Source: Candidatus Curtissbacteria bacterium (GTDB taxonomy: Bacteria > Patescibacteriota > Microgenomatia > Curtissbacterales > GWA2-41-24). Taken from it: a DNA stretch of 64,000 bases. Position 1 is the first letter of the stretch. The number at the start of each line of letters is the position of its first letter. Position numbers and translations under genes: made by a program. Under the pieces are notes generated by a model, which saw nothing but the letters and a program-made list of their open reading frames with translations, was not told where the DNA came from and ran no database searches. The DNA lies in the NCBI GenBank assembly GCA_024654445.1, contig JANLHP010000026.1, positions 16,733 to 80,732 of the forward strand. The letters are read 5' to 3'. Of this stretch, positions 1-64,000 are shown in pieces.

Positions 1-297
1 TTCCATATTGCCTACGGACCAACACCGAACCACCTTATTTGGGGCGTCGAGGTTAATGACTCAAACGCAAACAGCTACACCTTGAAAGATCTCCCAAATA
101 GCGATATTTCGGTTAGCGTAATTGCAAAAGCAAGCCAAGATTGTGGCGGACCTGCATCAGCCGTTGTAGGACAACCACAAGTACTCGGTGCAACAGGCAC
201 AGCTGAAAATTCACTTACATTTGGGCTCTCTTCCATGCTGATCGCCCTAGGTATATGGCAAACACAAAAATCTCTCGCCAAAAAAGCAAGAGTCTAA
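1..297 (+). CDS. 3' end of a surface protein (5'-partial) ending in a sortase-type sorting signal
   Basis: Frame 1 is open from position 1. The C-terminus reads ...QVLGATGTAENSLTFGLSSMLIALGIWQTQKSLAKKARV*, i.e. an LxxTG-like motif (LGATG), a hydrophobic stretch and a basic tail. A sortase gene follows immediately. Confidence 0.4.
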   Translation, partial: FHIAYGPTPNHLIWGVEVNDSNANSYTLKDLPNSDISVSVIAKASQDCGGPASAVVGQPQVLGATGTAENSLTFGLSSMLIALGIWQTQKSLAKKARV

Positions 298-824
298 ACC
301 CCCAATTACGCAGTTTTTCATTAGGAATATTGCTCATAACACTTGGAGCCTTGGTACTTTTGTGGAAAAGTTTGCCAGCTTTGCACATTCCAGCAACTCA
401 AGTACAACAAGAAGAAGCAAATGCCCAAATCAATCAGCCTCTTAAAATTTACGTCCCTAAAATTTCTAAGGTTCTAAACATTACTGACGGGTATGTGATT
501 GACAACCGCTGGACAATTTCCGAAAACGGAGTCTCCTTCTACACAAACTCAGCATCCCCAGGTGGGAGTGGTAATACTGTAATATACGGCCACAATCGCC
601 GCGATATTCTGGGCAATTTAGAAAAAGTAAAAACTGGAGATAGTGTTTATATCGTGCAGGCGAGCGGAAATTTTATTAAATACGAAATCACAGAAACCAA
701 AAAGGTAGAACCTCAACAAGTTGAAATACTCAATCAATCAGTCGAGCCAAAGCTAACAATTTACACCTGCAGCGGATACTTAGACCAAGCTAGATTTGTT
801 GTCATAGCAACCCCTGTGTCCTGA
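255..824 (+). CDS. sortase family transpeptidase (His-Cys-Arg triad), N-terminal TM anchor
   Basis: N-terminal hydrophobic segment FSLGILLITLGALVLLW. Motifs VIYGHN (His), KLTIYTCSGY (TLxTC-type catalytic Cys), QARFVV (Arg). The only ATG upstream of the TM is at 255, overlapping the upstream ORF end. Confidence 0.65.
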   Translation: MANTKISRQKSKSLNPQLRSFSLGILLITLGALVLLWKSLPALHIPATQVQQEEANAQINQPLKIYVPKISKVLNITDGYVIDNRWTISENGVSFYTNSASPGGSGNTVIYGHNRRDILGNLEKVKTGDSVYIVQASGNFIKYEITETKKVEPQQVEILNQSVEPKLTIYTCSGYLDQARFVVIATPVS

Positions 825-963
825 CAAACGCCCCCTTTCTTTAGGCCCGCAGTCTTCTTTTTCGAGTCTGCGAAGAAAAATAAGCCCTCTTACAATTCTC
901 TTACGACTTTTAAACCCGCCCCTCACCCTTTTCGGCTAACATATCGAGGCAGAGATCACAAGC

Positions 964-1419
964 ATGATTATGTACTCTAGATCGCCAAATCCCCAGGAGG
1001 TACAGTCCCCTATTCATATTGAAGCCTCCGCCGACCCTTTTTTCGAAAAGACTAAGGATGAATTTAGCCCAAACGAATTAATGTATTTAAGGGTATTAAG
1101 TGTAGGAGGTAATTTCTTTCAACAAAATCTGAATTTGAGAGACAATAGCTATAACCTTCTTAAAACCTTTTACTTAGAAAAAACCGCAGACAGTGAGTTT
1201 GTGACGGCATTCAAGGTTCCACAGGAAGAAGGATACTACGCGCTTGAAGCAAATCTGAAATCAGAAACATCTCAAGTCAAAGCTATAACAACAATCAAGG
1301 TAGGCAGAACAGAGACAATGGATACAACTTTTGATATAGACATAGACACAAATGACGGTGAAGACATTAGTGGATACGAGTCAATGGGTCACCAAACAAA
1401 GTACTTCTCGATACAATAG
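964..1419 (+). CDS. hypothetical protein, acidic C-terminus
   Basis: 151-aa ORF with GAGG upstream of ATG. No recognisable motifs. Confidence 0.3.
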   Translation: MIMYSRSPNPQEVQSPIHIEASADPFFEKTKDEFSPNELMYLRVLSVGGNFFQQNLNLRDNSYNLLKTFYLEKTADSEFVTAFKVPQEEGYYALEANLKSETSQVKAITTIKVGRTETMDTTFDIDIDTNDGEDISGYESMGHQTKYFSIQ

Positions 1420-1712
1420 TTGCAATCGGACAAAAATTGCTTATTATAACGTTTATTGCAAAGCTTTTAATTCCAGATTCTATACGCTCAAAATAGCTCA
1501 AACGTCCACGAACTTAATCATACTTAACCTAGCCTTGAAAATAGAAGATTCATACTAGCAACAGCCTCAACACTATAAGTCATTTTGAGGCTTGATTTTA
1601 AAGATTTATGTATGGTAAAATAAGCCCTTAAATCAAAAAGCTATAGGATAGCTTTAAGTCTGCTCCCATTACTGCCCGTTATCGCGGGGTTTATAAGCCC
1701 TTTTTTAGAAGC

Positions 1713-4700
1713 ATGATTAGCATTGTCGTACCTACGTACAACGAAAAATCGAATATAAAAAAGTTGCTTTCCAGAATCGAGAAGGCCATTCGAAGCCACC
1801 CTGAAGACGTAGATAAATACGAAATTGTAGTAATCGACGATAACTCAAAAGACGGCACTTGGGAAATCTTGCAAAGAGAAAAAAGCTCCAAAATTAAAGT
1901 ATTTAGAAAAGAAGGTAAACAGGGCAAAGCATATTCCCTAGTTGAAGGGTTCAAAAAGAGCTCCGGCAATATCTTGGTAATGATCGACGCGGACCTTCAA
2001 TATCCTCCAGAAGCCATACCCCAAATGTTAAAACTTTTAGATCATTCGGATATCGTAGTCGCTAATCGCGAAACGTACGAACACTCTAGGGTAAGAAAAA
2101 CACTGTCAAGAATTTATAAATACACCTTCGGGAAAATCCTATTTGGCCTAAGTTGCGATGTTCAATCTGGTCTGAAGGCTTTTAAGCGAGAAGTTTATCA
2201 CGCCACTACCCCCAACCCTAAATCTCCATGGTCGTTCGACCTTGAATTCTTGCACAAATCAAAAAACGCCGGCTTCACCATTAAAGGTTATGACATTGTC
2301 TTCGACAACCGAAAAACAGACGATTCAAAAATAGGCGTTCTAAGGGTTGGGACGGAGCTTGCGATCAATGCTCTAGTTTTGAGAACTAAAAACACACACC
2401 CTCTTACCATTCCTCCTAAACATGCGAACACAATGCATGGGGCAGGAGTAGGTTTTAAGTCACGAAAGTATGTGACCCATAGCACCTTGCCTCACTATAA
2501 TTCCGCGCTTCAAGGTTTTGTCCTTTGGCAAAAGCTGTTCATCCTAACCGCTTTTGTCGCTCTTGTTCTAGGCCTTTATCTGTCTTTGCACTTAACGGCC
2601 CTTATCATCATCGGCACACTCAGCGCGATTTACTTCTTAGACGTTCTGTTCAGCCTATTTTTGATAGTAAAGAGTTTACACTTTCCTCCGGAATTAACCA
2701 CAACGTCACAGGAAATAAACTCGTTAAAAAACAAAGATCTTCCAATTTACTCAATCCTTTGTCCTCTTTACAAAGAGGCGAATATCCTCCCTCAATTTTT
2801 GGACGCGATAGCAAATATCGACTGGCCAAAAGAAAAATTAGACGTTTTACTTCTTTTGGAAGAAGACGACCAAGAAACAGTTGAAGCGGTTAAAAAAATG
2901 GATCTGCCAAGTTACATACGTACTGTGGTAGTTCCAGACTCTCAACCTAAAACAAAACCCAAAGCCTGCAACTATGGATTGTCACTAGCAAAAGGAGAAT
3001 ACCTCGTAATTTACGACGCGGAGGACAGACCGGAGCCTTTTCAGCTTAAAAAGGCTTTTATCTCCTTCAAGAAAAACCCAAAAAACATAATTTGCCTGCA
3101 AGCAAAATTAAATTACTACAACCCTCACCAAAATCTTTTAACGAGATTGTTTACAGCCGAATACTCATTGTGGTTCGACGTAATTTTGCCAGGATTGCAA
3201 TCGATCAAAACGACAATTCCACTGGGAGGAACGAGTAATCACTTTAAGACGCCTCTTTTAAAAGAGCTTCACGGATGGGATCCGTTCAATGTAACAGAAG
3301 ACGCAGATCTTGGCGCGAGACTTTTTAAACACGGCTACAAAACCGCGATTATTGATTCGGTAACCCTAGAAGAAGCAAATAGCAGACCTAAAAATTGGTT
3401 GCGACAACGTTCACGTTGGATTAAAGGCTATTTCCAAACATACCTGGTACATATGCGAAACCCAATCGCATTTGTAAAAGAACACAAGTTCCACGCTTTG
3501 ATTTTCCAGTTAATTATTGGCGCACGCATATCGTTTATGCTGATTAACCCTTTCCTCTGGGCGCTGACGATCCTTTACTTCGTTATGAGAGCGCGAGTAG
3601 GGGCTGCCATAGAAGCTCTTTATCCTGCGCCGATTTTCTACATAGCAGTTATTTCTCTCGTTTTTGGAAACTTCATGTACATCTATAACTACATGATAGG
3701 CAGTGCTAAAAGAGGGCACTACGCCATAATAAAATACGTATTTTTGATTCCTGTCTACTGGTTAATGGCATCGGTTGCTTCATTCATCGCCCTTTATCAA
3801 CTTATCGTCAAACCTCACTACTGGGAAAAAACCGTTCACGGCTTCCATCTTGAAAAAGAAAACGATGAAAAATTAAAGCAACAAAAACCAGTAACTGAAC
3901 AAATACAAGCAGAAAAAAAAGAAATATCCAAACGTTTAAAATTCCGGGAACTTATTAAATCTGGAACTTTCTCTGGTGGCCTATTAGTTTCAGGAGCAAT
4001 AGTCGGCAATGTCTTGAATTTTGCATACAACGCGTATCTGGCTAGAACTGTTTCTACCGAAGACTTCGGACTTATAAGTCTTATAGGCAGCTTTCTATTT
4101 TTAACATCAATTCCTCTTAACGCGCTCGCTAGAACTGTATGTCACAAGAGTGCTTTTTACTTAGGCAAACACCAGATTGCCCTTAAAGGTTTCTGGGCCC
4201 ATACCAGAAAAAGAGCCATACTTGTTTCTCTCATCGTTACCACTTTATGGATTGCCCTAACACCTCTTCTTGCGAAGTTTTTTCATTCACCGTCCTATCT
4301 TCCTTTTATTCTATTTGCTCCAGTTTGGATTATAGGTGCGGCATCCGCAGTCGACGGAGGGTTTCTAAGCGGAAATTTGAAGTTTAAAGTTAACTCCTTA
4401 ATACTAGTTACAGACCCCCTCGTTAAACTAATATTAACCTTCGCTTTAATTACCTTAGGGTACCCTCACTTAGTTTATGCCGCAATACCTTTGGCTGTGT
4501 TTGCCTACTTTTTAATAGGATGGTTTTTTGCAAGTTCGATAAAAGAGGAAAGGCCAAACATAATCAGCCATGAGGCAACCCTAAAATTCCCAAGAGGATT
4601 CTTTGTGACATCAATTTTAATGGGTTTCACAACGATTGCCTTTTTGACTTTCGATATCATTCTCGCCAAACATTTTTTGGCTCCCGTGCTTGCCGGACAG

Positions 4701-6359
4701 TACGCGCTTATGGCGCTTTTTGGCAAAATGATTTATTTCGTAGGGAATCTTTTTAATCAGTTTATAAACCCCCTTGTTTCAAGAGAAGAAGGTGCAAGCA
4801 GAGACAGTAAAAAGGTATTTTATAAACTTTTTCTTGGATCGACCCTTGCAGGATTAGCAGCCTACATAGGTGTTGGAGTCTTAGGATTTATTACGGCGCC
4901 ACTTTTACTAGGAGAAAAAGCGCACGCAATAACTCATCTTCTGCCAGCTTATGGCATTGGAATGCTTGCTTTCTCTATTTCAACAAGTATCGTCACTTTC
5001 TATCAAATAAGAAAAAACTACATATTCGCTTACACCAGCATACTTTTGGCCTTTATCCAAATTGCCGGAATATATCTATTCCACGATTCGCTGGAACAGA
5101 TGGTTTCGGTGATGGCATTTATTGGCGGGCTCAACCTTGGAGCAATGCTGCTTTTACACTTTGCATATAAGCCATTTGCAGCAATTGTAAACAATCTTAA
5201 AAATCTCAAGAACACCCTTTCTCTCCAGAGAGAAGAATCCGAATCGGATGAGGGCAAACGCATTCTCATATTCAATTGGAGAGACACAAAACATGTTTGG
5301 GCCGGTGGAGCCGAAGTTTACGTACACGAATTATCAAAAAAAATGATCGAAAAAGGCTATCACGTCACCGTATTTTGCAGTAATGACCGCAAGTCGACTG
5401 CCAACGAATTTGTTGATGGAGTTGAAATCATTAGGCGAGGAGGCCACTATACTCTGTACATCTGGGCCTTTTTCTATTACATCACTAAACTTCGTGGAAA
5501 ATACGATCTTATCATCGACTCAGAAAACGGTATCCCATTCTTCACCCCTCTCTACGTAAGAAAGCCTCTAATCGGTCTCATTCACCATGTTCATCTAAAA
5601 GAAGTTTTCGACAGACATCTTCCATGGCCCTTGGCCAAACTGGCTCACTTTTTAGAATCAAAGGTTATGCCCATTGTTTACAGAAACACACAGATAGTTA
5701 CAGTCTCCAATTCTTCTAAAGAAGAGATAGAAAAACTTGGTTTAGGCAAAAAAATATCAATTGTAGTGATACATCCGGGCGTTGATCTTACCAAATTTAG
5801 AACGATGCAAAAAACCAAAGATCCTTCCATTGTTTACCTCGGAAGACTAAAGCCATACAAGTCTGTGGATAGGTTAATTACTGCTTTCTCCAAAATTTTA
5901 AAAGAGATACCCAATGCGACGCTCACGATTGCTGGCGACGGTGAAAGCAGGAAAGAACTTGAAATCCTGGCCAAGAGTCTTCGAATAGAAAAAGTCGTTA
6001 AATTTGTCGGCAAAGTTTCAGAACAAGCAAAAGTAGAACTTCTTGGAAAAGCTTGGATAGCTGCTCAACCCTCAAAAAGCGAAGGGTGGGGAATCACGGT
6101 AATCGAAGCAAATGCATGCGGAACACCTGTTATCGCATCCGATATTCCTGGGCTTCGAGACTCCGTTAAAAATCCCCACACCGGTTTATTGGTCACCTGG
6201 GACAATCAAGAAAAATGGGCGGAGGCTATGACTAAAGTTATTAAAGACGAACGCCTTAGAAAGGACTTATCAGAGCAATCGCTCGAATGGTCTAAAAACT
6301 TTAACTGGGAGAAAAATGCCGAACAATTAATAAAAGTTGCAAAGTTAAAAAATGAATAA
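1713..6359 (+). CDS. 1548-aa multidomain glycan synthase: Dpm1/GtrB-like GT2, TM linker, processive-type GT2 (DxD, TED, QxxRW), TM bundle, MOP/Wzx-like flippase domain, GT4
   Basis: aa1-230 VVPTYNE...IDDNSKDGT...IDADLQYPPE (polyprenol-P-sugar synthase signature). aa~340-600 YDAEDRPEP, VTEDADLG, QRSRWIKG (QxxRW). aa~740-1180 multi-TM region with Wzx/PST-like N-term (GNVLNFAYNAYLARTVSTEDFG...). aa~1190-1548 GT4 (EGWGITVIEANACGTPVIASDIPGLRDSV). Single uninterrupted ORF. Confidence 0.8.
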   Translation: MISIVVPTYNEKSNIKKLLSRIEKAIRSHPEDVDKYEIVVIDDNSKDGTWEILQREKSSKIKVFRKEGKQGKAYSLVEGFKKSSGNILVMIDADLQYPPEAIPQMLKLLDHSDIVVANRETYEHSRVRKTLSRIYKYTFGKILFGLSCDVQSGLKAFKREVYHATTPNPKSPWSFDLEFLHKSKNAGFTIKGYDIVFDNRKTDDSKIGVLRVGTELAINALVLRTKNTHPLTIPPKHANTMHGAGVGFKSRKYVTHSTLPHYNSALQGFVLWQKLFILTAFVALVLGLYLSLHLTALIIIGTLSAIYFLDVLFSLFLIVKSLHFPPELTTTSQEINSLKNKDLPIYSILCPLYKEANILPQFLDAIANIDWPKEKLDVLLLLEEDDQETVEAVKKMDLPSYIRTVVVPDSQPKTKPKACNYGLSLAKGEYLVIYDAEDRPEPFQLKKAFISFKKNPKNIICLQAKLNYYNPHQNLLTRLFTAEYSLWFDVILPGLQSIKTTIPLGGTSNHFKTPLLKELHGWDPFNVTEDADLGARLFKHGYKTAIIDSVTLEEANSRPKNWLRQRSRWIKGYFQTYLVHMRNPIAFVKEHKFHALIFQLIIGARISFMLINPFLWALTILYFVMRARVGAAIEALYPAPIFYIAVISLVFGNFMYIYNYMIGSAKRGHYAIIKYVFLIPVYWLMASVASFIALYQLIVKPHYWEKTVHGFHLEKENDEKLKQQKPVTEQIQAEKKEISKRLKFRELIKSGTFSGGLLVSGAIVGNVLNFAYNAYLARTVSTEDFGLISLIGSFLFLTSIPLNALARTVCHKSAFYLGKHQIALKGFWAHTRKRAILVSLIVTTLWIALTPLLAKFFHSPSYLPFILFAPVWIIGAASAVDGGFLSGNLKFKVNSLILVTDPLVKLILTFALITLGYPHLVYAAIPLAVFAYFLIGWFFASSIKEERPNIISHEATLKFPRGFFVTSILMGFTTIAFLTFDIILAKHFLAPVLAGQYALMALFGKMIYFVGNLFNQFINPLVSREEGASRDSKKVFYKLFLGSTLAGLAAYIGVGVLGFITAPLLLGEKAHAITHLLPAYGIGMLAFSISTSIVTFYQIRKNYIFAYTSILLAFIQIAGIYLFHDSLEQMVSVMAFIGGLNLGAMLLLHFAYKPFAAIVNNLKNLKNTLSLQREESESDEGKRILIFNWRDTKHVWAGGAEVYVHELSKKMIEKGYHVTVFCSNDRKSTANEFVDGVEIIRRGGHYTLYIWAFFYYITKLRGKYDLIIDSENGIPFFTPLYVRKPLIGLIHHVHLKEVFDRHLPWPLAKLAHFLESKVMPIVYRNTQIVTVSNSSKEEIEKLGLGKKISIVVIHPGVDLTKFRTMQKTKDPSIVYLGRLKPYKSVDRLITAFSKILKEIPNATLTIAGDGESRKELEILAKSLRIEKVVKFVGKVSEQAKVELLGKAWIAAQPSKSEGWGITVIEANACGTPVIASDIPGLRDSVKNPHTGLLVTWDNQEKWAEAMTKVIKDERLRKDLSEQSLEWSKNFNWEKNAEQLIKVAKLKNE

Positions 6360-7962
6360 AACAAATTTGAATATTGTTATTTTTGATTTAGACGATATTA
6401 AAAACCCCCTTCTTGGAGGAGGTCAAGCATGGGCTACTTTTGAAGTCGGAAGACGGTTAGCACAAAACGGTCACAAAGTTACTGTAATCTCTTCAAAATA
6501 CCCAAATTACAAAGACAGAACTCAAGAAGGCATTGACTATAAACATATAGGCATCAATACCAAATTTATAAAGTTAAATAACCTTTTATACCTTTTTGCT
6601 GCACCCCTTTATGCTATGAAGACCAAGGCGGACATAATCGTCGAGTGTTTTACTGCACCAGTATCAACACTTTTTACACCTCTTTTTACCAGAACCCCTG
6701 TTGTCGCTTTGCCCAGTATGTTCAACGCCCATGAATTTACCAAAAAATACCACTTACCTTTTCATCTGGTAGAGAGACTAGGAGCCAGATTCTACAAGTA
6801 TCTCTTGCCATATTCAGAAATTGACAGCTCTAAAATGAAAAAACTTAATCCAGGCATCAACTTTAAAATTGTCCCCCAGGGAGTTGCTAAAGAATACTTT
6901 GCGATCAAACAAAGAAAACCGGAACACATCCTTTTCTTAAGTAGATTAGATATTGAGCAAAAAGGTGTCGACCTTTTGCTGATGGCCTACGCTAAAGTTA
7001 GTTCAAAAATAAAATACCCACTTGTTATAGCTGGCCACGGCCCTGACGAGAAAAAAATTAGAGCCTTAATTAAAAAACTTGGCTTACAAAATAAAGTAAA
7101 AATGGTAGGCGCAGCTTACGGCAAAAAGAAATTCGATTTAATGGCCAAGGCACTCTTCGTAGCTTTCCCATCAAGACATGATGAAATGTGTCTCTGGTCC
7201 CTCGAGGCTCTAGCCGGAGGGTTGCCCCTCGTTGGTTTTAATCTACCGGAATCTAAATGGATGACTAAAGATATATCCCTGAAATCTAAAAGATTCAATG
7301 TGGACGAATACGCGTCCACATTACTCGAAGCGACTGATCCTGGCGTAATTGATCAGATGAGGACAAACGCAAGAACTTTTGCAAGAAAATTTAGCTGGGA
7401 AAAAGTTACAGCAGAATATGAATCGTTTTTTTATCAAATTTTAGAAAACGAGGGAACAGTAAAAGTACCAACACTTATCTCATACGAAAGACATATTCCG
7501 AAGATTTCGGATGAGGGCTTTCTTAGTTTTGCAGAAAGTAAAAAACATATACCTTTTAACATCAAACGCTTCTATTACATCACAGATGTCCAAAGGGGAA
7601 AAATAAGAGGAATGCACGCGCACAGAAAAAACCGTCAATTCGCGTTCTGTATTCAAGGAAAGGTAAAAATGACTCTCGACGACGGGTCAAGAAGAGAAGA
7701 AGTTATTTTGAACAAATCGAACCAGGGGCTTTATCTGGACAAAATGGTCTGGCACGAGATGACGGAATTTGAAAAAGGAACAACACTTTTAGTTATTGCA
7801 TCAGAATATTTTGAAAAAAAAGATTACATCAGAAACTATCAAGAGTTTAAACAGCTGGTTGAAAAGAAACATTTCAACCTCGGCATGGATGTTAGAGAAT
7901 TTGCGTCTTACCTTCTAAAATTACCGCTTGCTGCAAATCCAATCCCTTGGAGGATCAGATAA
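6352..7962 (+). CDS. GT4 glycosyltransferase fused to C-terminal FdtA/WxcM-like cupin domain (dTDP-4-keto-6-deoxyhexose 3,4-ketoisomerase-like)
   Basis: GT4 N-term and C-term motifs (LLGGGQAWATFEVGRRLAQNGHKV; FVAFPSRHDEMCLWSLEALAGGLPLVG). C-terminal ~150 aa: FNIKRFYYITDVQRGKIRGMHAHRKNRQFAFCIQGKVKMTLDDG...LYLDKMVWHEMTEF...LLVIASEYFEKKDYIRNYQEF, matching the FdtA/WxcM pattern. Overlaps upstream gene by 8 nt. Confidence 0.7.
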   Translation: MNKTNLNIVIFDLDDIKNPLLGGGQAWATFEVGRRLAQNGHKVTVISSKYPNYKDRTQEGIDYKHIGINTKFIKLNNLLYLFAAPLYAMKTKADIIVECFTAPVSTLFTPLFTRTPVVALPSMFNAHEFTKKYHLPFHLVERLGARFYKYLLPYSEIDSSKMKKLNPGINFKIVPQGVAKEYFAIKQRKPEHILFLSRLDIEQKGVDLLLMAYAKVSSKIKYPLVIAGHGPDEKKIRALIKKLGLQNKVKMVGAAYGKKKFDLMAKALFVAFPSRHDEMCLWSLEALAGGLPLVGFNLPESKWMTKDISLKSKRFNVDEYASTLLEATDPGVIDQMRTNARTFARKFSWEKVTAEYESFFYQILENEGTVKVPTLISYERHIPKISDEGFLSFAESKKHIPFNIKRFYYITDVQRGKIRGMHAHRKNRQFAFCIQGKVKMTLDDGSRREEVILNKSNQGLYLDKMVWHEMTEFEKGTTLLVIASEYFEKKDYIRNYQEFKQLVEKKHFNLGMDVREFASYLLKLPLAANPIPWRIR

Positions 7963-9059
7963 TGATACACATGACTACTTTCCAGAAAGAATACATCAGT
8001 CTTGAACCTATATTAATGAGTGCGGCCCGGAACACTCTTAAAAGCGGCCGCTACATATTAGGTAAAAATGTTGAAAAGTTTGAAAAGGACTTCGCCAAGT
8101 TCATAGGAACAAAATATTGCGTCGGCGTTGCAAATGGTTTGGAAGCATTACAGATATCTTTGATGGCGCAAGGAATAGGCAAAGAAGACGAAGTTATAAC
8201 AGTTTCAAATACCGCCGTAGCTACTGTCCTCGCGATAACTAACGTTGGCGCGACTCCAGTACTTATCGATATAGATGAGTATTACCACATGGACGTGGAT
8301 CTTTTAGAGAAAACCATCACACGAAAGACGAAAGCCATAATTCCAGTTCATTTATTTGGTCAATTAGCAGACATTGAAACAATCATAAAAATCGCAAAAA
8401 AACACAATTTAAAAGTTGTCGAAGATGCCTGTCAAGCTCACGGTGCCTCTTACAAAAACAAAAAGGCGGGTTCGTTTGGAGATGTTGCAGCTTTCAGTTT
8501 TTATCCAACTAAAAACCTCGGGGCTTACGGAGACGCGGGAGCAATAACAACGAATTCTAAAAAAATATACGAAAAATGCAAAATGATTCGAAATTACGGC
8601 CAAAAAAACAGATACGAGCATAAAATTTTGGGCCTTAATAGCAGACTTGACGAACTTCAAGCAGCATTTCTTATAGAGAAGCTCAAAAAATTAAATGCTT
8701 TGAATAAAAGAAGGACGCAAGTTGCCAAGCTCTATTTTAATCAACTTAAAAATATAAAAGGAGTGACACTCCCGGCAATCAGACAAGATTCTTTCCATTG
8801 TTTTCATCAATTTGTGATAGAAGCTCAAGACCGCAAAAATCTTATCGACTTTCTAAAAAGTAGAGGCGTGGAAACCTTAATACATTATCCAATTCCGGTA
8901 CATAAACAAAAATCATATAAGAATTACAACGGAATAAATCTTCCAAAAACTGAAAAAGCCGTAAAGAAAATTTTGTCTTTACCAATTAGTCCCTTTATGG
9001 CTGACAAAGAAGTCATAAAAGTATGCACTGAAATCAAAAACTTTTACAGATCAAAATGA
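7962..9059 (+). CDS. DegT/DnrJ/EryC1/StrS-family PLP-dependent nucleotide-sugar aminotransferase (FdtB-like)
   Basis: FSFYPTKNLGAYGDAGAITTN and ...NSRLDELQAAFL. GGAGG 8 nt upstream of ATG at 7962, which overlaps the upstream TAA (TAATG). The ORF-track start at 7947 is a TTG. Confidence 0.8.
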   Translation: MIHMTTFQKEYISLEPILMSAARNTLKSGRYILGKNVEKFEKDFAKFIGTKYCVGVANGLEALQISLMAQGIGKEDEVITVSNTAVATVLAITNVGATPVLIDIDEYYHMDVDLLEKTITRKTKAIIPVHLFGQLADIETIIKIAKKHNLKVVEDACQAHGASYKNKKAGSFGDVAAFSFYPTKNLGAYGDAGAITTNSKKIYEKCKMIRNYGQKNRYEHKILGLNSRLDELQAAFLIEKLKKLNALNKRRTQVAKLYFNQLKNIKGVTLPAIRQDSFHCFHQFVIEAQDRKNLIDFLKSRGVETLIHYPIPVHKQKSYKNYNGINLPKTEKAVKKILSLPISPFMADKEVIKVCTEIKNFYRSK

Positions 9060-9985
9060 AAAATATTAAAAGGACAGTAACTATTGGTATACCTGCTCAT
9101 AATGAAGAGAACAATATTGGGCTCTTGCTCGAGTCGATCTTAAGACAAAGACAAGGAAGCTATAAGCTCGAAAAAATTATTGTTGTGTGTGATGGCTGTC
9201 GCGACAAAACGGCAAAAATTGTGCGCCAATTTTCAAAATCAAATAAAGCGATCCTGCTCGTGAACGATGGAAAAAGATTAGGCAAAGGAGAAAGAATAAA
9301 CCAACTTTTCCAAATTACAAATTCTGACATTTTTATTAATTTTGACGCCGATATTACCTTGCCTGACACAGAGACCATAGCCAAGATGGTTAAGGGACTA
9401 TCCGATCCCAAAGTTGGGATTGTCAACGTAAAAAATACACCACTGGCACCCACCACATTGACAGAAAAATTAGCTAACGTTTATGAATGTTTTTGGTATG
9501 AAGTTACCAGAAATATCAATGACGGTAATAATGTTCACAATAGTACAGGAACTGCGTATGCGATTAGAAAAGAACTTTTTAAGAAGGTAACTTTGGAGCA
9601 TTGGGCAGTTGCGGAAGATCACTACTTATATTTTGAATGCGTCAAAAATGGGTTCACATTTAAATTTATTAAAAGTACAGAGGTCTTCTATAGACTTCCG
9701 AATAACCTCTCCGATTACATAAAACAGCAATCAAGATGGACCCTATCAAAGAAAAAGTTGGAAGATAATCTTGAGGATTGGACAAGCAAACACTACAGCA
9801 TCCCCAGAAACACGAAATATAAAGCTTATATGTACATGTTCTTAAAGCAGCCGATAATGATGCCTCTTGCAACTGTAATCCAATTGCTTATGAGGATTTA
9901 TAAATTTAGATATGTTAATTCTAACAATCCCGCTTGGGAGCCTATAAAGTCCTCGAAGAGAATGAACCTTACCACACTAAGATGA
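9056..9985 (+). CDS. GT2 glycosyltransferase (tandem paralog 1)
   Basis: N-term VTIGIPAHNEENNIGLLLESIL, DxD FDADI, C-term QQSRW-like motif. ATGA overlap with upstream gene. Confidence 0.75.
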   Translation: MKNIKRTVTIGIPAHNEENNIGLLLESILRQRQGSYKLEKIIVVCDGCRDKTAKIVRQFSKSNKAILLVNDGKRLGKGERINQLFQITNSDIFINFDADITLPDTETIAKMVKGLSDPKVGIVNVKNTPLAPTTLTEKLANVYECFWYEVTRNINDGNNVHNSTGTAYAIRKELFKKVTLEHWAVAEDHYLYFECVKNGFTFKFIKSTEVFYRLPNNLSDYIKQQSRWTLSKKKLEDNLEDWTSKHYSIPRNTKYKAYMYMFLKQPIMMPLATVIQLLMRIYKFRYVNSNNPAWEPIKSSKRMNLTTLR

Positions 9986-10881
9986 AACAATTAAAGAATA
10001 TTTCCATAGGTATATCAGCTTATAACGAAGGCAAGAATATTAAAAAATTGCTCGATGAGATCTTAAATCAAGAAAAGAATAGGTGGCGTCTTAGCGAGAT
10101 TCTTATCTATTGTGACGGATGTTCTGACAATACCATAAATCAGGCGCAAACCGTAAAAAACAGCCTGATCAAAATTATAGACGGTAAAAAAAGAATGGGT
10201 AAAACTTACAGATTAAAACAAATGTTCGAACAATTTTCAGGCGAAATTTTAATCATGTTCGATGGAGACATAGAACTTGGCGACAAAAACGTTGTTACGA
10301 ATTTAATTAAGCCATTTCGAAACAAAAACGTAATGCTTGTCGGCGGAAACTCGAAACCGTTTACACCCAGAACATTTTTCGAAAGATCTGTTTACTCAAC
10401 CTTTTCCGTCTTTTACGACTCAAGGCTAAAGATAAACGGCGGCAATAACATATTTGGTTGCACCGGCTCTGTCTTAGCAACTCGCGGCAATTTCGCAAAA
10501 TCATTAAACCTTCCAGATTTAATTAATGAAGACGCCTACATTTATCTAAAATGTCTCTCCAGAGGATTCCAATTTAAGTACGTCGACAAAGCAATTGTCT
10601 ATTATAAATTGCCGACAAATTTAAAAGATTATCTCAGACAACTTTTCAGGTCAGACCCCAGAGCCGTCACAGAAGAACTAGAAACCTATTTTGGGCAGCT
10701 TGTAGAAAGTGAATTTAATCGTCCTCCCAAATTCTATATAAGGGCAGTCGCCAAAGCACTTTTGAAAAATCCAACAGGAGCAAGCTTCATAGCAATAGTA
10801 AACGTCCTTTGCAAACCGTTTATTAAAAAAATATCGAAAAATTATAAACTGACATGGTTTACGGCAATCTCAACCCATTAA
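9982..10881 (+). CDS. GT2 glycosyltransferase (tandem paralog 2)
   Basis: ISIGISAYNEGKNIKKLLDEILNQ, FDGDI. ATG at 9982 forms an ATGA overlap with the upstream stop. The ORF-track start at 9934 lies inside the upstream gene. Confidence 0.75.
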   Translation: MKQLKNISIGISAYNEGKNIKKLLDEILNQEKNRWRLSEILIYCDGCSDNTINQAQTVKNSLIKIIDGKKRMGKTYRLKQMFEQFSGEILIMFDGDIELGDKNVVTNLIKPFRNKNVMLVGGNSKPFTPRTFFERSVYSTFSVFYDSRLKINGGNNIFGCTGSVLATRGNFAKSLNLPDLINEDAYIYLKCLSRGFQFKYVDKAIVYYKLPTNLKDYLRQLFRSDPRAVTEELETYFGQLVESEFNRPPKFYIRAVAKALLKNPTGASFIAIVNVLCKPFIKKISKNYKLTWFTAISTH

Positions 10882-10883
10882 AA

Positions 10884-12713
10884 ATGAAAATCCAAAATCT
10901 TTCGACTCAAAATATGATAAAAGGCCAAATTGGCAGCCTACTTAACAGGTGGCTCTTCCGCGGCAGCAAAAATGTTAAAAGAGTAACGATAAAAGTAGAG
11001 GGCGGAAGAAAAGTATTTATTAAACAACACACATTTAAATTCAAAGATATGGATTACTACTACTTGGTAAACGAGGCAAATGTAATTAAAACTTTAAACA
11101 AAGCAAAACATACTATAAAAGACAGAGTACATTTTCCAAAGTTTGTGGACTTTGTGGAAGAAGAAAACAAGGTCACGCTTAAAACGGAATACGAGGGAGG
11201 CAGAAAGCTAAGCGAGCTTACCTCCAAGCAAAGATTAGAAATACTGGAAGAATGCCTTCATTCAATCTGGACGACTTCTGCAAAGTTAAGAGACAAAAAA
11301 CTAAGTTATGTTGCTAAAAGAACAAATAACTCGTTTTTTGCCTTCCTTCCTTATTATATTGTGAGAGCTTTTTCAAAAGATTTAAAAAACTACTCGACTT
11401 ACTTTGGGTTAATATTCAAGTTTTACAAATACTATTTAGCCAGCTACTTTATTAACAATATCCCAACTCTAACACATAGAGACCTTGATCCTGATAACAT
11501 AAAAATTTCAAGAAACGGGGAAATATCAATTTACGATTGGGAGAATGCTGTAATGAGCGATAAACTTTTCGACCTTGCGTCGATTTGTGAAATTTACTCA
11601 AATGAAATTAAAAACGATCATCTTTCAAGGATGCTCCGAAACACACTCGAGACTAAATCTGAGATTGACAGACTTTTGGCTCTTTCCATTTTTAGCTCGA
11701 CCCAAAAACTGGCACTTTACCCTAAAAGGTCCAAGTCTTATAAAAACGCAAAGATTAATTTGGCGAATCTAGAAACTATTAAAAACAATTTAACGAGAGA
11801 CAAAAGAACGTTATTTGAAATCGTTAATTCTCTAACCCTTAACATTCTAAGCTTTACGTACCAAAAGATATCGCCCGAAAAAATCAAAAGCAGCAAAAAA
11901 ACCGTTTTATGCTATCACTCGATAAGTAATTCGTCTTGGAGATATTCAATGAGGAAAACAGATTTTGCAAGACAAATAGAATTTCTTAGAAAGAACTATA
12001 ATTTGGTGTCTCTCCCAACTCTGCTTGATAAAAGAACAAAAAGGGGTATCGCGATAACTTTCGATGACGGATACGCTGACGTTTATGAAAATGCCCTTCC
12101 GGTTCTCAAGGCTTATAAAGTTCCAGCTACAATTTTCGTCCTTGGTGATAGAGAGCACCCAAATAGAAAGGAACTTGATAATAACGAAAAACTTATGACA
12201 ATCTCGCAAATAAAAGAACTTCACGCCAAGGGGTGGGAAGTAGGCTTTCATACAAAAACACACTCAAAACTAGGCGATTTATCAGACCACGAGCTAAAAG
12301 CAGAGATTATTGATGGGAAAAGAGAACTCGAAAATAAACTTGGCTTTACCATGAAATATTTCGCGTACCCATTCGGAATTTATTCAAGAGAAATCATAAA
12401 CGCTGTCAAATCAGCCAGGTTTGAAGCTGCCTTTACAGTCGATGGGTCAGAAATAAAACATGGAAACAATCTCCTTATAAGTAGGGTGCCGACAGAGGGT
12501 GATCTTAGTGTCAACCAATTTGCAGCACTCATCTCGCCCATCGGGCTTATAATTAACCAGATTTTCATGTCAACTCTTAAGACAAAAGCCAAAACAACCA
12601 AGAAAATTTCGTGTATAATTTCCAGCGATCGCTGGAAATTACATCAGGCGAGCGAAGCGAGAGCTGATATAATAACTGACTTGAAAACACAATTTAAAAA
12701 AGAAAAAAATTGA
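10884..12713 (+). CDS. fusion protein: N-terminal protein-kinase-like/aminoglycoside-phosphotransferase-fold domain + C-terminal NodB-type polysaccharide deacetylase (CE4)
   Basis: HRDLDPDNIKISRNGEISIYDWENA (HxDxxxxN...DxE kinase-like catalytic/Mg motifs). C-term GIAITFDDGYADVYENALPVLKAYKVPATIFVLGD...GWEVGFHTKTH (CE4 motifs). ATG at 10884 follows the upstream TAA by 2 nt. Confidence 0.6.
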   Translation: MKIQNLSTQNMIKGQIGSLLNRWLFRGSKNVKRVTIKVEGGRKVFIKQHTFKFKDMDYYYLVNEANVIKTLNKAKHTIKDRVHFPKFVDFVEEENKVTLKTEYEGGRKLSELTSKQRLEILEECLHSIWTTSAKLRDKKLSYVAKRTNNSFFAFLPYYIVRAFSKDLKNYSTYFGLIFKFYKYYLASYFINNIPTLTHRDLDPDNIKISRNGEISIYDWENAVMSDKLFDLASICEIYSNEIKNDHLSRMLRNTLETKSEIDRLLALSIFSSTQKLALYPKRSKSYKNAKINLANLETIKNNLTRDKRTLFEIVNSLTLNILSFTYQKISPEKIKSSKKTVLCYHSISNSSWRYSMRKTDFARQIEFLRKNYNLVSLPTLLDKRTKRGIAITFDDGYADVYENALPVLKAYKVPATIFVLGDREHPNRKELDNNEKLMTISQIKELHAKGWEVGFHTKTHSKLGDLSDHELKAEIIDGKRELENKLGFTMKYFAYPFGIYSREIINAVKSARFEAAFTVDGSEIKHGNNLLISRVPTEGDLSVNQFAALISPIGLIINQIFMSTLKTKAKTTKKISCIISSDRWKLHQASEARADIITDLKTQFKKEKN

Positions 12714-12722
12714 GGTTGATAT

Positions 12723-14006
12723 ATGAACGCTAAAGGGTTAAAGCAATACAAAATAGGCATAGTAGGGACGGGCTTCGTCGCTCGAGGCCTCATGTTCTCT
12801 CTTAAATATCATCCAGAGTTGGAACTTGGTGGAGTACTTACAAGACGATCCATATCCCGGCTTGATGTTCCCGCCGCAAAAAAACTCATTACTCACGACA
12901 TTAACAAGTTGATCAAAAACTGCGACCTCATTGTCGAATGTAGCGGAGACGCTGTTCATGGAACAGATGTTGCAGAAGCAGTTTTAAAAGCAGGACTTCC
13001 AGTTGTCACCATGAACCCGGAATTGCAAATCACAACGGGCTCGATTCTTTGCCAAATGGGTACATTTATAGAAGCAGAAGGCGACCAACCTGGAACGATT
13101 GCTGCTCTTGATAATGAAGTCAGGAGCATGGGTTTCAAGCCGATCGTTTACGGGAATATTAAAAGATTTCTCAACCTAAGTCCAACAGAGGAAGAGATGG
13201 AATACTGGTCCAAAAGACAAGGAATTAGTATGGATCAGGTTACGGCTTTCACAGACGGAAGTAAGGTACAAATTGAACAGGCACTTGTCGCAAACGGTCT
13301 TGGAGCAACAATTGCAAATAGAGGACTCCTTGGAATTCCTTGTAAAGATTTAGAAGATGGCGCCCAAAGACTTGGAGAAGTCGCCGACGAAATCGGCAAA
13401 CCTATTAGCGATTATGTTCTTTCCCCCACATCACCCGCCGGAGTTTTCATTGTCGCCAAGCACGATCGCGAACAGCAACCATACCTTGAATATTTAAAAC
13501 TTGGCCCTGGGCCCAACTACGTCTTATTAAAACCATACCACCTTGTTCATCTGGAAATACTAAAGACCTTAACCAATGTATTAAAAGGCGACAGATCCTA
13601 CAAATTTAATAATGGTACAAATCCAACGGCGCAAGTTGTCGCAATTACCAAAAGAAAAATAGAAGCGGGGGAAACAGTCGGAAGGGGCCTAGGAAGTTTT
13701 GACATTCGCGGAGAAGCGGTAAAGATTGAAAACTATCCTGATTGTGTTCCAATCGGATTGATGCAAGACGTTAAATTTGTAAAAACGGTAGACGAAGGAC
13801 AGATTGTAAAATTCTCGGACGTAGAGCTTCCAAAGACAAGAGCGCTGGATCTGTGGAAGCTGATACTTGAGAATCAAAAAAATAAATCAGAAACTAAGAA
13901 AAAAATCTCAAGAATAAACGTTAGTCCCCGATCAAATGGAAAGAGAACTCCGAAAATTAACTTCTCCGTTACAAATTTACGAATCCAAAACAAAAGAAAA
14001 AAATGA
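12723..14006 (+). CDS. NAD(P)-binding oxidoreductase with C-terminal SAF domain (COG4091-like 'predicted homoserine dehydrogenase' architecture)
   Basis: N-term Rossmann GIVGTGFVARG. C-term VVAITKRKIEAGETV...IVKFSDVEL resembles a SAF/NeuB-C-terminal sugar-binding domain. GAGG RBS upstream. Confidence 0.45.
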   Translation: MNAKGLKQYKIGIVGTGFVARGLMFSLKYHPELELGGVLTRRSISRLDVPAAKKLITHDINKLIKNCDLIVECSGDAVHGTDVAEAVLKAGLPVVTMNPELQITTGSILCQMGTFIEAEGDQPGTIAALDNEVRSMGFKPIVYGNIKRFLNLSPTEEEMEYWSKRQGISMDQVTAFTDGSKVQIEQALVANGLGATIANRGLLGIPCKDLEDGAQRLGEVADEIGKPISDYVLSPTSPAGVFIVAKHDREQQPYLEYLKLGPGPNYVLLKPYHLVHLEILKTLTNVLKGDRSYKFNNGTNPTAQVVAITKRKIEAGETVGRGLGSFDIRGEAVKIENYPDCVPIGLMQDVKFVKTVDEGQIVKFSDVELPKTRALDLWKLILENQKNKSETKKKISRINVSPRSNGKRTPKINFSVTNLRIQNKRKK

Positions 14007-14935
14007 AACGAATTACATTGACTATCGGTATCCCTGCTTATAACGAACAAGAGAATATTTCCAGCCTCCTGGATTCGATTAGTGCCCAAAAACAGAAGTC
14101 TTACAAAGTTGAAAAAATTATAATTGTCGCCGACGGATGCACAGATTCAACTGAAGACATTATAAAAAAACGTATGAAATCAAATAAGCTAATTAATTTA
14201 ATGGTCGGAGCGAAAAGAGAAGGGAAAGCAAAAGCGTTAAATATAATTTATAAAAACAGCCAAAGCGACCTTCTTTTAACAATAGACGCGGACCTTATCT
14301 TTGTAGGGAATAATTCAATCGAAGAAATGGTAAAAACGATCAAACGTAATCCTAAAACAAATTTAGTCGGCCCCCGACACGTACCGGTACGGCCTAAATC
14401 ATTAATGGGAAAATTCGCGTACGTTTCATATTTAAGTTTTGAAGACGCTTTTTTGAAATTAAACAACGGCAATAATTTTTACGCAATGATGGCAACTGGT
14501 CTTATTAGAAAAGACTTTTATAAAACGTTCACCTACCCAGAAGGCACAATATCGGATCAATGCTATCTTTACGTATCAGCAACAAGAAACAACAAATACG
14601 GGTTCAAGCTGTCAAAAAATGCCCACGTGATGTTCAGAACAGTCAGCACCTTTGAAGATTGGAGAATTCTTGGGGTAAGGTCTGTAATTATGGACAAAGA
14701 AAATGTTGCAGGCTATTTTGGTCGGGACATCTTAAGCGAATTCAGTATACCTAAAAAACTATTTTTTACGTCTCTTTTAAAGTGGCTCATAAAGAGCCCG
14801 ATTTATACGACAGGTTCAATATTGATGAACATCTATATTCGTAAGTTTCCAAAACGAGAACTTATGCCTAAAAACGGGATGTGGGAACTCGCAAAATCAT
14901 CCAAAAAGAATATCCGATTAACAAAAACAATATGA
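14003..14935 (+). CDS. GT2 glycosyltransferase (tandem paralog 3)
   Basis: LTIGIPAYNEQENISSLLDSISAQ, IDADL. ATGA overlap with upstream gene. Confidence 0.75.
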   Translation: MKRITLTIGIPAYNEQENISSLLDSISAQKQKSYKVEKIIIVADGCTDSTEDIIKKRMKSNKLINLMVGAKREGKAKALNIIYKNSQSDLLLTIDADLIFVGNNSIEEMVKTIKRNPKTNLVGPRHVPVRPKSLMGKFAYVSYLSFEDAFLKLNNGNNFYAMMATGLIRKDFYKTFTYPEGTISDQCYLYVSATRNNKYGFKLSKNAHVMFRTVSTFEDWRILGVRSVIMDKENVAGYFGRDILSEFSIPKKLFFTSLLKWLIKSPIYTTGSILMNIYIRKFPKRELMPKNGMWELAKSSKKNIRLTKTI

Positions 14936-16053
14936 AAATTTGTTTTATAGGTACATATGATAAGAATTACACTGGCAACAAAATTGTCTTAGAGGGGCTT
15001 TTGCGAAACAAAGTAAAAGTTTCAGAAGTCAACGCCGAAGTGAAATTGACCAGACTCGATAGCAAAAAAGATATGACTTGGATGAATATGGCCAAAAGGC
15101 TTGCCAAAAAATACAGATTCGCAGTCGTTGTCGGCAAAAACATAGACAAGATTAAAAACTCAGACATCTTTTACGTCGGATACCCAGGACACATGGATGT
15201 CCTCCTTGTTTATCCGCTTGCAAAAACATTCAACAAGAAAATTGCCTTCGCACCAGTAATAAGTTTCTATAGCGGTTTTTCAGACGAGCAAGGAATCCTC
15301 AACAAAGGATCTGTAATGGCAACAATATCAAAATATGGAGAGACATTAGTCTACAAATGTGTGGATCTTGTTTTGCCAGACACACCGTATCAAAAAGAGT
15401 TCTTTCAAAAAACCTTTAATATTCCAGAGCGAAAATTAAGGGTTCTACCTATAGGCGCAGACGATAAATATTACAAACATACTCCTTATAAAAATAAGTC
15501 TAAAAAAATCAACGTTGTCTACTATGGACTCTACAGTCCGATCCATGGCGTAGAATACATCATAGAGGCTGCCAACCTTCTTAAGAACGACCGCGACATC
15601 AAATTTACATTTGTAGGACAAGGAAATACGTTTGAAGAAAATTACAACCGAGCCCAAAAATTACACCTCGAAAATGTAGAATTTTTCCACGATATCCCAG
15701 TCGAAGAACATCCGGCGATTATAGAAAAAGCCGACATATTTTTAGGCTTCTTAGAAAAGCACCCGACGGTAGAAAGAGTCATACCGAATAAGGTCTATCA
15801 AGGCCTTGCGCTTGGCAAAGTTGTAGTAACTACAGACGTTCCCGTAATAAGAAGCATATTTACTCATAAAGAAAACATGTACTTCACAAAACCGGCCAGC
15901 GCAGAAGAATTGGCAAAAGCAATTAAAGAATTAAAAGAGAAACCTGTGCTAAGAAAGAAAATCGCAGACAACGGATACGCGCTTTTCAAGAAAAAATTTA
16001 CCCCAAAGGCAGTTGGGAATCAGCTACTACACTTCATGGAGGAGGTAATATAA
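14932..16053 (+). CDS. glycosyltransferase, GT-B fold (GT1/GT4-like)
   Basis: MKICFIGTYDKNYTGN... and C-terminal ...VIPNKVYQGLALGKVVVTTDVPVIRSIF...ELAKAIKEL, typical of a GT-B C-domain. ATG at 14932 forms an ATGA overlap. The ORF-track start at 14881 is a GTG inside the upstream gene. Confidence 0.5.
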   Translation: MKICFIGTYDKNYTGNKIVLEGLLRNKVKVSEVNAEVKLTRLDSKKDMTWMNMAKRLAKKYRFAVVVGKNIDKIKNSDIFYVGYPGHMDVLLVYPLAKTFNKKIAFAPVISFYSGFSDEQGILNKGSVMATISKYGETLVYKCVDLVLPDTPYQKEFFQKTFNIPERKLRVLPIGADDKYYKHTPYKNKSKKINVVYYGLYSPIHGVEYIIEAANLLKNDRDIKFTFVGQGNTFEENYNRAQKLHLENVEFFHDIPVEEHPAIIEKADIFLGFLEKHPTVERVIPNKVYQGLALGKVVVTTDVPVIRSIFTHKENMYFTKPASAEELAKAIKELKEKPVLRKKIADNGYALFKKKFTPKAVGNQLLHFMEEVI

Positions 16054-16701
16054 ATGGAAAGGGCTCTAAGGTTTACAACACTTATACCAACTGGTTTTGA
16101 GGAATTAACACTAGACTCTTTGATCTCCAGCGGAATCCAGACAGCTTACAAAATTCTCCATTTTGTTGCGCATGCAAGAGTGATGTTCCTAAGCTTATTT
16201 CTAAAATCTGTCGGCTACAACGTTTCTATACAAAAAGATTGTACGTTTGCAAACCCAAGGTCTATCGAGATCGGCAACCAAGTGTTTATCAACTTTGGCG
16301 TTAAATTCTTAAACACTCAGGAGGCTGGAGTAAAAATTGGCAACTTTGTAAACATTGGCCCGAAAGTGACGTTTATAACTGCAAACTATTTATTCAACGA
16401 TTGGATATACCCAATGAACTACAAGTCTCAACTAATTCATAGTCCCATCGAAGTTGCTGACGACGTCTGGATTGGAGCAAACGCGACTATCCTGCCAGGA
16501 GTAAAAATTGGAAGGGGAGCAGTAGTCGGTGCTGGAGCAGTAGTTACTAAAAATGTTCCGCCATATGCAATTGTAGGGGGAGTACCAGCGAAGGTAATCA
16601 AACACCGCTTTGATAAAGAGACAATAGAAGAAGCGATTAAAGTTGACTTCACGCCATTCTACAAAAAAGTTCCCAAAGATCACATTAGGCGAATAGACTA
16701 A
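16054..16701 (+). CDS. hexapeptide-repeat (LbH) sugar acetyltransferase
   Basis: [49 protein letters not shown]. Confidence 0.8.
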
Positions 16702-16731
16702 TTTTAATCAAATTACAAAAAGGAGATTCTA

Positions 16732-17634
16732 ATGAAAAAATCTACTGTTAGTTTAGGCATACCGGCATATAACGAAGAAAAAAATATTAAGCCACTATTA
16801 AAATCGCTTCTTGAGCAAAAGCTTACAAAGGTCAAGCTGAATGAGATTATCATCATTTCTGACGGAAGTACGGATGGAACAATCGAAGAAGCGCAATCAT
16901 TAAAAAGTCGCTATCTCAAAATAATTAAACATAAAAAAAGATCAGGCAGCAGGGCGATTCAGAATGAAATCGTAAATCGCGCAAATGCTAACGTACTCAT
17001 AATTTTAAATGCAGACGTTCTTCCGGTTGGGAGAAATTTTATAGAAGAAATCACAGCGCCTATTTTAAGGAATTCAAAAGTGGGCTTAGTTGGTGCAGAC
17101 ACAATAAGCGCAAGTCCTAAAACGTGGGTCGAAAAAATTATCGCAACTAGCCATGAGCTTAAAAAAGAGATTTATAAAAAAATAAACAAAGGGAGCAATG
17201 TTTATCTATGCCATGGAAGAGCAAGAGCCTTTTCGCGAGACTTTTACTCACAAATAAAATGGCCCGACGATTGCCCCGAAGATCCATACTCATATTTTTT
17301 ATGTATTAAAAACGGATTCAAATTTGTCTTTGCGCCAAAAGCAAAAGTCCTGTTTCGGTCCCCTGCAACTTTTAAGGATCATTTAAAACAAAGCAGCCGA
17401 TTTTTTGAAGGCAAAGAAAAGCTTAAATTACATTTCGACAAACAATTGGTCGAACAAGAGTACCAAATACCCACATTTAAAAGGCTAAGAGCAGTAGTTA
17501 AATTTATGTTTATTTCACCCATAATTACGACGATATATTTAATAATTTACCACTACATTAAATTCTTCAGTCCCATAATTGGCGTTGACCAAGCAAAGTG
17601 GGAAGTTTCAACGAGTACAAAAGATGTAATCTAA
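16732..17634 (+). CDS. GT2 glycosyltransferase (tandem paralog 4)
   Basis: VSLGIPAYNEEKNIKPLLKSLLEQ, LNADV. AAAGGAG 8 nt upstream of ATG. Confidence 0.75.
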   Translation: MKKSTVSLGIPAYNEEKNIKPLLKSLLEQKLTKVKLNEIIIISDGSTDGTIEEAQSLKSRYLKIIKHKKRSGSRAIQNEIVNRANANVLIILNADVLPVGRNFIEEITAPILRNSKVGLVGADTISASPKTWVEKIIATSHELKKEIYKKINKGSNVYLCHGRARAFSRDFYSQIKWPDDCPEDPYSYFLCIKNGFKFVFAPKAKVLFRSPATFKDHLKQSSRFFEGKEKLKLHFDKQLVEQEYQIPTFKRLRAVVKFMFISPIITTIYLIIYHYIKFFSPIIGVDQAKWEVSTSTKDVI

Positions 17635-18555
17635 ATGAAAAAACCAGCTGTAACAATTGCCGTCTGCGCGTATAACGAGGAAGAAAATATTGCTAATTTT
17701 TTAAAATCCGTCGCAAAACAAAAGGAAGACGGTTTTGTAATCACGAAAATAATTGTTCATTCGGACGGATCGACGGATAAAACACCACAAATCGTAAAAT
17801 CGCTCAACATACCTAAAGTTCACCTCTTTGAACACAAAACAAGAACAGGAAAGTCAACTCACCTCAACCAAATATATAAAGATCTCGACACAGACTTTCT
17901 TGTTCAAACCGATGCTGACGTTATTTTTGCTCATGAATTTGTAACCAGGGATATGATCAAGCCTTTAATGAAAGATAAAACGGTTGGCATGTGCGGAGGC
18001 AATCCTGAACCGATCTCTGGAAATTCATATTGGGAAAAAGTGTGCAAAGTGGCTTTTGAACCTTATCAGCAATTCCGTAACGAAGTAAGAGGTGGCGATA
18101 ACGCATTTTCTGCAATAGGCCAAATCCTTTCTTATCGAAGAGAACTCGTAAAACAGATTAGCATCCCTTCAGACATGGTTACAAATGATATCTTTACTTA
18201 TTTCTGCTGCCTAAAGGCGGGTCTCAAATACAAGTTTGTCAAAAGCGGAACTGTTTATTATCGGGCACCCAAAAACCTGGCAGATATTGTAAAACAGAAC
18301 ACGCGTTTCAAAGTCGGCCATCAAAGAATGTATGAAATGTTTGATTCCGATATGGTCACAAAAGAATTAAGTGTGCCAAACTTAGCTCTTTATACAAAAT
18401 TATTACAACAAGTGGCAAAGCATCCTTTAAAATCGACAATATATTATTTAATCAACGTCTACTGCAAATTTAAGACTAGAAGCGATCGTAAAAAGCTTGA
18501 CGCCAAATGGCCTATTGCTAAAAGCACAAAACTCCTAAGTCGAAATCAGCTTTAA
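17635..18555 (+). CDS. GT2 glycosyltransferase (tandem paralog 5)
   Basis: VTIAVCAYNEEENIANFLKSVAKQ, TDADV. ATG directly abuts the upstream TAA. Confidence 0.75.
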   Translation: MKKPAVTIAVCAYNEEENIANFLKSVAKQKEDGFVITKIIVHSDGSTDKTPQIVKSLNIPKVHLFEHKTRTGKSTHLNQIYKDLDTDFLVQTDADVIFAHEFVTRDMIKPLMKDKTVGMCGGNPEPISGNSYWEKVCKVAFEPYQQFRNEVRGGDNAFSAIGQILSYRRELVKQISIPSDMVTNDIFTYFCCLKAGLKYKFVKSGTVYYRAPKNLADIVKQNTRFKVGHQRMYEMFDSDMVTKELSVPNLALYTKLLQQVAKHPLKSTIYYLINVYCKFKTRSDRKKLDAKWPIAKSTKLLSRNQL

Positions 18556-18597
18556 GGGTCTTGCAAAGACGTTGTCCTTGGTGCAAAGTAAAATAGA

Positions 18598-20133
18598 ATG
18601 ACTTTTAAGAAAATTGCTGTTTTTTTGCTGGTTTTTATAGCTTCGGCGTCACTGCTGATTCTTGGTATCAAGGGTAAAAGTGGAGACCCAGTTTTTTATC
18701 AATCAGAAGTCCAAACAGATAAAAATATTGGAGGCCCATTTGAATCTTCCAGCAGCAATTCTAGGTTTGCACTTGTAGAATCAATCGCAAAAGAAAGAAC
18801 CTTCTTCTTCAACGAGGAGAGAGCCTATTTTGCGGCGCCCGACCTAGTTTCTTATAACGGTACTTTCTTTTCTATTTTTACACCTGGAGTCTCTTTTCTT
18901 GGAGTACCTCTGTACCTGCTGGGAGCAAAAATCGGCTTTGCCCAGCTTGCGACATATTCTCTCAACATAATAGCAGGACTCTTGAATATATTTTTAGTCT
19001 ACAAGCTATCAAGAAAATTAGGCGCCGGGGCTTACAGCTCATTATTCTCAGGGACAGCATTTGTCTTTGCGACCCACGCCCTTGTATACGCCTTTACCTT
19101 AAGCCAGCACCACATTAGTACTGCCTTAATCTTATTTGCAATTCTAAACGCTATAGGTAAAAGAACTTTAGTAAAAGACATAACACTTGGTGCTGCTTTT
19201 GGATTAGGAATATTGATGGATATTCCTAATGTTTTCATGATGGCGCCAGTCATTCTTTATGCCTTCTCAAGAAGTATCAAGGTAGAAGACTTAGGAGAGA
19301 AAACAAAACTAGTAGTTAAACTAACAGTTTTGAGTTTCCTAATAGGCGTGATTCCTTTTCTGGCAACTTTTAGCTGGTATAACTACAAACTTACTGGCTC
19401 ATACCTCAAAATAGGCCAACTTATAGGCAGATCCGACTTTCCTGTAAAGGAAGAAAACAAAGCAACGCTAGTAATAGATCAAGAATCAAGCGAGCTGAGG
19501 TTATTAGAAGTGCCGTTTAACCCAAGAAGAATGTTGGAAGGCTTACCTCTTCTTATTGCAAGCAATGAAAGAGGAATACTCTTTTATAGCCCAATCACGG
19601 CATTTGGAATAGCCGGCCTTATCCTGGCAGTCAAATCCAAAAATCAACAACAGAAAACAGCAAGTACACTTGCAAGTTCCGTCATTTTTTCAAACCTTCT
19701 AATTTACGGTATGTTTGGTGATCCTTGGGGTGGTTGGTCTTTTGGCCCTAGGTATCTGGTTCCAACAGCAGCAATTCTTTGTGCTGGAATTGGCCCAATA
19801 ATTGAAAGATTTAAAAGAAAAATTATTTTTCTTATACTTTTGGCGCTCATTACTACCTACAGCATCTTTGTTAATACCCTCGGAGCGCTAACTTCTACAC
19901 AAGTACCCCCTAAGGTTGAAGCACAAGCCTTGCAAAATCCAATACCTCATACATATATTTACAATTGGCATCTCACTGAAAATAAATTCTCAGGCTCCTT
20001 AATCTACAATCTCTATTTTTCAAATATAATCCCAGCTCAAATTTATTTACTTCTGTTCTCCAGCCTATCCCTATTTTTTATGGTTTTAATATTTTCTGCA
20101 GCATATAAAGAAAAACCTATCATAGACAAATGA
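18598..20133 (+). CDS. polytopic membrane protein, GT-C-fold glycosyltransferase-like
   Basis: >10 predicted TM segments with an extracytoplasmic loop after TM1. Sits among polyprenol-P-sugar synthases. Confidence 0.45.
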   Translation: MTFKKIAVFLLVFIASASLLILGIKGKSGDPVFYQSEVQTDKNIGGPFESSSSNSRFALVESIAKERTFFFNEERAYFAAPDLVSYNGTFFSIFTPGVSFLGVPLYLLGAKIGFAQLATYSLNIIAGLLNIFLVYKLSRKLGAGAYSSLFSGTAFVFATHALVYAFTLSQHHISTALILFAILNAIGKRTLVKDITLGAAFGLGILMDIPNVFMMAPVILYAFSRSIKVEDLGEKTKLVVKLTVLSFLIGVIPFLATFSWYNYKLTGSYLKIGQLIGRSDFPVKEENKATLVIDQESSELRLLEVPFNPRRMLEGLPLLIASNERGILFYSPITAFGIAGLILAVKSKNQQQKTASTLASSVIFSNLLIYGMFGDPWGGWSFGPRYLVPTAAILCAGIGPIIERFKRKIIFLILLALITTYSIFVNTLGALTSTQVPPKVEAQALQNPIPHTYIYNWHLTENKFSGSLIYNLYFSNIIPAQIYLLLFSSLSLFFMVLIFSAAYKEKPIIDK

Positions 20134-21740
20134 CAATTAACATACAACTCAACAAACAAAGATTTCAAAAGGTTAAATCATTTTTAATCGAGAAAGACCT
20201 ACTTTTTATAACTATTTTTCTGACGGTAGCTGCCATCATTAGTTTTTTTATCTTTTACACAAGCGGCTTGGCGCTTGCGTACAACGACGCAAGGTCGCAT
20301 TTGGATATAGGCCGTAGAGTCGTAGAAGGCTTAAAACCTGGTATCGCTCAACTGGGATCAGTTTGGTTGCCCCTTCCTCACGTTCTAATGGTTCCGACTA
20401 TTTGGAACGATTTTATGTGGCACACCGGCCTTTCAGGCGCACTCATTTCGATGTTGTCTTTTGTGGGAACGGGAGTTCTTATTTATCTTATTTTAAAAAA
20501 TTTAAATGTAGGACCTTTAGGGAGAATTATCGCTGTTTTAATTTTTGCACTCAACATCAACATTTTGTATTTGCAATCAACTGCGATGACCGAACTCCTC
20601 TTGATATTCACAATGACAGCCGCAGTCTACGATCTCATGCAATGGGCAAAAACAGAAAGAATCGTATACGTAATAAGGTCATCTTTTTGGATAATGCTCT
20701 CAACTCTTGTTCGATATGACGGTTGGTTTCTCCTCATCTTCAGCGCTTTTATTATTGCAATTTTGCTTATAAAAAGTAGGGGATATAAAGTCACAGAAGG
20801 AACATTGATACTTTTTCTGACTCTGGGTGGATTCGGTATATTCCTTTGGGTTGTTTGGAATCTTCTTATTTTTGGAGATCCCTTATATTTCGCTTTCGGT
20901 CCTTTTTCCGCTAGAGCCCAGCAATCACAGCTTGAAGAAGCGGGAGTCCTTTCCACCAAAGGAAACATACTCTTCTCATTAAAAATGTACCTTTACGCGA
21001 TGGTTTACAACACCGGCGCATTCCAGGCAATTACAGGATTTGTAGGAGCCATCGTTTTATGGATGGATAAAAACACAAAGACGAGTGTACGAATAGCAAG
21101 CAGTGCATTAATGGCACCATTTCTTTTTAACGTCCTTGCTTTGTTCATGGGACATTCAGTCCTCTTCATTCAGGGTCTTTCGGGAAATACTTGGTTTAAC
21201 GTCAGGTATGGCGCAATGATGATTCCGACCGTGGCCGTGTTCACCGGGTATTTAATTTCCAAAGTCAAAGGTTTGAGGTATACTATCGCTGGACTATTTA
21301 TTGCTGTAACGTTTTTTGCTTTCGCAAATGTGGATGCGGTAACCATAGATGATGCGAGAGTTGGAAGCAGTCAGAAAAACGTCTCCGAAGTTAGTAGTTG
21401 GCTAAAACAAAATACCGAAGACGAGCCCGGCTTCATCTTGATATCGGCAGCTTCGCACGATGCCATAATTTTTTCCTCAGGTCTTCCAATGAAGAAATAT
21501 ATACATGAGGGAACCGGAGCTTACTGGGAAAGCGCAACCACATCTCCCGACAGGTGGGCAAAATGGATAGTGATGAGGACAAACGACACTAACGATTTGG
21601 CATTTAAATTGACACAAGAATCTGGACAGCTCGAAAAATATAACAAAGTCCAAAGTTTCCCGTTTGCAGACATTTACGAACTCAAGCGAGAGTATTGGCA
21701 ACAAGTAAATACAACACCAACATTAGGCAAACAAAAATGA
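20130..21740 (+). CDS. polytopic membrane protein, GT-C-like, with C-terminal soluble domain
   Basis: Multi-TM N-terminal ~400 aa followed by a hydrophilic ~130-aa tail. ATGA overlap with upstream gene. Confidence 0.4.
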   Translation: MTINIQLNKQRFQKVKSFLIEKDLLFITIFLTVAAIISFFIFYTSGLALAYNDARSHLDIGRRVVEGLKPGIAQLGSVWLPLPHVLMVPTIWNDFMWHTGLSGALISMLSFVGTGVLIYLILKNLNVGPLGRIIAVLIFALNINILYLQSTAMTELLLIFTMTAAVYDLMQWAKTERIVYVIRSSFWIMLSTLVRYDGWFLLIFSAFIIAILLIKSRGYKVTEGTLILFLTLGGFGIFLWVVWNLLIFGDPLYFAFGPFSARAQQSQLEEAGVLSTKGNILFSLKMYLYAMVYNTGAFQAITGFVGAIVLWMDKNTKTSVRIASSALMAPFLFNVLALFMGHSVLFIQGLSGNTWFNVRYGAMMIPTVAVFTGYLISKVKGLRYTIAGLFIAVTFFAFANVDAVTIDDARVGSSQKNVSEVSSWLKQNTEDEPGFILISAASHDAIIFSSGLPMKKYIHEGTGAYWESATTSPDRWAKWIVMRTNDTNDLAFKLTQESGQLEKYNKVQSFPFADIYELKREYWQQVNTTPTLGKQK

Positions 21741-22732
21741 AAAAAATAATTTTAATTATTGTAGTTTTGTTATCAGCAATGTTTATATTTAAACTTGCCG
21801 ACAAAAAAAGCAGTTTACCAACTTCTCCTCAAGTAAATAAAAGAATCTGGGAGATAAAATCAATCGATACGATGAAGTATTCCAGAGATCTTTCCGCAGA
21901 AAAGCTTAACGACCCGACATTCAACAACCACATCGATGCCCACATAAAAATTATCAAAGATACCGGAGCAACACATGTTGCAATTGCCACCCCCTACGAC
22001 GATAGATTCAACTCGGTTCTAAGACGTTGGGTATCGGTTGCAAGAAAATACGACCTCAACATCTGGTTCCGTGGCAATTTTTCCGGATGGGAGGGGTGGT
22101 TTGGTGAAGGCAGGAATAGTATTACGAGAGATCAACACTTGAGTATGACCAGGTCTTTTATCAAAAACAATGCGGATTTATTTAAAGATGGTGACGTGTT
22201 TAGTCCTTGCCCCGAATGTGAAAATGGCGGTCCCGGTGACCCCAGGTTCCAAACGAATGTTGCCGACTACAGAAAATTCTTAATCGCAGAACGAAACGCC
22301 TCCCTCGAGGAGTTCAAGAGTATTGATAAAGACATTACTGTTCTAGATTCTATGAATTTTGATGTCGCAAAACTCATAATGGACAAAGAAACAGCACAAG
22401 CGATGGGCAACATCATAGTTATAGATCATTATGTAGAATCGCCCGAAAGGTTAGCGCGGGATATAGACGAACTTCATAAAACTACCGGTGCCAAAGTTTT
22501 CTTGGGTGAATTTGGAGCGCCTATTCCAGATATACACGGAAACTTAACAGAAGAAGAGCAGGCACAATGGATCGAGCAGGCACTAAACCTAATTAGGAAT
22601 AAACAGCATTTAATAGGCTTAAATTACTGGGTGGCGATTGGGGGATCAACCGCGATATACAACGAAGAATTAGCGCCAAAACCTGCAGCAGAGATATTAA
22701 AGAAATTTTTTAAGCTAGATAGTCTTAACTAG
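21737..22732 (+). CDS. secreted/anchored protein, putative TIM-barrel glycoside hydrolase (weak)
   Basis: N-terminal signal/TM MKKIILIIVVLLSAMFIF. FLGEFGAPIP is reminiscent of a GH-A nucleophile region, but no clear acid/base motif. ATG at 21737 forms an ATGA overlap. Confidence 0.3.
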   Translation: MKKIILIIVVLLSAMFIFKLADKKSSLPTSPQVNKRIWEIKSIDTMKYSRDLSAEKLNDPTFNNHIDAHIKIIKDTGATHVAIATPYDDRFNSVLRRWVSVARKYDLNIWFRGNFSGWEGWFGEGRNSITRDQHLSMTRSFIKNNADLFKDGDVFSPCPECENGGPGDPRFQTNVADYRKFLIAERNASLEEFKSIDKDITVLDSMNFDVAKLIMDKETAQAMGNIIVIDHYVESPERLARDIDELHKTTGAKVFLGEFGAPIPDIHGNLTEEEQAQWIEQALNLIRNKQHLIGLNYWVAIGGSTAIYNEELAPKPAAEILKKFFKLDSLN

Positions 22733-22859
22733 CTCTACATAATATAAGAAAGTATCTTCAATATTTCCTTACGAATTAGGTTGAAGCTAAAAGAGTAATT
22801 AAGATAAATCAGCAGATTCGCCTTGACACAATTCAATCGTCAGGAAAATGATTTAGCGA

Positions 22860-23110
22860 TTCGAATCAGTAAAGCAAAAACTAACAAGTGTCATTCTCGC
22901 GAAAGCGAGAGTCTGATCCTCAATATACAGAGCCCCTTCAACAATTCAGGGCCATGGCATGCGGTCCTCGCCCTTCGGGCTGCTGGCTGTGTATATTCCT
23001 CATCAGCTGGAAGCTGACGCTGCCTGCTGATATATCTTCCTTTTGTAAAAAAACAAAAGCGACATATATATCTTCCTCGCTTCGCGAGCGATATTTTCTT
23101 TTCAGAAAAG
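22860..23110. ncRNA. candidate structured non-coding RNA (family undetermined)
   Basis: Locally GC-rich (~50%) segment in an AT-rich genome. Open in several frames on both strands, as expected for a non-coding GC-rich stretch. Contains three tetraloop hairpins: ctcgcGAAAgcgag, gcccTTCGggc, tcgcTTCGcga. Confidence 0.3.
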
Positions 23111-23153
23111 TAGATTGTCCGAAGGGCAAGGCTGATATATAATAAACAGATCA

Positions 23154-23906
23154 ATGAAAGGTGTAATTTTAGCAGGCGGCTTAGGCACAAGGCTTTACCC
23201 ACTCACCCACGCAACGAACAAGCATTTGCTCCCCGTCTTTGACCAGCCGATGGTCTATTATCCAATTCAAACTCTCGTTAGTGCGGGAATAACAGATATT
23301 CTTGTTGTCATTGGTGGCCCTCACGCGGGAGATTTTATTAGAGTTCTACAAAACGGAAAGGATTTCGGGATTCGTCACCTGGAATACGCGTACCAAAATA
23401 GCGGCGATGGGGGAATAGCTGATGCCTTAAGGCTAGCGCAAGATTTTGCTGACAAAGATTCAATCACTGTCATACTTGGAGATAACTGCACAGATACGGA
23501 TATTTCAAAAGAAGTTCAAGATTTCAAAGAAGGCGCTGTAGTTTTCTTAAAAGAAGTTCCAGATCCAGAAAGGTTTGGTATCGCAGAGCTTTCAAAAGAC
23601 AAGTCCGCTGTTCTTGGAATTGAAGAAAAACCTAAAAATCCAAAAAGCAATCTTGCGGTAACCGGTCTTTACATCTATGATTCCGAAGTTTTTCATCATA
23701 TTAAAAACATTAAACCATCTACAAGGGGACAGCTGGAAATAACAGACGTCAACAACATATATATAAAGGAAGGTACTCTCCGTTGGGCAGAGTTAAAAGG
23801 ATTTTGGTCCGATGCGGGTACTTTTGACAGTCTTTACAAAACAAATGTATTCTGGGCCAGGAAAAGCCTAGGTAAAAAAGAGGAAAAGGAACTCACAGAT
23901 TTTTAG
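23154..23906 (+). CDS. rmlA: glucose-1-phosphate thymidylyltransferase-like sugar nucleotidyltransferase
   Basis: MKGVILAGGLGTRLYPLTHATNKHLLPV...; short (250 aa) form. Followed by rmlB, rmlC and rmlD. Confidence 0.7.
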   Translation: MKGVILAGGLGTRLYPLTHATNKHLLPVFDQPMVYYPIQTLVSAGITDILVVIGGPHAGDFIRVLQNGKDFGIRHLEYAYQNSGDGGIADALRLAQDFADKDSITVILGDNCTDTDISKEVQDFKEGAVVFLKEVPDPERFGIAELSKDKSAVLGIEEKPKNPKSNLAVTGLYIYDSEVFHHIKNIKPSTRGQLEITDVNNIYIKEGTLRWAELKGFWSDAGTFDSLYKTNVFWARKSLGKKEEKELTDF

Positions 23907-23983
23907 TCGAAATAAGTTAATTGGTTGACTAAGTTAATTGAGTTAACTTTACTAACCGATCAACTTAATTAACTTAATTAACT

Positions 23984-24994
23984 ATGAAAATCTTAGTCAC
24001 AGGCGGAGCCGGATTCATCGGTGCCAACTTCATACTTTACTGGCTTAAAAACCACCCTCAAGACGAAATAATAAACTACGATAAGCTTACTTATTCAGGC
24101 AATCTAGAAAACTTAGAAGACGTTGAAAACTCCCCTAATTACAAATTCGTAAAAGGCGATATTGGAGACGCATCCCAAATCAGAGAAGCCCTCGAAGGCG
24201 TAGATACTCTTGTTAATTTCGCGGCAGAAAGCCACGTTGATAGATCTATACTTGATCCTTCACCATTCATCATTACAAACGTAGTCGGCACACAGGTTCT
24301 TTTAGACGCCGCATTGGACGCTAAAATTAAAAGGTTCCATCATATTTCTACAGATGAAGTCTTTGGCGCTTTAGAACTTGATACAGAGGAAAAGTTTACG
24401 GAGGAAACACTCTATAATCCCCGCAGCCCTTACGCAGCTTCCAAGGCTGCATCCGACCACCTTGTAAGAGCTTACCACTACACGTACGACCTGCCAATAA
24501 CAATAACAAATTGTGCAAACAATTTTGGCCCCTACCATTATCCAGAAAAATTTATTCCTCTTGCCATCACAAATCTACTTGAAGGCAAAAAAGTGCCAGT
24601 CTATGGCGACGGTCTTTATGTCAGAGAGTGGCTTTATGTTGAAGACCACTGTAGCGGCATAGAAAAAGTTCTAGAAGACGGGAAAATTGGTGAAACTTAT
24701 TGTATTGGAATAGATATGGATATTCCCAATATAGAAGTAATAAAAAAGATCCTAAAAATCCTAAATATGAAAGACGACATGATAGAGTATGTAAAGGACA
24801 GGCCTGGACATGATAGAAGATACGCGATAGACGCAACCAAAATAAAAAAAGAACTTGGGTGGGAAGCTAAATATACTTTTGAAAAAGCCCTCGAACTTAC
24901 CGTAAAGTGGTTCCAGGAACACGAACAGTGGTGGAAAAAGCTCAAGGATAAAAATTTCGAAGATTATTACAACAAACAATATAAAACAAGATGA
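23984..24994 (+). CDS. rmlB: dTDP-glucose 4,6-dehydratase
   Basis: MKILVTGGAGFIGANF...YxxxK (YAASKAASD)...CANNFGPYHYPEKFIPL. Confidence 0.85.
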   Translation: MKILVTGGAGFIGANFILYWLKNHPQDEIINYDKLTYSGNLENLEDVENSPNYKFVKGDIGDASQIREALEGVDTLVNFAAESHVDRSILDPSPFIITNVVGTQVLLDAALDAKIKRFHHISTDEVFGALELDTEEKFTEETLYNPRSPYAASKAASDHLVRAYHYTYDLPITITNCANNFGPYHYPEKFIPLAITNLLEGKKVPVYGDGLYVREWLYVEDHCSGIEKVLEDGKIGETYCIGIDMDIPNIEVIKKILKILNMKDDMIEYVKDRPGHDRRYAIDATKIKKELGWEAKYTFEKALELTVKWFQEHEQWWKKLKDKNFEDYYNKQYKTR

Positions 24995-25512
24995 ATTTTA
25001 AGTACTTAGACACAGAAAATCAGGAAGGTCTAATAGATGGAGTTATTCTCAGAAAGTTAATAATCCACAAAGATGAATCAGGAAGCCTTGTAGAGACGAT
25101 GAGGCGTGACTGGCAAGACGTTTTAGACGAAAAGGAAATGCCATTTGCAATGCAATACATGTCAATTACGCCACCTGGCTTGGCTCGTGACGAAAACCAA
25201 TGGCATGTTCACAAACATCAATTTGACCGCTTTATTTGCGCTTCGGGCAAAATTGTAACTGCTATTTATGACTCGAGAGAAAATTCTAAAACAAAAGACA
25301 AATTGAACCTTTTTATTATGAGTCCACAAAAAGATGAAGAAATGTTTATGGTAGTGATACCTAAAGAAACTTACCACGGATTTATGGTAGTTTCAAAAGA
25401 AAATGGTTATCTTCTCAACTTTCCTACCAAACTTTACAACCCTGAAGACGAGGGCCGTATACCAAATAACCAATTTGACTGGAACAAAGTCAGAGAGGAT
25501 TTTGGACTTTGA
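24991..25512 (+). CDS. rmlC: dTDP-4-dehydrorhamnose 3,5-epimerase (cupin)
   Basis: Size ~173 aa. DESGSLVETMRRDW parallels the RmlC DERGFFxE motif. Sits between rmlB and rmlD with an ATGA overlap. Confidence 0.65.
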   Translation: MNFKYLDTENQEGLIDGVILRKLIIHKDESGSLVETMRRDWQDVLDEKEMPFAMQYMSITPPGLARDENQWHVHKHQFDRFICASGKIVTAIYDSRENSKTKDKLNLFIMSPQKDEEMFMVVIPKETYHGFMVVSKENGYLLNFPTKLYNPEDEGRIPNNQFDWNKVREDFGL

Positions 25513-26408
25513 TGAAAGTAGCGATAATTGGCTCAGGTTCCATGATAGCTTCTCAAGTGTCTGAAGATTTAGAGAAAGAGCAAGTAGAGTTAATTAAAGG
25601 GGATCTCAATCAAGATATTAAAATCGATATAACCAATCAAAGCTCAGTCGATTCATTTTTTAAAAACAACCATTTCCAAACTGTAATTTTATTTGCTGCC
25701 TTCACGGATGTAAACGGCGCGGAAGAGCAAAGAAATGATAAAGGCGGCATCTGTTGGAAAATTAACGTTGAAGGGACATCAAATATAGTCAATGCTTGCA
25801 AAAAATACAATAAAAAATTAATTTTCTTTTCTACCGACTTTATTTTCGACGGTAAAAATGGTCCATACGATGAAAAAGAAACTCCGGAGGATAACTTTGA
25901 CGATATCTCCTGGTATGGTATTACTAAAATCGAGGGAGAAAAAATTATCAAAGACTTGCTCGAAGACTTTATAATTTTGAGGATCACTTACCCTTACAGT
26001 CCACGCTCTGAAGGAAAGGGAAACATGCTTACACGACTTATCAATCTCTATAAATCTGGAGAGATGTATCCTCTCTACTTTGATCAACATACAACACCGA
26101 CTTACATTCCTGATATTCCAAAAGCAATCAAAATCTTGTTAGATAAAAATCAAAAAGGAGTATTCCACGTCGCCAGCCCATCCCTTGTCAGCCAATTCGA
26201 TTTTGCAAAATACGCCACAGAATTATCAGGAATATCTGGCCCTAAACAACTAACCCAAAAATCAATATTTTCAGACTTTAAAAATAAAGAATTTGCAAAA
26301 AGACCTGTTTTAGGCGGACTAAAAGTTAGCAAAATAAGGAAATTAGGTTTCTACCCAACAGATTGGAAACAAGGCCTTGAAAAAATATTTAAGGAATCTC
26401 AAAATTAA
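25509..26408 (+). CDS. rmlD: dTDP-4-dehydrorhamnose reductase
   Basis: MKVAIIGSGSMIAS...; C-terminal ...DQHTTPTYIPDIPKAI resembles the RmlD substrate-binding region. Operon context. Confidence 0.6.
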   Translation: MMKVAIIGSGSMIASQVSEDLEKEQVELIKGDLNQDIKIDITNQSSVDSFFKNNHFQTVILFAAFTDVNGAEEQRNDKGGICWKINVEGTSNIVNACKKYNKKLIFFSTDFIFDGKNGPYDEKETPEDNFDDISWYGITKIEGEKIIKDLLEDFIILRITYPYSPRSEGKGNMLTRLINLYKSGEMYPLYFDQHTTPTYIPDIPKAIKILLDKNQKGVFHVASPSLVSQFDFAKYATELSGISGPKQLTQKSIFSDFKNKEFAKRPVLGGLKVSKIRKLGFYPTDWKQGLEKIFKESQN

Positions 26409-26417
26409 CAAAGAGTT

Positions 26418-27719
26418 ATGACTATAACAATCGTCGGTGCAGGATATGTAGGATTGGTTACCGCAGCGGTTTTTTCGGAACTCGGGAACAAAGTTTATTG
26501 TATAGATATTGACCAAAAAAGGATCGAAGGTCTTAAAAGGGGAAAGGTACCTTTCTTTGAACCATCATTGCCTGATTACATCAAAAGGAACATAGACGCC
26601 AAAAGATTATTTTTTACAACTAGCTATAAAGATTCAGTTCCAAAATCAAGTATAGTTCTAATCTGCGTAGGGACACCGCCAAAAGAGAATGGCGAAGCAG
26701 ACCTGTCGTTTCTGTTCAGTTCGGTGGAAGAAACAGCCAAAAACCTTTCTGGCTACACCCTTATTACAATTAAAAGCACCGTTCCCATCGGTTTTGAAGG
26801 GGAATTAGAAGCTACCGTAAAGAAACACGCAAACGCCAGATTTGAATTCGCCTCTTCTCCGGAATTCTTAAGAGAAGGTAGCGCGATAGAGGACACGCTT
26901 CACCCAGACAGAATTGTCATTGGAACGTCGAGTCAAAAAGCTCAAAGATTACTCCTTGAATTACACGCGCCAATTTCTGGTGAAAGAATAGTATGTGACA
27001 TGCGCAGTGCGCAGCTTATTAAATACGCGTCTAACTCTTTCCTTGCTACTAAAATTTCTTTTGCAAACGCTGTCAGTGTTCTCTGTGAAGCAATGGGGGC
27101 CAACGTTGAGAAAGTTATGGAAGGAGTAGGCATGGACAAAAGGATTGGTCGTGCCTTCCTATATCCTGGAGTTGGTTACGGCGGCTCTTGTCTGCCAAAA
27201 GATGTTTTGGCCTTTATCGCTATTGCTAAAAGTTTCGGATACCAATTCGACCTTTTAAAGGCCGTTGACACTATAAATGCGGGACAAATAGAAATGTTTG
27301 TTAATAAAATTGTAGGAGCCGTTTCAAAAGAAAAAGGGTCTAGGAGCCTCGAGGGTATAACTTTGGGAATTCTGGGTCTTGCCTTTAAACCTAATACAGA
27401 CGATATGAGAGAAGCTCCATCTGTAAAAATTATTAAAAAACTCCAAGAATTAGGTGCAAAAGTAACTGCGTACGATCCAGAGGCAGAAGATGCTGCGAAG
27501 AGAATACTTCCCGAACTTAATTACGCGAAAGACGAATATGCCGCTGCGAAAGGGAATGACGCATTAATAATTGTGACCGAATGGCCGCAATTTCGAGAGA
27601 TCGATCTCGAAAGAATAAAAAAACTTCTCAAGGCGCCGGTTATTATAGACGGTAGAAACCTGCTCGATGAAAATAAAGTAAGAAACGCTGGTTTCAAGTA
27701 CGAAGACATTGGCAGATGA
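26418..27719 (+). CDS. ugd: UDP-glucose 6-dehydrogenase family
   Basis: MTITIVGAGYVGLVTAAVFSELGNKVYCIDID...GYGGSCLPKD... Confidence 0.85.
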   Translation: MTITIVGAGYVGLVTAAVFSELGNKVYCIDIDQKRIEGLKRGKVPFFEPSLPDYIKRNIDAKRLFFTTSYKDSVPKSSIVLICVGTPPKENGEADLSFLFSSVEETAKNLSGYTLITIKSTVPIGFEGELEATVKKHANARFEFASSPEFLREGSAIEDTLHPDRIVIGTSSQKAQRLLLELHAPISGERIVCDMRSAQLIKYASNSFLATKISFANAVSVLCEAMGANVEKVMEGVGMDKRIGRAFLYPGVGYGGSCLPKDVLAFIAIAKSFGYQFDLLKAVDTINAGQIEMFVNKIVGAVSKEKGSRSLEGITLGILGLAFKPNTDDMREAPSVKIIKKLQELGAKVTAYDPEAEDAAKRILPELNYAKDEYAAAKGNDALIIVTEWPQFREIDLERIKKLLKAPVIIDGRNLLDENKVRNAGFKYEDIGR

Positions 27720-28705
27720 AAAAAGCGCTAATAACAGGAATCGCAGGTTTTGCTGGAAGTCACTTAGCAGAACTTCTGTTATCTGAAAAATTTGATGTCT
27801 ACGGTTTTTACCATCCGCAGCACTCCACGGAAAATTTAAGATCTATAAAAGACAGTATAAACTTAATAGACTGCGATATCCTAAAAGCAAAATCTACACA
27901 GGAAAAAGTTTTAAAGATTAATCCTGACTTCGTTTTCCATCTCGCCGCTTTTTCGTCGCCCCCCAAAAGCTTTGAAAACCCCGCAGAAACCCTAAATAAC
28001 AACATCGTCGGCCAAATCAATTTGCTTGAGGCACTAGTTAAAATTAAATCAAAAGCAAAAATATTAATTATTGGCTCGTCCGACGAATACGGAATCGTTG
28101 AAGAGAAATATTTGCCAGTCAACGAAGAAACTCCTCTTGCGCCTCTTTCTCCATATGCAGTCTCAAAAATTGCCCAGGACATGCTAGGCTTGCAATATTT
28201 TCTTCATAATAAGCTAAACATCGTAAGGATTCGTCCGTTCAATCATATCGGTCCCCGACAATCGCTCGATTTTGTCGTCCCTTCTTTTGCTTCTCAAATA
28301 GCACAAGTCGAAAAAAAAGGGAAAGGAGTTATGAAGGTCGGCAATCTCGAAAGCTCAAAAGATTTCACAGACGTTAGAGATATGGTTTCAGCTTACCTAC
28401 TCGCTCTCGAGAAAGGAAAAGTGGGAGAAGTTTACAATATAGGTTCAGGCAAAGCCGTCAAAATAAAAGAGATTCTAGACATTCTAATCTCCCTCTCAAC
28501 GGCAACGATAGAAGTAAAACAGGAAAAGAGCAGAGTCAGATCAACAGATTTTAAAACAGTTTACGCTGATTATTCCAAATTCAAAAAAGATACAGGTTGG
28601 CAACCAAGGACTCCACTTTTAAAAACACTTTCTGATACAATTGAATACGAGAGAATTAAGCTCGAAGCGCGAAATTCGAAATCCGAAACAAACCCGAATG
28701 TCTGA
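27716..28705 (+). CDS. rmd: GDP-4-dehydro-6-deoxy-D-mannose reductase (GDP-D-rhamnose forming), SDR
   Basis: ALITGIAGFAGSHL..., SPYAVSKIAQDM, RPFNHIGPRQ, matching Rmd. Immediately upstream of gmd. Confidence 0.7.
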   Translation: MKKALITGIAGFAGSHLAELLLSEKFDVYGFYHPQHSTENLRSIKDSINLIDCDILKAKSTQEKVLKINPDFVFHLAAFSSPPKSFENPAETLNNNIVGQINLLEALVKIKSKAKILIIGSSDEYGIVEEKYLPVNEETPLAPLSPYAVSKIAQDMLGLQYFLHNKLNIVRIRPFNHIGPRQSLDFVVPSFASQIAQVEKKGKGVMKVGNLESSKDFTDVRDMVSAYLLALEKGKVGEVYNIGSGKAVKIKEILDILISLSTATIEVKQEKSRVRSTDFKTVYADYSKFKKDTGWQPRTPLLKTLSDTIEYERIKLEARNSKSETNPNV

Positions 28706-28783
28706 AATTCAAATGTTTCAAACATTCTGAAAATTAGAATTTTGAACATTGTTTCTAATTTCGATATTCGAATTTTAATCATT

Positions 28784-29758
28784 ATGGCACAAAAAAGAGC
28801 ACTGATTACCGGAATTACAGGGCAAGATGGGTCATATCTAGCAGAATTTCTCCTCGAAAAAAATTACAAGATTTTCGGCTTAACAAGAAGAACCTCAACG
28901 CCAAATTACGAAAGAATTAAGCACATAGAGAACGAAATAGAGCTGATTCCAGGGGACCTATTAGACCAGCAGTCCCTAACTTACGCAGTTGATCATTCGA
29001 AGCCTGACGAAGTTTATAACCTGGCAGCTCAAAGCTTTGTCGCAACATCCTGGTCGCAACCGGTATTAACGGGAGAATTCACAGCCTTAGGAACAACGAG
29101 AGTACTCGAAGCGGTAAGACAAGTAAAGCCAGACGCCAAGTTCTATCAGGCGTCATCCTCAGAAATGTTTGGACAGGTAGCAGAGACTCCCCAAACTGAA
29201 AAGACGCCATTTCACCCTAGAAGTCCTTACGGGGTAGCAAAAGTTTATGGACATTGGATAACCATTAATTATAGAGAATCTTACGGACTTTTTACTGTTT
29301 CCGGAATTCTTTTCAATCACGAATCGCCAAGGCGAGGGTTGGAATTCGTTACAAGAAAAATATCACACAGTGTTGCGAAAATTCATCTCGGCCAGCAAGA
29401 CCATATAGAGCTCGGAAACTTGGACGCAAAAAGAGATTGGGGTTTCTCGGGTGATTATGTTGAAGCAATGTGGATGATGTTGCAACAAAAAAATCCTGAA
29501 GATTTTGTAATCGCAACAGGAGAAAACCATTCAGTCAAAGAGTTTGTAGAAGAAGCCTTCGAGGCAATTGGAATTGACGACTGGCAAAAATATGTAAAAG
29601 TTTCGAAGGAATTTTATCGCCCGGCAGAAGTCGATTTTTTAATAGGTAATGCTGCTAAAGCAAAGAAAAAACTGGGTTGGGAACCAAGGGTATCCTTCCC
29701 GGAACTCGTCAAAATGATGGTGGAGTCTGACATTAAACTTTTGCAAAAAAATTCCTAA
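28784..29758 (+). CDS. gmd: GDP-mannose 4,6-dehydratase
   Basis: [39 protein letters not shown]...ASSSEMFG...[27 protein letters not shown] at 28784; the ORF-track start at 28742 is a TTG. Confidence 0.85.
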
Positions 29759-30967
29759 ATGAGATTAGTTGTTAATATCCCGACATACAATGAAAGAGAG
29801 AACATTGAAGAGATTATAAAAAGAGTTTTAGAACAATCCAAAAACCTAAAAGATTTAGATCTCCATGTTCTAGTTTCGGACAGCCATTCCCCAGATGGAA
29901 CTGGAGATGTCGTTAAGAAAATCTCAAGATACAACCCTCGAGTTCACTACTTAGATGTTAAAGAAAGGGGCTTAGGAGTTGGTATCGTAAAAGGACACAG
30001 ATACGCAATCAATAAGCTCAAGGCTGATTTACTAGCTCAAATGGACGGCGATTTGTCCCACGACCCATCATCTCTGCCTAAAATGGTGGACTACATTAAA
30101 GAAGGATACGACCTGGTTAATGGGTCCAGGATGACAAAAGGTGGCAAAAACCTTCTAGGGTGGCACAGAAGGCTCTTTACAAAGGGATCTGCTCTTTATT
30201 GTAGGCTAGCTTGGGGAACGTGGAAGCTGACAGAATATACCAACTCTTACAGAGTTTTTACAAAGAAACTGTTTGAAAACATAGATTTTAAAAACGTCCC
30301 CTGGAAATCCAAAACATATATCATCCAGCCGGCTTTTCTCTATGCGGCAATAAGAGCGGGAGCCAAAATAAAAGAAGTACCAATTACTTTTACAGATAGA
30401 AAAAATGGATACTCAAAAGCTAAAATAATACACTACATAATCGATGTTCTATTTTTTGGAATTAAAGTTAGGCTGAAAAGATCCAAAACTTTTGTAAAGT
30501 TTCTTTCGGTAGGAACTCTTACCTACTTTGTAAATGCCATCTCTCTCGGACTCCTAAACAGAGGCCAAATTTACAATTTACCTGTAGTTTCAAAACCTCT
30601 TCTCGATTTTATTCCCCCTTATGATGGCGCCCCGCAATTTTTATTTATAACGATCGACAGGCTGCTCGTCGCATCAATAATCTCCATAGAATTATCAATT
30701 ATTATCAACTTTTTATTCCACGACAATTGGACCTTTAAGCACAGATCTCACAAAGGTCACCAAGTTGTTAGGTTCTTTAAATTTAATATTACCTCCATCG
30801 GAAGCCCCATCATCCAGTTAGTGTCGATACTATTCTTCGCGAGGGCTCTAGGGATGCACGAACAGATAGGTTTAGCAGTCGGCGTAGTAATCGGATTATT
30901 TTTCAACTATTTTATTAATCTTCTGTGGATCTGGAGACCCGAACCCAAAGAAGCAGCTTTACAATAG
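29759..30967 (+). CDS. polyprenol-phosphate sugar synthase (GtrB/Dpm1-like GT2) fused to GtrA-like C-terminal TM domain
   Basis: MRLVVNIPTYNERENI...MDGDLSHDPSSLPK (DxDxxxxP). C-terminal 4-TM segment FVKFLSVGTLTYFVNAISLGLL..., GtrA-like. Confidence 0.7.
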   Translation: MRLVVNIPTYNERENIEEIIKRVLEQSKNLKDLDLHVLVSDSHSPDGTGDVVKKISRYNPRVHYLDVKERGLGVGIVKGHRYAINKLKADLLAQMDGDLSHDPSSLPKMVDYIKEGYDLVNGSRMTKGGKNLLGWHRRLFTKGSALYCRLAWGTWKLTEYTNSYRVFTKKLFENIDFKNVPWKSKTYIIQPAFLYAAIRAGAKIKEVPITFTDRKNGYSKAKIIHYIIDVLFFGIKVRLKRSKTFVKFLSVGTLTYFVNAISLGLLNRGQIYNLPVVSKPLLDFIPPYDGAPQFLFITIDRLLVASIISIELSIIINFLFHDNWTFKHRSHKGHQVVRFFKFNITSIGSPIIQLVSILFFARALGMHEQIGLAVGVVIGLFFNYFINLLWIWRPEPKEAALQ

Positions 30968-30977
30968 ACCAATCTTT

Positions 30978-32510
30978 ATGCCCGCCTTCTTTCATAAAAC
31001 CCTCAACTTGTCTGGGCAAAGGAAAATTCAGCTCGCCATCTTAGCCGTCGTTTTGGTTGCAGCAATCTTTTTGAGATTTTGGCAGATAAGAGAATACGTC
31101 ATATTTTTAGGAGACGAAGGGAGAGATTCAATCGTCCTGAGGAATATGATAATAAACAAAAGGCCCACGTTTCTTGGCCCCACAGCATCTGTTGGCGGTT
31201 TCTATCTTGGCCCTATTTATTATTGGATGGCGGCACCATTTTTACTTTTGTCCGCTTTTGACCCGATCGGCCCCTCGTATCTTGTGGCCACAATCGGTGT
31301 TGCGACGGTCTTACTTCTATATAAATTTGTCAAAGATATAGTAGGTTTTTGGCCTGCAATTATCGCAAGCTCGCTTTATGCAACTGCACCTCTAATAGTT
31401 AGATATTCAAGATCATCCTGGAATCCAAATCCTCTACCGTTTTTTGCCCTACTCATGCTTTATATGATTTATCTTGGAATCAAAAAAAACAGCCTTAAAT
31501 ACTTTCTATTCGCGGGAATGAGCTTTGGAATCGCAATCCAATTGCATTACCTCGCGATTAACTTAATACCAATTGCCGCAATTATTGTGCTTCTTAATCT
31601 AAATTACCGGAAGCTACTGCCAGCACTTTTACTTGGTCTTGCCGGCTCGATTATAACCTTTTCTCCTTTTCTCCTTTTTGAGGTTAAACACAACTTCCCG
31701 AACTTCCGAACTATTTTAGAATTTGTGACCCGCGATGCAACACACGGCTACAAGTCTTATGACTTAATTAGCATCTTTGGCAACTTCGGCAATATATTTT
31801 TAGAGGAAATCTCAAAACTTAAAGGAACAATTATCACTAGAATTGTTTTGTGGGGTCTCGGCCTCGGTGCAATAGCAGGGGTTATAAAGTATTGGAAGGA
31901 CAAAGACAAAAGGCTAGCATTTACACTAAGCGCTATTTGGTTCTTGGGCGGCCTTCTTTTTTTACGATTTTATACCGGGCAGATTTATGATTACTACTTC
32001 GGATTTATGTTCCCCGCGCCCTTTTTGCTTCTCGGAGTGATTATAGGACCTCTGTGGAGGAAAAATCTTGCAAAATTAATTGTCATAGCATTCTCAATAA
32101 TTGCTATCTCTTGGTTTCTTAAGAACGAATTTTACACTTCACCGCCCAATAACATCATTAAACAAACGGAAGAAATCGCAGAAGCCGTAATAGAAAAGTC
32201 GGAAGGGAAACCTTACAATTTTGCACTCATTAGTAGCAGCAATAGCGATCATGCGTACAGATATTTTCTCGAAATAAAAGGCCACAAACCTACAAGCCTT
32301 GAAACTCTTGTAACCGACCAATTACTTATAGTATGCGAATCAAAAGATTGTCATCCGCTTGGCCACTCCCTTTGGGAGATCGCAGCGTTTGGTAGGGGAG
32401 AGATAGTCAGCGAGTGGGAACTTGAAGATTTAGGCATTAAAGTAGTTAAATTAAGACATTGGCCTGGCGCACCATCCCCTGCCGGTAAACCTGCTCAAAA
32501 AGGCGCTTAA
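30978..32510 (+). CDS. GT-C-fold glycosyltransferase (ArnT/PMT, GT39/GT83-like)
   Basis: First-loop acidic motif YVIFLGDEGRDS after TM1, then >10 TM helices. Confidence 0.6.
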   Translation: MPAFFHKTLNLSGQRKIQLAILAVVLVAAIFLRFWQIREYVIFLGDEGRDSIVLRNMIINKRPTFLGPTASVGGFYLGPIYYWMAAPFLLLSAFDPIGPSYLVATIGVATVLLLYKFVKDIVGFWPAIIASSLYATAPLIVRYSRSSWNPNPLPFFALLMLYMIYLGIKKNSLKYFLFAGMSFGIAIQLHYLAINLIPIAAIIVLLNLNYRKLLPALLLGLAGSIITFSPFLLFEVKHNFPNFRTILEFVTRDATHGYKSYDLISIFGNFGNIFLEEISKLKGTIITRIVLWGLGLGAIAGVIKYWKDKDKRLAFTLSAIWFLGGLLFLRFYTGQIYDYYFGFMFPAPFLLLGVIIGPLWRKNLAKLIVIAFSIIAISWFLKNEFYTSPPNNIIKQTEEIAEAVIEKSEGKPYNFALISSSNSDHAYRYFLEIKGHKPTSLETLVTDQLLIVCESKDCHPLGHSLWEIAAFGRGEIVSEWELEDLGIKVVKLRHWPGAPSPAGKPAQKGA

Positions 32511-32597
32511 CTCAAGAAAGCGATTACACACTTCCGAGATGCCAATGACAATAAAGATGATTTTTTCTGCTCGCTCTTGTAAACTTGAAAGACGATA

Positions 32598-32618
32598 CCG
32601 AGGGCTTTCAGCCCTCGG
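32598..32618 (+). terminator. stem-loop (8-bp perfect stem ccgagggc/gccctcgg, 5-nt loop) followed by AAGTTTAT; candidate intrinsic terminator
   Basis: Seen directly in the sequence. A near-identical copy lies in inverted orientation at 60097-60127. Confidence 0.4.
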
Positions 32619-32624
32619 AAGTTT

Positions 32625-33554
32625 ATGAAGCTAAAACACGTAGTCTCCGCGACACAATTTGACACTGATACACTGCGTAAATTGTTTAATACCGCCTCAA
32701 AAATTAAAAACGGTAATTACCCAAAGAAAGCTCTTAATGGAAAAATTATGGCAGCAATTTTCTATGAACCCTCAACAAGAACGAGGCTTTCTTTTGAAGC
32801 CGCAATGCAAAGACTTGGTGGGCAAGTCATTTCTACTGAAAACGCGAGTCAATTTTCATCCGCGTCCAAAGGTGAAACCCTAGAGGATACTGTAAGAATA
32901 ATAAGTTCTTACGCGGACGTCATTGTTCTAAGGCATTTCTCACCGGGGGCTTCAGATATCGCGTCCAAATTTTCATCGGTCCCTGTTATTAACGCCGGGG
33001 ACGGGAACGGAGAACATCCAACGCAAGCATTGCTTGACCTTTTTACAATTTTTGGGAAATTTTCAAAAAATGGATCCTTGCCGCCAAAATTCACAGTTGC
33101 AATGGTAGGAGATTTAACAAATGGTAGAACGATACACTCCCTATCGTACTTGCTTTCGCTTTACCCAAAAGTAAAAATAATTTTTGTTTCGCCAAAAGCA
33201 CTCACAGCGCCAAATAGCTTAACGAGTCACTTAAGAGAGAAAAATATTGATTTCTTAGAAACTGAAGACTTTAAGTATGCCTTAAAAGTTGCTGACGTTG
33301 TTTATCAAACGCGGATACAAAAGGAAAGATTCAAAGGCAAAAAAGATTATAAGAAATATTTCGGCAGTTTTATTCTCGACAATAAAACGATTTCTCTTAT
33401 GAAAAGAAATGCGGCAATAATGCACCCCCTTCCTCGAGTGAATGAAATTAACCCTGAGATAGACGATGACAAGAGATCGATATACTTTGAACAAGCCCAA
33501 AATGGGCTTTATATTCGAATGGCTTTGCTTCTTTTTCTCTTTGACAAAGCCTAA
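32625..33554 (+). CDS. pyrB: aspartate carbamoyltransferase catalytic subunit
   Basis: STRTRLSFEAAMQRLGG...HPLPRVNEI... Confidence 0.8.
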   Translation: MKLKHVVSATQFDTDTLRKLFNTASKIKNGNYPKKALNGKIMAAIFYEPSTRTRLSFEAAMQRLGGQVISTENASQFSSASKGETLEDTVRIISSYADVIVLRHFSPGASDIASKFSSVPVINAGDGNGEHPTQALLDLFTIFGKFSKNGSLPPKFTVAMVGDLTNGRTIHSLSYLLSLYPKVKIIFVSPKALTAPNSLTSHLREKNIDFLETEDFKYALKVADVVYQTRIQKERFKGKKDYKKYFGSFILDNKTISLMKRNAAIMHPLPRVNEINPEIDDDKRSIYFEQAQNGLYIRMALLLFLFDKA

Positions 33555-33576
33555 ATCACAAAGCGATAATGTTTTA

Positions 33577-34332
33577 ATGGCGGACAAGCCCCACCTAACA
33601 GTTATAATTCCAGCCTACAACGAAGAGCCTAACTTCAAGAAGGGGACCATAGACGGCGTTCCTGAGTATTTGGAAAAGCAAAATTATTCTTGGGAAATAC
33701 TAATAGTCGATGATGGTTCCGACGACAATACAGCATCACTTGCCGAAGAATTTGCCAAAAAGCATAACAACATACGAGTTATTAAAAATCCTCATCAAGG
33801 TAAGGCCGAAACAGTTAAAACCGGGGTAGAAAAGGCAGACGGTGAGCTGATTCTTTTTACGGACTTTGACCAAGCGACTCCTATATCTGAAGCAGAAAGA
33901 CTACTTCCATTTTTCCCCGAATACGATATAGTTATCGGCTCAAGACAGTTACCGGGAGCCAAAAGAGAAAAAGAGCCGATATACAGGCACATAATGGGCC
34001 TAGGATTTAATTTAGTAGTCCAAGTAATCGCGATTCGTGGAATTTGGGACACACAAGCAGGGTTTAAATGCTTTAAGGCAGAAGTTGCTAAAGAACTATT
34101 CGGTCATTTGCAAGTGTACGGCCGCGGCAAGAAAGTTAAAGGAGCTCTTGTTACCGCTTTTGACGTGGAGCTTTTATTTATCGCTAAAAAGAAAGGCTAT
34201 AAAATTAAAGAAGTTGCGATCGCTTGGCATCATGTTGCGACAACTCGCGTCAGCCCAATTAAAGATTCTTTAAGAATGTTTCGCGACGTTCTTAAGGTAA
34301 GACTTAATGATATAAAAGGTGTTTACAAATAA
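33577..34332 (+). CDS. polyprenol-phosphate glycosyltransferase (Dpm1/DPG-synthase-like GT2)
   Basis: MADKPHLTVIIPAYNEEPN...LIVDDGSDDNT...TDFDQATP. Start taken at ATG 33577; the ORF-track start at 33466 would overlap the pyrB 3' end by ~90 nt. Confidence 0.7.
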   Translation: MADKPHLTVIIPAYNEEPNFKKGTIDGVPEYLEKQNYSWEILIVDDGSDDNTASLAEEFAKKHNNIRVIKNPHQGKAETVKTGVEKADGELILFTDFDQATPISEAERLLPFFPEYDIVIGSRQLPGAKREKEPIYRHIMGLGFNLVVQVIAIRGIWDTQAGFKCFKAEVAKELFGHLQVYGRGKKVKGALVTAFDVELLFIAKKKGYKIKEVAIAWHHVATTRVSPIKDSLRMFRDVLKVRLNDIKGVYK

Positions 34333-35530
34333 CTTCAAAGGATTAGAAAAAGTCCTTCTCGTTATAAATTTTTTTCTGTATTTGCCTCTAGCAATTTTTT
34401 CCTATTCTTACGTCGATTTAAATCTAACCCTCTCACAAAATCCGCTGGCCCTCAGCATCATTAGCACTTTGCAACAACTGGGATATTTCAACAGACAGTC
34501 AGCAACATTCATTTTTATATTTTCAATAACCACAGTTTTTTGTTTTTTTGCTTACAATCTTTGGCTTTTTAAAAAAGGGAAAATATCCGCAAATTATCTT
34601 AAAGTTGCAACAATAGGTAACACTATTATTCTCATTTTTGCTTACCCTTTTCTTTCATCCGACATTTTCAACTACATGTTTGATGCAAAAATTATTACGC
34701 AGTATCACGCCAATCCTTACACACATAAACCATTAGATTTTCCAAGCGACGAGTGGATAAGATTTATGCGCTGGGTACACAGATACTCTCCCTACGGACC
34801 ATTATGGCTCGTTATGTCGACAATTCCCTCAATCCTAGGATTTGGAAAGTTCATAACAACCCTTTTCGCATTTAAAATCTCAATCGGCATCTTCCATCTA
34901 GTGAACTCTTATCTTATCTACAGAATACTCAAAATAACAAATCCCAAAGCACTTTTACTGGGCACTGCGTTCTATGCAATGAATCCGCTCTTTCTCATAG
35001 AAGGAGTCGCAAACGGCCACAATGATCTTATTTTGGCAACCTTTTTACTTGCATCCATATTTCTTTTTACGAGCAAGAGATATTCTTTGTCACTAATAAC
35101 ACTTCTTGCCGGAGCTTTAGTAAAGTACATACCGATTCTTAATCTACCTTGGCTCATTTGGGCAAAGCTAACAAAACAAAAAAACGTCGAAAAGCTAATT
35201 TTTCTTAACTTGCTTACGATGATTGCGTTCACGATTATATTTTCGACCACTAAAATATCGACCCCCTTTGTCTCTTCTGGCGCAACACAAGTTCAATTCC
35301 AACCATGGTATCTTTTTTGGACAGTACCGTACGTCTCCTTACTTGCAAAAAAAGAGTTGATTTTAGCGGCTTTTATAGTCTGTTATGGCGCGATGCTAAG
35401 GTATTTGCCCTTCCTTTATTATGGTGACTGGTCTCAACCAGGAACAACCACATTTATGAAATTTTCGATTTTAATTCCTTTAATAATTGCCGCAGTAATA
35501 TCTGTTATTCCTCGTTTTTCCAAAAGATGA
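34319..35530 (+). CDS. polytopic membrane protein (GT-C-like/DUF)
   Basis: ~11 TM helices. No soluble domain. Confidence 0.35.
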   Translation: MFTNNFKGLEKVLLVINFFLYLPLAIFSYSYVDLNLTLSQNPLALSIISTLQQLGYFNRQSATFIFIFSITTVFCFFAYNLWLFKKGKISANYLKVATIGNTIILIFAYPFLSSDIFNYMFDAKIITQYHANPYTHKPLDFPSDEWIRFMRWVHRYSPYGPLWLVMSTIPSILGFGKFITTLFAFKISIGIFHLVNSYLIYRILKITNPKALLLGTAFYAMNPLFLIEGVANGHNDLILATFLLASIFLFTSKRYSLSLITLLAGALVKYIPILNLPWLIWAKLTKQKNVEKLIFLNLLTMIAFTIIFSTTKISTPFVSSGATQVQFQPWYLFWTVPYVSLLAKKELILAAFIVCYGAMLRYLPFLYYGDWSQPGTTTFMKFSILIPLIIAAVISVIPRFSKR

Positions 35531-36135
35531 TACACACTGCTTGGCCTGTTGCCTTAGTAATACTTTTAGTTGCAACAGCCTACTCACACTTTTTAATTAA
35601 GAGAAAATCGACAATTTTGTTGAGTTTTTTGCTCCTTGTTATAAGCCCGTACTTTCTGATGCTCATATTTTCAAACCCAACAATCACTGAAGAATTTCCA
35701 ACGATTGTAAAATGTAATCAAGGATCCAACAACTTCTCCTGTCTAGCGTCCACGGAATTTTTATTCTTCAACGCAAATGAGTACTTCCCTAAAAACATCG
35801 GCGATTATGGTCTCTTTCTCCCAAGCTTTATTTTTCTAACTCTCGCTGGGATCTATCGAGTATCTAAAGAAAGAGAGCCTTCTTACTTAGGACTTTTAGT
35901 ATTGCTCGCGCTTTCTATTTTCGTGTCGTACATTCAACCAGAAAACAACCTCTCCAGAAAACTATTATTCGTGCCAATACTTTCAGTCTTAATAACCATC
36001 GGCGCAGACCAAATATTTTTCCCAAAAAAGCGTAATTTAAAATACATAGTGACATCTTTAGGGCTAATTCTCCTCGTCTCATATGAAGCTGCGAGAATGT
36101 ATCAAATTATTATCTATCACAATCCGTTTGCATAA
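35527..36135 (+). CDS. small polytopic membrane protein
   Basis: 4-5 TM helices. ATGA overlap with upstream gene. Confidence 0.3.
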   Translation: MIHTAWPVALVILLVATAYSHFLIKRKSTILLSFLLLVISPYFLMLIFSNPTITEEFPTIVKCNQGSNNFSCLASTEFLFFNANEYFPKNIGDYGLFLPSFIFLTLAGIYRVSKEREPSYLGLLVLLALSIFVSYIQPENNLSRKLLFVPILSVLITIGADQIFFPKKRNLKYIVTSLGLILLVSYEAARMYQIIIYHNPFA

Positions 36136-37836
36136 ATGAATAGAAAACTCATTCTCACACTTATCATTGTTTTCGCTGCTTTCCTGCGCCTTTACGACTT
36201 GCAGCACTTCCCTCCCGGTCTTTATTCGGACGAAGCCGCATATGGATATAACGCCTATTCAATACTAAAAACTGGCCGTGACGAATATGGAAATTTCCTA
36301 CCACTCACCCTCAAAAGCTTCGGCGATTATAAACCTGTTGGGACCGCTTACTTAACCATTCCTTTCGTTGCGATTTTTGGGTTGAATGAAATTGCCGTTC
36401 GCCTGCCTTCTGCTATCTTTGGCACGGTCACTATCGCCTTAGTCTACTTTATTGCTAAAGAAATCAACTCCGAACCAGCTTATGAAAAAACACTTAAATT
36501 TCTTCCAGAAACAGCGAGTCTAATGCTCGCCATATCTCCATGGCATATTCATCTGACAAGAAGCAGCATGCTAGTAGGAATTGAGAGTGCCTTAATCGCC
36601 TCGGGATTTTTATTCTTCATAAAAGGTCTAAAAAATTCAAAATTCCTTTTTGTGTCAGCTGCTTCTTTCGTTGCTGCTATCTATACTTATTATGGTTCCA
36701 GATTAACGGTTTTATTACTTATCCTAAGTCTTGTTCTAATTTTTCATAAAAGACTATCTCAACTTAAAACCGCGGTCGCAAAAAGTATTATTTTTGCCCT
36801 AATTCTTCTTCTGCCAATGGCGCTTTCAATTGTCAGAGACCCCAGTGCACTACTTGGCCGGGTTTCAACAATTAGTATTTTTTTCGATCCGGGTATTAAA
36901 TCTAAGCTTTGGGAAATGCACACCTTAGATGGAGCAAATTTTCCACCGCTCGTTAGCCGTTTCTTTCACAACAAGCCTTACTTTTACTTTACAGATTTCC
37001 AAAGACGTTATCTTCAACACTTTTCTTTTGATTTTTTGGCAGTAAGCGGTGATCCGCATCCTCCATTTAATATTCCAAAAATGGGTCAACTTTATCTTTT
37101 AGAAATTCCTTTTATAGTCGTCGGATTAATTTATTTAATCTCCATGCAATCTAAAATCACTCGCTCTCTGCTCGCCTATTTACTGATTGCTCCTGTTGCG
37201 GCCTCCTTAACTTTTATTACGCCAGCTGCAAACAGATCATTCAATATGGTAGTTCCTCTAACGCTTGCCTCAGCAGCCGGTATCTTGGTAAGTGCCAACT
37301 ATGTGAGTAGGAAAACTAAAATTAAGTCAAAAGCTTTCATCGCAACAATAATTATCCTTTACGTTGCTTCTTTCACTTTTTATTTAAATTCTTATTTTAA
37401 AAAAATCCCTATGGAAATACCTGACTCATGGCACTACGGAAGACGTCAATTAGTGGAAAAAGTAAGCAAACACGAAGACAGCTATGAAAAAGTTCTGTTA
37501 ACGGAAGAGGAAGGACCGACTTACATTTGGCTGCTTTTTTATAAACAATACGAACCTGAGACCTATTGGGAAAGTGCTAAGATAACTCCTCAACCAGACT
37601 ATTTAGGCTGGCTGCACATTCTTTCTTTTGGTAAATATTATTTTGAACCAGATCTTAACTGGGAAGAAAGAGAAAAAGAACCAAAAACACTTTACGTCGC
37701 ATATCGTGACCAACTACCCGACAACTGGGAAGGTCAAGTGCAAGATAAGAATTATAAATTAGTAATCGATGAAAGAATCCTTTACCCTAACGGCAAAACA
37801 GTCTACAAGATTGGGCATTTATCTGAAGCAAAATGA
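36136..37836 (+). CDS. GT-C-fold glycosyltransferase (PMT_2/ArnT-like)
   Basis: LYDLQHFPPGLYSDEAAYGYNAYSILKTGRDEYGNFLPL (DE loop motif typical of PMT/ArnT), multi-TM region, C-terminal soluble domain. Confidence 0.6.
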   Translation: MNRKLILTLIIVFAAFLRLYDLQHFPPGLYSDEAAYGYNAYSILKTGRDEYGNFLPLTLKSFGDYKPVGTAYLTIPFVAIFGLNEIAVRLPSAIFGTVTIALVYFIAKEINSEPAYEKTLKFLPETASLMLAISPWHIHLTRSSMLVGIESALIASGFLFFIKGLKNSKFLFVSAASFVAAIYTYYGSRLTVLLLILSLVLIFHKRLSQLKTAVAKSIIFALILLLPMALSIVRDPSALLGRVSTISIFFDPGIKSKLWEMHTLDGANFPPLVSRFFHNKPYFYFTDFQRRYLQHFSFDFLAVSGDPHPPFNIPKMGQLYLLEIPFIVVGLIYLISMQSKITRSLLAYLLIAPVAASLTFITPAANRSFNMVVPLTLASAAGILVSANYVSRKTKIKSKAFIATIIILYVASFTFYLNSYFKKIPMEIPDSWHYGRRQLVEKVSKHEDSYEKVLLTEEEGPTYIWLLFYKQYEPETYWESAKITPQPDYLGWLHILSFGKYYFEPDLNWEEREKEPKTLYVAYRDQLPDNWEGQVQDKNYKLVIDERILYPNGKTVYKIGHLSEAK

Positions 37837-39611
37837 AAAAATACTTAGGCCCGCAATTTATAACGGATTGGCAGAAAACTGCGATTTCAAATCGCAGTTT
37901 TGATGCCAAACGGCTACATACTTCTCCAGCATTGGAGAAAGACACAGGTTTTCTGCCACCCGATGTAAACTTAAAGAGTAAAACTCCAGCACTTATGCTG
38001 GAGAAGTTTATGAGGACCGCAAGCTCTGCTTACCTGCTAGTTTTTTTAGTCACATTAATTGCTTTATGGCCATTTTTTAGAAAGGGGTTTTATCAAAGTC
38101 ATGACGGCGAGTGGATGGTCATTCGCTTTTCTGCTTTTCATCAAACATTAGCGGCAGGACAATTTCCAGTAAGGTTTGTTGACAGACTAAATAATAATTA
38201 CGGATACCCCGTTCTTAATTTTCTTTACCCTCTTCCATTTTATCTCGCAGAATTTCCAAAAGCGGCTGGACTTGGATTTGTTGAAAGCGTCAAAGTAATT
38301 TTTGTCACTTCAACAATTTTTTCTTCTCTTGCTATGTTTTGGGCGCTTTCGCAAAAGTTTTCAAAAGCTGCAAGCACAACAGGAGCCATTGTTTATACTT
38401 TTGCTCCTTATAGATTTGTAGATCTTTACGTCAGAGGCTCTATTGGTGAAAGCATGGCCTTTGCTTTTGTACCACTTATCCTAGGAAGTATTTTCAAAAT
38501 AGAAAAAGGTGATAAGAAGTTTTTCCCGATTCTTTCGATTTCAACGTTCTTTCTTATTCTCTCCCACAACGTAATAGCTCTCCTATTCATCCCACTACTG
38601 TTCATTTCGGCGCTCTTGATTCAAAAAAAATCGAGATTAAGACTCGTTGTGAGCCTTCTATTAGGTATAGCTGCATCAAGCCTCTTTTGGATACCAGCTC
38701 TTTACGATCTTAAATTCGTCCGACTATCACAAATAAAAGTATCAGAAATAGAAAACCATCTTGTGAGTCTTGAAAAACTTTTACTGCCATCATGGGGATA
38801 TAATCCAAACCCAAATGATCCTCACGGCATGTCTGTGCAAATTGGATTAATTGCAGTACTAATGTTTATCGCGACTTTAATTCTGATACTAAAAACTAAG
38901 GGTAAAAATTTCCTCTTACTCTTTTACCTGAGTGTATTTGCGATGATCTTGTTTCTGCTGACGAAACAATCCCAGTTTTTTTGGCAAACTGTATCTTTTG
39001 TAGATATCATTCAGTTCCCCTGGAGGATGCTCTCCATTATTGTTTTTGTATCGGCCATAATGACAGCTTACGTTGTAGACTCCATACCAAAAAAACAAAA
39101 CATAGTCGCGCTTATAATCTTAATTTCAGCGATATTAGCAGCCCTCCCTTACACTAGACCAAGCGCTTTTGTAGATAGAGCAGAAGGTTACTATGCAACC
39201 AACGAAGACACAACCACAGTTCGGGATGAATATATGCCCCTCTGGGTCAAAGAAAAAAGTGTATCAAGAGCGAACGAAAAAGTGCAAGTAGAAGGAAAAG
39301 GCGAAGTTACGAATCTTAATATCAGACCCGCAAACTACCAGCTAGATATAAAAGCTTTAGACAAACTCAAAGTGCAAGTGAACACTATATATTTCCCGGG
39401 GTGGCAGGTAAGATCAAATGGCCAAACCATCCCTATTGATTATCAAAACAACTTAGGCTTAATACGCTTTTATTTGCCAGAAGGCACACACAAAGTTATA
39501 ATCAAATACACAAGATCGTCTGTCCATCTTGCTGCAGAAGTTATATCTCTTGCAGCACTTTTTGTAATCGGAGCATACTTCATTTATATATGGCGAAAAC
39601 AAGATTCTTAG
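37833..39611 (+). CDS. large polytopic membrane protein with C-terminal extracytoplasmic domain; paralog family A (with 44051 and 63375)
   Basis: Conserved SHDGEW...GQFPVRFVD...YGYPVLNF...YRFVDLYVRGSIGESMAFAFVPL is shared with two other genes in the window. Confidence 0.5.
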   Translation: MKKYLGPQFITDWQKTAISNRSFDAKRLHTSPALEKDTGFLPPDVNLKSKTPALMLEKFMRTASSAYLLVFLVTLIALWPFFRKGFYQSHDGEWMVIRFSAFHQTLAAGQFPVRFVDRLNNNYGYPVLNFLYPLPFYLAEFPKAAGLGFVESVKVIFVTSTIFSSLAMFWALSQKFSKAASTTGAIVYTFAPYRFVDLYVRGSIGESMAFAFVPLILGSIFKIEKGDKKFFPILSISTFFLILSHNVIALLFIPLLFISALLIQKKSRLRLVVSLLLGIAASSLFWIPALYDLKFVRLSQIKVSEIENHLVSLEKLLLPSWGYNPNPNDPHGMSVQIGLIAVLMFIATLILILKTKGKNFLLLFYLSVFAMILFLLTKQSQFFWQTVSFVDIIQFPWRMLSIIVFVSAIMTAYVVDSIPKKQNIVALIILISAILAALPYTRPSAFVDRAEGYYATNEDTTTVRDEYMPLWVKEKSVSRANEKVQVEGKGEVTNLNIRPANYQLDIKALDKLKVQVNTIYFPGWQVRSNGQTIPIDYQNNLGLIRFYLPEGTHKVIIKYTRSSVHLAAEVISLAALFVIGAYFIYIWRKQDS

Positions 39612-40567
39612 TTACGGGCGGAGCCGGATTCATCGGCTCCGAAATCGTCAGACAGCTGCTGGAACGTGGTTTTGAAGTCAAGGTTGCCGATGACCTGTCC
39701 AAGAAAGACGCTTCTGTCGACAGTCGAGTGGAGTTCGTGAAAGTTGATCTTACAGACGCTGAAGCGACAAAAAAAGTTTTTAACGGAATCGATATCTGCA
39801 TAAACGCCGCTGCCAAAATCGGTGGCATCGGATACTTCCACAAGTACCCAGCAACAATTCTTTCCGAAAATAACAAAATCTACAGCAGTACTTTTGAGGC
39901 AGCAACAAAAGCAAAAATTAAACGCTTAGTTTATATCTCCTCTTCTATGGTCTTTGAGTCGGCAACACATTTTCCAAGTAAAGAGGAAGACGTGATTAAA
40001 ATTCCACCACCAGTTTCCTCCTACGGATTCTCCAAGCTTTCCGGTGAATGGTATTGCCAATCTTTCTGGGACCAGTATAAACTGCCCTATTCTATCTGTC
40101 GGCCTTTCAACGCATACGGCATTAACGAATTTCCTGAAAGAGAAATCGGCTATGCCCACGTAATCCCGGATTTGGTGAGAAAAATAATAGAAGGACAATA
40201 TCCACTCGAGCTCTTAGGAGATGGAACACAAACAAGGTGTTTTACGCATGTTCGCGATATAGCAGACGGTATTATTACCGTTGCTCTTCACCCAAAAGGT
40301 GAAAATGAAGATTTCAACATCGGCACGGAAAAAGAAATAAAAATGATAGATCTTGCCAAAAAAATATGGGAAGTTATGGGCGAAGAAAAACCGTTCAAGG
40401 TAAAGTTTGTAAAAGGCTTCAAATTTGATATAAAGAGAAGAGTTCCCGATACCACGAAAACCAAAAAAGTTGTCGATTGGGAACCGAAAGTAAAGTTTGA
40501 AGACGGCTTAAAGGAGGTAATAGCTTGGCTACAAGAGCAAAGAGCTCAGGGAAAACTGCAAAGGTAG
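39590..40567 (+). CDS. NAD-dependent nucleotide-sugar epimerase/dehydratase (SDR, GalE-like)
   Basis: RFLVTGGAGFIGSEIVRQLLERGFEV...YGFSKLSGEW (YxxxK). Visibly higher GC than neighbours. Confidence 0.75.
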   Translation: MAKTRFLVTGGAGFIGSEIVRQLLERGFEVKVADDLSKKDASVDSRVEFVKVDLTDAEATKKVFNGIDICINAAAKIGGIGYFHKYPATILSENNKIYSSTFEAATKAKIKRLVYISSSMVFESATHFPSKEEDVIKIPPPVSSYGFSKLSGEWYCQSFWDQYKLPYSICRPFNAYGINEFPEREIGYAHVIPDLVRKIIEGQYPLELLGDGTQTRCFTHVRDIADGIITVALHPKGENEDFNIGTEKEIKMIDLAKKIWEVMGEEKPFKVKFVKGFKFDIKRRVPDTTKTKKVVDWEPKVKFEDGLKEVIAWLQEQRAQGKLQR

Positions 40568-41862
40568 CGGTCGCAGTAGTCGGCATCGGAAGAGTTGGTG
40601 CTCCACTGGCACTGTTCCTTGCCGAGGGCGGCCATCTTGTCTACGGCCTTGATGTAGACCAAGAGAAAATCAATGTGCTTTCTAAAAAGCAAATGCCCTT
40701 CATGGAAGAAGGCGCGCCGGAACTCCTAAAAAAGCATATAGGTAAAAACTTTCGTGTCTCCACAGATTTCTCAAACATCGCCAAAGCAAAAATAATTATC
40801 CTAACGCTTGGAACTCCAGTCGACGAGAATATGAACCCTAGCCTTGTTCAAATAGACAAAGCGCTAGCTGTAGCCCGTCCTCACCTAAGACGCGGGCAGC
40901 TTTTAATCTTAAGATCAACGGTTTCGCCTGGAACGACCAACTACGTAAAAGCATATCTCGAAGACGAAGGATTCAAAGTAGGCATTGACTTCTATCTGGC
41001 ATTTTGTCCGGAAAGAATCGCGGAAGGGAAATCGCTAATAGAACTAGCTCAAATTCCTCAGATAATTGGTGGAGTAGACAAAGCAAGCTCTCAAAAGGCC
41101 GCCGCCTTTTTCAAAGGTTTGGGAATCGAAGTTAATTTGGCAGATTCTGTCTCAGCAGAACTCGCCAAGCTCTTCACAAATATGTACAGATACATCAATT
41201 TCGCGATCGCAAACGAATTCATGATTCTCGCCGGCAATTATCACAGAGACGTTTATCAAGTCGTAGATTTAGTCAATAAAAATTACAAAAGAGGCGGGCT
41301 TTCGCTGCCAGGGCTTACAGGTGGTCCTTGTCTCTTTAAGGATGGATTTTTCTTAATAAGCGATATTCCTTTTGCCGATTTAATTTCGACGAGCTGGAAG
41401 ATTAACGAATCAATTCCTTTATTCTTAATTAATAAAGTAAGAGAGCGGACCCGAATGAAAGGTAAAAAAGCCGTAATCCTTGGCCTCGCCTTTAAGGCGG
41501 AAATTGACGATATTAGAGAATCACTCGCATTCAAAGTCAAAAAGGCGCTCGAACGGGAAAGGGCAAACGTTTTTCTTCACGACCCCTACGTTCCCGGCTA
41601 TCAGAACGATCTTGACGAAACCCTAAAAGACGCAGATCTTATTTTCCTAGCAACAAACCACAACTATTATAAGCAGCTAGATATAGCCAAAGTTAAAAAG
41701 CTAGTCTCGAAATCATGTGTTATCTGCGACGTATGGAATGTTTTCAAAACCAACAAAATTATTTTTACAATCAAATCCCTAGAAACTCACATGGCAAGGA
41801 CCAACGGAAAGACTAAAGAAAGCCTCGATGAAATCTTCGAAGGAAAGTGGCAAGAATTGTAG
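40525..41862 (+). CDS. UDP-sugar/nucleotide-sugar dehydrogenase family (WecC/Ugd-like)
   Basis: VAVVGIGRVGAPLALFLAEGGHLVYGLDVD...GGPCLFKD. The 5' end overlaps the upstream gene by 43 nt, so the true start is uncertain. GC-rich. Confidence 0.75.
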   Translation: MATRAKSSGKTAKVAVAVVGIGRVGAPLALFLAEGGHLVYGLDVDQEKINVLSKKQMPFMEEGAPELLKKHIGKNFRVSTDFSNIAKAKIIILTLGTPVDENMNPSLVQIDKALAVARPHLRRGQLLILRSTVSPGTTNYVKAYLEDEGFKVGIDFYLAFCPERIAEGKSLIELAQIPQIIGGVDKASSQKAAAFFKGLGIEVNLADSVSAELAKLFTNMYRYINFAIANEFMILAGNYHRDVYQVVDLVNKNYKRGGLSLPGLTGGPCLFKDGFFLISDIPFADLISTSWKINESIPLFLINKVRERTRMKGKKAVILGLAFKAEIDDIRESLAFKVKKALERERANVFLHDPYVPGYQNDLDETLKDADLIFLATNHNYYKQLDIAKVKKLVSKSCVICDVWNVFKTNKIIFTIKSLETHMARTNGKTKESLDEIFEGKWQEL

Positions 41863-41916
41863 TCCTAACCCCTAACTTAGCTTTACACTGATCCTATTCT
41901 CATTTACAATTTACTC

Positions 41917-42633
41917 ATGAAACTTTCAGTCGTCATGCCCGTTTACAACGAGGGTGATGTAATCGGCGAGACAGTAAATCGGGTTGAAACAATAGTAAAA
42001 ACTCCTCACGAGCTTCTTATTATTTACGATATGGACAACGATACATCAATTCCTCCCGTAAAAAAACTACAAAAAAAGTATCCAAATGTAAAACTTGTGA
42101 AAAATATGTACGGTGGGGGAGCGTTAAACGCTCTCAAAACAGGGCTTAAAACAGCAAAAGGGGATGCAGTTTGCATTATGATGTCCGATTTAACTGACGA
42201 TCCTAAGGTTCTTAACACAATGGTGGACAAATTCAACCAGGGATATGACGTTATCGCTGCGTCAAGATACATGAAGGGCGGCCGACAAATAGGGGGGCCT
42301 AAATTTAAAAGGTTCTTAACAACTACCGCAGGTCTAAGCCTCCATTACTTCTTTGGCCTTCCCGTTCACGATGCGACTAATTCCTTTCGGCTCTACTCGA
42401 GAAGATTCCTCGACAAAGTAAAAATAGAGTCGGATGGAGGATTCGAACTGGCGATTGAATTTACAGTGAAAGCACATTACGGAGGATACAAGGTTACGGA
42501 AGTCCCCACCACCTGGACTTATCTCGACAAGGAATCAAGGTTTAACATGAAAAAGTGGATTCCAAAATATTTTAAATGGTATTTATGGGCCGTTAATAAA
42601 AGAATCTCGGGTTGTCCAAAATCCACTAAATGA
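41917..42633 (+). CDS. GT2 glycosyltransferase (Dpm1-like)
   Basis: MKLSVVMPVYNEGDVI...MSDLTDDP. Confidence 0.7.
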   Translation: MKLSVVMPVYNEGDVIGETVNRVETIVKTPHELLIIYDMDNDTSIPPVKKLQKKYPNVKLVKNMYGGGALNALKTGLKTAKGDAVCIMMSDLTDDPKVLNTMVDKFNQGYDVIAASRYMKGGRQIGGPKFKRFLTTTAGLSLHYFFGLPVHDATNSFRLYSRRFLDKVKIESDGGFELAIEFTVKAHYGGYKVTEVPTTWTYLDKESRFNMKKWIPKYFKWYLWAVNKRISGCPKSTK

Positions 42634-44054
42634 ATTTTCGAAAAAGTCTGTTGGGAATTTTTTTAATTCTTTTGTTCCCCTCTCTCGTATTTTTTTCTCT
42701 ACTACCGCATTATTTTTTTCAAGACGACTGGTTCGTTTTAAATGTCACAGATATTTCCTCCCTACGAGAATTCGTATCGCTATTTTCTTTCAGAACTGAC
42801 GTTGTTTATTGGAGACCACTCGGGATGTTTTTATACTTTCTAATTGCAAAAACAATGTTTGGTTTAAATGCACTAAATTTTTCTCTCCTTATTTTCGCCT
42901 TTCACATTGCAAATAGTTATCTGGTTGGCTATTTGTCCCTGCAGCTGTTTAAAAACCGGCTTGCGGCTTTCTTGTCATCACTGCTTTATGCAACTGCCGC
43001 TTTCCACTTTCTAACTCTTTCTTGGTTTTCGCTAGCATGGGTCGCAATTGGCACAACACCCTTTTTGCTCTCTTTGATTTTCTATATAAAATACAGAAGT
43101 AAAAGAAACAACAAATACCTGGTCTTTTCTTTAGTCTCTTTCATCATGTCTCTTACAGCAACAGAGTTTGCTATAACCTTACCCGCGTTTATCGTTATCT
43201 TGGAGTTTTTTGCAGGATTAAGTAGACGAGACATAATTAAAAAAATTAGCCCAATCCTAATTTTTACAACGCCGGTAATTATTCTTTACCTTCTGGCTAG
43301 ATTCGTTTTTTTCCCAATTCCAGCAGAAGGCGATTATCAAATAACGATAGATCGTCAAGTGACCAAAACTCTAGCCTGGTACTTTTTGTGGCTCCTAAAT
43401 ATTCCAGAGGAATTAAAATATCAAATAATCGTCTCGAAATTACAACTAACACACACTTTTCTAAGAGACTCCGGAAAACTTTTTCTGCCCACGCTTCTAT
43501 TAATATCAACAACGCTGTCGACTTTTAGCTTGCTCTTGTTGGCGTCGCTTAAATTCAAGATGGCAAAACTTCTAGGATTTTCACTAATCGCTTTTGTAGT
43601 CGGCATAATGCCAGTTTTATTTTTACCCTCCCATTCATACCCTTACTACCTAAGCATCGCCTCAATATTCCCCTTCATCTCAATAGGCTACCTTTTATCT
43701 GCAATTTATAATATGGATAATAAAATACTTACTATGCTCGCCGCGTCATTCACTCTAAGTCTCATCGCACTCTCTTTTCTTACAGTATTTCTAACAACAA
43801 GACTCCACTGGGCGGCAGGAGAACAACGTATTTCAAAAGAGATAGTTGAAAAGACAACAGATATGTACAAGCATATGCCAAACGGCTCAGAAATAGTTCT
43901 ATATACAGCAGGCCCCCAAACGAAACAGTCATTAATGGACCAATATGCCTTCAAAGTTATTTATAATAATAAAAGCGTAAAAACTACTTATTTAGAAGAT
44001 AGGAAATTTCCGGAAGCTGACAAAAACCGATACTACGTAAATATAAAAGAATGA
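42630..44054 (+). CDS. polytopic membrane protein, GT-C-like (QDDW first-loop acidic motif)
   Basis: ~12 TM helices. HYFFQDDWFVLNV after TM1. ATGA overlap with upstream gene. Confidence 0.4.
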   Translation: MNFRKSLLGIFLILLFPSLVFFSLLPHYFFQDDWFVLNVTDISSLREFVSLFSFRTDVVYWRPLGMFLYFLIAKTMFGLNALNFSLLIFAFHIANSYLVGYLSLQLFKNRLAAFLSSLLYATAAFHFLTLSWFSLAWVAIGTTPFLLSLIFYIKYRSKRNNKYLVFSLVSFIMSLTATEFAITLPAFIVILEFFAGLSRRDIIKKISPILIFTTPVIILYLLARFVFFPIPAEGDYQITIDRQVTKTLAWYFLWLLNIPEELKYQIIVSKLQLTHTFLRDSGKLFLPTLLLISTTLSTFSLLLLASLKFKMAKLLGFSLIAFVVGIMPVLFLPSHSYPYYLSIASIFPFISIGYLLSAIYNMDNKILTMLAASFTLSLIALSFLTVFLTTRLHWAAGEQRISKEIVEKTTDMYKHMPNGSEIVLYTAGPQTKQSLMDQYAFKVIYNNKSVKTTYLEDRKFPEADKNRYYVNIKE

Positions 44055-45751
44055 GAAAAAATATCCTGCCGCTAATTTTTATTCTTGCGATAACAATAGT
44101 CTTATCACTGCCGCTCCTTAAGCCCGGTCTACACACTATTCACGACGATCAGCAAATAGCAAGACTTTACCTTTTCGATGAAGCTATAAAAAGCGGCCAA
44201 TTTCCCGTCCGCTGGGTAGACGATCTTGGGTTTGGATTTGGTTACCCACTGTTCAATTTCTACCCGCCATTCGTGTACATGCTAGGAGAAATATTCCATA
44301 TAGTCGGATTTACCTTTATTGATAGTATCAAGTTAGTTTTTTTCTCAAGCATTATCGCGTCCGGATTATTTATGTACCTTTTGGCAAAAGAATTATGGGG
44401 CAGATGGCCAGCCACAATCAGCGCAACTTTTTACATGCTTGTTCCTTATCGTGCTCTCGACATTTACGTAAGAGGAGCCCTTGCCGAGTCTTTTGCGTTC
44501 GTCTGGCTGCCCGCAATTTTATGGAGTTTTTACAAGCTTGAAACAACCAAAAAAAGAGTTTATATAGTCACATCCGCCATGTTTCTCGCGCTTCTGATGA
44601 TCACTCACAACCTTATTTTTCTGCCTTTTATGCTACTTTTCCCTTTTTACTTATTATTCCTTTTTCTTAAATCTAAAGATAAAAAGAGATCATTTATTCT
44701 CTATACAAGTTCAGCTATCCTCGCCTTAGGCACCTCGGCGTTCTTTTGGCTACCAGCCATCTTTGAAAAGAGATACACCATTGTCGATCAATTGCTCCTT
44801 GTAAACCTTGCAAGCTACCAGATTCACTTTGTTTATTTACAGCAATTGTGGAATTGGACGTGGGGATTCGGAGGGTCTTCAGTTGGGCTTACAGATGGAA
44901 TTTCGTTTAAAATTGGAAAACTCCATTTACTCGCATCTTTTGCAGCCTTAATACTTTCAACGTTTTATATTATAAAAAACAAAAAAATTTCCCTATGGCC
45001 AATACTATTTTTTATTCTCATGATTATCGCCGCTTTCATGACTACCCAGTACTCTAAAATAGCGTGGGATAACATTACCCCTCTGGGATACCTTCAGTTT
45101 CCATGGCGTTTCTTAATATTCACGGCGCTCTTTAGCTCTCTACTTGCCGGCGCCCTTGTGTACCTTTTAAGAATTTCGATTTTAAAAATAAGTATTGGTG
45201 TTATCCTAATTCTTTTACTAGTCCCTAACCTGAAGCTCTACAGACCACAATCATACAGAAATGGTTTGACGGATCAAGTAGCAACTTCCAGAGAAGAAAT
45301 TAGGTGGAATGTGTCAAAGACGTCATACGAGTACCTACCAAAAGGTATAGATCTTGTAAAAGACGAAAAAGGAATTAATATACCTCAAGTTGACAGAAAT
45401 AACATCCCAAAGCAAAAGGTTGAGGTCATCGAAGGCAATGCAAAGTTTGAAGACATAAAGGGCTCCCCTACCGAAGTAACTTTTACGTCAAGATCAAATG
45501 AAGGGGCACAAATAAAGGCGAACATTTTTAACTTTCCCGGGTGGGAAGTTAAACTCAATGGTCAGAAAATTTCAATTGACGACAATAATGCTCTGAAATT
45601 GATAACATTTGAAGTACCAGCGGGGGAGAGTAAAGTAGATATTGAGTTCAAGCAAACAGGCTTGAGGCTTGCAGCTAACCTGATAAGCCTTTTTGCAATT
45701 TTTTCTTTAATTACTCTTACAGTAACTAAATGGCAACCGAAGAAATTTTAG
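44051..45751 (+). CDS. large polytopic membrane protein, paralog family A
   Basis: TIHDDQQIARLYLFDEAIKSGQFPVRWVDDLGFGFGYPLFNFYPPF...YRALDIYVRGALAESFAFVWLP. ATGA overlap with upstream gene. Confidence 0.5.
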   Translation: MRKNILPLIFILAITIVLSLPLLKPGLHTIHDDQQIARLYLFDEAIKSGQFPVRWVDDLGFGFGYPLFNFYPPFVYMLGEIFHIVGFTFIDSIKLVFFSSIIASGLFMYLLAKELWGRWPATISATFYMLVPYRALDIYVRGALAESFAFVWLPAILWSFYKLETTKKRVYIVTSAMFLALLMITHNLIFLPFMLLFPFYLLFLFLKSKDKKRSFILYTSSAILALGTSAFFWLPAIFEKRYTIVDQLLLVNLASYQIHFVYLQQLWNWTWGFGGSSVGLTDGISFKIGKLHLLASFAALILSTFYIIKNKKISLWPILFFILMIIAAFMTTQYSKIAWDNITPLGYLQFPWRFLIFTALFSSLLAGALVYLLRISILKISIGVILILLLVPNLKLYRPQSYRNGLTDQVATSREEIRWNVSKTSYEYLPKGIDLVKDEKGINIPQVDRNNIPKQKVEVIEGNAKFEDIKGSPTEVTFTSRSNEGAQIKANIFNFPGWEVKLNGQKISIDDNNALKLITFEVPAGESKVDIEFKQTGLRLAANLISLFAIFSLITLTVTKWQPKKF

Positions 45752-47196
45752 ATTTACAATTAATTAAAAAAAGATCCGTTCATGGTATAGCGACCCTTAC
45801 CCTAAGAACTTTCTTTATCCAAATATTCACTTTTTTTGCAACCTTTATTCTAACGGTACTCTTAGACCCAGCAACCTTTGGCGTCTACATTATTGTTTCA
45901 GCACTCATTAGCGTTTTTATTTACTTTTCAGACGTTGGCCTAGCAGCAGCACTCGTCCAGAAAAAAGAAGACGTAACAGAAAAAGATCTCTCTTCGACCT
46001 TCACTATCCAGCAGACGATAGTAATAGCACTGGTTATTATCGGATTTTTATTTTCAAGCCCCATCGCCAATTTTTACAATTTAAGCAGTGACAGCCTATT
46101 ACTCTTACGCGTTCTGATATTCTCCTTACTGCTGTCCTCACTTAAAACCATACCGTCAATATTGCTCGAAAGAAAACTGCTTTTTACAAGACTCGTAATC
46201 CCTCAAGTTTTAGAAAATATAATCTTTTATACGATCGCGGTCGTTCTGGCTTTTTACAACTTTGGTATCGCAAGCTTTACATATGCGGTTCTCGCAAGAG
46301 GTGTGGTTGGCCTAGTTCTTATTTATATCCTTTCACCATGGAAGCCCTCAATTAGCCTTGAAAAGGAAACCCTCAAGAAACTTATCTACTTTGGTGTTCC
46401 ATTTCAGCTGAATAGCATCCTGGCTTTAATTAAAGATGACTTGTTAATAGTAGTACTTGGAAAAATCTTACCATTCTCGCAAATAGGTCTTCTTGGGTGG
46501 GCCCAAAAATGGTCACTTATCCCACTACGATTTTTTATGGACAGCACTATCAAAGTTACGTTTCCTGTCTACTCAAGACTTCAAGAAGACAAGGATCACC
46601 TAAGAAAGGCAATCGAAAAATCACTGCAGTTTGTGACATTCTCGACCTTCCCGGCTGTTACGGGTATTGTTATCATTGCGCCTCTTGTCGTCGACTTAAT
46701 CCCGAGGTATGAAAAGTGGGAACCTGCCTTGCCATTGCTTTATATTTACAGCATAAACGCTGCTTTTGCCGCAGTGAACACAACCTTAACCAATATTTTA
46801 TTTGCGTTAGGAAAGCCCAAAATAGTCCTGAACATGATGTTGTTTTGGACATTTTTTTTGTGGGTCCTAACCTTTATTTTTGTTAAAAATTACGGCTACA
46901 TTGGTGTTGCAATAGCGTCGGCAATAGTGGCTGCGTCAACAAGTATAGTGATCTTTTTTGTTAAAAGAGAAGTTGACGTGTCCATTCTCAAAAACGTTAG
47001 AGTTCCAATCGCATCAACAGCCGCTATGCTCATCGTTTCCAAGGTCGCGTATTTAATAATCCCGCAAAATGCACTCGGATTAATATTATTAGTAATTGTT
47101 GGAGCAATAACGTATCTTGCCACTGCTTACCTTTTTTCCGGTAAGGAAATTAAAAATAACTTAGCTCTTGTTTTGAATTCAATCAGAAGCAGATAG
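45730..47196 (+). CDS. MOP-superfamily polysaccharide flippase (Wzx/PST-like)
   Basis: IKKRSVHGIATLTLRTFFIQIFTFFATFILTVLLDPATFGVYIIVSALISVF...; 12-14 TM helices. Confidence 0.65.
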   Translation: MATEEILDLQLIKKRSVHGIATLTLRTFFIQIFTFFATFILTVLLDPATFGVYIIVSALISVFIYFSDVGLAAALVQKKEDVTEKDLSSTFTIQQTIVIALVIIGFLFSSPIANFYNLSSDSLLLLRVLIFSLLLSSLKTIPSILLERKLLFTRLVIPQVLENIIFYTIAVVLAFYNFGIASFTYAVLARGVVGLVLIYILSPWKPSISLEKETLKKLIYFGVPFQLNSILALIKDDLLIVVLGKILPFSQIGLLGWAQKWSLIPLRFFMDSTIKVTFPVYSRLQEDKDHLRKAIEKSLQFVTFSTFPAVTGIVIIAPLVVDLIPRYEKWEPALPLLYIYSINAAFAAVNTTLTNILFALGKPKIVLNMMLFWTFFLWVLTFIFVKNYGYIGVAIASAIVAASTSIVIFFVKREVDVSILKNVRVPIASTAAMLIVSKVAYLIIPQNALGLILLVIVGAITYLATAYLFSGKEIKNNLALVLNSIRSR

Positions 47197-47210
47197 AAGT
47201 GTAGGGTAGG

Positions 47211-49127
47211 TTATATAACTTTTAAAACTATTGATTTGTCGTTAAAGTATACTTTTTGCAAAAAATCCAGGTTTTGAAACCTCGACTCGTAAACGTTCTT
47301 TTCTACATATAAATAAGAAATACTGTTCCCCTTCAAGTTGTTCTTAATTTCTAGCGGATCACTGGAACTAAAAACAACCCGCACAATCCCTTCCCTGCTC
47401 TTAGTATCTTGACCGTGATCTCTTAAAACCCCAGCGCCAGACAAAAACAGAGGTCTGTCCGAGAGGAAGCTAACATACATGAAAGGTTCATCTTCTGCCA
47501 TCCAAGATTCGACCAGCACCACGGAATCTCTCGGAGTCTCATTCTTCAGGTACGAAAAAGCATTTAATTCATCGCTGGTAACCAGATAACCTTTTTTGCT
47601 TTGAACGTATAAGAAATTATTCATCCCTTCGTACAAGGACCGCGAAACAGTGAGGGTCAAAACTAGAGCGATTAATATAACCTTAAAGACAGCCGGAAGT
47701 CTTCGGGTCCAGTAATACAAAGAAAGAGAGGCGTATATCGCCCCAATAATAAATACCGAGATTAAAAATTGCACGGTGTTTGCTCCGCCCGTTTTTTGAT
47801 AAAAAAATGATCCGGCAATTAAGCTCGTTATCATTCCTGAAAGAAGAAATATGTTGAGTTCTCTTGGAAACAATTTGAAAGAACTCCTAGTTTGTAGAAG
47901 TCCAAAATTCACCGTGCCGAATAAAAAAATGAAGAAGAGAACCACGAAAAATGCCTCCAAGAGATAAACTTCAAATATCCGATTTTCTTGCAATCTTTCC
48001 AATCTCAAATAATCGAGTTTAGAAATGGCAAGATCCTTGTGCTGCACAAAATTTTCAAATCTCCACATACCATTAAAAAATAATCCGCCAGCACTTCTGT
48101 TAACAGGTATAAAGTAAGCCATAGATATCAAAAGACAAATAATTGGAACTAAAGTTAGGCGTAGGTTTTGCCTAAGGAGAAAATAGACACCGATCCCAAA
48201 AAAACCTGCAAGGGCAAAAAGTCCACTATATACTTTAAACCCTATTAAACTTCCCATCACAACCGCCGCTAGAATCCCGGCATACATCTCCTTCTTTCTA
48301 AAAAAACGTACAAGTAAACTAAGCCCAGCCAAAAATATAACGATAGAAAAAGCTCGAGGAGGGCCAGCGAGTAGTTTAGAAGCGTCGTCAATTATGGTGA
48401 CGTCAAAATTGAAACCTTTACCCCGCAAAAAAAGTAGAACGTACAATATATCTCCACTAGCATATAGAAAAATCGCAAGCCACCTTGAGAAAGATTTTCC
48501 AAGCCCTAACAACTCGCCTAAAACAAACGCGCTACCGCCCAAAAGGAGGGCAAGAATTAAGCTTAAAAATTGAAATTGAACCTTGATAAAATCTAAATTA
48601 AAGACTCTCGATAACTCAGCAGCAGCCAGGTTGGAGAAGTAATGATAATTGCGAACGTGAACTCCGACCATTCCTGGTTCAAATGGTGGAACGTTTTTGA
48701 TTAGTTCATTTGTCAGGGAAAGATGAAAAATGGCATCCGGAACGCCACGACAGCAAAGATATAAACCCTGTTCATTTCGCACACCAATAAACCAAACTGC
48801 AGACAAATTAAGTACTATGCCAACAATCACGATAATTAAGCTCAGAATATCAACCTTGAAGTTGGGAAGCCTAAACTGAAGTTTTAAAAAATGCTTACGT
48901 TGCAAAAATGTCCAGACTAAAAAAGAAGCGAATAGATAAAGGTAGGTCAATTGCCTGGCATCTAAAATGCCAAAGATGTAACCTTGAAAAACCCACAGAA
49001 CAATCCCGACGGAAAAGCTTAGTACTAAAGATTCCAAAAACGAAAGCTTAAGAGGACGCAAGACGAGGTTCCCCGGCACGTAGAATGCGGCAAACACTGC
49101 AAACAAAAACACGACAAAGTCAGCCAT
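47211..49127 (-). CDS. large polytopic membrane protein with C-terminal soluble domain (GT-C-like?)
   Basis: 638-aa ORF on the minus strand with >12 TM helices and a ~130-aa hydrophilic C-terminus. Confidence 0.4.
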   Translation of the reverse strand: MADFVVFLFAVFAAFYVPGNLVLRPLKLSFLESLVLSFSVGIVLWVFQGYIFGILDARQLTYLYLFASFLVWTFLQRKHFLKLQFRLPNFKVDILSLIIVIVGIVLNLSAVWFIGVRNEQGLYLCCRGVPDAIFHLSLTNELIKNVPPFEPGMVGVHVRNYHYFSNLAAAELSRVFNLDFIKVQFQFLSLILALLLGGSAFVLGELLGLGKSFSRWLAIFLYASGDILYVLLFLRGKGFNFDVTIIDDASKLLAGPPRAFSIVIFLAGLSLLVRFFRKKEMYAGILAAVVMGSLIGFKVYSGLFALAGFFGIGVYFLLRQNLRLTLVPIICLLISMAYFIPVNRSAGGLFFNGMWRFENFVQHKDLAISKLDYLRLERLQENRIFEVYLLEAFFVVLFFIFLFGTVNFGLLQTRSSFKLFPRELNIFLLSGMITSLIAGSFFYQKTGGANTVQFLISVFIIGAIYASLSLYYWTRRLPAVFKVILIALVLTLTVSRSLYEGMNNFLYVQSKKGYLVTSDELNAFSYLKNETPRDSVVLVESWMAEDEPFMYVSFLSDRPLFLSGAGVLRDHGQDTKSREGIVRVVFSSSDPLEIKNNLKGNSISYLYVEKNVYESRFQNLDFLQKVYFNDKSIVLKVI

Positions 49128-49197
49128 AATAACTTAATCTAAGTCTAGAAGAGGCTGCTACGTAGTGTCAATATTGGCAAAGAGGAGCGAGTAAGGT

Positions 49198-49797
49198 CTA
49201 CTCTATTGTCACTTTTTGTATCTTATCGCCAACCTGTATTTTATCGACAACATCCATTCCACTCGTTACCATGCCAAATATCGAATAAAGCTTAGGAAGG
49301 GGAGTGTCACCCAGCATAATAAAAAATTGACTACCGTTCGTGTCTGGTCCTGCGTTGGCCATAGCAACTATTCCGCGTTTGTAGTCTCTCGTTACCGGGT
49401 CGTTTTTAAATTTATAACCCGGTCCTCCAGTGCCGTCGCCACTAGGATCACCGCCCTGAATAACAAAACCTTCCTCTCTTCTGTGAAAAGTTAAGCCGTC
49501 GTAAAAATTACGACTGGCGAGGGATATGAAATTAGAAGAAGCAAATGGAGCGTCTTCGTAAAGTTCGAAGGCGATATCTCCCTTGTCTGTTGAAAGCTTC
49601 GCCATCTTGCCTTTTATTTCCTCTGGTTTTAAAACTGTAAACGGTTGGTTTGTTTGTTCCATTTTTACCTCACCTGATGCCTCTTTTGTTTCAGGTCTGC
49701 TTGTAATATCGTCATTGTCCGAGCTTCTGCCGAATACTAAAAATCCAATAAGCAGAACTACGACTAATGCCCCAAGTGCAACAGCTAAATTCCTCAT
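49198..49797 (-). CDS. ppiB: cyclophilin-type peptidyl-prolyl cis-trans isomerase, membrane-anchored/secreted
   Basis: N-terminal TM MRNLAVALGALVVVLLIGFLVF. FHRREEGFVIQGGDPSGDGTGGPGYKFKNDP...MANAGPDTNGSQFFI. Confidence 0.8.
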   Translation of the reverse strand: MRNLAVALGALVVVLLIGFLVFGRSSDNDDITSRPETKEASGEVKMEQTNQPFTVLKPEEIKGKMAKLSTDKGDIAFELYEDAPFASSNFISLASRNFYDGLTFHRREEGFVIQGGDPSGDGTGGPGYKFKNDPVTRDYKRGIVAMANAGPDTNGSQFFIMLGDTPLPKLYSIFGMVTSGMDVVDKIQVGDKIQKVTIE

Positions 49798-49902
49798 AAC
49801 AGACTCAAGATAGTCTAAAAGAGAGTAAACATTATGTCAATGTATCAGAGAGATGAATAAGACAGAGTAAAAAGATTATACTAACTTTATGCAAAAACGG
49901 GT

Positions 49903-50796
49903 ATGAAGGTATCGATAGTTGTTCTAAACTATAACGGACTTGCAAATACTCTCGAGTGTATAGAGTCCCTTAAAAAGCAAGATTTTACTGGGAACGACGT
50001 TGAAATAATAGTCGTAGATAATGGGTCAGAAGACGGTTCAAAAGAAGAACTGCCGAAACTCAAGGGAATTAAACTTTTATTTAATGAAAAAAATCTTGGC
50101 TACACTGGGGGAAACAACAAAGGAATAAGAGATGCACTTAAAGGAGGATCAGAAGCGATACTAGTTTTGAACAACGATACGGTTGTAGATCCTCTGCTTA
50201 TCAAAACCTTAATAAAGGCAACCGTCTTTGGTGATGTCATCACCCCTAAAATATATTTTGAAAAAGGTTTCGAATTTCACAAAAATAAATATAAGAAGGA
50301 TGATCTTGGTCATGTAATATGGCATGCGGGAGCCCACATTGACTGGGAAAATATTCTCGGCGTCCACGATGACGTAGATGAGGTAGACCATGGACAATTT
50401 ACAAAAAAGAAAGAGATAGATTTTGCAACAGGGGCCGCGATGTTTGTCAAAAGGGAAGTGTTTGAAAAGGTTGGACTTTTTGATAATAAATACTTCCTTT
50501 ATTTAGAAGATATGGATTTTAGCGTACGCGCTAAGAAAAATGGTTTTAAAATTATCTTCGAACCAAGAGCCATCTTGTGGCACAAAAATGCCGGATCGAC
50601 TGGCGGTTCAGGTTCAAAGCTCCAAGATTATTACATAACAAGAAACAGGTTGTTATTTTCAACAAAATACGCAAAACTTAGAACTAAGATTGCAGTCCTA
50701 AGGCAAATTGTAAGTCAATCAAAAGACCCGATAAAAAGGAAAGCGTTAATGGATTTTTTAACTTTCAAATTTGGAAAGGCGTCTGTTAAATTTTGA
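49903..50796 (+). CDS. GT2 glycosyltransferase
   Basis: MKVSIVVLNYNGLANTLECIESLKKQ...VVDNGSEDGS...NNDTV...YLEDMDF. Confidence 0.75.
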   Translation: MKVSIVVLNYNGLANTLECIESLKKQDFTGNDVEIIVVDNGSEDGSKEELPKLKGIKLLFNEKNLGYTGGNNKGIRDALKGGSEAILVLNNDTVVDPLLIKTLIKATVFGDVITPKIYFEKGFEFHKNKYKKDDLGHVIWHAGAHIDWENILGVHDDVDEVDHGQFTKKKEIDFATGAAMFVKREVFEKVGLFDNKYFLYLEDMDFSVRAKKNGFKIIFEPRAILWHKNAGSTGGSGSKLQDYYITRNRLLFSTKYAKLRTKIAVLRQIVSQSKDPIKRKALMDFLTFKFGKASVKF

Positions 50797-51578
50797 TGAA
50801 AATATCGGCACTCATTCTCGCAAAAAACGAAGAAGAAATGATCGAGGATGCTCTTTCGCAGCTTAATTTCGTCGACGAGATTATAGTCTTAAGTCAAAAC
50901 TCGTATGATAACACAAAAAAAATCGCCCTAAGGTACACTGACAAAGTTTTCGAAACTAAAGTTGAAGACTTTTCGAAAAATAGGAATTTTTTAGCAGAAA
51001 AAGCTAGCGGGGACTGGTTGTTGTATGTAGATGCAGATGAAAGGTTCGATGCAAAAAATAAAGAAGAGATAAAAAAGGCACTTGCCCAAAACGAAAGTTT
51101 CAAAGCATATTATTTTCCAAGAAAAAATATGGTCTTGGGCACGTGGGTCAAGCACGCTAATTGGTGGCCTGATTATGTGCCAAGATTGATAAAAAAAGAA
51201 AACCTAGTTACTTGGAGGGGAAGAGTTCATGAAAGCCCAGAAATAGAAGGAGACTTTGGATACCTTAAAAACCCTATAACTCATCTTACCGCAAGAAATA
51301 TGACCCTAATGCTTGAAAAAAGCATCAGATGGGCAAAAATAGAAGCACAGCTTTATAATAAGGCAAGCAACCCAAGGGTTACACAAGCAAGAATAATACG
51401 CTTCTGCCTATTTAAGTTTTTACATAGATATTTTTATAAGCTTGAGATACTTGATGGAAGAGTTGGACTAATTTCAGCCATTTATCAAGCGCTACACGAT
51501 GCTATGACGTTGACATATCTGTGGGAAATTCAAAACGATACCCAACATAAGTTCGAAAAAGCAGTAAAGTCCATTTAA
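50793..51578 (+). CDS. GT2 glycosyltransferase
   Basis: ISALILAKNEEEMIEDAL...YVDADERF. ATGA overlap with upstream gene. Confidence 0.65.
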   Translation: MMKISALILAKNEEEMIEDALSQLNFVDEIIVLSQNSYDNTKKIALRYTDKVFETKVEDFSKNRNFLAEKASGDWLLYVDADERFDAKNKEEIKKALAQNESFKAYYFPRKNMVLGTWVKHANWWPDYVPRLIKKENLVTWRGRVHESPEIEGDFGYLKNPITHLTARNMTLMLEKSIRWAKIEAQLYNKASNPRVTQARIIRFCLFKFLHRYFYKLEILDGRVGLISAIYQALHDAMTLTYLWEIQNDTQHKFEKAVKSI

Positions 51579-51579
51579 A

Positions 51580-52257
51580 ATGAACAAAAACTTTTTACCT
51601 TACGATGTTTATGAAAGGCACCGAAAAATTGGGTCTCTCATCAAAAAAGATGATAGCGTACTTGATGTCGGCGGAGAACTCGATCATCTATCTCAATTTT
51701 GTAATCCTAAAAAATTAGTTGTCGCGAACTTAACACCAGCGGATGTTGTAATTAAAAAAGGAAAACTTCCATTTAAAAACAATTCGTTTACCACGGTGAC
51801 CGCAATAGATGTTCTTGAGCACATCGCCAAAGAAGAAAGAGAAGGCTTTATGGAAGAGTTAACAAGAGTCGCGAAAAACAGAGTCATAATTTCCTTTCCA
51901 GTAGGAACAAGTTGTCACAAAGAGTATGAGTCTAAAGTTCAAAAATGGCTGACTGATAGGGGGCACGACGTGACCTATCTCAAGGAACATATCAAATACG
52001 GTCTTCCCGAAAAAGAGGAAGTGGAAAAGCTTGCGAAAGATTTCGATCACAATCTTAATTTTTCCGGGAACATAACAGTTAACGAATTCCTTTTTAAGCT
52101 TTTTATGTTTGATCCTCATATCAGGTTTATAAGAAGAGCAGTTTATTATCTGAAATTACTTTTTAACCTAGTGACGAACAATATTTTTTATCTGATTCTT
52201 TCAGACAGCGATTATTCCAACAACGTAATCAGAGCATATTTAATAATCAAAAAATGA
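51580..52257 (+). CDS. class I SAM-dependent methyltransferase
   Basis: VLDVGGELDHL (motif I), AIDVLEHI (post-II). Confidence 0.55.
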   Translation: MNKNFLPYDVYERHRKIGSLIKKDDSVLDVGGELDHLSQFCNPKKLVVANLTPADVVIKKGKLPFKNNSFTTVTAIDVLEHIAKEEREGFMEELTRVAKNRVIISFPVGTSCHKEYESKVQKWLTDRGHDVTYLKEHIKYGLPEKEEVEKLAKDFDHNLNFSGNITVNEFLFKLFMFDPHIRFIRRAVYYLKLLFNLVTNNIFYLILSDSDYSNNVIRAYLIIKK

Positions 52258-53303
52258 AATTTGGATTTTTCAGCCCATATTTAAATACCTTTGGAGGAGG
52301 CGAAAGATATATGCTAACGCTCGCGTCACACCTTTCAAATGGTCATCAAGTGGATATCTTTTGGAACGAGCCCGAACTAAAAGCTCCTATTGCACGTTTT
52401 CTAAAAATAGACTTGTCAAAAACAAAATTCGTAGATAACATTTTTAAACATAAATTCTTAAAAAAATCTTTCGAGTCCATGGGGTACAACATGATCTTTG
52501 TTTTGTCCGATGGAAGCGTTCCCTCAACATTTGCTGCCAAGAACATATTACACTTTCAAGTCCCTTTTAAATTTCCCCCTGCTAATGTGAAGACTAGGCT
52601 TAAGCTAAGAAAATATAAATATGTAGTTTGCAACTCCAAATTTACGAAAAGTTACATCGATAAAAGTTTCAGCATAAAATCAAGAGTGATATATCCTCCT
52701 GTCGATATTGATTCAATTAAACCAGGAAACAAAGAAAAACTGATTATCTCAGTCGGAAGATTTAGCCCTCATCAGCTTCACCCCAAGAAACAAGAAGTTC
52801 TAATAGAAGTATTCAAAGAAGTATATAAAAAATTTCCTCAGTGGCGATTAGTCCTGGCAGGGCAAGCGAAAAAAGGTGACGAAAAATATCTCAGGAATCT
52901 GAAAAAATCTGTCCGAGGGTTCGGTATAAAAATAGAGGACAACATGAAGGTGGAAGATTTAAGAAACCTTTATGGGAAAGCTTCTATTTATTGGCACGCG
53001 ACAGGGTTTGGGGAAGACGAAGTAAAAAATCCCGAAAGGATGGAGCACTTCGGCATATCGACGGTAGAAGCACAGGCAGGAGGAGCAGTGCCGGTTGTAA
53101 TCGGAAAAGGCGGTCAAAAGGAAATTGTTGAAGATAGAAAAACCGGAAGACTTTGGACAACAAAATCCGAACTCTATGATGCAACTATTGACCTCATTAA
53201 AGGAGACGAAGAAAGGGAAAAGCTATCAAAAGCTGCAATCAAAAATAGCAAGAGATTTAGTCATCAAGTATTCTTTAATGAATATGAGAAAATTATTTTT
53301 TAA
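52254..53303 (+). CDS. GT4 glycosyltransferase
   Basis: FGISTVEAQAGGAVPVVIGKGGQKEIVEDRKTGRLW. ATGA overlap with upstream gene. Confidence 0.75.
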   Translation: MKFGFFSPYLNTFGGGERYMLTLASHLSNGHQVDIFWNEPELKAPIARFLKIDLSKTKFVDNIFKHKFLKKSFESMGYNMIFVLSDGSVPSTFAAKNILHFQVPFKFPPANVKTRLKLRKYKYVVCNSKFTKSYIDKSFSIKSRVIYPPVDIDSIKPGNKEKLIISVGRFSPHQLHPKKQEVLIEVFKEVYKKFPQWRLVLAGQAKKGDEKYLRNLKKSVRGFGIKIEDNMKVEDLRNLYGKASIYWHATGFGEDEVKNPERMEHFGISTVEAQAGGAVPVVIGKGGQKEIVEDRKTGRLWTTKSELYDATIDLIKGDEEREKLSKAAIKNSKRFSHQVFFNEYEKIIF

Positions 53304-55620
53304 AATTTCGCCCGCTTTTCTTTTCACAGTATTACTTGTATTTTTATTCTTTTTGCCCAATCTTTTAAATGGAAAATTTCCAATGCCCTCAGACAGCCTT
53401 CTTGGTCTTTATCATCCTTGGCGCGACAATTCCTTTGAAGGATTCATGCCTGGCAAGTTTCCGACAAAAAATCCACTCATAACAGATCCAATTTTGCAAA
53501 CATATCCATGGAAGCTACAATCCGTTGAATCGTTTAAAAATAAACTCGCCCCCCTGTGGAACCCATATAGTTTTGCCGGGCAGCCTTTACTTTCAAATGT
53601 TCAATCTGCCCCCTTCCAAATATTTAACATCACTTTTTTTGCTCTTCCTTTTAACGTCGCTTGGGGAGTAAATATTATTTTGCCCCTACTCGCGACGGGT
53701 GGCTTTATGTTTTTTCTTCTAAAAAACTTAGGCTTGTCCAGCGCCGCGTCTGCATTTGGCGCCTTCATTCTCCCCTTTACAGGCTTTTACGTCGCCTGGA
53801 TGACGTGGGGAACAGTCACAACAACGGCCGTGTGGCTGCCTCTCATTCTGTTATGCATATCCAAAATCACCAAAAAAATCTCTGCAGGGTTTTTTTTACT
53901 GCTTACGATTGCAGTTTCGCAAACAATTCTTTCCGGCCACCCTCAAACCGCATTTTATTCGTTAGTTGCATCTGCTTTGTTTTTAATTTTCACTCAAGTT
54001 CAGAAGAAAAACTTCCCTTCTGCAGCCATCATCACGTTCGCGATAATACTTGGCTGTCTCATTTCATCTGTCCAAGTCCTTCCTGCGATTGAATTTTCCA
54101 ATCTTTCGGCAAGAAATACGGACCAAGGATATTACCAAGGCAGAGAAGACTGGTTCATTCCCCCCAAACACCTCATCCAGTTACTTGCACCTGATTATTT
54201 CGGCAATCCTGCCACATATAACTACTGGGGAGTCTGGAATTACGCCGAATTTGTAAGCTTTATTGGAATTATGCCCCTTTCGTTTGCGCTCCTTGCAATG
54301 GCGAGCAAGAAAAACCATGACAAGAAATACTTTTTCATAACCCTCGTTGCAATCTCACTGCTATTTGGTTTACAAAACCCCATATCCAAAATTATCTATC
54401 AGCAAAACATTCCATTTATTTCATCATTTCAACCCTCAAGGATCATATTTTTGCTAGTGTTTGCCCTTTCTGCTCTTACAGCCTTTGGCTTAGATTATTT
54501 TTTGAAGGGAAAACCCAAGAAAATATTACTGGTGTCACCCCTATCAATCTTCCTAGTGTTGCTTACAGTTTTCGCCTTCACTTATTTGAATCCAGAAATT
54601 TTTCCCAAAGCAGGCAATATAGATGCTTATCGGGTAGCGATCAGAAATCTCATTCTTCCTCTCGCGACTGTATTAGTAGTTATGGCTATATTTACCTTAA
54701 GGATTTACAAATTTTCATCGTACTTTCTTATTGCTGCTATTTTTACAGTCTCGGCATTCGAGCTGTTTAGATTCGCAGATAAATTTACACCCTATTCAAA
54801 AACCTCATGGATTTTTCCTGAGACGGCAACGACTAGTTTTCTTAAAGCCCAGGAAAAGCCATTTAGAGTAATGACAACAGATAGCCGCATAATGCCCCCA
54901 AACACATCAAGTGTTTATCGAATCGAATCAATAAATGGATACGACCCTCTTTATCTTGCGGACTATGCAAAATTTATTACAGTTCTTGAATCACACAACC
55001 CACATCAGGAAGCAGGATCGTTTAATAGAATTATTACACCTCAAAATTACAAATCACCCTTAGTAAATCTTCTGAACGTAAAGTACATTTTGAGTTTCAG
55101 CGAAATTAAAAATGAAAACTTCGAAAAAGTTTTTGAAGAAGGCGAAACGAAGGTATTCAAAAACAACGGTAGCATGCCAAGGGCATTTTTTGTGGATGAG
55201 GTGATTAAGGCAAATTCAAAAGAGGACGAATATTCGAAATTACTTGATAACAACTTCGATTTCAGCAAAACCGCAACTTCACGAGAAATGTCACTTCCAG
55301 AAAATGGAGGAGACAAATCACTATCGATAGAATCCTATAGAGACCAGTTTGTGTCACTCAAAACAAAAACTTCACAAGATTCGGCTCTGGTTCTAACAAA
55401 CGTTTATTATCCAGGATGGAAAGTATACATTGACGAAAAGGAAACAAAAATTTACCCTGCCGATTCTATCTTTCAAATGGTCCTCGTTGCCAGAGGGGAA
55501 CACGCTATCCATTTCAAATATCAACCCAAAACCTTTTATAATGGTCTAGCCCTAACGGCAGGCGGAACATTTATTACGATCGTTATGTTTTCACTTCTAT
55601 GGCTCAAAAAATATCGATAG
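53278..55620 (+). CDS. YfhO-like large membrane protein (GT-C-type extracytoplasmic glycosyltransferase family)
   Basis: Start ATG at 53278 (MNMRKLFF...) overlaps the GT4 3' end. ~14 TM helices then a C-terminal ~300-aa soluble domain, ~780 aa in total. Confidence 0.55.
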   Translation: MNMRKLFFKISPAFLFTVLLVFLFFLPNLLNGKFPMPSDSLLGLYHPWRDNSFEGFMPGKFPTKNPLITDPILQTYPWKLQSVESFKNKLAPLWNPYSFAGQPLLSNVQSAPFQIFNITFFALPFNVAWGVNIILPLLATGGFMFFLLKNLGLSSAASAFGAFILPFTGFYVAWMTWGTVTTTAVWLPLILLCISKITKKISAGFFLLLTIAVSQTILSGHPQTAFYSLVASALFLIFTQVQKKNFPSAAIITFAIILGCLISSVQVLPAIEFSNLSARNTDQGYYQGREDWFIPPKHLIQLLAPDYFGNPATYNYWGVWNYAEFVSFIGIMPLSFALLAMASKKNHDKKYFFITLVAISLLFGLQNPISKIIYQQNIPFISSFQPSRIIFLLVFALSALTAFGLDYFLKGKPKKILLVSPLSIFLVLLTVFAFTYLNPEIFPKAGNIDAYRVAIRNLILPLATVLVVMAIFTLRIYKFSSYFLIAAIFTVSAFELFRFADKFTPYSKTSWIFPETATTSFLKAQEKPFRVMTTDSRIMPPNTSSVYRIESINGYDPLYLADYAKFITVLESHNPHQEAGSFNRIITPQNYKSPLVNLLNVKYILSFSEIKNENFEKVFEEGETKVFKNNGSMPRAFFVDEVIKANSKEDEYSKLLDNNFDFSKTATSREMSLPENGGDKSLSIESYRDQFVSLKTKTSQDSALVLTNVYYPGWKVYIDEKETKIYPADSIFQMVLVARGEHAIHFKYQPKTFYNGLALTAGGTFITIVMFSLLWLKKYR

Positions 55621-56603
55621 TAATACCCAACTATAATGGTGAAAACCTGTTGTCAAAAAACCTGCCACAGGTGCTTAAAGCTTGCAAAGGTTGCGAAGTC
55701 ATCGTTGTTGACGACGCGTCTTCTGACAACTCTGTCAAGATTTTAAAAAAAGACTTTAAACAAGTAAAAACCATAATTCACCATAAAAATAGAGGTTTCG
55801 GAAAAACTGTAAACGAGGGTGTCAGTGCAGCATCAGGCGATCTTGTCCTGCTGCTAAATTCAGATGTCGTTCCAAAAGAAGGATTCCTCGACTATGCACG
55901 TGAACATTTTAAGCAAGAAGATATTTTTGCTGTAGGACTCGCGGATTTAAGCCACGAGAATGGAAAAGTTATAACAAGGGGAAAAGGCGGTGCAAGATTC
56001 AGACGGGGATTTTTAGAACACTTTCCTGCAAAGATTGAAGAAGGGGAAACGCTGTGGGTTTCGGGAGGGTCCAGCCTGGTTGACCGAAAGAAATTTAGTG
56101 AGATAGGCGGTTTCGACACAACATTCGCCCCGTTTTATTGGGAGGATATCGACCTAAGCTATAGAGCCAGAAAAAGGGGATACAAATGCATTTTTGAGCC
56201 GAAATCTAAAGTTGACCACTTTCACGAGGAAGGCGCAATCAAAAAACATTACAAAGAATCATTTGTTAAAAAAGCAGCTTACAAAAACCAATTTCTTTTT
56301 GTATGGAAAAACATCGACGATCCAATCTTACTGATAAATCACCTCATATGGCAGCCCTATCATTTTGCAAAAGCATTATTTACATGGGACCTACCTTTCC
56401 TGCTAGGATTTCTCTGGGCTCTCAGACAACTTCCACAACTCATATTTAATGATCAGAAAGACAATAATATAAAACCACGGTCTAAAGGCCGTGCTTCTCT
56501 GATCTTCGCTCAAAATTCGATCCATCCAGAAGATGAAATCCCTGGTTTTTTCGCTCAGAATAAAATATCAGACAGAAATATAATCAAACAATTTGAAAGA
56601 TAA
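55599..56603 (+). CDS. GT2 glycosyltransferase
   Basis: ISIVIPNYNGENLLSKNL...VVDDASSDNS...NSDVV. Confidence 0.7.
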   Translation: MAQKISIVIPNYNGENLLSKNLPQVLKACKGCEVIVVDDASSDNSVKILKKDFKQVKTIIHHKNRGFGKTVNEGVSAASGDLVLLLNSDVVPKEGFLDYAREHFKQEDIFAVGLADLSHENGKVITRGKGGARFRRGFLEHFPAKIEEGETLWVSGGSSLVDRKKFSEIGGFDTTFAPFYWEDIDLSYRARKRGYKCIFEPKSKVDHFHEEGAIKKHYKESFVKKAAYKNQFLFVWKNIDDPILLINHLIWQPYHFAKALFTWDLPFLLGFLWALRQLPQLIFNDQKDNNIKPRSKGRASLIFAQNSIHPEDEIPGFFAQNKISDRNIIKQFER

Positions 56604-57360
56604 CAACGTACTCTGGAACCCTATTAAAAAACCTCACATTATCGTAGTTATGCCCGCGTATAACGCAGAAAAGACTGTTAAGAAAACTTACGAGGACTTG
56701 CCTAAAGATTTAATTAGCGAAGTTATACTTGTAGACGATGCGTCTGGCGACAAAACGGTTGAAAAAGCAAAGGATCTTGGGATAACGGTTTACACCCACA
56801 ACAAAAATAAGGGCTACGGCGGCAACCAAAAAACATGCTACGACGAAGCACTAAAGCGAAATCCCGACGTGATAGTTATGGTTCACCCCGATTACCAGTA
56901 CGACGCAAAGCTTGTTGGAGTAATGTGCGAACCAATTGTTAACGGCAGAACAGACATTATGCTCGGTTCTCGAATTCAAACAAGAAGGCAGGTACTCGCG
57001 GGTGGCATGCCTTTGTGGAAATATTTTGCAAATAGGTTCCTAACTCTAGTTGAAAACTTAGCTATGGGTCTCAATCTATCCGAATATCACACCGGATTCA
57101 GAGCTTTTTCAAGTGACGTTCTAAGAACAATTCCTTATCCCAAATTTTCCGATGATTTTGTTTTTGACCAACAAATACTGATATCCGCACTCTCATACGG
57201 ATATAACATTTCTGATATTCCTGTCCCATGTAAGTATTTTCCGGAAGCATCATCAATCAACTTCAAAAGGTCGAGCCAGTACGGAATACTAACTCTATGG
57301 ACAGTCTTCAGCTATCTTATGCATCAAGCAGGTTTGGTCAAGTTCAAAATATTTAAGTAG
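56593..57360 (+). CDS. polyprenol-phosphate sugar synthase-like GT2 (Dpm1/GtrB/CsbB-like)
   Basis: HIIVVMPAYNAEKTVKKTYEDLP...VDDASGDKT...VHPDYQYDAKL. The ORF-track start at 56593 is a TTG and needs confirmation. Confidence 0.6.
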   Translation: MKDNNVLWNPIKKPHIIVVMPAYNAEKTVKKTYEDLPKDLISEVILVDDASGDKTVEKAKDLGITVYTHNKNKGYGGNQKTCYDEALKRNPDVIVMVHPDYQYDAKLVGVMCEPIVNGRTDIMLGSRIQTRRQVLAGGMPLWKYFANRFLTLVENLAMGLNLSEYHTGFRAFSSDVLRTIPYPKFSDDFVFDQQILISALSYGYNISDIPVPCKYFPEASSINFKRSSQYGILTLWTVFSYLMHQAGLVKFKIFK

Positions 57361-57936
57361 CTAAGCGAATGTTCTGGCGGATAAAACTATAAGCAAAATC
57401 CCGATTGCGTGTAAAATGATTGACGCAAAGAAAAACCTAAAATGTTTAAATTTAACTCCGGCAAGCATCATTAACCCAAGTTCGTCGGGCAGGGGAGAGA
57501 TTAGTACAATCGCAGCAAGATATGGCACCAAACCAATAAACAGTTTAGAATGCAAAATCCTATGCGCAACCCTTTTTGCAGATTTTGGTTCAATCAGCTC
57601 CAAGTCATCAAGAACCTCTCCTTTTAGGAATCTGTAAATGACCCAATTACCCGCGGATGATCCTATGCCACCGAGCATTGCTACCATTAAAGGATTAGCG
57701 CCCTGTTGTGAAATGAGAATAAAAATAGATGTAGAAATGGCGACCGTAAATGTGAATGAAAAAAGAACCCCAGCAAAGATTACTACAAAGATAAGGAGGA
57801 CAGGGGATGGATAAGCCGTTAAAAATTGAGAAAAAGAGGAATTATGGATGTAGATTGCGATAATTATAGACAAACATAAAATAAAAAAATCCCGAATTAG
57901 TCTTCTCTTTTTAAATTTTAATTCTGTCTGCTGCAC
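57361..57936 (-). CDS. small polytopic membrane protein (DedA/YqaA VTT-domain-like?)
   Basis: 5-6 TM helices. Tail-to-tail against the upstream GT2 with no gap. Confidence 0.3.
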   Translation of the reverse strand: MQQTELKFKKRRLIRDFFILCLSIIIAIYIHNSSFSQFLTAYPSPVLLIFVVIFAGVLFSFTFTVAISTSIFILISQQGANPLMVAMLGGIGSSAGNWVIYRFLKGEVLDDLELIEPKSAKRVAHRILHSKLFIGLVPYLAAIVLISPLPDELGLMMLAGVKFKHFRFFFASIILHAIGILLIVLSARTFA

Positions 57937-57991
57937 AATTTAAATATAACAGAACAGAGAAGATATTTAATTGCCCGTGGTAAAATTAACT

Positions 57992-59065
57992 ATGAGTCAT
58001 AGGAACAACATTATCAAACTGCCTGGCCTGGCTGATCCTCACGTTCACTTCCGAGAACCCGGCGCAACACACAAAGAAGATTTCTCAACAGGAACGAAAG
58101 CAGCTATAGCAGGTGGTTACACTCAAGTTTTAGACATGCCGAACAACCAACCTCCAACTATAACTCCAACTACTCTCGAAAATAAAATTAAACTTGCAAA
58201 GGGAAAAATATGGTGCGACGTTGGTTTTAATTTTGGGGGAACAGCGTCGTCAGCCAAATATTTCAAAAAGGTTTACAAAAAGGTTTTTGGCGTCAAAGTT
58301 TACATGAACCACACAACAGGCCCACTTTTGATAGACAAACTTAAAGAAAGAGAAATTATCTTTAAATCTTGGACCAGCCCTCTTCCTGTAATGGTTCATG
58401 CGGAAGGAGAGACCGTGGAAGTAGCGATAAAACTTGCAAAAAAATATCAAAAAAATTTACACGTATGTCATGTTACGGCAGATCAATTACCGGCAATTGA
58501 AAAAGCCAAAAAAGAAGGCGTGGTAATTACTTCGGAAGTTACTCCTCACCATTTGTTCTTAAGCAAAAAAGACATGGCAAGACTTGGCCCATACGGCATG
58601 ATGAAACCCCCACTTCTTTCAAAAAGTGATCAGCAAAAATTATGGAAGAATATAGACAAAATAGACGTCATAGCGACAGATCACGCACCTCACACAAAAG
58701 AAGAAAAAGAAGACAAATCAAGCGCCAAATATGGAGTCCCAGGTCTTGAAACAACCTTGCCTTTGATGTTTGACGCAATTGCGCGAGGAATGACAACGAC
58801 AGAAAGATTAATCGAAATGATATCGACTAACCCAAGGAGAATATTTCATTTGCCACAACAACTTGACACTTTTGTACTTTTAGATTTTTCAAAAACGTTT
58901 AAAATTTCAAAAGACAAATTATTTACGAAATGTGCATGGACCCCATTTGAAGGGATGAGTGGAAGGGGAGAGGTAAAAAAAGTAGTCATGCGCGGGAAAA
59001 CTGTCTTTCAAGATGGGGGTTTTGTAGGAAGGCCAAGTGGAAAGGTTATATACCCCGAGCTTTAA
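57992..59065 (+). CDS. pyrC: dihydroorotase-like cyclic amidohydrolase
   Basis: LPGLADPHVHFREPG...DMPNN (DxHVHxREPG dihydroorotase signature), ATDHAPH. ATG at 57992; the ORF-track start at 57971 is a TTG. Confidence 0.7.
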   Translation: MSHRNNIIKLPGLADPHVHFREPGATHKEDFSTGTKAAIAGGYTQVLDMPNNQPPTITPTTLENKIKLAKGKIWCDVGFNFGGTASSAKYFKKVYKKVFGVKVYMNHTTGPLLIDKLKEREIIFKSWTSPLPVMVHAEGETVEVAIKLAKKYQKNLHVCHVTADQLPAIEKAKKEGVVITSEVTPHHLFLSKKDMARLGPYGMMKPPLLSKSDQQKLWKNIDKIDVIATDHAPHTKEEKEDKSSAKYGVPGLETTLPLMFDAIARGMTTTERLIEMISTNPRRIFHLPQQLDTFVLLDFSKTFKISKDKLFTKCAWTPFEGMSGRGEVKKVVMRGKTVFQDGGFVGRPSGKVIYPEL

Positions 59066-59424
59066 TTTTTTACAATACAAGCGTCGAACTTTTGTTTTTC
59101 TTCCGCAGTTAATACCTTCACGTCATTGTTCTCAAGTAACTTTTGAATCGATTCAGGACTTAGAGCGCCTTGTACGCATTCAATATTAACTTTTCCGATT
59201 CCAGGAAGTTCTGTTTCTGTTGGAGCTTGGACCTCCTGTCCAGACGCGGGAGATTGACTACCAAGTCCCGAAAAGGCACCACTTCTCAAACCTTGAAATA
59301 TAATAAACAACACAAAAACGCCAATTACAATCCAAATAATAAAGAAAATCGCGGCAAGCGATACCAACATCCTTCGCGAGAGATGCTGCACATTCTCTAT
59401 AAGACTGTCTTTCTTGCTAGCCAT
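59062..59424 (-). CDS. small membrane-anchored hypothetical protein
   Basis: One TM (LVSLAAIFFIIWIVIGVFVLFIIF) plus a ~80-aa soluble tail with 2 Cys. Confidence 0.3.
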   Translation of the reverse strand: MASKKDSLIENVQHLSRRMLVSLAAIFFIIWIVIGVFVLFIIFQGLRSGAFSGLGSQSPASGQEVQAPTETELPGIGKVNIECVQGALSPESIQKLLENNDVKVLTAEEKQKFDACIVKN

Positions 59425-59475
59425 GAGATTAGCTTAACTTGAAACTTATAAAAAGGCAAATGTTAAAATTATGAT

Positions 59476-60090
59476 ATGGCAAAAGACGACAAGCTTGCCA
59501 AGTATCGATCGATGAGGAGTAAGGACAAAACTCCTGAACCTTTTACATCCAAAACGGCAAACCCTGCCGCTTTATCATTCGTTATCCAAAAACATAAAGC
59601 GACAGCACTCCACTATGATTTTAGGCTAGAAGTAAATGGCGCGATGCCATCATGGGCAGTGCCGAAAGGCCCCTCGCTCGACAGCTCTGTCAAAAGACTC
59701 GCAATGCAAACAGAAGATCACCCGATCGACTATCAACATTTCGAAGGGGAAATTCCAGAAGGGCAATACGGAGTAGGGCAAGTAATAATTTGGGACAAGG
59801 GAACGTATATACCCGAAATGGATGTTAACGGCAAAAGAGTGCAAATAGACGACAAAAAGACGGGTGAAAAAATCATGGAAGAGGGAATTAAAAAAGGCGA
59901 AATAAAATTCTTCTTAAACGGAAAAAGGCTGAAGGGATCCTTCGCCCTAGTTAAGACAAAAGGATTTCCTCCTACGAAAAAAGATAACGCATGGTTACTT
60001 ATAAAACATAAGGATAAATACACTAAAGCTGGCTACGACGCCAAAAAATTCACGACCTCAGTCGTTTCAAACAGATCACTAAAACCTTAA
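59476..60090 (+). CDS. standalone LigD-type 3'-phosphoesterase (PE) domain protein
   Basis: FVIQKHKATALHYDFRLEVNGAMPSWAVPKGPSLDSSVKRLAMQTEDHPIDYQHFEGEIPEGQYG, the hallmark of the LigD PE domain. Confidence 0.7.
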   Translation: MAKDDKLAKYRSMRSKDKTPEPFTSKTANPAALSFVIQKHKATALHYDFRLEVNGAMPSWAVPKGPSLDSSVKRLAMQTEDHPIDYQHFEGEIPEGQYGVGQVIIWDKGTYIPEMDVNGKRVQIDDKKTGEKIMEEGIKKGEIKFFLNGKRLKGSFALVKTKGFPPTKKDNAWLLIKHKDKYTKAGYDAKKFTTSVVSNRSLKP

Positions 60091-60105
60091 AGGTCTAATA
60101 AACTT

Positions 60106-60127
60106 CCGAGAGCTGAAAAGCCCTCGG
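60106..60127 (-). terminator. stem-loop, inverted near-copy of the 32598 element, between convergent genes; candidate bidirectional terminator
   Basis: ataaacttccgagagctgaaaagccctcgg at 60097-60127 is the reverse complement of 32598-32626 with one substitution and one indel. Confidence 0.4.
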
Positions 60128-60186
60128 CATTGCCTTTCAAGTTTTAGGCCCGCAGCTCGAAAGAGCGAGGCCCGCAGGAAATTACT

Positions 60187-61956
60187 CTAGTGCAATTCAA
60201 ATTTTTCGAGTAATTTCCTATTTCCCTCTATTTGGTAATTCAATAAATCAGAATAAACTCCTGGTTTTTTAGCAAGTTCCTGAGGATTGCCTGAATCAAC
60301 AACTTTACCCTCATCGACAACAATTACCTTATCAACATTTTGAATAGTCGAAAATCTGTGGGCAATAATGATGACGAGTTTTCCTGCCATCAAATTTTCA
60401 AGTGCTACCTGAACCTCTCTTTCGCTTTTAGCATCAAGGCTGCTTGTGGCCTCGTCTAAAATTAAAATAGGAGAATTCTTAAGTATGGCTCTGGCGATTT
60501 GTATTCTTTGTTTTTGTCCTCCTGAAAGACGAACGCCTCTTTCTCCAACGAGTGTACCCAGACCTTGAGGGAGTTTTCTTACAAATTCCCACGCGTTTGC
60601 CTTCTTGAGGGCGGTTATAATTTGCTTCTCGGTGTGTCTCCTATCTCCATATGCAACATTTTCTCTTACGCTTGTGGAAAACAACTCGCTTTCTTGGAAT
60701 ACGAGAGAAACATTACTTCTGATGAAGTTATGAGAAAATTTTTTGTAAGGTTTACCTTTCAAGTAAATCTCACCGCTACCTGGTTCATAAAATTTTAAAA
60801 TTAAATTAGCGATTGTCGTTTTGCCGGTTCCACTTGGGCCAACGAGCGCAACCGCCTCATCCTTTCCGATCACAAACGACACATTTTTTAGAACGTCACC
60901 CGCCTCATCATATGCGAAGGAAACATTTTTGAATTCGATAGAAGCATCACGAATAATAGAAACTGCATCTCTCGAGTCGAAGTCTTCCGAAGAAGGTAGA
61001 TTTAGAATCTCGAAATATTCCTTAGACCCGCTCTCTGCAGTCTGTATCTGAGTAAGCATGAACGACATTGCAAAAAGAGGCCTCCTTGCCTGGGTAACAA
61101 GCTGAAGAATTAAAACCATCGTACCGATCGACATCGAACCAGAAAATGCGCTGTAAAAAACTACAAGGTTAATTGCGAGTAATATTATGTGCAACGAAAA
61201 ATTACGAGCAAAATCAAAAATATGAAAAGTCCGACTTTGCTTTGCATAAATTTTGTTAATGTCTCCAAGACTTTTTTCTAAAAATTTATATTCGGCTTTT
61301 TGACTATTAAAGCTCGTAACTAATTTAATATTAGAAACTACTTCTTGGATTCTGCCTCGAGTTATATCTTCGATTTTATTTTTCTTTATCTCTTCCAAAC
61401 CCCACTTTTTGGCACTCCAGTAGCTAAGAGTAAGGTATATAGGAAAAAGTAAGAAAGTAAAAATCGCAATTGGAATATTATAGTAAGCAAGCACCGCTAT
61501 CGTGAATATGCTCTGCAAAAGCATAGGCAACATAAAGTTAGTCGCTGCATTCACAAAATTTTGAATAGACGTAATCGCTCTATTTAACTGATGAACTATT
61601 TTGCCCGATATTTCACTATCAAAATAACTCTGGGGCAAAGCAAGTATTTTGTAGTAAAATTTTTCCGTTAAATATTTTCTCAGTCTACCGGCAAAATGAT
61701 CTCCAAGCCTTTCGCTAACAGAAGTAAGCAAAACGCCCATTAAATTTGCACCAAAGGCAACGGCAATTAAAAGTATCAATCTTTGTGTACTTGCGCCGTG
61801 TCCCTGAATCTTTGAAACAATCTCATCGACTATAAACTTTGAAAGTACAGGGGCAACGAGTTCAATTGCGGCAGTCAAAAGAATTAGTACCGCAAGGGGA
61901 AAAATTAGATGATAAAGGGGCCGCGAAATCTTTATTATGTTTGCTATGTTCTTCAT
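60187..61956 (-). CDS. ABC transporter, fused permease/ATPase exporter (MsbA-like)
   Basis: Six TM N-terminal domain. GPSGTGKTT (Walker A), LSGGQKQRIQIARA (signature), ILILDEATSSLD (Walker B). Confidence 0.85.
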   Translation of the reverse strand: MKNIANIIKISRPLYHLIFPLAVLILLTAAIELVAPVLSKFIVDEIVSKIQGHGASTQRLILLIAVAFGANLMGVLLTSVSERLGDHFAGRLRKYLTEKFYYKILALPQSYFDSEISGKIVHQLNRAITSIQNFVNAATNFMLPMLLQSIFTIAVLAYYNIPIAIFTFLLFPIYLTLSYWSAKKWGLEEIKKNKIEDITRGRIQEVVSNIKLVTSFNSQKAEYKFLEKSLGDINKIYAKQSRTFHIFDFARNFSLHIILLAINLVVFYSAFSGSMSIGTMVLILQLVTQARRPLFAMSFMLTQIQTAESGSKEYFEILNLPSSEDFDSRDAVSIIRDASIEFKNVSFAYDEAGDVLKNVSFVIGKDEAVALVGPSGTGKTTIANLILKFYEPGSGEIYLKGKPYKKFSHNFIRSNVSLVFQESELFSTSVRENVAYGDRRHTEKQIITALKKANAWEFVRKLPQGLGTLVGERGVRLSGGQKQRIQIARAILKNSPILILDEATSSLDAKSEREVQVALENLMAGKLVIIIAHRFSTIQNVDKVIVVDEGKVVDSGNPQELAKKPGVYSDLLNYQIEGNRKLLEKFELH

Positions 61957-61959
61957 GAT

Positions 61960-63342
61960 TTAAATGAGCGCCTTTAGTATTCTCCAGGTACGCTCAAGTT
62001 CCGTTTCACTTCGAACAATATAACTTTTTGAACTTAACAATTTAGAATTATTGAAAACAGCAAACTCGAGAGGAATACTCCCAGTATTTGTAGCTTTTAA
62101 CCACATACTAACATTTGTGTCTTCACCCGGAAATATTTCTTCTTTTTCAAAACTTATATCCCACATCCCTGCATCTTTCGAATTGGTTTCAAGTTTAAGG
62201 TCGGACGTATGCCAAATGTAATGCCCCTTATTTTTAAATGTAATCTTTACTCTTTTGCCCACATCGCGAACGACAAACTCTGGAATGTTCGACTTTATCT
62301 CTGATGCAAGATCTTCGCGTGCAGGGCTGCCGGCAATTTTATCTAGATTGGCAATGGTCGTGTATTGATCGAAATATTTTTTCCCAAGAACTTGTCCTTG
62401 TACTTTGAAAGAAAAGTCATAAAAAAGAGACTCGGGATAATTAAAAATAAAAGGTGTAACAGCTACAACTCGTTCGTCATTCCAAATATCACGAAAAGAG
62501 GCTTCAAAATAATCAGAAACGGTTTCTTCGGTTAACACTTCAGAACGCTTCCAACCTGTCTCTGTAATAAATACAGGCAAGTTTTTGCCATTTAAATAAG
62601 GAGAAAGAACAGAAAGCTCCCATTTGTATCCGTCTATTCCTGTACGGCCCGACTTAAGTGGGCTTGCGCTAAATTCCGGATTTGGGTAAGAGTGTGAAGC
62701 AAGCCCATCAAATTCCTTGAAGATCCCACCTTTATGCTCCTCCATTTGTGCAAAGTAAATATCTGCACTCATCGCACCTTCGCTGTTTTCCATAAGAGCA
62801 AGATCCAAAGGAGCGCCCAAAACAAAAAAGTCATCACTCCGTCTTTTAAGCTCGGAAATTGTTTTGGACAATTCGTCCGTATAACTTTTCGGGTCTACCT
62901 GCCCTCCCCACTCGGAGCCATGATTAACCTCGTTATAAACTTGCACGTATCTGATCTTTGTGGGCCAGGGAAGAGCGGACAAAAACTCAGCCCACTGTGC
63001 CGCGTCATCCTTTTCCGGTCTTTGCCACGAGCCTTGGTCAAACTTCGTTGCAATACGAACGATGGGTATTAAATGGTATTTCGACAGCTGGTGAAAAACT
63101 CCCCGCCACCTATCTATATCTCTTTCATTTTTAGTGACAAGTAGCAGCACGTAACCCCAATCGCCATTGCTGTTTACCATCGAAGCAGCTTCTTCTATTT
63201 CCGACTCCGGCGAAAGCAAGCCTATCCCTACCTTATTATTATGTACATTTATTGGATCATAAACGGCATAGACGTCAAAAGGCAGTATAAAAACAACCAA
63301 AAGTATTAAAAATATATATTTTAGTTTTAAAAAAAAGCTCAT
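61960..63342 (-). CDS. secreted putative clan GH-A glycoside hydrolase with C-terminal beta-sandwich domain
   Basis: N-terminal signal MSFFLKLKYIFLILLVVFILPFDVYA. YVQVYNEVNHG (NE acid/base-like) and PVFITETGW (TE nucleophile-like), spaced as in (beta/alpha)8 clan A hydrolases. Confidence 0.45.
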   Translation of the reverse strand: MSFFLKLKYIFLILLVVFILPFDVYAVYDPINVHNNKVGIGLLSPESEIEEAASMVNSNGDWGYVLLLVTKNERDIDRWRGVFHQLSKYHLIPIVRIATKFDQGSWQRPEKDDAAQWAEFLSALPWPTKIRYVQVYNEVNHGSEWGGQVDPKSYTDELSKTISELKRRSDDFFVLGAPLDLALMENSEGAMSADIYFAQMEEHKGGIFKEFDGLASHSYPNPEFSASPLKSGRTGIDGYKWELSVLSPYLNGKNLPVFITETGWKRSEVLTEETVSDYFEASFRDIWNDERVVAVTPFIFNYPESLFYDFSFKVQGQVLGKKYFDQYTTIANLDKIAGSPAREDLASEIKSNIPEFVVRDVGKRVKITFKNKGHYIWHTSDLKLETNSKDAGMWDISFEKEEIFPGEDTNVSMWLKATNTGSIPLEFAVFNNSKLLSSKSYIVRSETELERTWRILKALI

Positions 63343-63374
63343 AATATCTATCTTTGTGCTAGAATTTTTCTAGA

Positions 63375-64000
63375 GTGAAAATATTATACAACTCGACTTT
63401 CTTAGCGATCATTCTCCTAATCGCAATTTCTGCCCCCGCCTTAAAATCGCTCGCGCAAAACGGACTATATACTAGCCATGACGGAGAAACCCACACGGCT
63501 AGAATCGCACAGTACTACCTAGCACTGCAGGACTTCCAAATACCACCCCGAATCGCCCCAACATTATACAGTAGCCTCGGTAGCCCAATGTTTGTATACA
63601 TATACCCAGCGCCTTATTTTCTTGGTGCTGCAATTCATTCTCTCGGAATTTCCTATCAGCATTCATTTAAAATCTTGATGGCTTTTGGTTTTATTTTCTC
63701 AGGTGTTTTTTCTTATCTTTGGCTAAAAGAGATTTTCAAAAGCCAAAAAGCTGCGCTCGTTGGGGCAATCTTCTATATTTGGGCTCCTTACAGACTTTCT
63801 CTAATCTATGTAAGGGGTTCAATATCAGAACTGCTCGCATATACTTTCACGCCTCTCGTTTTTTATTCAGTTACAAAACTCTCGAAAAAACTGAACATAA
63901 AATGGACAGCGATAACTGCTCTTTCGACAGCTCTTTTGCTGCTGTCCCAAAATCTTGTTGCCATGATCATTCTTCCCGTTGTTGGAACATACATCCTCGC
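63375..64000 (+). CDS. 3'-partial large membrane protein, paralog family A (third copy)
   Basis: GTG start at 63375. VKILYNSTFLAIILLIAISAP...TSHDGETHTARIAQYYLALQDFQIPPRIAPTLYSSLGSPMFVYIYPAPYFLG...YRLSLIYVRGSISELLAYTFTPL aligns with the 37833 and 44051 proteins. Runs off the window end. Confidence 0.5.
   Translation, partial: MKILYNSTFLAIILLIAISAPALKSLAQNGLYTSHDGETHTARIAQYYLALQDFQIPPRIAPTLYSSLGSPMFVYIYPAPYFLGAAIHSLGISYQHSFKILMAFGFIFSGVFSYLWLKEIFKSQKAALVGAIFYIWAPYRLSLIYVRGSISELLAYTFTPLVFYSVTKLSKKLNIKWTAITALSTALLLLSQNLVAMIILPVVGTYIL

Follow-up and report, generated by a model that had tools for sequence, protein, structure and literature searches.

Two questions are raised by the window analysed here (64,000 nucleotides of a Candidatus Curtissbacteria contig): does one long gene, deposited under the bare name "glycosyltransferase", truly encode a four-module chain, and what would such a chain build? 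The sequence-only reading had described a single uninterrupted ORF linking four modules in an architecture that it did not recognise. Both points held. The ORF begins with ATG and contains no internal stop, stop codons between the modules being what had been set beforehand as refuting a single chain, and sequence and predicted structure support each module. A full-text literature search found no description of the architecture or of its operon, in Patescibacteria or elsewhere, whereas the databases are rich in it.

An identical protein is present in NCBI (MCR4324992.1), and the search for homologous fusions that the sequence-only reading had suggested returned at least 120 full-length homologues of ~1,530-1,650 aa, 46-61% identical, from various samples and assemblers. 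All modules are kept in 117 full-length homologues, in which the only variable parts are the two inter-module linkers. There is practically no chance that an assembly or frameshift artefact joined separate genes: in certain relatives the split between genes does fall at the same linker, and otherwise nothing speaks in its favour, whereas the homologues are independent and come from different projects; the full fusion occurs in 18 of the 80 named genomes that we compared after a genome scan with the GT2a-GT2b alignment; GC is even along the whole gene (0.38-0.42); and module borders match variable linkers rather than frame breaks. These observations rule the artefact out: what the ORF encodes is an authentic multi-enzyme membrane protein, conserved in Patescibacteria, that has at least 16 membrane helices. 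The gene opens a glycan operon whose members all run in one direction, the start of the next gene (6352) overlapping its 3' end by 8 nt; a scan for promoters and terminators around it gave matches at chance level and no more. Table 1 lists the features.

Table 1. Modules of the fusion protein and its operon partners, with positions in the window
Feature	Positions	Strand	Residues	Description
Fusion gene	1713..6359	+		1,548 aa; NCBI MCR4324992.1, named "glycosyltransferase", Candidatus Curtissbacteria
Module 1, GT2a	1713..2417	+	1-235	GT-A domain, polyprenyl-phosphate sugar synthase type (DPMS/GtrB/ArnC-like)
Two-helix TM hairpin	2523..2681	+	271-323	Between the GT2 domains; from AlphaFold2, hydropathy and split forms
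Module 2 catalytic domain, GT2b	2718..3482	+	336-590	Cellulose-synthase-like GT2
Module 2 membrane region	3462..3842	+	584-710	Three long hydrophobic helices; invariant PHYWEKTxHG
Module 3, MOP	3963..5162	+	751-1150	12-helix MOP-superfamily domain, PST/Wzx type, N-in/C-in
Module 4, GT4	5265..6356	+	1185-1548	GT-B fold glycosyltransferase; invariant E1457-x7-E1465
Kinase/CE4 gene	10854..12713	+		Kinase-like (APH) domain and CE4 "polysaccharide deacetylase" domain (Pfam)
memA	18598..20133	+		Polytopic membrane protein; PMT_2 E = 1.5e-5, LA_3751/LA_3752 family 2.8e-14
memB	20130..21740	+		Polytopic, predicted GT-C-fold glycosyltransferase; PMT_2/PMT matches
memC	21695..22732	+		One N-terminal TM helix and ~300-aa extracytoplasmic domain, glycosidase-like

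The chain runs in the order GT2a, TM hairpin, GT2b with its membrane helices, variable linker, 12-TM MOP domain, variable linker and GT4. The four modules had been called a Dpm1/GtrB-type polyprenol-P-sugar synthase, a second GT2 with the DxD/TED/QRSRW synthase signature, a ~450-aa MOP/Wzx-like multi-TM domain and a C-terminal GT4; all four identifications are upheld by the evidence below, and we found neither a middle TM block unlike MOP nor a second GT2 lacking QxxRW or DxD, both of which had been set as refuting.

GT2a has a GT-A fold with a DxD metal/donor site and matches PF00535 over residues 3-162 (E = 1.9e-45); it carries the motifs MISIVVPTYNE (residues 1-11) and IDADLQYPPE (91-100), and D43, D92, D94 and D149-x-Q151-S152-G153 are invariant. 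Its best seven distinct PDB sequences are DPMS, ArnC (three) and GtrB (three), at 2.7e-26 to 9e-14 (phmmer); the closest characterised relatives are thus polyprenyl-phosphate sugar synthases and not sugar-acceptor GT2 enzymes. As its scores lie under the cut-offs of named equivalogs (72 bits vs. 529 for the ArnC model; 53 vs. 375 for the haloarchaeal dolichyl-phosphate hexose transferase model), GT2a is a relative rather than a named orthologue. Structural alignments span only ~230 residues; beyond the GT-A domain, AlphaFold2 places a helix at 209-225 and then the hairpin (helices 271-290 and 292-323), which in the model brings the chain back to the cytoplasm and which in split relatives is attached to either adjacent module.

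No part of the protein is more conserved than GT2b (73%). It is a GT-A domain joined to interface/TM helices (584-636, 639-666 and 670-699 in the AlphaFold2 model); PF13641 (3e-32) and PF13632 (1e-19) match residues 346-625, and the catalytic motifs DAED (435-438), TED (528-530) and RQRSRW (564-569) are invariant in the 117 homologues, T528 at 90% or more. The sequence matches BcsA with E = 5e-12; TIGR03937 (PgaC_IcaA) aligns over its full profile at 118 bits, below its cut-off of 422, and TIGR03030 (cellulose synthase) reaches 67 bits against a cut-off of 699. Structural alignments to BcsA, HAS and PcManGT (PDB 6YV7), the last being the match of best coverage, take in the membrane part, for which on its own no sequence-level match was found. 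The PHYWEKTxHG motif may correspond to the BcsA/HAS gating loop, although a sequence comparison gave this no support. No partner of the PilZ, BcsB, PgaD or IcaD type was seen. QxxRW is no proof of processivity. PcManGT, which makes no polymer, is a dolichyl-phosphate-dependent mannosyltransferase, and its tunnel is only partial. Given that this enzyme is the best-covered match, translocation by GT2b is putative.

The MOP block folds confidently (AlphaFold2, pLDDT 86.8, pTM 0.85), and its 50 best solved-structure matches in Foldseek are all MOP transporters (MurJ, MATE and WzxE), with alignments of 423-476 columns and query-normalised TM-scores of 0.52-0.74. At the sequence level, the window's block (~750-1150 alone) matches PF01943 (Polysacc_synt) over 257 of 274 profile positions with E = 2.4e-4 and 21.1 bits, under the cut-off of 28.2; among 24 family members, the block alone matches PF01943 in eight (best 4.9e-11) and PF13440 in one (1.1e-8), and a profile search of PDB sequences gave a single chance match to a GPCR. 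D981 and K1005 are conserved charges within the helices, and R778 is nearly so. Internal loops carry eight Lys and Arg inside vs. two outside, and both flanking linkers are Lys/Arg-rich; together with the AlphaFold2 hairpin, this positive-inside count and these linkers place all three glycosyltransferase domains on the cytoplasmic side. GT4 is a typical member of its family of retaining enzymes, with both Rossmann-like halves, the E-x7-E motif and matches to PF13439 (9e-19) and PF00534 (9e-46) over residues 1198-1523; its nearest solved relatives are MshA, BshA, PimA/B and PglH (1e-20 to 1e-13).

The operon led by the fusion contains extra small GT2 genes, the kinase/CE4 gene and, at its end, memA, memB and memC, the last three lying in same-strand synteny with the fusion family at 44, 57 and 28 of 80 loci, respectively. 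memA, with invariant E49 and D82, is probably a GT-C-fold glycosyltransferase, judging from its profile matches. memB appears GT-C-like from the minority of its members that match Pfam models (PMT_2 in 5 of 12, best 8.7e-7; PMT in 1 of 12); Y51-x-D53-A54-x-S56-H57 is invariant, and Y51-x-D53 sits after the first helix. memC weakly resembles a glycoside-hydrolase catalytic core (Glyco_hydro_cc in four of eight members, best 5.7e-5), and a sequence search yielded no solved relative. The Pfam matches behind the memA, memB and memC assignments are sub-threshold or come from a minority of members. The kinase/CE4 protein matches the NCBIfam models PgaB (1.5e-19), IcaB (8e-19) and HfsH (2.7e-5), all below cut-off; hydropathy reveals no N-terminal signal or TM helix, and the protein looks cytoplasmic.

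The family also supplies the modules in other arrangements. Adjacent gene pairs of the form [GT2a-TM-GT2b][MOP-GT4] exist (e.g. L043, with a 4-bp overlap); two loci (L010 and L036) encode GT2a-GT2b-GT4 followed by a separate MOP gene, and the L036 fusion contains just half a MOP domain. Some forms are without GT2a, which in three cases (L025, L057 and L067) is encoded separately and directly upstream, and ~20 loci lack a GT2a in the surrounding 10 kb; some variants are without any MOP. Worldwide, the MOP subfamily also occurs alone, and among its best 150 cluster representatives MOP+GT4 accounts for 34 and MOP+GT2 for 12. Since the modules are elsewhere adjacent separate genes or parts of other fusions, i.e. 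a Rosetta-stone family, they are expected to act together. It is quite improbable that they serve separate pathways and were fused merely for co-expression, stoichiometry or the economy of a reduced genome, or that the MOP domain is a non-transporting scaffold. The very variable fusion state, with fused, split and MOP-less forms intermixed on the GT2b similarity tree, would suit such an explanation, as would the half MOP domain and the sub-threshold Pfam score of the window's own block; the module set with its memA/memB/memC operon is, however, kept across many Patescibacteria lineages, the MOP charges are conserved in a confidently predicted fold, and the co-occurrence of the modules has a non-random structure.

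That structure comes from a survey in which contig ends truncate many loci and for which ORF calling and HMM thresholds were simple; its counts carry no phylogenetic correction. memA is present vs. absent in 41/8 loci with GT4 and in 2/16 without (Fisher p = 7e-8); CE4 occurs in 23 of 49 GT4 loci vs. 0 of 18 GT4-less loci; and the counts for MOP against GT4 are 35/3 against 14/15. MOP tracks GT4 and memA, and not GT2b and memB. Of the partners of module 2, memB is the most constant, present whatever other modules occur: minimal loci consist of [GT2a-TM-GT2b][memB] with no MOP of the fused-MOP family nearby, and in two genomes (L079 and L084) GT2b and memB form one ORF, both fusions being verified. 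GT2a correlates with neither GT-C enzyme. A Pga/Ica-like PNAG system, suggested at first by the top-scoring NCBIfam models of GT2b and CE4, was downgraded: unlike in those systems, the CE4 protein here has no signal or TM helix and goes with GT4 rather than GT2b.

The fusion protein apparently makes up the inner half of a so far undescribed pathway for a cell-surface glycan. Quite possibly, and as our preferred model, a single envelope glycoconjugate is built by two arms working together, whose inner-face and membrane components the fusion unites. In the first arm, the core, GT2a would charge polyprenyl phosphate with a sugar, GT2b would elongate a membrane-bound glycan, probably moving the product through its own membrane domain, and memB would handle that product at the outer face. 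The second arm would be an add-on: another lipid-linked glycan, built or modified by GT4, the small GT2s and the cytoplasmic CE4/kinase, would be flipped by the MOP domain and transferred outside by memA. The division into arms follows from the independence of memB from the other modules, the minimal loci, the GT2b-memB ORFs and the co-occurrence of GT4 with memA, CE4 and MOP. Given the absence of a GT2a-GT-C correlation and the ~20 loci without GT2a, that module is assigned to the first arm mainly by its frequent fusion to GT2b; and as MOP is absent from some variants, another factor may do the flipping there. The combination of synthase and flippase logic in one chain is proposed from gene co-occurrence and not from biochemistry.

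The several small soluble GT2 genes are no less compatible with the stepwise assembly of a lipid-linked oligosaccharide, and a single linear line of this kind, resembling archaeal Agl N-glycosylation, is a somewhat unlikely but serious alternative. GT2a would load polyprenyl phosphate with the first sugar; GT2b, here non-processive, PcManGT-like and without a polymer channel, would extend it on the cytoplasmic face together with GT4 and the small GT2s; MOP would flip the finished polyprenyl-phosphate oligosaccharide; and GT-C enzymes would transfer or polymerise it outside. Archaeal Agl pathways comprise the dolichyl-phosphate sugar synthases AglJ/AglD, soluble GT2s, the AglR flippase and the GT-C enzymes AglS/AglB. 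The parts list is the same (DPMS-like initiator acting on a polyprenyl monophosphate, several GT2s, MOP-type flippase and GT-C transferases), and there are weak NCBIfam matches to haloarchaeal enzymes, all far under curated cut-offs; by contrast, the present system is bacterial, its components are fused, and no oligosaccharyltransferase of the STT3/AglB type was identified. Against the linear line stand the minimal loci with no MOP of the fused-MOP family nearby and the GT2b-memB fusions, which suggest that the GT2b product reaches the outer face without this flippase, the company that MOP keeps with GT4 and memA, and the 395-residue structural alignment of GT2b with BcsA, membrane helices included.

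A lipoglycan or glycolipid pathway like that of mycobacterial PIM/LM/LAM is improbable. In the cytoplasm, GT4 would glycosylate a diacylglycerol or phospholipid anchor, MOP would flip it, and GT-C enzymes would extend it outside with the polyprenyl-phosphate sugar made by GT2a. PimA and PimB' are among the solved relatives of GT4 (~1e-15), MOP+GT4 is the commonest two-domain form among the best 150 cluster representatives of the MOP subfamily, GT4 co-occurs with memA, and LM/LAM synthesis uses a DPMS-like enzyme plus several GT-C enzymes, as with GT2a here. However, this pathway has no role for GT2b, which is better conserved than any other module and forms the system's core; a co-occurrence of GT2a with memA is absent; and MshA, BshA and PglH match GT4 as well as PimA and PimB' do, so that the acceptor type is not readable from the GT4 sequence.

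The two-arm arrangement can be set beside known systems. Like Wzx/PST flippases (WzxE, PDB 9G95) and MurJ, the fused MOP has a 12-helix fold, N-in/C-in topology and conserved helix charges, and part of its family matches Polysacc_synt; it differs in its strong divergence and in the covalent tether that links one of its ends, or both, to glycosyltransferases. Pairwise comparison detects no similarity to the canonical Wzx of the same cluster, so the substrate is probably different. Among the scanned ORFs (255 to 56603), no Pfam match of the Bac_transf or MraY/WecA type and no Wzy accompanying the fused MOP was found, four polytopic ORFs there being without assignment. A canonical Wzx/Wzy pathway is unsupported, the scan having revealed neither an initiating phosphoglycosyltransferase nor a Wzy to go with the fused MOP, and the fused MOP having no detectable similarity to the cluster's own Wzx.

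Closer parallels are the multi-component transmembrane glycosylation systems (GtrB/GtrA/GtrX, CsbB/GtcA/YfhO and GacI-GacJ/GacK/GacL), which likewise co-encode a GtrB/DPMS-type GT-A enzyme, a flippase that can be of MOP type and a GT-C enzyme, with the GT domains facing the cytoplasm and GT-C acting outside as in our model; the linkage that marks them, GT-A synthase, flippase and GT-C enzyme (PMT_2/PMT matches) in synteny, is found here. GacI/J-GacK-GacL is a precedent for a MOP-type flippase working with polyprenyl-monophosphate sugars and GT-C enzymes (PMC8035078), and a MATE-family flippase for undP-ribofuranose operates with an undP-ribofuranose synthase and GT136 (PMC11127046). The fusion differs in putting GT-A enzyme, flippase, synthase-like GT2 and GT4 in one polypeptide, and its operon has two dedicated GT-C enzymes, each with co-occurrence partners of its own; GT2a tracks neither enzyme. 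From BcsA, hyaluronan synthases, PgaC/IcaA and chitin synthases, GT2b is set apart by its constant GT-C partner, fused to it in two genomes, and by an N-terminus fused to the polyprenyl-phosphate sugar synthase-like GT2a. To our knowledge, no described synthase has a GT-C enzyme as a constant or fused partner, and no described polysaccharide pathway contains a constant pairing of a cellulose-synthase-like GT2 with GT-C, which here is one polypeptide in two genomes.

This pairing invites a bolder and rather unlikely proposal: the first arm may be an unrecognised export route in which GT2b elongates a GT2a-primed lipid and threads the glycan through its own helices to memB, which receives it outside. 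If so, GT2b would fill the "flippase slot" of the three-component systems and the MOP-GT4-memA arm would supply a second glycan, so that synthase-dependent and GT-C/flippase-dependent glycan assembly would be combined in one hybrid system, peculiar to the candidate phyla radiation and neighbouring groups.

The fusion also bears on a long-standing question, namely the way in which Wzx-type flippases recognise cargo and whether they associate physically with the glycosyltransferases producing that cargo: here a MOP flippase is covalently bound to three glycosyltransferases, and the family provides controls in the form of all intermediate fusion states. For cryo-EM and for reconstitution, one stable chain makes an attractive target.

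Patescibacteria live attached to host cells, and their envelopes are almost unstudied. Among species-representative genomes we count ~600 loci related to the fusion, nearly all in Patescibacteria; with the system so widespread in these host-attached bacteria, the glycan made is a plausible major surface structure. Some related contigs are titled "uncultured Gammaproteobacteria", "Bdellovibrionales" or "Pseudomonadales", and we suspect mislabelling.

The 1,548-aa fusion protein is encoded by a genuine gene and is no assembly artefact. The sequence-only reading had described a single uninterrupted ORF; this ORF (window 1713-6359, + strand) comprises 1,548 codons with an ATG start and zero internal stops, its base composition is even (GC 0.38-0.42 throughout), and an identical protein is held at NCBI (MCR4324992.1, 'glycosyltransferase [Candidatus Curtissbacteria bacterium]', 90.8-kb contig). 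Homologous fusions were sought among 5.8 billion protein clusters, which yielded at least 120 homologues of ~1,530-1,650 aa (46-61% identity, ~100% coverage) from NCBI, JGI, ENA and Logan assemblies, labelled Levy-, Gottesman- or Beckwithbacteria, Microgenomates or Patescibacteria; some JGI copies carry the name 'XagB'. We consider it extremely improbable that an assembly error joined separate genes.

The anatomy of the protein agrees with that reading: the quoted motifs VVPTYNE, DADLQYPPE, DAED, TED and QRSRW were each located, and a whole-protein Pfam scan found the three glycosyltransferase modules, namely the DPMS/GtrB/ArnC-like GT2a, the cellulose-synthase-like GT2b and the C-terminal GT4, an ordinary member of its family with MshA, BshA, PimA/B and PglH as closest solved relatives. 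The same scan gave no match over residues ~740-1180, the MOP block; scanned alone, this block matched Polysacc_synt (PF01943) at E = 2.4e-4, spanning almost the entire profile despite a score (21.1 bits) below the gathering threshold (28.2). Polysacc_synt was matched by 8 of 24 MOP members scanned singly (best 4.9e-11) and Polysacc_synt_3 by one (1.1e-8), and a search with the MOP sequence profile found no solved relatives. The proposed flippase-like nature was borne out by structure: a prediction from 24 family segments (pLDDT 86.8, pTM 0.85) had MOP-superfamily transporters (MurJ, MATE proteins, WzxE) as all of its top 50 PDB matches, with 423-476 aligned columns and TM-scores of 0.52-0.74.

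Features of the fusion protein (residues) and of the window (nucleotides). Counts of relatives (80 loci, strand and gene order as in the window) are minima because many contigs stop early.
Feature	Position	Evidence
GT2 domain (GT2a)	residues 3-162	Pfam E = 1.9e-45
Two-helix hairpin between GT2a and GT2b	residues 271-323	structure prediction
Second GT2 (GT2b)	residues 346-625	PF13641 3e-32; PF13632 1e-19
Three long hydrophobic helices after QRSRW-bearing interface helix	residues 584-636, 639-666, 670-699	structure prediction
GT4	residues 1198-1523	PF13439 9e-19; PF00534 9e-46
Sortase gene	255-824	
536-aa ORF, GT4 + FdtA/WxcM-type 3,4-ketoisomerase	6352-7962	
Kinase-like/CE4 gene	10854-12713	relatives in at least 25/80 loci
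memA	18598-20133	relatives in at least 44/80 loci
memB	20130-21740	relatives in at least 57/80 loci
memC	21695-22732	relatives in at least 28/80 loci
rmlABCD	23154-26408	
DPMS-like GT2 + GtrA domain	29759-30967	
PMT_2 protein	30978-32510	
Aspartate/ornithine carbamoyltransferase-like gene	32625-33554	
GT2 ORF	33466-34332	
Membrane ORFs	34319-35530, 35527-36135, 37833-39611, 42630-44054	no Pfam match (E ≤ 0.01)
Canonical Wzx	45730-47196	Polysacc_synt_3 E = 2.8e-54
638-aa ORF	47211-49127 (-)	no Pfam match (1e-4)
YfhO-type protein	53125-55620	
GT2 gene	55599-56603	

All modules are conserved in an alignment of 117 full-length homologues, with mean identities to the window protein of 44% (GT2a), 73% (GT2b), 44% (MOP) and 55% (GT4); the inter-module linkers (706-755 and 1161-1184) have 19-25% identity and variable length. 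Among catalytic residues, invariant or nearly so are D43, D92 and D94 of GT2a, DAED 435-438, TED 528-530 and RQRSRW 564-569 of GT2b, and E1457-x7-E1465 of GT4; in the MOP helices, D981 and K1005 are invariant and R778 nearly invariant. The MOP superfamily has an N-in/C-in topology, with which the charges of the 12-helix MOP domain (eight K+R in internal loops predicted inside vs. two outside) and the basic linkers on both sides fit. This topology puts GT4 in the cytoplasm and needs an even count of membrane crossings after GT2b; the chain is thus coherent in topology, and the three domains that use nucleotide sugars all lie on the cytoplasmic side.

The modules also occur in other combinations. 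A MOP-block profile run against 1.84 billion cluster representatives returned 6,499 relatives (931 at E ≤ 1e-30), the best 150 of which, classified with purpose-built module HMMs, comprised 75 MOP alone (some being fragments), 34 MOP+GT4 (~820 aa), 12 MOP plus one GT2 (~730 aa), ~11 GT2b+MOP+GT4 and nine full four-module proteins. A GT2a-GT2b alignment found at least 600 stretches (598 confirmed) in species-representative genomes. The best 80 are nearly all from Patescibacteria (Woese-, Levy-, Gottesman-, Ames-, Roizman-, Davies-, Dojka-, Doudna-, Morani- and Saccharibacteria, Parcubacteria and Minisyncoccia), and two are labelled Chloroflexota. Many of the related contigs are TPA_asm MAGs titled 'uncultured Gammaproteobacteria', 'Bdellovibrionales' or 'Pseudomonadales'; as their genes are 50-58% identical to the Patescibacteria protein and their operon is alike, these labels look unreliable.

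Among these 80 loci, 18 have the full fusion; others have neighbouring GT2a-TM-GT2b and MOP-GT4 genes, broken exactly in the variable linker (overlapping by 4 bp in L043), a GT2a-GT2b-GT4 protein followed by a separate MOP gene (two loci), forms without GT2a, or GT2a as its own gene immediately upstream (three loci). Because fused, split and MOP-less states interleave in a GT2b similarity clustering (UPGMA, a rough guide only), the comparison suggests repeated fusion and fission of modules. That independent activities were fused for economy, or that MOP has turned scaffold, we consider distinctly improbable.

In the window, as in two distant homologues (L001 and L003), the fusion gene heads a co-directional block in which small GT2 genes and then a membrane-protein trio follow. 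memB is predicted to be GT-C-like, with PMT_2 matched by 5 of 12 members (best 8.7e-7) and PMT by one; memA matches PMT_2 more weakly, and both match the Leptospira LA_3751/LA_3752 'putative glycosyltransferase' family. memC has a single N-terminal helix and a domain that in 4 of 8 members weakly resembles a glycoside-hydrolase core (best 5.7e-5). The kinase-like/CE4 gene encodes an APH/choline-kinase-like domain joined to a CE4 'polysaccharide deacetylase' domain, and is apparently cytoplasmic because an N-terminal signal peptide is absent. The partners themselves may be fused: memA and memB form one ORF in L023 (15597-18818), and memA of L037 (3350-6739) has a ~620-aa N-terminal extension matching the kinase/CE4 gene.

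Co-inheritance was tallied over 67 informative loci, ignoring kinship. memB was found irrespective of the other modules, whereas memA occurred in 41 of 49 loci that have GT4 and in 2 of 18 that lack it (Fisher p = 7e-8); L082, one of these two, overlaps the operon of L005 on one contig. The CE4 gene likewise occurred in 23 of 49 loci with GT4 vs. 0 of 18 without, and 35 of 38 MOP-containing loci have GT4; GT2a tracked neither GT-C enzyme, memA or memB. The closest named relatives of the CE4 domain are PgaB, IcaB and HfsH, each below cut-off; a Pga/Ica-type reading, prompted by the top-ranking names of GT2b and CE4, does not fit, because CE4 appears to be cytoplasmic and goes with GT4 rather than GT2b.

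GT-C enzymes work on the outer membrane face with polyprenyl-phosphate-linked donors; in the established 'multi-component transmembrane glycosylation' scheme, these donors are products of a GtrB/DPMS-type GT2 and reach the enzymes through a flippase. Following this scheme, we tentatively propose two cooperating arms whose cytoplasmic and membrane half is the fusion protein. In the first, GT2a and GT2b would pass their product to memB; in the second, GT4 would work with the small GT2s and the CE4/kinase, and the product would be flipped by MOP and then used by memA. The analysis shows the anatomy, conservation, topology and co-inheritance of the system, whereas we infer all substrates, the direction of hand-over and any translocation of the GT2b product. 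Polyprenyl-monophosphate sugars have been proposed as cargo of the Wzx-type flippase GacK (PMC8035078) and of a MATE-type flippase (PMC11127046). The + strand block of the window ends with a stand-alone canonical Wzx, to which the fused MOP has no detectable pairwise similarity; this argues for distinct cargo.

A single linear, archaeal Agl-like line for a lipid-linked oligosaccharide, with GT2b acting as does the membrane GT2 PcManGT, could account for the numerous small GT2 genes, for the finding that no canonical initiating transferase turned up in the ORF scan (255 to 56603), and for the three or four paralogous GT2a-TM-GT2b genes in tandem in a Saccharimonadales MAG (L036, 149-15576), one of which has only the C-terminal half of MOP ahead of GT4 and a separate full-length MOP gene next. 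We judge it unlikely, however, given eight minimal loci in which GT2a-TM-GT2b is followed by memB without MOP, and two Chloroflexota-labelled MAGs in which TM hairpin-GT2b-memB is one ORF (L079:10447-14322 and L084:9581-13288). A lipoglycan route of the PIM/LM kind, with MOP flipping a glycolipid made by GT4, leaves the core GT2b without explanation and is improbable.

Each of the four domains falls into a known superfamily, and databases already list the protein as 'glycosyltransferase'. Searches of full texts, with few subscription journals among them, turned up no account of the architecture, the GT2b/GT-C pairing or the operon; an earlier description may exist. The protein suggests a partnership of a synthase-like GT2 and a GT-C enzyme that was not described before, and it probably belongs to a system that makes a major envelope glycan in Patescibacteria. 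Its interest rests mainly on this role, this partnership and the natural covalent flippase-glycosyltransferase assembly, of which every intermediate fusion state is available.

A co-directional glycan supercluster (1713-47196, on to ~56600) fills almost the entire window, with over 15 genes for glycosyltransferases, six or more GT-C-type membrane proteins, rmlABCD, FdtA/DegT/acetyltransferase genes for 3-acetamido-3,6-dideoxyhexose, two UDP-glucose dehydrogenase-like genes and one GDP-mannose dehydratase. The 536-aa ORF has a start codon overlapping the fusion-gene end by 8 nt. Two classical GT-A/GT-C pairs are present: the DPMS-like GT2 with GtrA domain immediately before the PMT_2 protein, and the YfhO-type protein immediately before a GT2. 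The Pfam-less membrane ORFs could encode a Wzy-like polymerase, an initiating transferase that escaped recognition, or more GT-C enzymes. The product of the carbamoyltransferase-like gene, whose end overlaps the next GT2 ORF, might carbamoylate a sugar. The sortase gene just upstream of the fusion gene, with relatives ≤10 kb away in 10 of 80 related loci, is a hint of a Gram-positive-type wall to which surface proteins are anchored.

Follow-up and report, generated by a model that had tools for sequence, protein, structure and literature searches.

Gene content and organization of the locus

The window analyzed here is a 64,000-nt stretch from a metagenome-assembled genome of Candidatus Curtissbacteria (Microgenomates, CPR/Patescibacteria), and the cluster under study is a block of about 55 kb within it (1713–57360; genes are on the plus strand unless indicated). 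The first-pass annotation had recognized this block as rich in lipid-sugar donor synthases and GT-C membrane proteins, which was borne out and extended by Pfam, NCBIfam, phmmer, and fold comparisons. It had also described about 40 consecutive plus-strand genes between 1713 and 47196; the run is indeed unbroken, but it comprises 36 ORFs. Only 802 nt of this region are noncoding. With the longest-ORF starts, it contains ten 4-nt ATGA/TTGA overlaps and four TAAATG abutments, and three extra ATGA overlaps are obtained if the alternative starts at 9982, 14932, and 21737 are used. What had been called a supercluster is three juxtaposed sub-clusters, each conserved separately in relatives: cassette A (1713–22732) and sub-clusters B and C (23154–57360).

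Outside the block, at the left edge, lies the C-terminus of a protein running off the window (1–297), whose translation shows the LGATG motif, hydrophobic stretch, and basic tail of a sortase sorting signal, making it a candidate surface acceptor. A sortase gene (255–824; Pfam Sortase, 80 bits) overlaps it.

Cassette A is headed by a 1,548-aa fusion (1713–6359) with the architecture GT2-GT2-MOP-GT4, as assigned by Pfam, NCBIfam, phmmer, and TM prediction. Its segments are a DPMS/ArnC/GtrB-like GT2 (aa 2–182), a BcsA-like membrane GT2 (aa 344–624), a polytopic MOP (Wzx-like) domain (aa ~757–1148), for which PF01943 or PF13440 is precomputed in many orthologues, and a GT4 (aa 1198–1540). The fusion is Microgenomates-wide, being found full-length, with at least 46% identity, in all but 2 of the 120 Microgenomates clusters listed. 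It is followed by a GT4-FdtA (3,4-ketoisomerase) fusion and a DegT-type sugar aminotransferase (6352–9059; Pfam, NCBIfam), which may form a 3-amino-3,6-dideoxyhexose branch. In the comparison with loci L019 and L020, the ends of the cassette are kept, and the glycosyltransferase-rich middle (9056–18555) varies in content. Here it encodes five paralogous soluble GT2s of ~300 aa (9056, 9934/9982, 14003, 16732, and 17635; Pfam and paralogy), a GT4 (14881), an APH-like/polysaccharide deacetylase (10854), a DRL oxidoreductase (12723), and a hexapeptide acetyltransferase (16054). Two GT-C genes, described below, precede a signal-anchored, clan GH-A-like exported protein (21695–22732), conserved 3′ of the homologue of the second one (20130); among 56 scanned proteins of the 20130 family, 6 carry a GH5, GH113, or Glyco_hydro_cc domain. 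Further GT-C genes are found at the same position in relatives.

Sub-clusters B and C begin with a nucleotide-sugar block (23154–29758) encoding RmlA, RmlB, RmlC-like, RmlD, UDP-Glc dehydrogenase, an SDR dehydratase/reductase, and GDP-mannose 4,6-dehydratase, conserved in eight relatives (L001–L008). Also assigned by Pfam and NCBIfam are an SDR epimerase/dehydratase and an NDP-sugar (UDP-ManNAc-type) dehydrogenase (39590–41862). The PyrB aspartate carbamoyltransferase (32625–33554; TIGR00670, 331.5 bits, above cut-off), conserved in position, is a housekeeping gene embedded in the cluster and outside its machinery. A Wzx/MOP flippase is encoded at 45730–47196 (Polysacc_synt_3, 185 bits; WzxC/TuaB/O-glycosylation flippase models), and a methyltransferase, a GT4, and two soluble GT2s lie at 49903–53303, all but the methyltransferase conserved in L017. 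Altogether, ~13 soluble GT2/GT4 transferases, the Wzx, and the MOP domain of the fusion had gone unnoticed in the first-pass annotation. A 202-aa protein with 4 TM segments (35527–36135) has no family, is absent from relatives, and was assigned no putative role.

Polyprenyl-phosphate-sugar synthases and GT-C proteins

Five Dpm1/GtrB/CsbB-like GT2s had been proposed as donor synthases, namely the fusion N-terminus, 29759, 33577, 41917, and 56593. All match Pfam Glycos_transf_2, and the proposal stood clearly for the first four and moderately for 56593. In phmmer searches against PDB sequences, the P. furiosus Dol-P-Man synthase (5mlz) ranked first among solved relatives, ahead of ArnC and GtrB, with E-values for 5mlz of 5.7e-33 (29759), 4e-25 (fusion N-terminus), 3.2e-20 (41917), 4.4e-16 (33466/33577), and 1.9e-7 (56593). 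As controls, the generic GT2 55599 matched chondroitin synthase first, and the generic GT2 16732 reached 5mlz at 1.4e-7, over 93 residues only; the PDB support for 56593 is therefore no better than that of a control. It is the NCBIfam models AglJ (70 bits), PpgS (55 bits), and Dol-P-hexose transferase (51.5 bits) that point, moderately, to 56593 as a donor synthase. The five paralogous GT2s of cassette A score at most 27 bits for AglJ and Dol-P-hexose transferase, and PpgS matches just one of them (9056, 20.7 bits). The other four proposed synthases are clearly polyprenyl-phosphate-sugar-synthase-like over the catalytic domain. The best scores to the NCBIfam equivalogs (ArnC, PgfS, AglJ, PpgS, and Dol-P-hexose transferase) were 45–76 bits, against cut-offs of 325–529. 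No donor GT2 is an orthologue of a characterized enzyme, and because every equivalog score falls far below its curated cut-off, sugar and acceptor specificity are not assignable.

The donor GT2s differ in their membrane attachment. By Pfam, NCBIfam, and phmmer, 29759–30967 is a full-length archaeal-type enzyme, joining the GT2 to a GtrA/DPMS TM domain (PF04138, 64 bits, 4 TM), and the GT2 of 1713 is membrane-linked through the fusion. The remaining three have no TM segment: the DPMS-like 33577–34332 (the longest ORF starts at 33466, and 33577 is the likely start), the DPMS/GtrB-like 41917–42633, and the AglJ/PpgS/DPMS-like 56593, which follows GT2 55599 in the pair at 55599–57360. A GacJ- or DPM2/3-like partner was not identified for these three. 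The missing TM segments do not exclude membership of the synthase class, since TM-less members are known, such as GacI (PMC8035078) and PpgS, whose model is 226 positions long.

The assignment of nine named polytopic proteins as GT-C-type held in every case (9/9), based on Pfam, NCBIfam, paralogy, family-level matches, and fold. With a tenth at 47211–49127 on the minus strand and an eleventh (63380–64000), the N-terminus of another PTPS_related/YfhO-type GT-C (SHDGETH...QIPPR) running off the right end, the total is at least 11. Hydropathy predicted 7–13 TM segments in all ten complete candidates. Above the Pfam gathering score were 30978–32510 (PMT_2, 54.8 bits), 36136–37836 (PMT_2, 29.4 bits), 44051–45751 (PTPS_related, 26.5 versus 26.4 bits), and the YfhO-family protein 53278–55620 (YfhO, 84 bits; longest ORF from 53125). 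Just below it was 18598–20133 (PMT_2, 25.7 versus 26.1 bits), a GT-C-like protein with 8+ TM segments that also matches the LA_3751/2 family (52.8 bits) and whose positional homologues are 32–34% identical. The five others, with no GT-C Pfam match above cut-off, were reached by different routes. The protein 20130–21740, with positional homologues 63–64% identical, belongs to a large divergent PMT_2-related family, of which 34 of 56 members match PMT_2, in the absence of a direct Pfam match of its own. MptA/MptB-like (GT87-like) is 34319–35530, which carries an SSDIFNY motif (NCBIfam, 35–40 bits), and 37833–39611 is a PTPS_related/YfhO-type paralogue of 44051 (29% identity over 572 aa). Models of the two family-less proteins, 42630–44054 (no Pfam or NCBIfam family; absent from L017) and 47211(−), both showed a GT-C fold. 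The first-loop acidic motif said to be present in most of these proteins was seen in 30978 (GDEGRD), 36136 (SDEAAY), 42630 (QDDW), 44051 (HDDQQ), 37833 (HDGEW), and 20130 (YNDA); QDDW (D32, D33) and D53 are invariant in the families of 42630 and 20130, respectively.

Each donor GT2 had been thought to adjoin a GT-C gene. Repeated synthase and GT-C sets do occur, but direct adjacency was found for only three of the five, a number expected by chance (p = 0.31, permutation test with 10 GT-C genes among the 45 genes of the window). Conserved synteny is better evidence for such sets than adjacency within the window, and the 29759 and 30978 pairing was kept in 8/8 Curtissbacteria loci (L001–L008).

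Priming functions and the STT3-like protein

Consistent with the first-pass annotation, no priming PGT, Wzy, or Wzz was found in the window: its ORFs of at least 100 aa gave no Pfam or NCBIfam match to Bac_transf, Glycos_transf_4, Wzy_C, O-ag_pol_Wzy, EpsG, or Wzz. A lone Wzy_C trace (E 2.4) was seen in the 202-aa protein 35527, and the polytopic proteins left without an assignment turned out to be GT-Cs. An initiating PGT was also absent among the called genes within 10 kb on either side of the homologues on three large contigs (L017, L019, and L020). Of the components of a Wzx/Wzy locus, the window contains Wzx (MOP) proteins, in 45730 and in the fusion, and neither PGT, Wzy, nor Wzz; nor was any enzyme identified in it that would prime the presumed lipid-linked oligosaccharide.

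The tenth GT-C, 47211–49127 (−), not listed in the first-pass annotation, was modelled as a 13-TM GT-C core followed by an AglB/PglB-type globular domain at the C-terminus. Of its top 23 Foldseek matches, 21 are STT3/AglB/PglB (18) or DPY19 (3). We did not assign it as an oligosaccharyltransferase because the WWDYG motif is absent from its sequence and from the consensus of its 45-sequence family, and neither the STT3 Pfam family (PF02516) nor any NCBIfam model matches it. D131, E150, and D226 are conserved acidic residues in the family, as candidate positions only with respect to the catalytic loop. The gene lies tail-to-tail with Wzx 45730. Immediately upstream of it, on the same strand, is the gene for an exported, membrane-anchored cyclophilin PPIase (49198–49797, −), and the two form a pair conserved in L017 and L018.

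Proposed pathway and comparison with known systems

We consider it probable that 1713–57360 is the main envelope-glycan biosynthesis region of this Curtissbacteria genome and encodes a hybrid pathway, a reading that starts from what the analysis established: how the proteins are assigned by family or fold, their topology, the conserved synteny, and a window that lacks PGT, Wzy, and Wzz. Nucleotide sugars would be made first, and we infer their identities as dTDP-Rha (Rml), UDP-GlcA (UGDH), a GDP-6-deoxyhexose (GMD and SDR), a 3-amino-3,6-dideoxyhexose (FdtA and DegT), and an N-acetyl-hexosaminuronic acid (second dehydrogenase). In cassette A, the fusion, the strain-variable soluble GT2/GT4 enzymes, and the modifying enzymes would assemble a lipid-linked glycan at the cytoplasmic face, which the fusion's own MOP domain would flip and the two PMT_2-related GT-Cs and the exported GH-like enzyme would handle outside the membrane. 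In B and C, four further polyprenyl-phosphate-sugar synthases would load single sugars onto polyprenyl phosphate. The transfer of these donors to the outer face may involve the GtrA-type domain of 29759, Wzx 45730, or both; there, at least eight more GT-Cs would use them to elongate or branch a glycan. The STT3-like 47211(−) is the best candidate for the transfer step onto a final acceptor, which may be a protein, a wall polymer, or a lipoglycan; the order of steps and the matching of flippases to donors are likewise presumptive. The underlying mechanism, in which a GT-A acts with a GtrA- or Wzx-type flippase and a GT-C, is known (reviewed in PMC8035078).

The region had been interpreted as a purely extracytoplasmic decoration machine, in which GT2/GT-C sets add side-branch sugars only, to a backbone made elsewhere, as in CsbB/YfhO, GacI-L, and Gtr. 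Systems of this kind are typified by paired GT-A and GT-C enzymes (PMC8035078), and the lack of PGT, Wzy, and Wzz in the window fits them too. However, known modules need no soluble GTs, MOP flippases, or nucleotide-sugar genes, whereas here ~13 soluble GT2/GT4 enzymes and two MOP-type flippases, which imply that a lipid-linked oligosaccharide is assembled in the cytoplasm and then flipped, share one operon-like array with a full nucleotide-sugar set, and eleven GT-Cs are far above the content of any described decoration locus known to us. As worded, the interpretation was not supported, and we regard it as unlikely. Protein glycosylation seems similarly unlikely. Wzx 45730 would flip a lipid-linked oligosaccharide, 47211(−) would transfer it en bloc to proteins of the cell surface, whether a sortase substrate, a pilin, or an S-layer protein, and the PMT_2-type GT-Cs would O-link sugars in the manner of S. 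mutans Pgf or actinobacterial Ppm1/Pmt. The Foldseek matches of 47211(−), its conserved pairing with the cyclophilin and Wzx, the sortase and sorting-signal protein at the left edge, and the rank of PgfS (described in PMC5856776) as best or second-best NCBIfam model for three GT2s all favor it.

A classic Wzx/Wzy or otherwise PGT-initiated O-antigen/capsule-type locus, with PGT, polymerase, and chain-length regulator encoded elsewhere or too divergent, seems very unlikely. In its favor, a Wzx is present, the conserved ends and variable middle of cassette A resemble O-antigen loci, and 18598 is far less conserved (~33%) than its neighbors, as is typical of Wzy genes. Transport or permease functions for the large polytopic proteins, for which polytopic topology alone speaks, were effectively refuted by their GT-C family or fold assignments. 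Quite unlikely, finally, is a Microgenomates surface glycan made with no PGT at all, in which the ~1,550-aa GT2(DPMS-like)-GT2-MOP-GT4 fusion would act as a single-polypeptide assembly line, priming polyprenyl monophosphate, extending, and flipping in an Agl-like manner. In the same scenario, the 47211 family, which pairs with Wzx and the exported cyclophilin, would represent a new class of bacterial oligosaccharyltransferase, with envelope proteins or peptidoglycan as acceptors.

The hybrid pathway shares features with several systems. The Gram-positive three-component transmembrane glycosylation systems include CsbB/GtcA/YfhO, GtlA/GtlB, CsdAB/CD/EF+CflA, and GacI/J/K/L (PMC8035078). As in these, a GT-A polyprenyl-P-sugar synthase is combined with a flippase of GtrA or Wzx type and a GT-C that is of PMT_2 or YfhO type or has no family, in several pairs per genome, with TM-less GT-A variants (GacI) and an association with rhamnose-polysaccharide genes. 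Unlike them, the window packs no fewer than 11 GT-C genes together with 5 donor GT2 genes into 64 kb of a ~1-Mb-class genome, interleaves them with a cytoplasmic assembly line, and gave no backbone-priming enzyme. In Pgf O-glycosylation of Streptococcus mutans (PgfS, PgfM1, PgfE, and PgfM2), the machinery that modifies sortase-anchored adhesins consists of a GtrB-type GT2, an epimerase, and a pair of polytopic membrane GTs (PMC5856776). The genes at 39590–45751 (epimerase, dehydrogenase, GT2, and two GT-Cs) are similar, but the PgfS model scores 70–76 bits here against a cut-off of 500, and the acceptor proteins are putative only.

Archaeal Agl N-glycosylation employs AglJ/AglD Dol-P-hexose synthases, soluble Agl GTs, the MOP-type flippase AglR, AglS, and AglB; with a lipid monophosphate primed by a DPMS-like GT2, as in the Agl logic, a PGT would be unnecessary. 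Among NCBIfam models, 56593 matches AglJ best, 29759 is of the PfDPMS type over its full length, and the C-terminal domain of 47211(−) has an AglB-like fold. In contrast to Agl, 47211(−) has neither WWDYG nor a match to the STT3 Pfam family, all Agl models score far short of their cut-offs, and the envelope is bacterial and sortase-bearing. Assembly of LM/LAM and arabinogalactan in Corynebacteriales involves the GT4s PimA/PimB′, Ppm1, PimE, MptA/MptB, and the Emb/Aft GT-Cs. Membership scores are sub-cut-off here (MptB, 35 bits versus 40), phosphatidylinositol-related genes are absent, and we know of no mycobacterial counterpart of the fusion architecture and MOP flippase. Because the mechanism class is already established in Firmicutes, Actinobacteria, and Archaea, the locus extends it and adds no new principle; it is unusually dense, includes unannotated enzyme families, and also has a cytoplasmic assembly line with two flippases.

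The CPR/Patescibacteria are mostly uncultured episymbionts whose surface presumably mediates host attachment and phage recognition. To our knowledge, their envelope glycans are essentially uncharacterized, and our literature search found no published description of such loci. If the genome is ~1 Mb, as large as the longest contig seen among relatives, the locus accounts for ~5% of it, and the Curtissbacteria lineage invests heavily in lipid-phosphate-sugar/GT-C chemistry. The 47211-type STT3-like GT-C, the 42630-type GT-C, and the GT2-GT2-MOP-GT4 fusion are unannotated families that offer targets for biochemistry and structure determination. Three conserved modules are now defined, and the strain-variable cassette could underlie serotype-like diversity.

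Gene organization and conserved synteny

The source organism is an uncultured Candidatus Curtissbacteria bacterium of the Microgenomates (Patescibacteria/CPR). Two NCBI MAG proteins, P0001 (NUV69_05060) and P0137, match the products of 47211-49127 (minus strand; genes are named by their start coordinate) and 1713-6359, respectively, with 100% identity, and the loci nearest to the 29759 protein are on Curtissbacteria MAG contigs (66-76% identity). All window ORFs of at least 100 aa were scanned with Pfam and selected ORFs with NCBIfam, transmembrane (TM) segments were predicted by hydropathy, and the window proteins were compared all-against-all by BLASTP. From 1713 to 47196, 36 plus-strand ORFs follow one another with 802 nt of non-coding DNA in 45.5 kb; the unbroken dense run described in the first-pass annotation is thus real, while its count of about 40 genes was too high. 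With longest-ORF starts, start and stop codons overlap by 4 nt at ten junctions and abut as TAAATG at four, and the alternative starts 9982, 14932, and 21737 give three extra ATGA overlaps. For the two genes whose longest ORFs begin at 33466 and 53125, the starts given earlier, 33577 and 53278, are also plausible. By far the largest non-coding gap in the array (421 bp, 22733-23153) separates sub-cluster A from RmlA and is probably a promoter or a junction between sub-clusters A and B; Rfam and tRNA scans of the whole window, including this gap, gave no match.

It had also been proposed that each polyprenyl-phosphate-sugar-synthase-like donor GT2 adjoins GT-C genes as a repeated module. Within the window, the pattern does not exceed chance: three of the five donor GT2s do so directly, a value reached in 31% of permutations (non-significant, p = 0.31; 10 GT-C among 45 genes), and adjacency within two genes was also non-significant (p = 0.42). 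Because of these results, adjacency in the window was dropped as an argument and conserved synteny was used instead. Judged from sequence comparison, the region divides into three sub-clusters, A, B, and C.

Sub-cluster A (1713-22732) was compared with L019 (723 kb) and L020 (976 kb), both large contigs from groundwater, in which the order is the same. The 1,548-aa GT2-GT2-MOP-GT4 fusion (1713-6359, plus strand) comes first (56-59% identity), followed by differing soluble GT2/GT4, methyltransferase, deacetylase, and acetyltransferase genes, then by homologues of 18598 (32-34%) and 20130 (63-64%) and, in L020, which extends far enough, by a homologue of 21695 (50%). The ends of cassette A are thus conserved and its middle varies, a pattern like that of O-antigen loci. 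All but two of the 120 listed clusters have the full-length fusion architecture with at least 46% identity; these clusters span Curtiss-, Levy-, Gottesman-, and Beckwithbacteria.

The order of sub-cluster B (23154 to ~37,800) is common to up to eight Curtissbacteria loci, within the reach of each contig: RmlA-D, UGDH, SDR, GMD, 29759, 30978, PyrB, 33577, extra GT-Cs, the 34319 homologue, and a YfhO-type gene. The PyrB gene (32625-33554, plus strand) keeps its position inside the glycan cluster in six Curtissbacteria loci. Its product scores above the cut-off of TIGR00670 (331.5 bits) and is a genuine aspartate carbamoyltransferase, which rules out a sugar carbamoyltransferase. As a dihydroorotase-like amidohydrolase gene (57971-59065, plus strand) flanks the cluster end, pyrimidine-synthesis genes are embedded in a locus that consumes UDP/dTDP-sugars. 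In the 1.08-Mb contig L017, sub-cluster C (37833-57360) is kept, with Wzx and 47211 again tail-to-tail and the cyclophilin gene again upstream of 47211, but 42630 and the methyltransferase are missing.

Donor synthases and GT-C proteins

All five proteins previously named as Dpm1/GtrB/CsbB-like are GT2s. A phmmer search of PDB sequences ranked the P. furiosus dolichol-phosphate mannose synthase 5mlz as the best solved relative of every one, ahead of ArnC and GtrB, with E-values of 5.7e-33 for 29759, 4e-25 for the fusion N-terminus, 3.2e-20 for 41917, 4.4e-16 for 33466/33577, and 1.9e-7 for 56593. From its sequence, 29759, in which a GtrA/DPMS transmembrane domain (64 bits) accompanies the GT2, is classed as a full-length archaeal-type enzyme. 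As controls, 55599 matched chondroitin synthase first and the generic GT2 16732 matched 5mlz at 1.4e-7, over only 93 residues. Because this generic GT2 reaches 5mlz equally (~1e-7), the PDB top match was dropped as a discriminator for 56593. On NCBIfam, 56593 scored 70 bits with AglJ, 55 with PpgS, and 51.5 with Dol-P-hexose transferase. The five paralogous ~300-aa GT2s of the locus scored at most 27 bits on the AglJ and Dol-P-hexose transferase models, PpgS matched only 9056 among them (20.7 bits), and their best model was PgaC for four of the five and EpsD for 16732. These scores set 56593 apart from the generic GT2s at the sequence level. All scores are far under the equivalog cut-offs, so that no sugar specificity can be assigned to the donor GT2s. 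Hydropathy gave 41917 and 56593 no TM segment. For 33466 it gave one peak (residues 176-194), which is within the GT2 catalytic domain and is not convincing; 33577, 41917, and 56593 resemble GacI and PpgS-type enzymes in this respect.

Direct family evidence (Pfam/NCBIfam) was obtained for six GT-Cs, all on the plus strand: 30978 (PMT_2, 54.8 bits), 36136 (PMT_2, 29.4 bits), 53125 (YfhO, 84 bits), 44051 (PTPS_related, 26.5 bits), 18598 (PMT_2, 25.7 bits, just under cut-off; LA_3751 family, 52.8 bits), and 34319 (MptA/MptB models, 35-40 bits). BLASTP pairs 37833, on the same strand, with 44051 as its paralogue (29% identity over 572 aa). No direct Pfam match was found for 20130, whose family comprises 2,332 representatives with E-values of at most 0.001 (exhaustive phmmer) with an invariant first-loop D53; PMT_2 was detected in 34 and PMT in 5 of 56 diverse members scanned. 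At the right end, 63380-64000 (plus strand) encodes the N-terminus of a PTPS_related/YfhO-type GT-C with the SHDGETH...QIPPR motif of 37833 and 44051. It runs off the window, so the GT-C-rich region reaches past the limits first assigned to it. The window holds at least 11 GT-C genes. The family matches, the paralogy to 44051, and the PMT_2 matches of the 20130 family uphold the proposal that the large membrane proteins next to the GT2s are GT-C-like. The alternative named with that proposal, that these polytopic proteins are transporters, is extremely improbable, as the GT-C assignments of the window's membrane proteins exclude it.

In hhalign comparisons of families A1 and A2 with single window GT-Cs, only weak, non-significant matches were obtained (E 0.001-0.9), and a fold search was used instead. 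Among the best 23 Foldseek matches of 47211(-), 21 are STT3/AglB/PglB (18) or DPY19 (3). Neither its sequence nor the consensus of 45 family sequences contains the WWDYG motif, and no STT3 Pfam match was found. A canonical OST is thereby ruled out, and because of these two absences the modelled protein is described as a putative STT3-like GT-C, not an oligosaccharyltransferase. The gene directly upstream and co-oriented (49198-49797, minus strand) encodes a cyclophilin PPIase that is membrane-anchored and has a weakly DUF4245-like N-terminus; the pair is kept in L017 and L018.

Two further observations concern gene calls and fusions. The 42630-44054 product (plus strand) is 100% identical to the public P0121 (NUV69_05045, 90,807-bp contig), which at 399 aa is 75 aa shorter; the public start is probably mis-called, because the shorter protein lacks TM1 and QDDW, the invariant motif of the catalytic loop. 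In P0258, a 20130-family representative of 1,065 aa, about 540 residues precede the 20130-like domain (541-1057), and the protein may be an 18598-like/20130-like fusion linking the two adjacent GT-Cs.

Flippases and soluble glycosyltransferases

As stated in the first-pass annotation, no priming transferase, Wzy, or Wzz was found: among window ORFs of at least 100 aa there was no Pfam match to Bac_transf, Glycos_transf_4, Wzy_C, O-ag_pol_Wzy, EpsG, Wzz, or LCP. A relaxed scan (E up to 10) of unassigned membrane proteins yielded nothing beyond a Wzy_C trace without meaning (E 2.4), in the 202-aa 35527. Likewise, the genes called within 10 kb of the homologues in L017, L019, and L020 include no initiating phosphoglycosyltransferase (PGT). 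Two 4-TM proteins, 35527-36135 (plus strand) and 57361-57936 (minus strand, 191 aa), have no family match; they adjoin TM-less donor GT2s or GT-Cs, and 35527 is absent from relatives. There is no family support for either as a GtrA-, DedA-, or GacJ-type partner or a small flippase.

The annotation's further proposal was an extracytoplasmic decoration machine, but the process encoded here is not purely extracytoplasmic. A Wzx/MOP flippase (45730-47196, plus strand; Polysacc_synt_3, 185 bits) is present, and the polytopic middle of the fusion resembles Polysacc_synt (E 3.7e-4), an MOP identity confirmed by PF01943 or PF13440 precomputed for many fusion orthologues. The locus also has ~13 soluble GT2/GT4 enzymes, among them the five paralogous GT2s (26-34% mutual identity, BLASTP). 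Two flippases and these soluble enzymes imply that a lipid-linked oligosaccharide would be assembled in the cytoplasm and then flipped.

Proposed pathway and acceptor

The mechanism proposed as most likely builds on established knowledge of the families, taken from a review of GT-A/flippase/GT-C glycosylation systems (PMC8035078). It also draws on general background on the LM/LAM and Agl pathways. Nucleotide sugars would be produced locally, and the lipid-linked glycan of cassette A would be built and flipped by the fusion and the variable soluble GTs, then processed outside by two PMT_2-related GT-Cs and a GH-like enzyme. Sub-clusters B and C would supply four further polyprenyl-P-sugar donors, with which at least eight GT-Cs may elongate or branch the glycan at the outer face; for the terminal transfer step, 47211(-) is the leading candidate.

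Two signal-anchored, clan GH-A-like proteins are encoded in the window, one at 21695-22732 (plus strand; GEFGAP motif), syntenic with the 20130-type GT-C, and one at 61960-63342 (minus strand), recognized by its NEVNH...ITETGW motifs. GH5, GH113, or Glyco_hydro_cc domains occur in 6 of the 56 scanned 20130-family members, which suggests a functional link between 20130 and its exported neighbour 21695, and that a 20130-type GT-C and a 21695-type glycanase may form a functional pair.

At the left edge, a partial ORF (1-297, plus strand) ends in ...QVLGATGTAENSLTFGLSSMLIALGIWQTQKSLAKKARV*, a sortase sorting signal with an LxxTG-type motif (LGATG), a hydrophobic segment, and a basic tail, and it overlaps the start of a sortase gene (255-824, plus strand). 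Its product is a possible surface-protein acceptor beside the glycosylation locus. This sortase and LGATG-signal protein, together with the exported cyclophilin paired with 47211, hint at proteins as acceptor; the rhamnose genes hint at a lipoglycan or wall polysaccharide, as does the LM/LAM-like logic.

The mechanism class is already known from Firmicutes three- or multi-component glycosylation, Corynebacteriales Ppm1/GT-C assembly, the archaeal Agl pathway, and S. mutans Pgf. A literature search for CPR glycosylation clusters found no description of such loci. New here are the apparent absence of a priming PGT from the window, two GT-C families for which neither Pfam nor NCBIfam has a model, the packing of at least 11 GT-C and five donor GT2 genes into one 64-kb window, and a GT2-GT2-MOP-GT4 fusion that is Microgenomates-wide.

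Follow-up and report, generated by a model that had tools for sequence, protein, structure and literature searches.

The locus raises the question of why a glycosyltransferase should be joined in a single reading frame to a sugar 3,4-ketoisomerase, and which sugar such a protein would make and transfer. The window (the whole 64,000-nucleotide stretch of Candidatus Curtissbacteria bacterium DNA that was analysed) contains an open reading frame for 536 aa that a sequence-only reading had described as a GT4 glycosyltransferase fused to an FdtA/WxcM-like domain, and a Pfam scan indeed places PF00534 and PF05523 in this one frame. The features referred to below are as follows.

1713..6359, + strand: giant GT2+GT2+membrane+GT4 protein, 1548 aa, head of the conserved cassette
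6352..7962, + strand: GT4::FdtA fusion ORF, 536 aa, identical to NCBI protein P0001
6352..7449, + strand: GT4 (retaining, GT-B fold) domain, aa 1–366 (Pfam, AF2, Foldseek)
7180..7206, + strand: D277-x7-E285, the form that the EX7E donor-binding motif of GT4s takes in this family (alignment to BshA, conservation)
7450..7482, + strand: short linker between the GT4 and FdtA domains, aa 367–377
7483..7875, + strand: FdtA/QdtA-family sugar 3,4-ketoisomerase cupin domain, aa 378–508 (PF05523, PDB 2pa7, AF2)
7615..7623, + strand: His422-Ala-His424, equivalent to catalytic His49 and His51 of FdtA (gap-free alignment to 2pa7)
7753..7755, + strand: His468, equivalent to FdtA His95
7876..7959, + strand: C-terminal tail after the FdtA cupin domain, 28 aa, low confidence
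7962..9059, + strand: DegT-family PLP aminotransferase, FdtB/QdtB-like (C-3) (PF01041, E=7e-117, 391 bits)
16054..16701, + strand: hexapeptide-repeat acyltransferase, the sole candidate N-acetyltransferase, role unproven
23154–23906, + strand: rmlA-like thymidylyltransferase
23984–24994, + strand: rmlB, dTDP-glucose 4,6-dehydratase
24991..26408, + strand: rmlC-like (PF00908) and rmlD-like (PF04321) genes (Pfam)

The genes around the fusion are tightly packed. The upstream giant glycosyltransferase gene, stop codon included, runs 8 nt into the fusion, which begins with the ATG at 6352, the degT ATG shares 1 nt with the TAA stop of the fusion (TAATG), and the GGAGG Shine-Dalgarno sequence of degT (7949–7953) lies within the last codons of the tail (…P W R I R). 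A TTG at 7947 was considered as the degT start and rejected, the true start being the ATG at 7962. Because the linker (7450–7482) has neither an ATG nor a GTG or TTG in frame, independent translation of the FdtA domain is ruled out. The identical 536-residue protein is deposited at NCBI as 'MAG: WxcM-like domain-containing protein [Candidatus Curtissbacteria bacterium]', and Pfam detects no LbH, Hexapep or GNAT domain in it, so that it does not have the acetyltransferase-isomerase architecture of WxcM and FdtD. The characterised bifunctional FdtD/WxcM-like protein of Shewanella denitrificans (PDB 4MZU; 99.7 bits to the C-terminal half) is similar in that an FdtA cupin follows, at the C-terminal end, a second enzyme from its own pathway, but the cupin is joined there to a left-handed beta-helix N-acetyltransferase, the enzyme of the last sugar-nucleotide step, whereas the partner here is a GT4.

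Fused and unfused relatives

The usual state among relatives is one of separate, abutting GT4, fdtA and degT genes. The nearest unfused relatives (L088, L089, L004 and L005) have these in the order GT4, fdtA (138 aa), degT, the genes lying 1 nt apart or overlapping by 4–8 nt, and this arrangement is the pre-fusion state; the fused gene originated from adjacent genes. A database search for the same GT4::FdtA fusion recovered eight other protein clusters, giving nine with the window protein, and all of the fused relatives carry C-terminal tails of a similar kind (28–47 aa). Fused proteins fall into three or more groups of the GT4 tree and likewise of the FdtA tree, yet the fusion is found in 0 of 62 metagenome loci and in none of the top 150 representatives at 50% identity. 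The fusion is thus an uncommon offshoot of an arrangement that is widespread in unfused form, and not a design feature of the pathway; because most relatives keep the genes separate, the pathway can dispense with it.

Two patterns emerge from the positions of these genes. First, the GT4 slot is always directly after the giant multi-domain glycosyltransferase, whether fdtA is present or not; GT4 orthologs of 50–62% identity occupy the same slot with no fdtA within 1.5–6 kb in L020, L022, L028, L030, L060, L078 and L085, and neither fdtA nor DegT lies beside the GT4 in 15 loci that extend 1.5 kb or more to each side. Secondly, GT4, fdtA and degT are contiguous even where their order differs (L003, L034, L035 and L040). 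Fusions between other neighbouring genes are also common in the cassette and the GT4 family, and include GT4::GT2, GT4::GT4, GT4::epimerase, APH::deacetylase and APH::hexapeptide.

The GT4 domain and its donor site

The N-terminal part of the protein matches PF00534 at residues 187–298 (70 bits against a cutoff of 26) and also PF13692, with a weak PF13439 match at residues 23–119. The AF2 model of this domain has pLDDT values mostly above 90, and the best Foldseek match is BshA (6n1x; E=1.8e-21, TM 0.78), with matches to BshA, MshA and PimA ranging from E=1e-21 to 1e-17 and TM 0.75–0.79. The family-invariant residues G24, R198, K204 and E285 are retained; R198 and K204 bind phosphate and E285 binds ribose, and the invariance of these three indicates that the GT4 is intact. 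BshA, MshA and PimA, all retaining GT4s, are the closest solved structures and sequences and share the Arg/Lys phosphate clamp and the second Glu of the motif; however, they are only 16–19% identical to the window domain, use UDP- or GDP-sugars, and have a canonical E-x7-E.

The first acid of the motif, which touches the donor sugar (PMC8760489), is Asp277 and not Glu, a conservative change that is the norm in this GT4 subfamily (104 of 120). A comparable departure is seen in WsaF of the Geobacillus stearothermophilus S-layer glycan (PDB 2X0D/2X0F), a GT-B, GT4-like transferase of dTDP-rhamnose in which the first EX7E position is altered, as a proposed mark of the donor, and the second Glu is kept for the deoxyribose (PMC2943079). 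WsaF differs, however, in having Pro rather than Asp at this position and in lacking a fused sugar-modifying enzyme, and its sequence was not reported as a significant match to the window GT4. Asp-277 is present in all 17 fdtA-linked GT4s, and fdtA is near none of the approximately 39 Glu-277 GT4s whose flanks were examined, an association (Fisher p=3e-10, without correction for phylogeny) that is confounded by phylogeny; Glu-277 lineages without fdtA are nonetheless also nested among fdtA-linked relatives. Some GT4s with no fdtA nearby also carry Asp-277, and the residue is therefore not sufficient for fdtA linkage. This switching of residue 277 with fdtA suggests that the GT4 transfers the product of the fdtA pathway.

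The strongest competing explanation, which we think unlikely though well worth considering, is that the fusion is incidental: the GT4 would be a core enzyme using an unrelated donor (e.g. a UDP- or GDP-hexose), a downstream variable GT2 would transfer the amino sugar, and the joint would reflect neutral read-through of packed genes in a compact genome. The constant position of the GT4 behind the giant glycosyltransferase, the 15 loci with neither fdtA nor DegT next to it, the Asp-277 GT4s without fdtA and the UDP- or GDP-sugar donors of the nearest solved GT4s all fit this explanation, as do the rarity of the fused form and the frequency with which neighbouring genes are fused in this cassette and family. 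It does not readily account for a donor-contact residue that changes between Asp and Glu with the presence or absence of fdtA, mixed clades included, for the contiguity of GT4, fdtA and degT despite reordering, or for a fused state in several groups of both trees.

The ketoisomerase domain and the amino-sugar route

The C-terminal part of the protein is an FdtA-family domain rather than a generic cupin. PF05523 matches residues 381–503 with 152.6 bits (cutoff 23; E=6.4e-45) over profile positions 7–130 of 131, and the alignment to FdtA of Aneurinibacillus thermoaerophilus (2PA7) extends over about 122 residues with zero gaps (E=2e-30). The catalytic histidines are in place: H422 and H424, within the motif RGMHAHRK, align with the residues mutated in the H49N and H51N entries 2pae and 2pak, a third histidine, H468, lies in the motif MVWHEM, and the triad is kept in all nine fused proteins. 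The AF2 monomer is a predicted beta-barrel from residue 400 (residues 400–508, pLDDT 85–95), with low confidence at residues 371–400, which correspond to the N-terminal strands swapped in the dimer of FdtA. The window domain thus resembles FdtA in its PF05523 match, in its equivalents of His49, His51 and His95, and in having a C-3 DegT aminotransferase adjacent and rmlA/B nearby. FdtA is, in contrast, a standalone protein of about 139 aa, whereas the window domain has no start of its own, makes up the C-terminal third of a GT4 protein and is followed by the 28-residue tail, and it has Glu388 at the position of Arg15 of FdtA.

The position of FdtA His95 is His in isomerases that invert C-4 and Arg in the C-4-retaining QdtA (PMC2943079), a rule that we checked on wild-type sequences, which read VWHEM in FdtA and LVWREM in QdtA of Thermoanaerobacterium thermosaccharolyticum (PDB 4O9E). 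The window protein has His here, and His468 favours Fuc3N over Qui3N. A QdtA-like isomerase that retains the C-4 configuration and leads to dTDP-Qui3N or Qui3NAc instead is improbable on this residue, although other comparisons leave room for it: QdtA shares the fold and the His pair, the bit scores are nearly equal (109 for FdtA, 101 for QdtA) such that overall similarity does not separate the two, Glu388 matches neither Arg15 of FdtA nor the equivalent Tyr17 of QdtA, and QdtB-type aminotransferases accept both epimers (PMC2943079). With similarity undiscriminating and Glu at the second specificity position, the stereochemical call hangs on the one position, H468.

The next gene, which had been read as an FdtB-like DegT aminotransferase, fits that description. 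Its best PDB matches are 7n63 (355 bits), WlaRG (5u1z, 340), QdtB (3frk, 316) and DesV (2oga, 301), compared with less than 190 bits for the C-4 aminotransferases perosamine synthase, ArnB, WecE and PseC, and by sequence it resembles most closely the C-3 sugar aminotransferases QdtB, WlaRG and DesV. The candidate PLP lysine is K184 (8511–8513) in the motif SFYPTK184NL.

Cupins are often recruited as binding modules, and one could imagine that this one is a non-catalytic dTDP-sugar-binding or dimerisation module on the glycosyltransferase. We consider this very unlikely, as the three active-site histidines and 40–50% identity to active enzymes are maintained in all fused forms, a dedicated C-3 aminotransferase that requires the 3-keto product is directly downstream, and no second FdtA gene is present among the Pfam-scanned ORFs of the window, where the sole other PF05523 match is sub-threshold and in the rmlC-like protein.

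The rmlA and rmlB genes proposed to supply the pathway are both recognizable. RmlB scores 475 bits, over its cutoff of 365, and RmlA is the best match of the upstream product, whose 238 bits fall under the equivalog cutoff because it is a short, 250-aa form. The rmlC-like and rmlD-like genes are a competing dTDP-rhamnose-type branch off dTDP-4-keto-6-deoxyglucose.

A different picture emerges for acetylation, for which the hexapeptide gene at 16054 had been put forward as FdtC. The best matches of its product are the O-acetyltransferases VatA (82 bits) and LacA (75 bits), with lower scores against N-acetyltransferases (FdtD 56 bits, the H. pullorum enzyme 58, QdtC 41) and against hexapeptide genes in the fdtC position (53–66 bits). 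The gene is 7 kb away from degT, and most fdtA-linked relatives have no hexapeptide gene near fdtA. It is the only candidate N-acetyltransferase and not a convincing one, and since the FdtC role is unsupported, the evidence backs the amine only and not the acetamido sugar. Of the complete dTDP-Fuc3NAc/Qui3NAc route that had been envisaged, the amine part therefore stands: the H468 form, the C-3-like aminotransferase and the rml genes together make a dTDP-3-amino-3,6-dideoxy-galactose route well supported, and the N-acetylation step is not supported.

The joint and its possible role

That the joint is an assembly or sequencing artefact, with a stop codon lost or a frameshift between two genes in a MAG, is most improbable: although a single-base error could join genes that abut or overlap by a few bases in relatives, and the exact protein is known from a single contig, independent samples from ENA, Logan and NCBI yielded the eight other fused clusters, whose linkers differ in length, no internal start codon is present, and the protein lacks both the initiator Met of FdtA and the C-terminal extension of the GT4, as in a clean deletion-type join and not a point error.

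On balance, and judging it together with the mechanism as a whole, we favor the view that ORF 6352–7962 encodes a genuine bifunctional protein derived by in-frame joining of abutting GT4 and fdtA genes. RmlA and RmlB would first provide dTDP-4-keto-6-deoxy-D-glucose, which the FdtA cupin would isomerise with C-4 inversion, using H422, H424 and H468, to dTDP-3-keto-6-deoxy-D-galactose. The translationally coupled DegT would then aminate C-3 to give dTDP-3-amino-3,6-dideoxy-D-galactose (Fuc3N), with N-acylation uncertain. Finally, the retaining GT4 domain would most likely add Fuc3N in alpha linkage to a glycan begun by the upstream giant glycosyltransferase; its putative assignment as the Fuc3N transferase draws on the D-x7-E donor-site variant going with fdtA-linked cassettes.

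The isomerase and transferase had been thought physically coupled, and fused in frame they are, but the steps that they would catalyse do not follow one another: DegT has to act in between, which makes simple channelling from one fused domain to the other impossible. What the fusion provides is probably no more than co-localisation and stoichiometric co-expression, two GT4 domains being brought together by the dimeric FdtA cupin. More tentatively, and with considerable doubt, we speculate that the fusion and Asp-277 mark a dedicated dTDP-Fuc3N(Ac) transferase, in which the dimeric cupin scaffolds two GT4s and, via translational coupling, DegT, as a small metabolon that would handle the labile 3-keto intermediate where Patescibacteria assemble the glycan. 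If so, whether a GT4 uses a 3-amino-sugar donor would be determined by, and could be read from, Asp or Glu at its first EX7E position.

The FdtA/FdtB route to 3-amino-3,6-dideoxyhexoses is textbook chemistry and the fusion is already deposited and domain-annotated at NCBI, so the fusion alone is an annotation-level result: a minor, uncommon domain-architecture variant of a known pathway, whose cassette is widespread unfused in relatives. Its value is as a 'Rosetta stone' that connects one particular Patescibacteria GT4, itself highly conserved, with the Fuc3N pathway, and that together with the Asp/Glu switch at the donor contact gives a concrete, testable donor prediction for this GT4. It also directs attention to the large surface-glycan cassette conserved in Microgenomates-type Patescibacteria, whose cell envelopes are almost uncharacterised. 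This cassette comprises a sortase, the multi-domain glycosyltransferase of about 1550 aa, the GT4, a variable amino-sugar module, GT2s, a kinase/deacetylase and GT-C-like proteins.

Architecture and active site of the fused protein

The GT4::FdtA protein is a new domain-architecture variant in a known pathway, formed by the joining of adjacent genes, and it is already present in public databases with a domain annotation, the identical NCBI protein being named 'MAG: WxcM-like domain-containing protein [Candidatus Curtissbacteria bacterium]'. This record places the window in a Patescibacteria genome of the Microgenomates type. The features discussed first are as follows.

6352–7962, + strand: GT4::FdtA fusion ORF, 536 aa
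7615–7623, + strand: His pair H422 and H424, from alignment to FdtA and its H49N/H51N entries
7753–7755, + strand: H468 in MVWHEM, third active-site His, from comparison with FdtA and QdtA

The N-terminal two thirds match PF00534 (aa 187–298, 70 bits), PF13692 and, weakly, PF13439 (aa 23–119) in Pfam, and form a domain of the retaining GT4/GT-B class whose motif is the variant D-x7-E. The C-terminal part matches PF05523 (FdtA / 'WxcM-like, C-terminal') at aa 381–503 (152.6 bits, cutoff 23), aligns gap-free with Aneurinibacillus thermoaerophilus FdtA (PDB 2pa7, E=2e-30), and also aligns with QdtA, FdtD, WlaRA and WlaRB. The Pfam matches and the 2pa7 alignment thus confirm the fusion proposed in the sequence-only reading, which is supported as a whole except for its N-acetylation step. 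In WxcM/FdtD-type enzymes the FdtA domain is partnered by an acetyltransferase, whereas here the partner is a GT4, and the protein is therefore not of that type. A search with the FdtA domain alone recovered standalone, LbH+FdtA, GNAT+FdtA and double-cupin architectures, to which the window adds the GT4 fusion; the search scored only 164 candidates and missed the self-hit, and is thus unusable for counting fusions. Proteins P0271–P0295, about 290 aa long, match both PF05523 and Cupin_2, reach ∼180–190 bits when scored with the single FdtA domain, and look like tandem double cupins of the FdtA type.

RGMHAHRK of the window protein lines up with the FdtA motif RGFHAHKK, and the H49N and H51N mutant PDB entries mark the same two positions, such that H422 and H424 match FdtA His49 and His51. 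A third active-site residue, His95, is a histidine in C-4-inverting isomerases and an arginine in retaining ones (PMC2943079), and PDB sequences agree with this rule (VWHEM in FdtA, LVWREM in wild-type QdtA, 4o9e). Because all three histidines are kept (as they are in 9/9 fused proteins and all of the cassette relatives) and the third position is His, the cupin is predicted to be an active FdtA-type isomerase giving the galacto product. The domain thus carries the sequence features tested for the FdtA/QdtA family and for the FdtA subtype; the predicted stereochemistry hangs on one residue, H468, with overall similarity being non-discriminating (109 bits to FdtA, 101 bits to QdtA) and the position of FdtA Arg15 and QdtA Tyr17 being occupied by Glu.

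An AlphaFold2 model of the fusion (mean pLDDT 88.5, pTM 0.69) is confident for the GT-B domain (aa 1–366) and the beta-barrel (aa 400–508), with lower confidence at aa 371–400 and a disordered tail at aa 509–536. The FdtA dimer exchanges N-terminal strands between its subunits (PMC2943079), and because the dip at aa 371–400 coincides with these strands we infer that a strand-swapped cupin dimer would pair two GT4 domains. A Foldseek search with the full model returned GT4 matches only and no information on the donor.

Origin and rarity of the fusion

The genomic contexts of its relatives settle the origin of the fusion by the joining of adjacent genes. The closest unfused GT4 relatives have the order GT4, fdtA (138 aa), degT, with a 1-nt gap in locus L088 and a 4-nt overlap in L089; the GT4-fdtA-degT order is also found in L004 (8-nt overlap) and L005 (1-nt gap), and an alternative order, fdtA-degT-GT4, in L003, L034, L035 and L040. 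Missing from the window fusion are the C-terminal extension of the GT4 and the initiator region of fdtA, and about 11 residues lead from the last GT4 helix (…YESFFYQILENE) to the first cupin strand. The junction has no in-frame start codon, ruling out separate translation of FdtA from an internal start. Fusions of neighboring genes are common in the cassette and the GT4 family, and include GT4::GT2, GT4::GT4, GT4::epimerase, APH::deacetylase, APH::hexapeptide and a giant GT2-GT2-TM-GT4 protein.

Database searches found the same fusion in eight other protein clusters, P0002–P0009, with 53–67% identity. An assembly artefact is very unlikely to be the cause, because the clusters were sampled independently (ENA, Logan, NCBI) and their linkers differ, one containing a 40-aa low-complexity insert; each of the eight has a 28–47-aa tail beyond the cupin. 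The fusion is nonetheless rare. None of the 62 GT4-ortholog loci in JGI metagenomes is fused (fdtA is adjacent in 13), and there are no GT4::FdtA fusions among the best 150 matches of the full protein in 1.84 billion 50%-identity representatives, where the only two proteins with two matched stretches, P0121 and P0258, are both GT4+GT4. A peptide-seeded scan of GTDB species-representative genomes gave FdtA-domain matches only and no fused relatives, and is limited by its seeds, with the genome of the window itself being missed. In neighbor-joining trees of the GT4 and FdtA domains, which are star-like and unsupported, the fused proteins form 3–5 groups interspersed with unfused ones, and on these trees about three independent fusions would be as parsimonious as one fusion followed by about two fissions. 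The gene following the fusion in P0002 is a class-I methyltransferase rather than degT (L090, 1686–2468), and its degT may be located further along, past the 2.5-kb contig.

Aminotransferase, sugar-nucleotide supply and N-acetylation

The next gene encodes a DegT-family aminotransferase (PF01041, E=7e-117) with the PLP-lysine motif SFYPTK184NL, and its start is corrected from TTG 7947 to ATG 7962. Its best scores are to C-3 enzymes (7n63, 355 bits; WlaRG, 340; QdtB, 316; DesV, 301; WbpE, 274), above those to the C-4 enzymes perosamine synthase, ArnB, WecE and PseC (all <190 bits), in keeping with the earlier assignment as FdtB-like. The degT ATG overlaps the TAA of the fusion (TAATG) and its GGAGG Shine-Dalgarno sequence lies within the last fusion codons (…P-W-R-I-R*), which together indicate translational coupling. 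The two fused domains act at non-consecutive steps with the DegT step between them, and any kinetic benefit would therefore need a ternary assembly, not direct channelling.

The rmlA and rmlB genes expected downstream are recovered:

23154–23906, + strand: RmlA-like, 250 aa
23984–24994, + strand: rmlB, 475 bits, above the equivalog cutoff

They are followed by an rmlC-like and then an rmlD-like gene. The rmlC-like protein (24991–25512, +) is divergent, with 32 bits against TIGR01221 (cutoff 156), 46 bits against PF00908 and a sub-threshold PF05523 match, and may act as a 3,5-epimerase or as a different cupin isomerase.

The FdtC role put forward for the hexapeptide protein at 16054 is not supported by the comparisons. 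This protein scores higher with the O-acetyltransferases Vat (82 bits), LacA (75) and Mac (71) than with N-acetyltransferases (the H. pullorum enzyme, 58 bits; FdtD, 56; QdtC, 41), and only 53–66 bits with hexapeptide genes located between fdtA and degT in Pseudomonas, Xanthomonas, Aquificales and Bdellovibrio loci. The window yielded no further acyl- or formyl-transferase; besides the hexapeptide protein, a methyltransferase at 51580 is the one candidate modifier. From the aminotransferase, the rml genes and the hexapeptide scores, the part of the proposed dTDP-Fuc3NAc/Qui3NAc route leading to dTDP-Fuc3N is supported, and the acetamido end-product is not.

Donor of the GT4 domain and the surrounding cassette

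Two lines of evidence bear on the GT4 donor, and they are opposite in direction. The first is the position of the gene: GT4 orthologs (45–67% identity) always directly follow the giant glycosyltransferase gene, including in many cassettes without fdtA within the 1.5–6 kb examined. Among the 62 JGI loci, 15 that have adequate flanks show neither fdtA nor DegT beside the GT4, and 11 have a different DegT gene (DegT', ∼30–41% identical) directly 3′ of it; beyond this set, L020 has neither module and L022 has a GT4::GT2 fusion. This favors the main and serious rival, in which the fusion is incidental and the GT4, as a core enzyme, has no connection with the fdtA module.

The second line, covariation at the donor site, weakens this rival. 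Five GT4 positions (123, 125, 176, 277 and 282) are conserved within groups and variable between them, and alignment to BshA identifies position 277 as the first acid of the EX7E motif. Characterized GT4 enzymes use this residue to contact the sugar moiety of their NDP-sugar donor, with the second Glu binding ribose and Arg/Lys the pyrophosphate (PMC8760489). In the dTDP-rhamnose transferase WsaF another residue stands at this position, within a motif proposed as a donor signature (PMC2943079); the window GT4 carries its D-x7-E variant there. Asp-277 is present in 17/17 fdtA-linked or fused GT4s and Glu-277 in 11/11 that are DegT'-linked, and none of about 39 Glu-277 GT4s has fdtA nearby (Fisher's exact p=3e-10, uncorrected for shared ancestry). 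These Glu-277 GT4s include lineages (L022/L033, L036/L037, L027 and L074) that are nested among fdtA-linked relatives. Asp-277 also occurs without nearby fdtA (L060, L028/L078, L030, L085), and Asp is thus necessary but not sufficient in this sample. With moderate confidence, we conclude that the donor specificity of the GT4 slot follows the adjacent sugar module, in which case the window GT4 domain most likely transfers a Fuc3N-type sugar. The most useful outcome is that the fdtA module can be tied, in a testable way, to the Asp/Glu switch at the donor site of the GT4.

The cassette variant with DegT', a Glu-277 GT4 and no fdtA is seen in L038, L039, L041–L043, L050, L057, L062, L067, L079 and L080, and also in L021; DegT' may fill the same slot of the module as a C-4 aminotransferase.

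Most of the window is taken up by the cassette, a large surface-glycan system conserved in Patescibacteria. The giant 1548-aa protein (1713–6359, +) contains two GT2 domains, a membrane or flippase-like segment and a GT4 domain, and is kept at the cassette head at 42–58% identity in most related loci; L020 carries it as two genes (738 and 800 aa), and for L021 just the C-terminal half was seen. In the window (10854–12713, +) and L003 an APH-like kinase and a polysaccharide deacetylase form one fused protein; L005 (12409–14107) has them as separate genes, and in L001 (8200–9978) the fusion partner of the kinase is a hexapeptide transferase. A DRL_cat/NAD_binding_3 oxidoreductase gene (12723–14006, +) has counterparts accompanying rmlA/B/C-like genes in L001 (15035–16339) and L020 (9172–10452). 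The adjacent genes at 18598–20133 and 20130–21740 (+) encode proteins of ∼510–540 aa with no Pfam match or a weak PMT_2 match, and may be GT-C-like transferases; a comparable pair ends the cassette in L001–L005, L021 and L022. Most of 23154–64000 is further glycan machinery, including two UDP-glucose-dehydrogenase-like genes, a GDP-mannose dehydratase, GT2-GtrA, several PMT_2 and YfhO membrane proteins and a Polysacc_synt_3 flippase, with an aspartate/ornithine carbamoyltransferase gene (32625–33554) embedded among them. A sortase gene lies just 5′ of the cassette (255–824, +), as is also the case in L001, L003 and L020, a hint at an association of the glycan system with sortase-anchored surface proteins.
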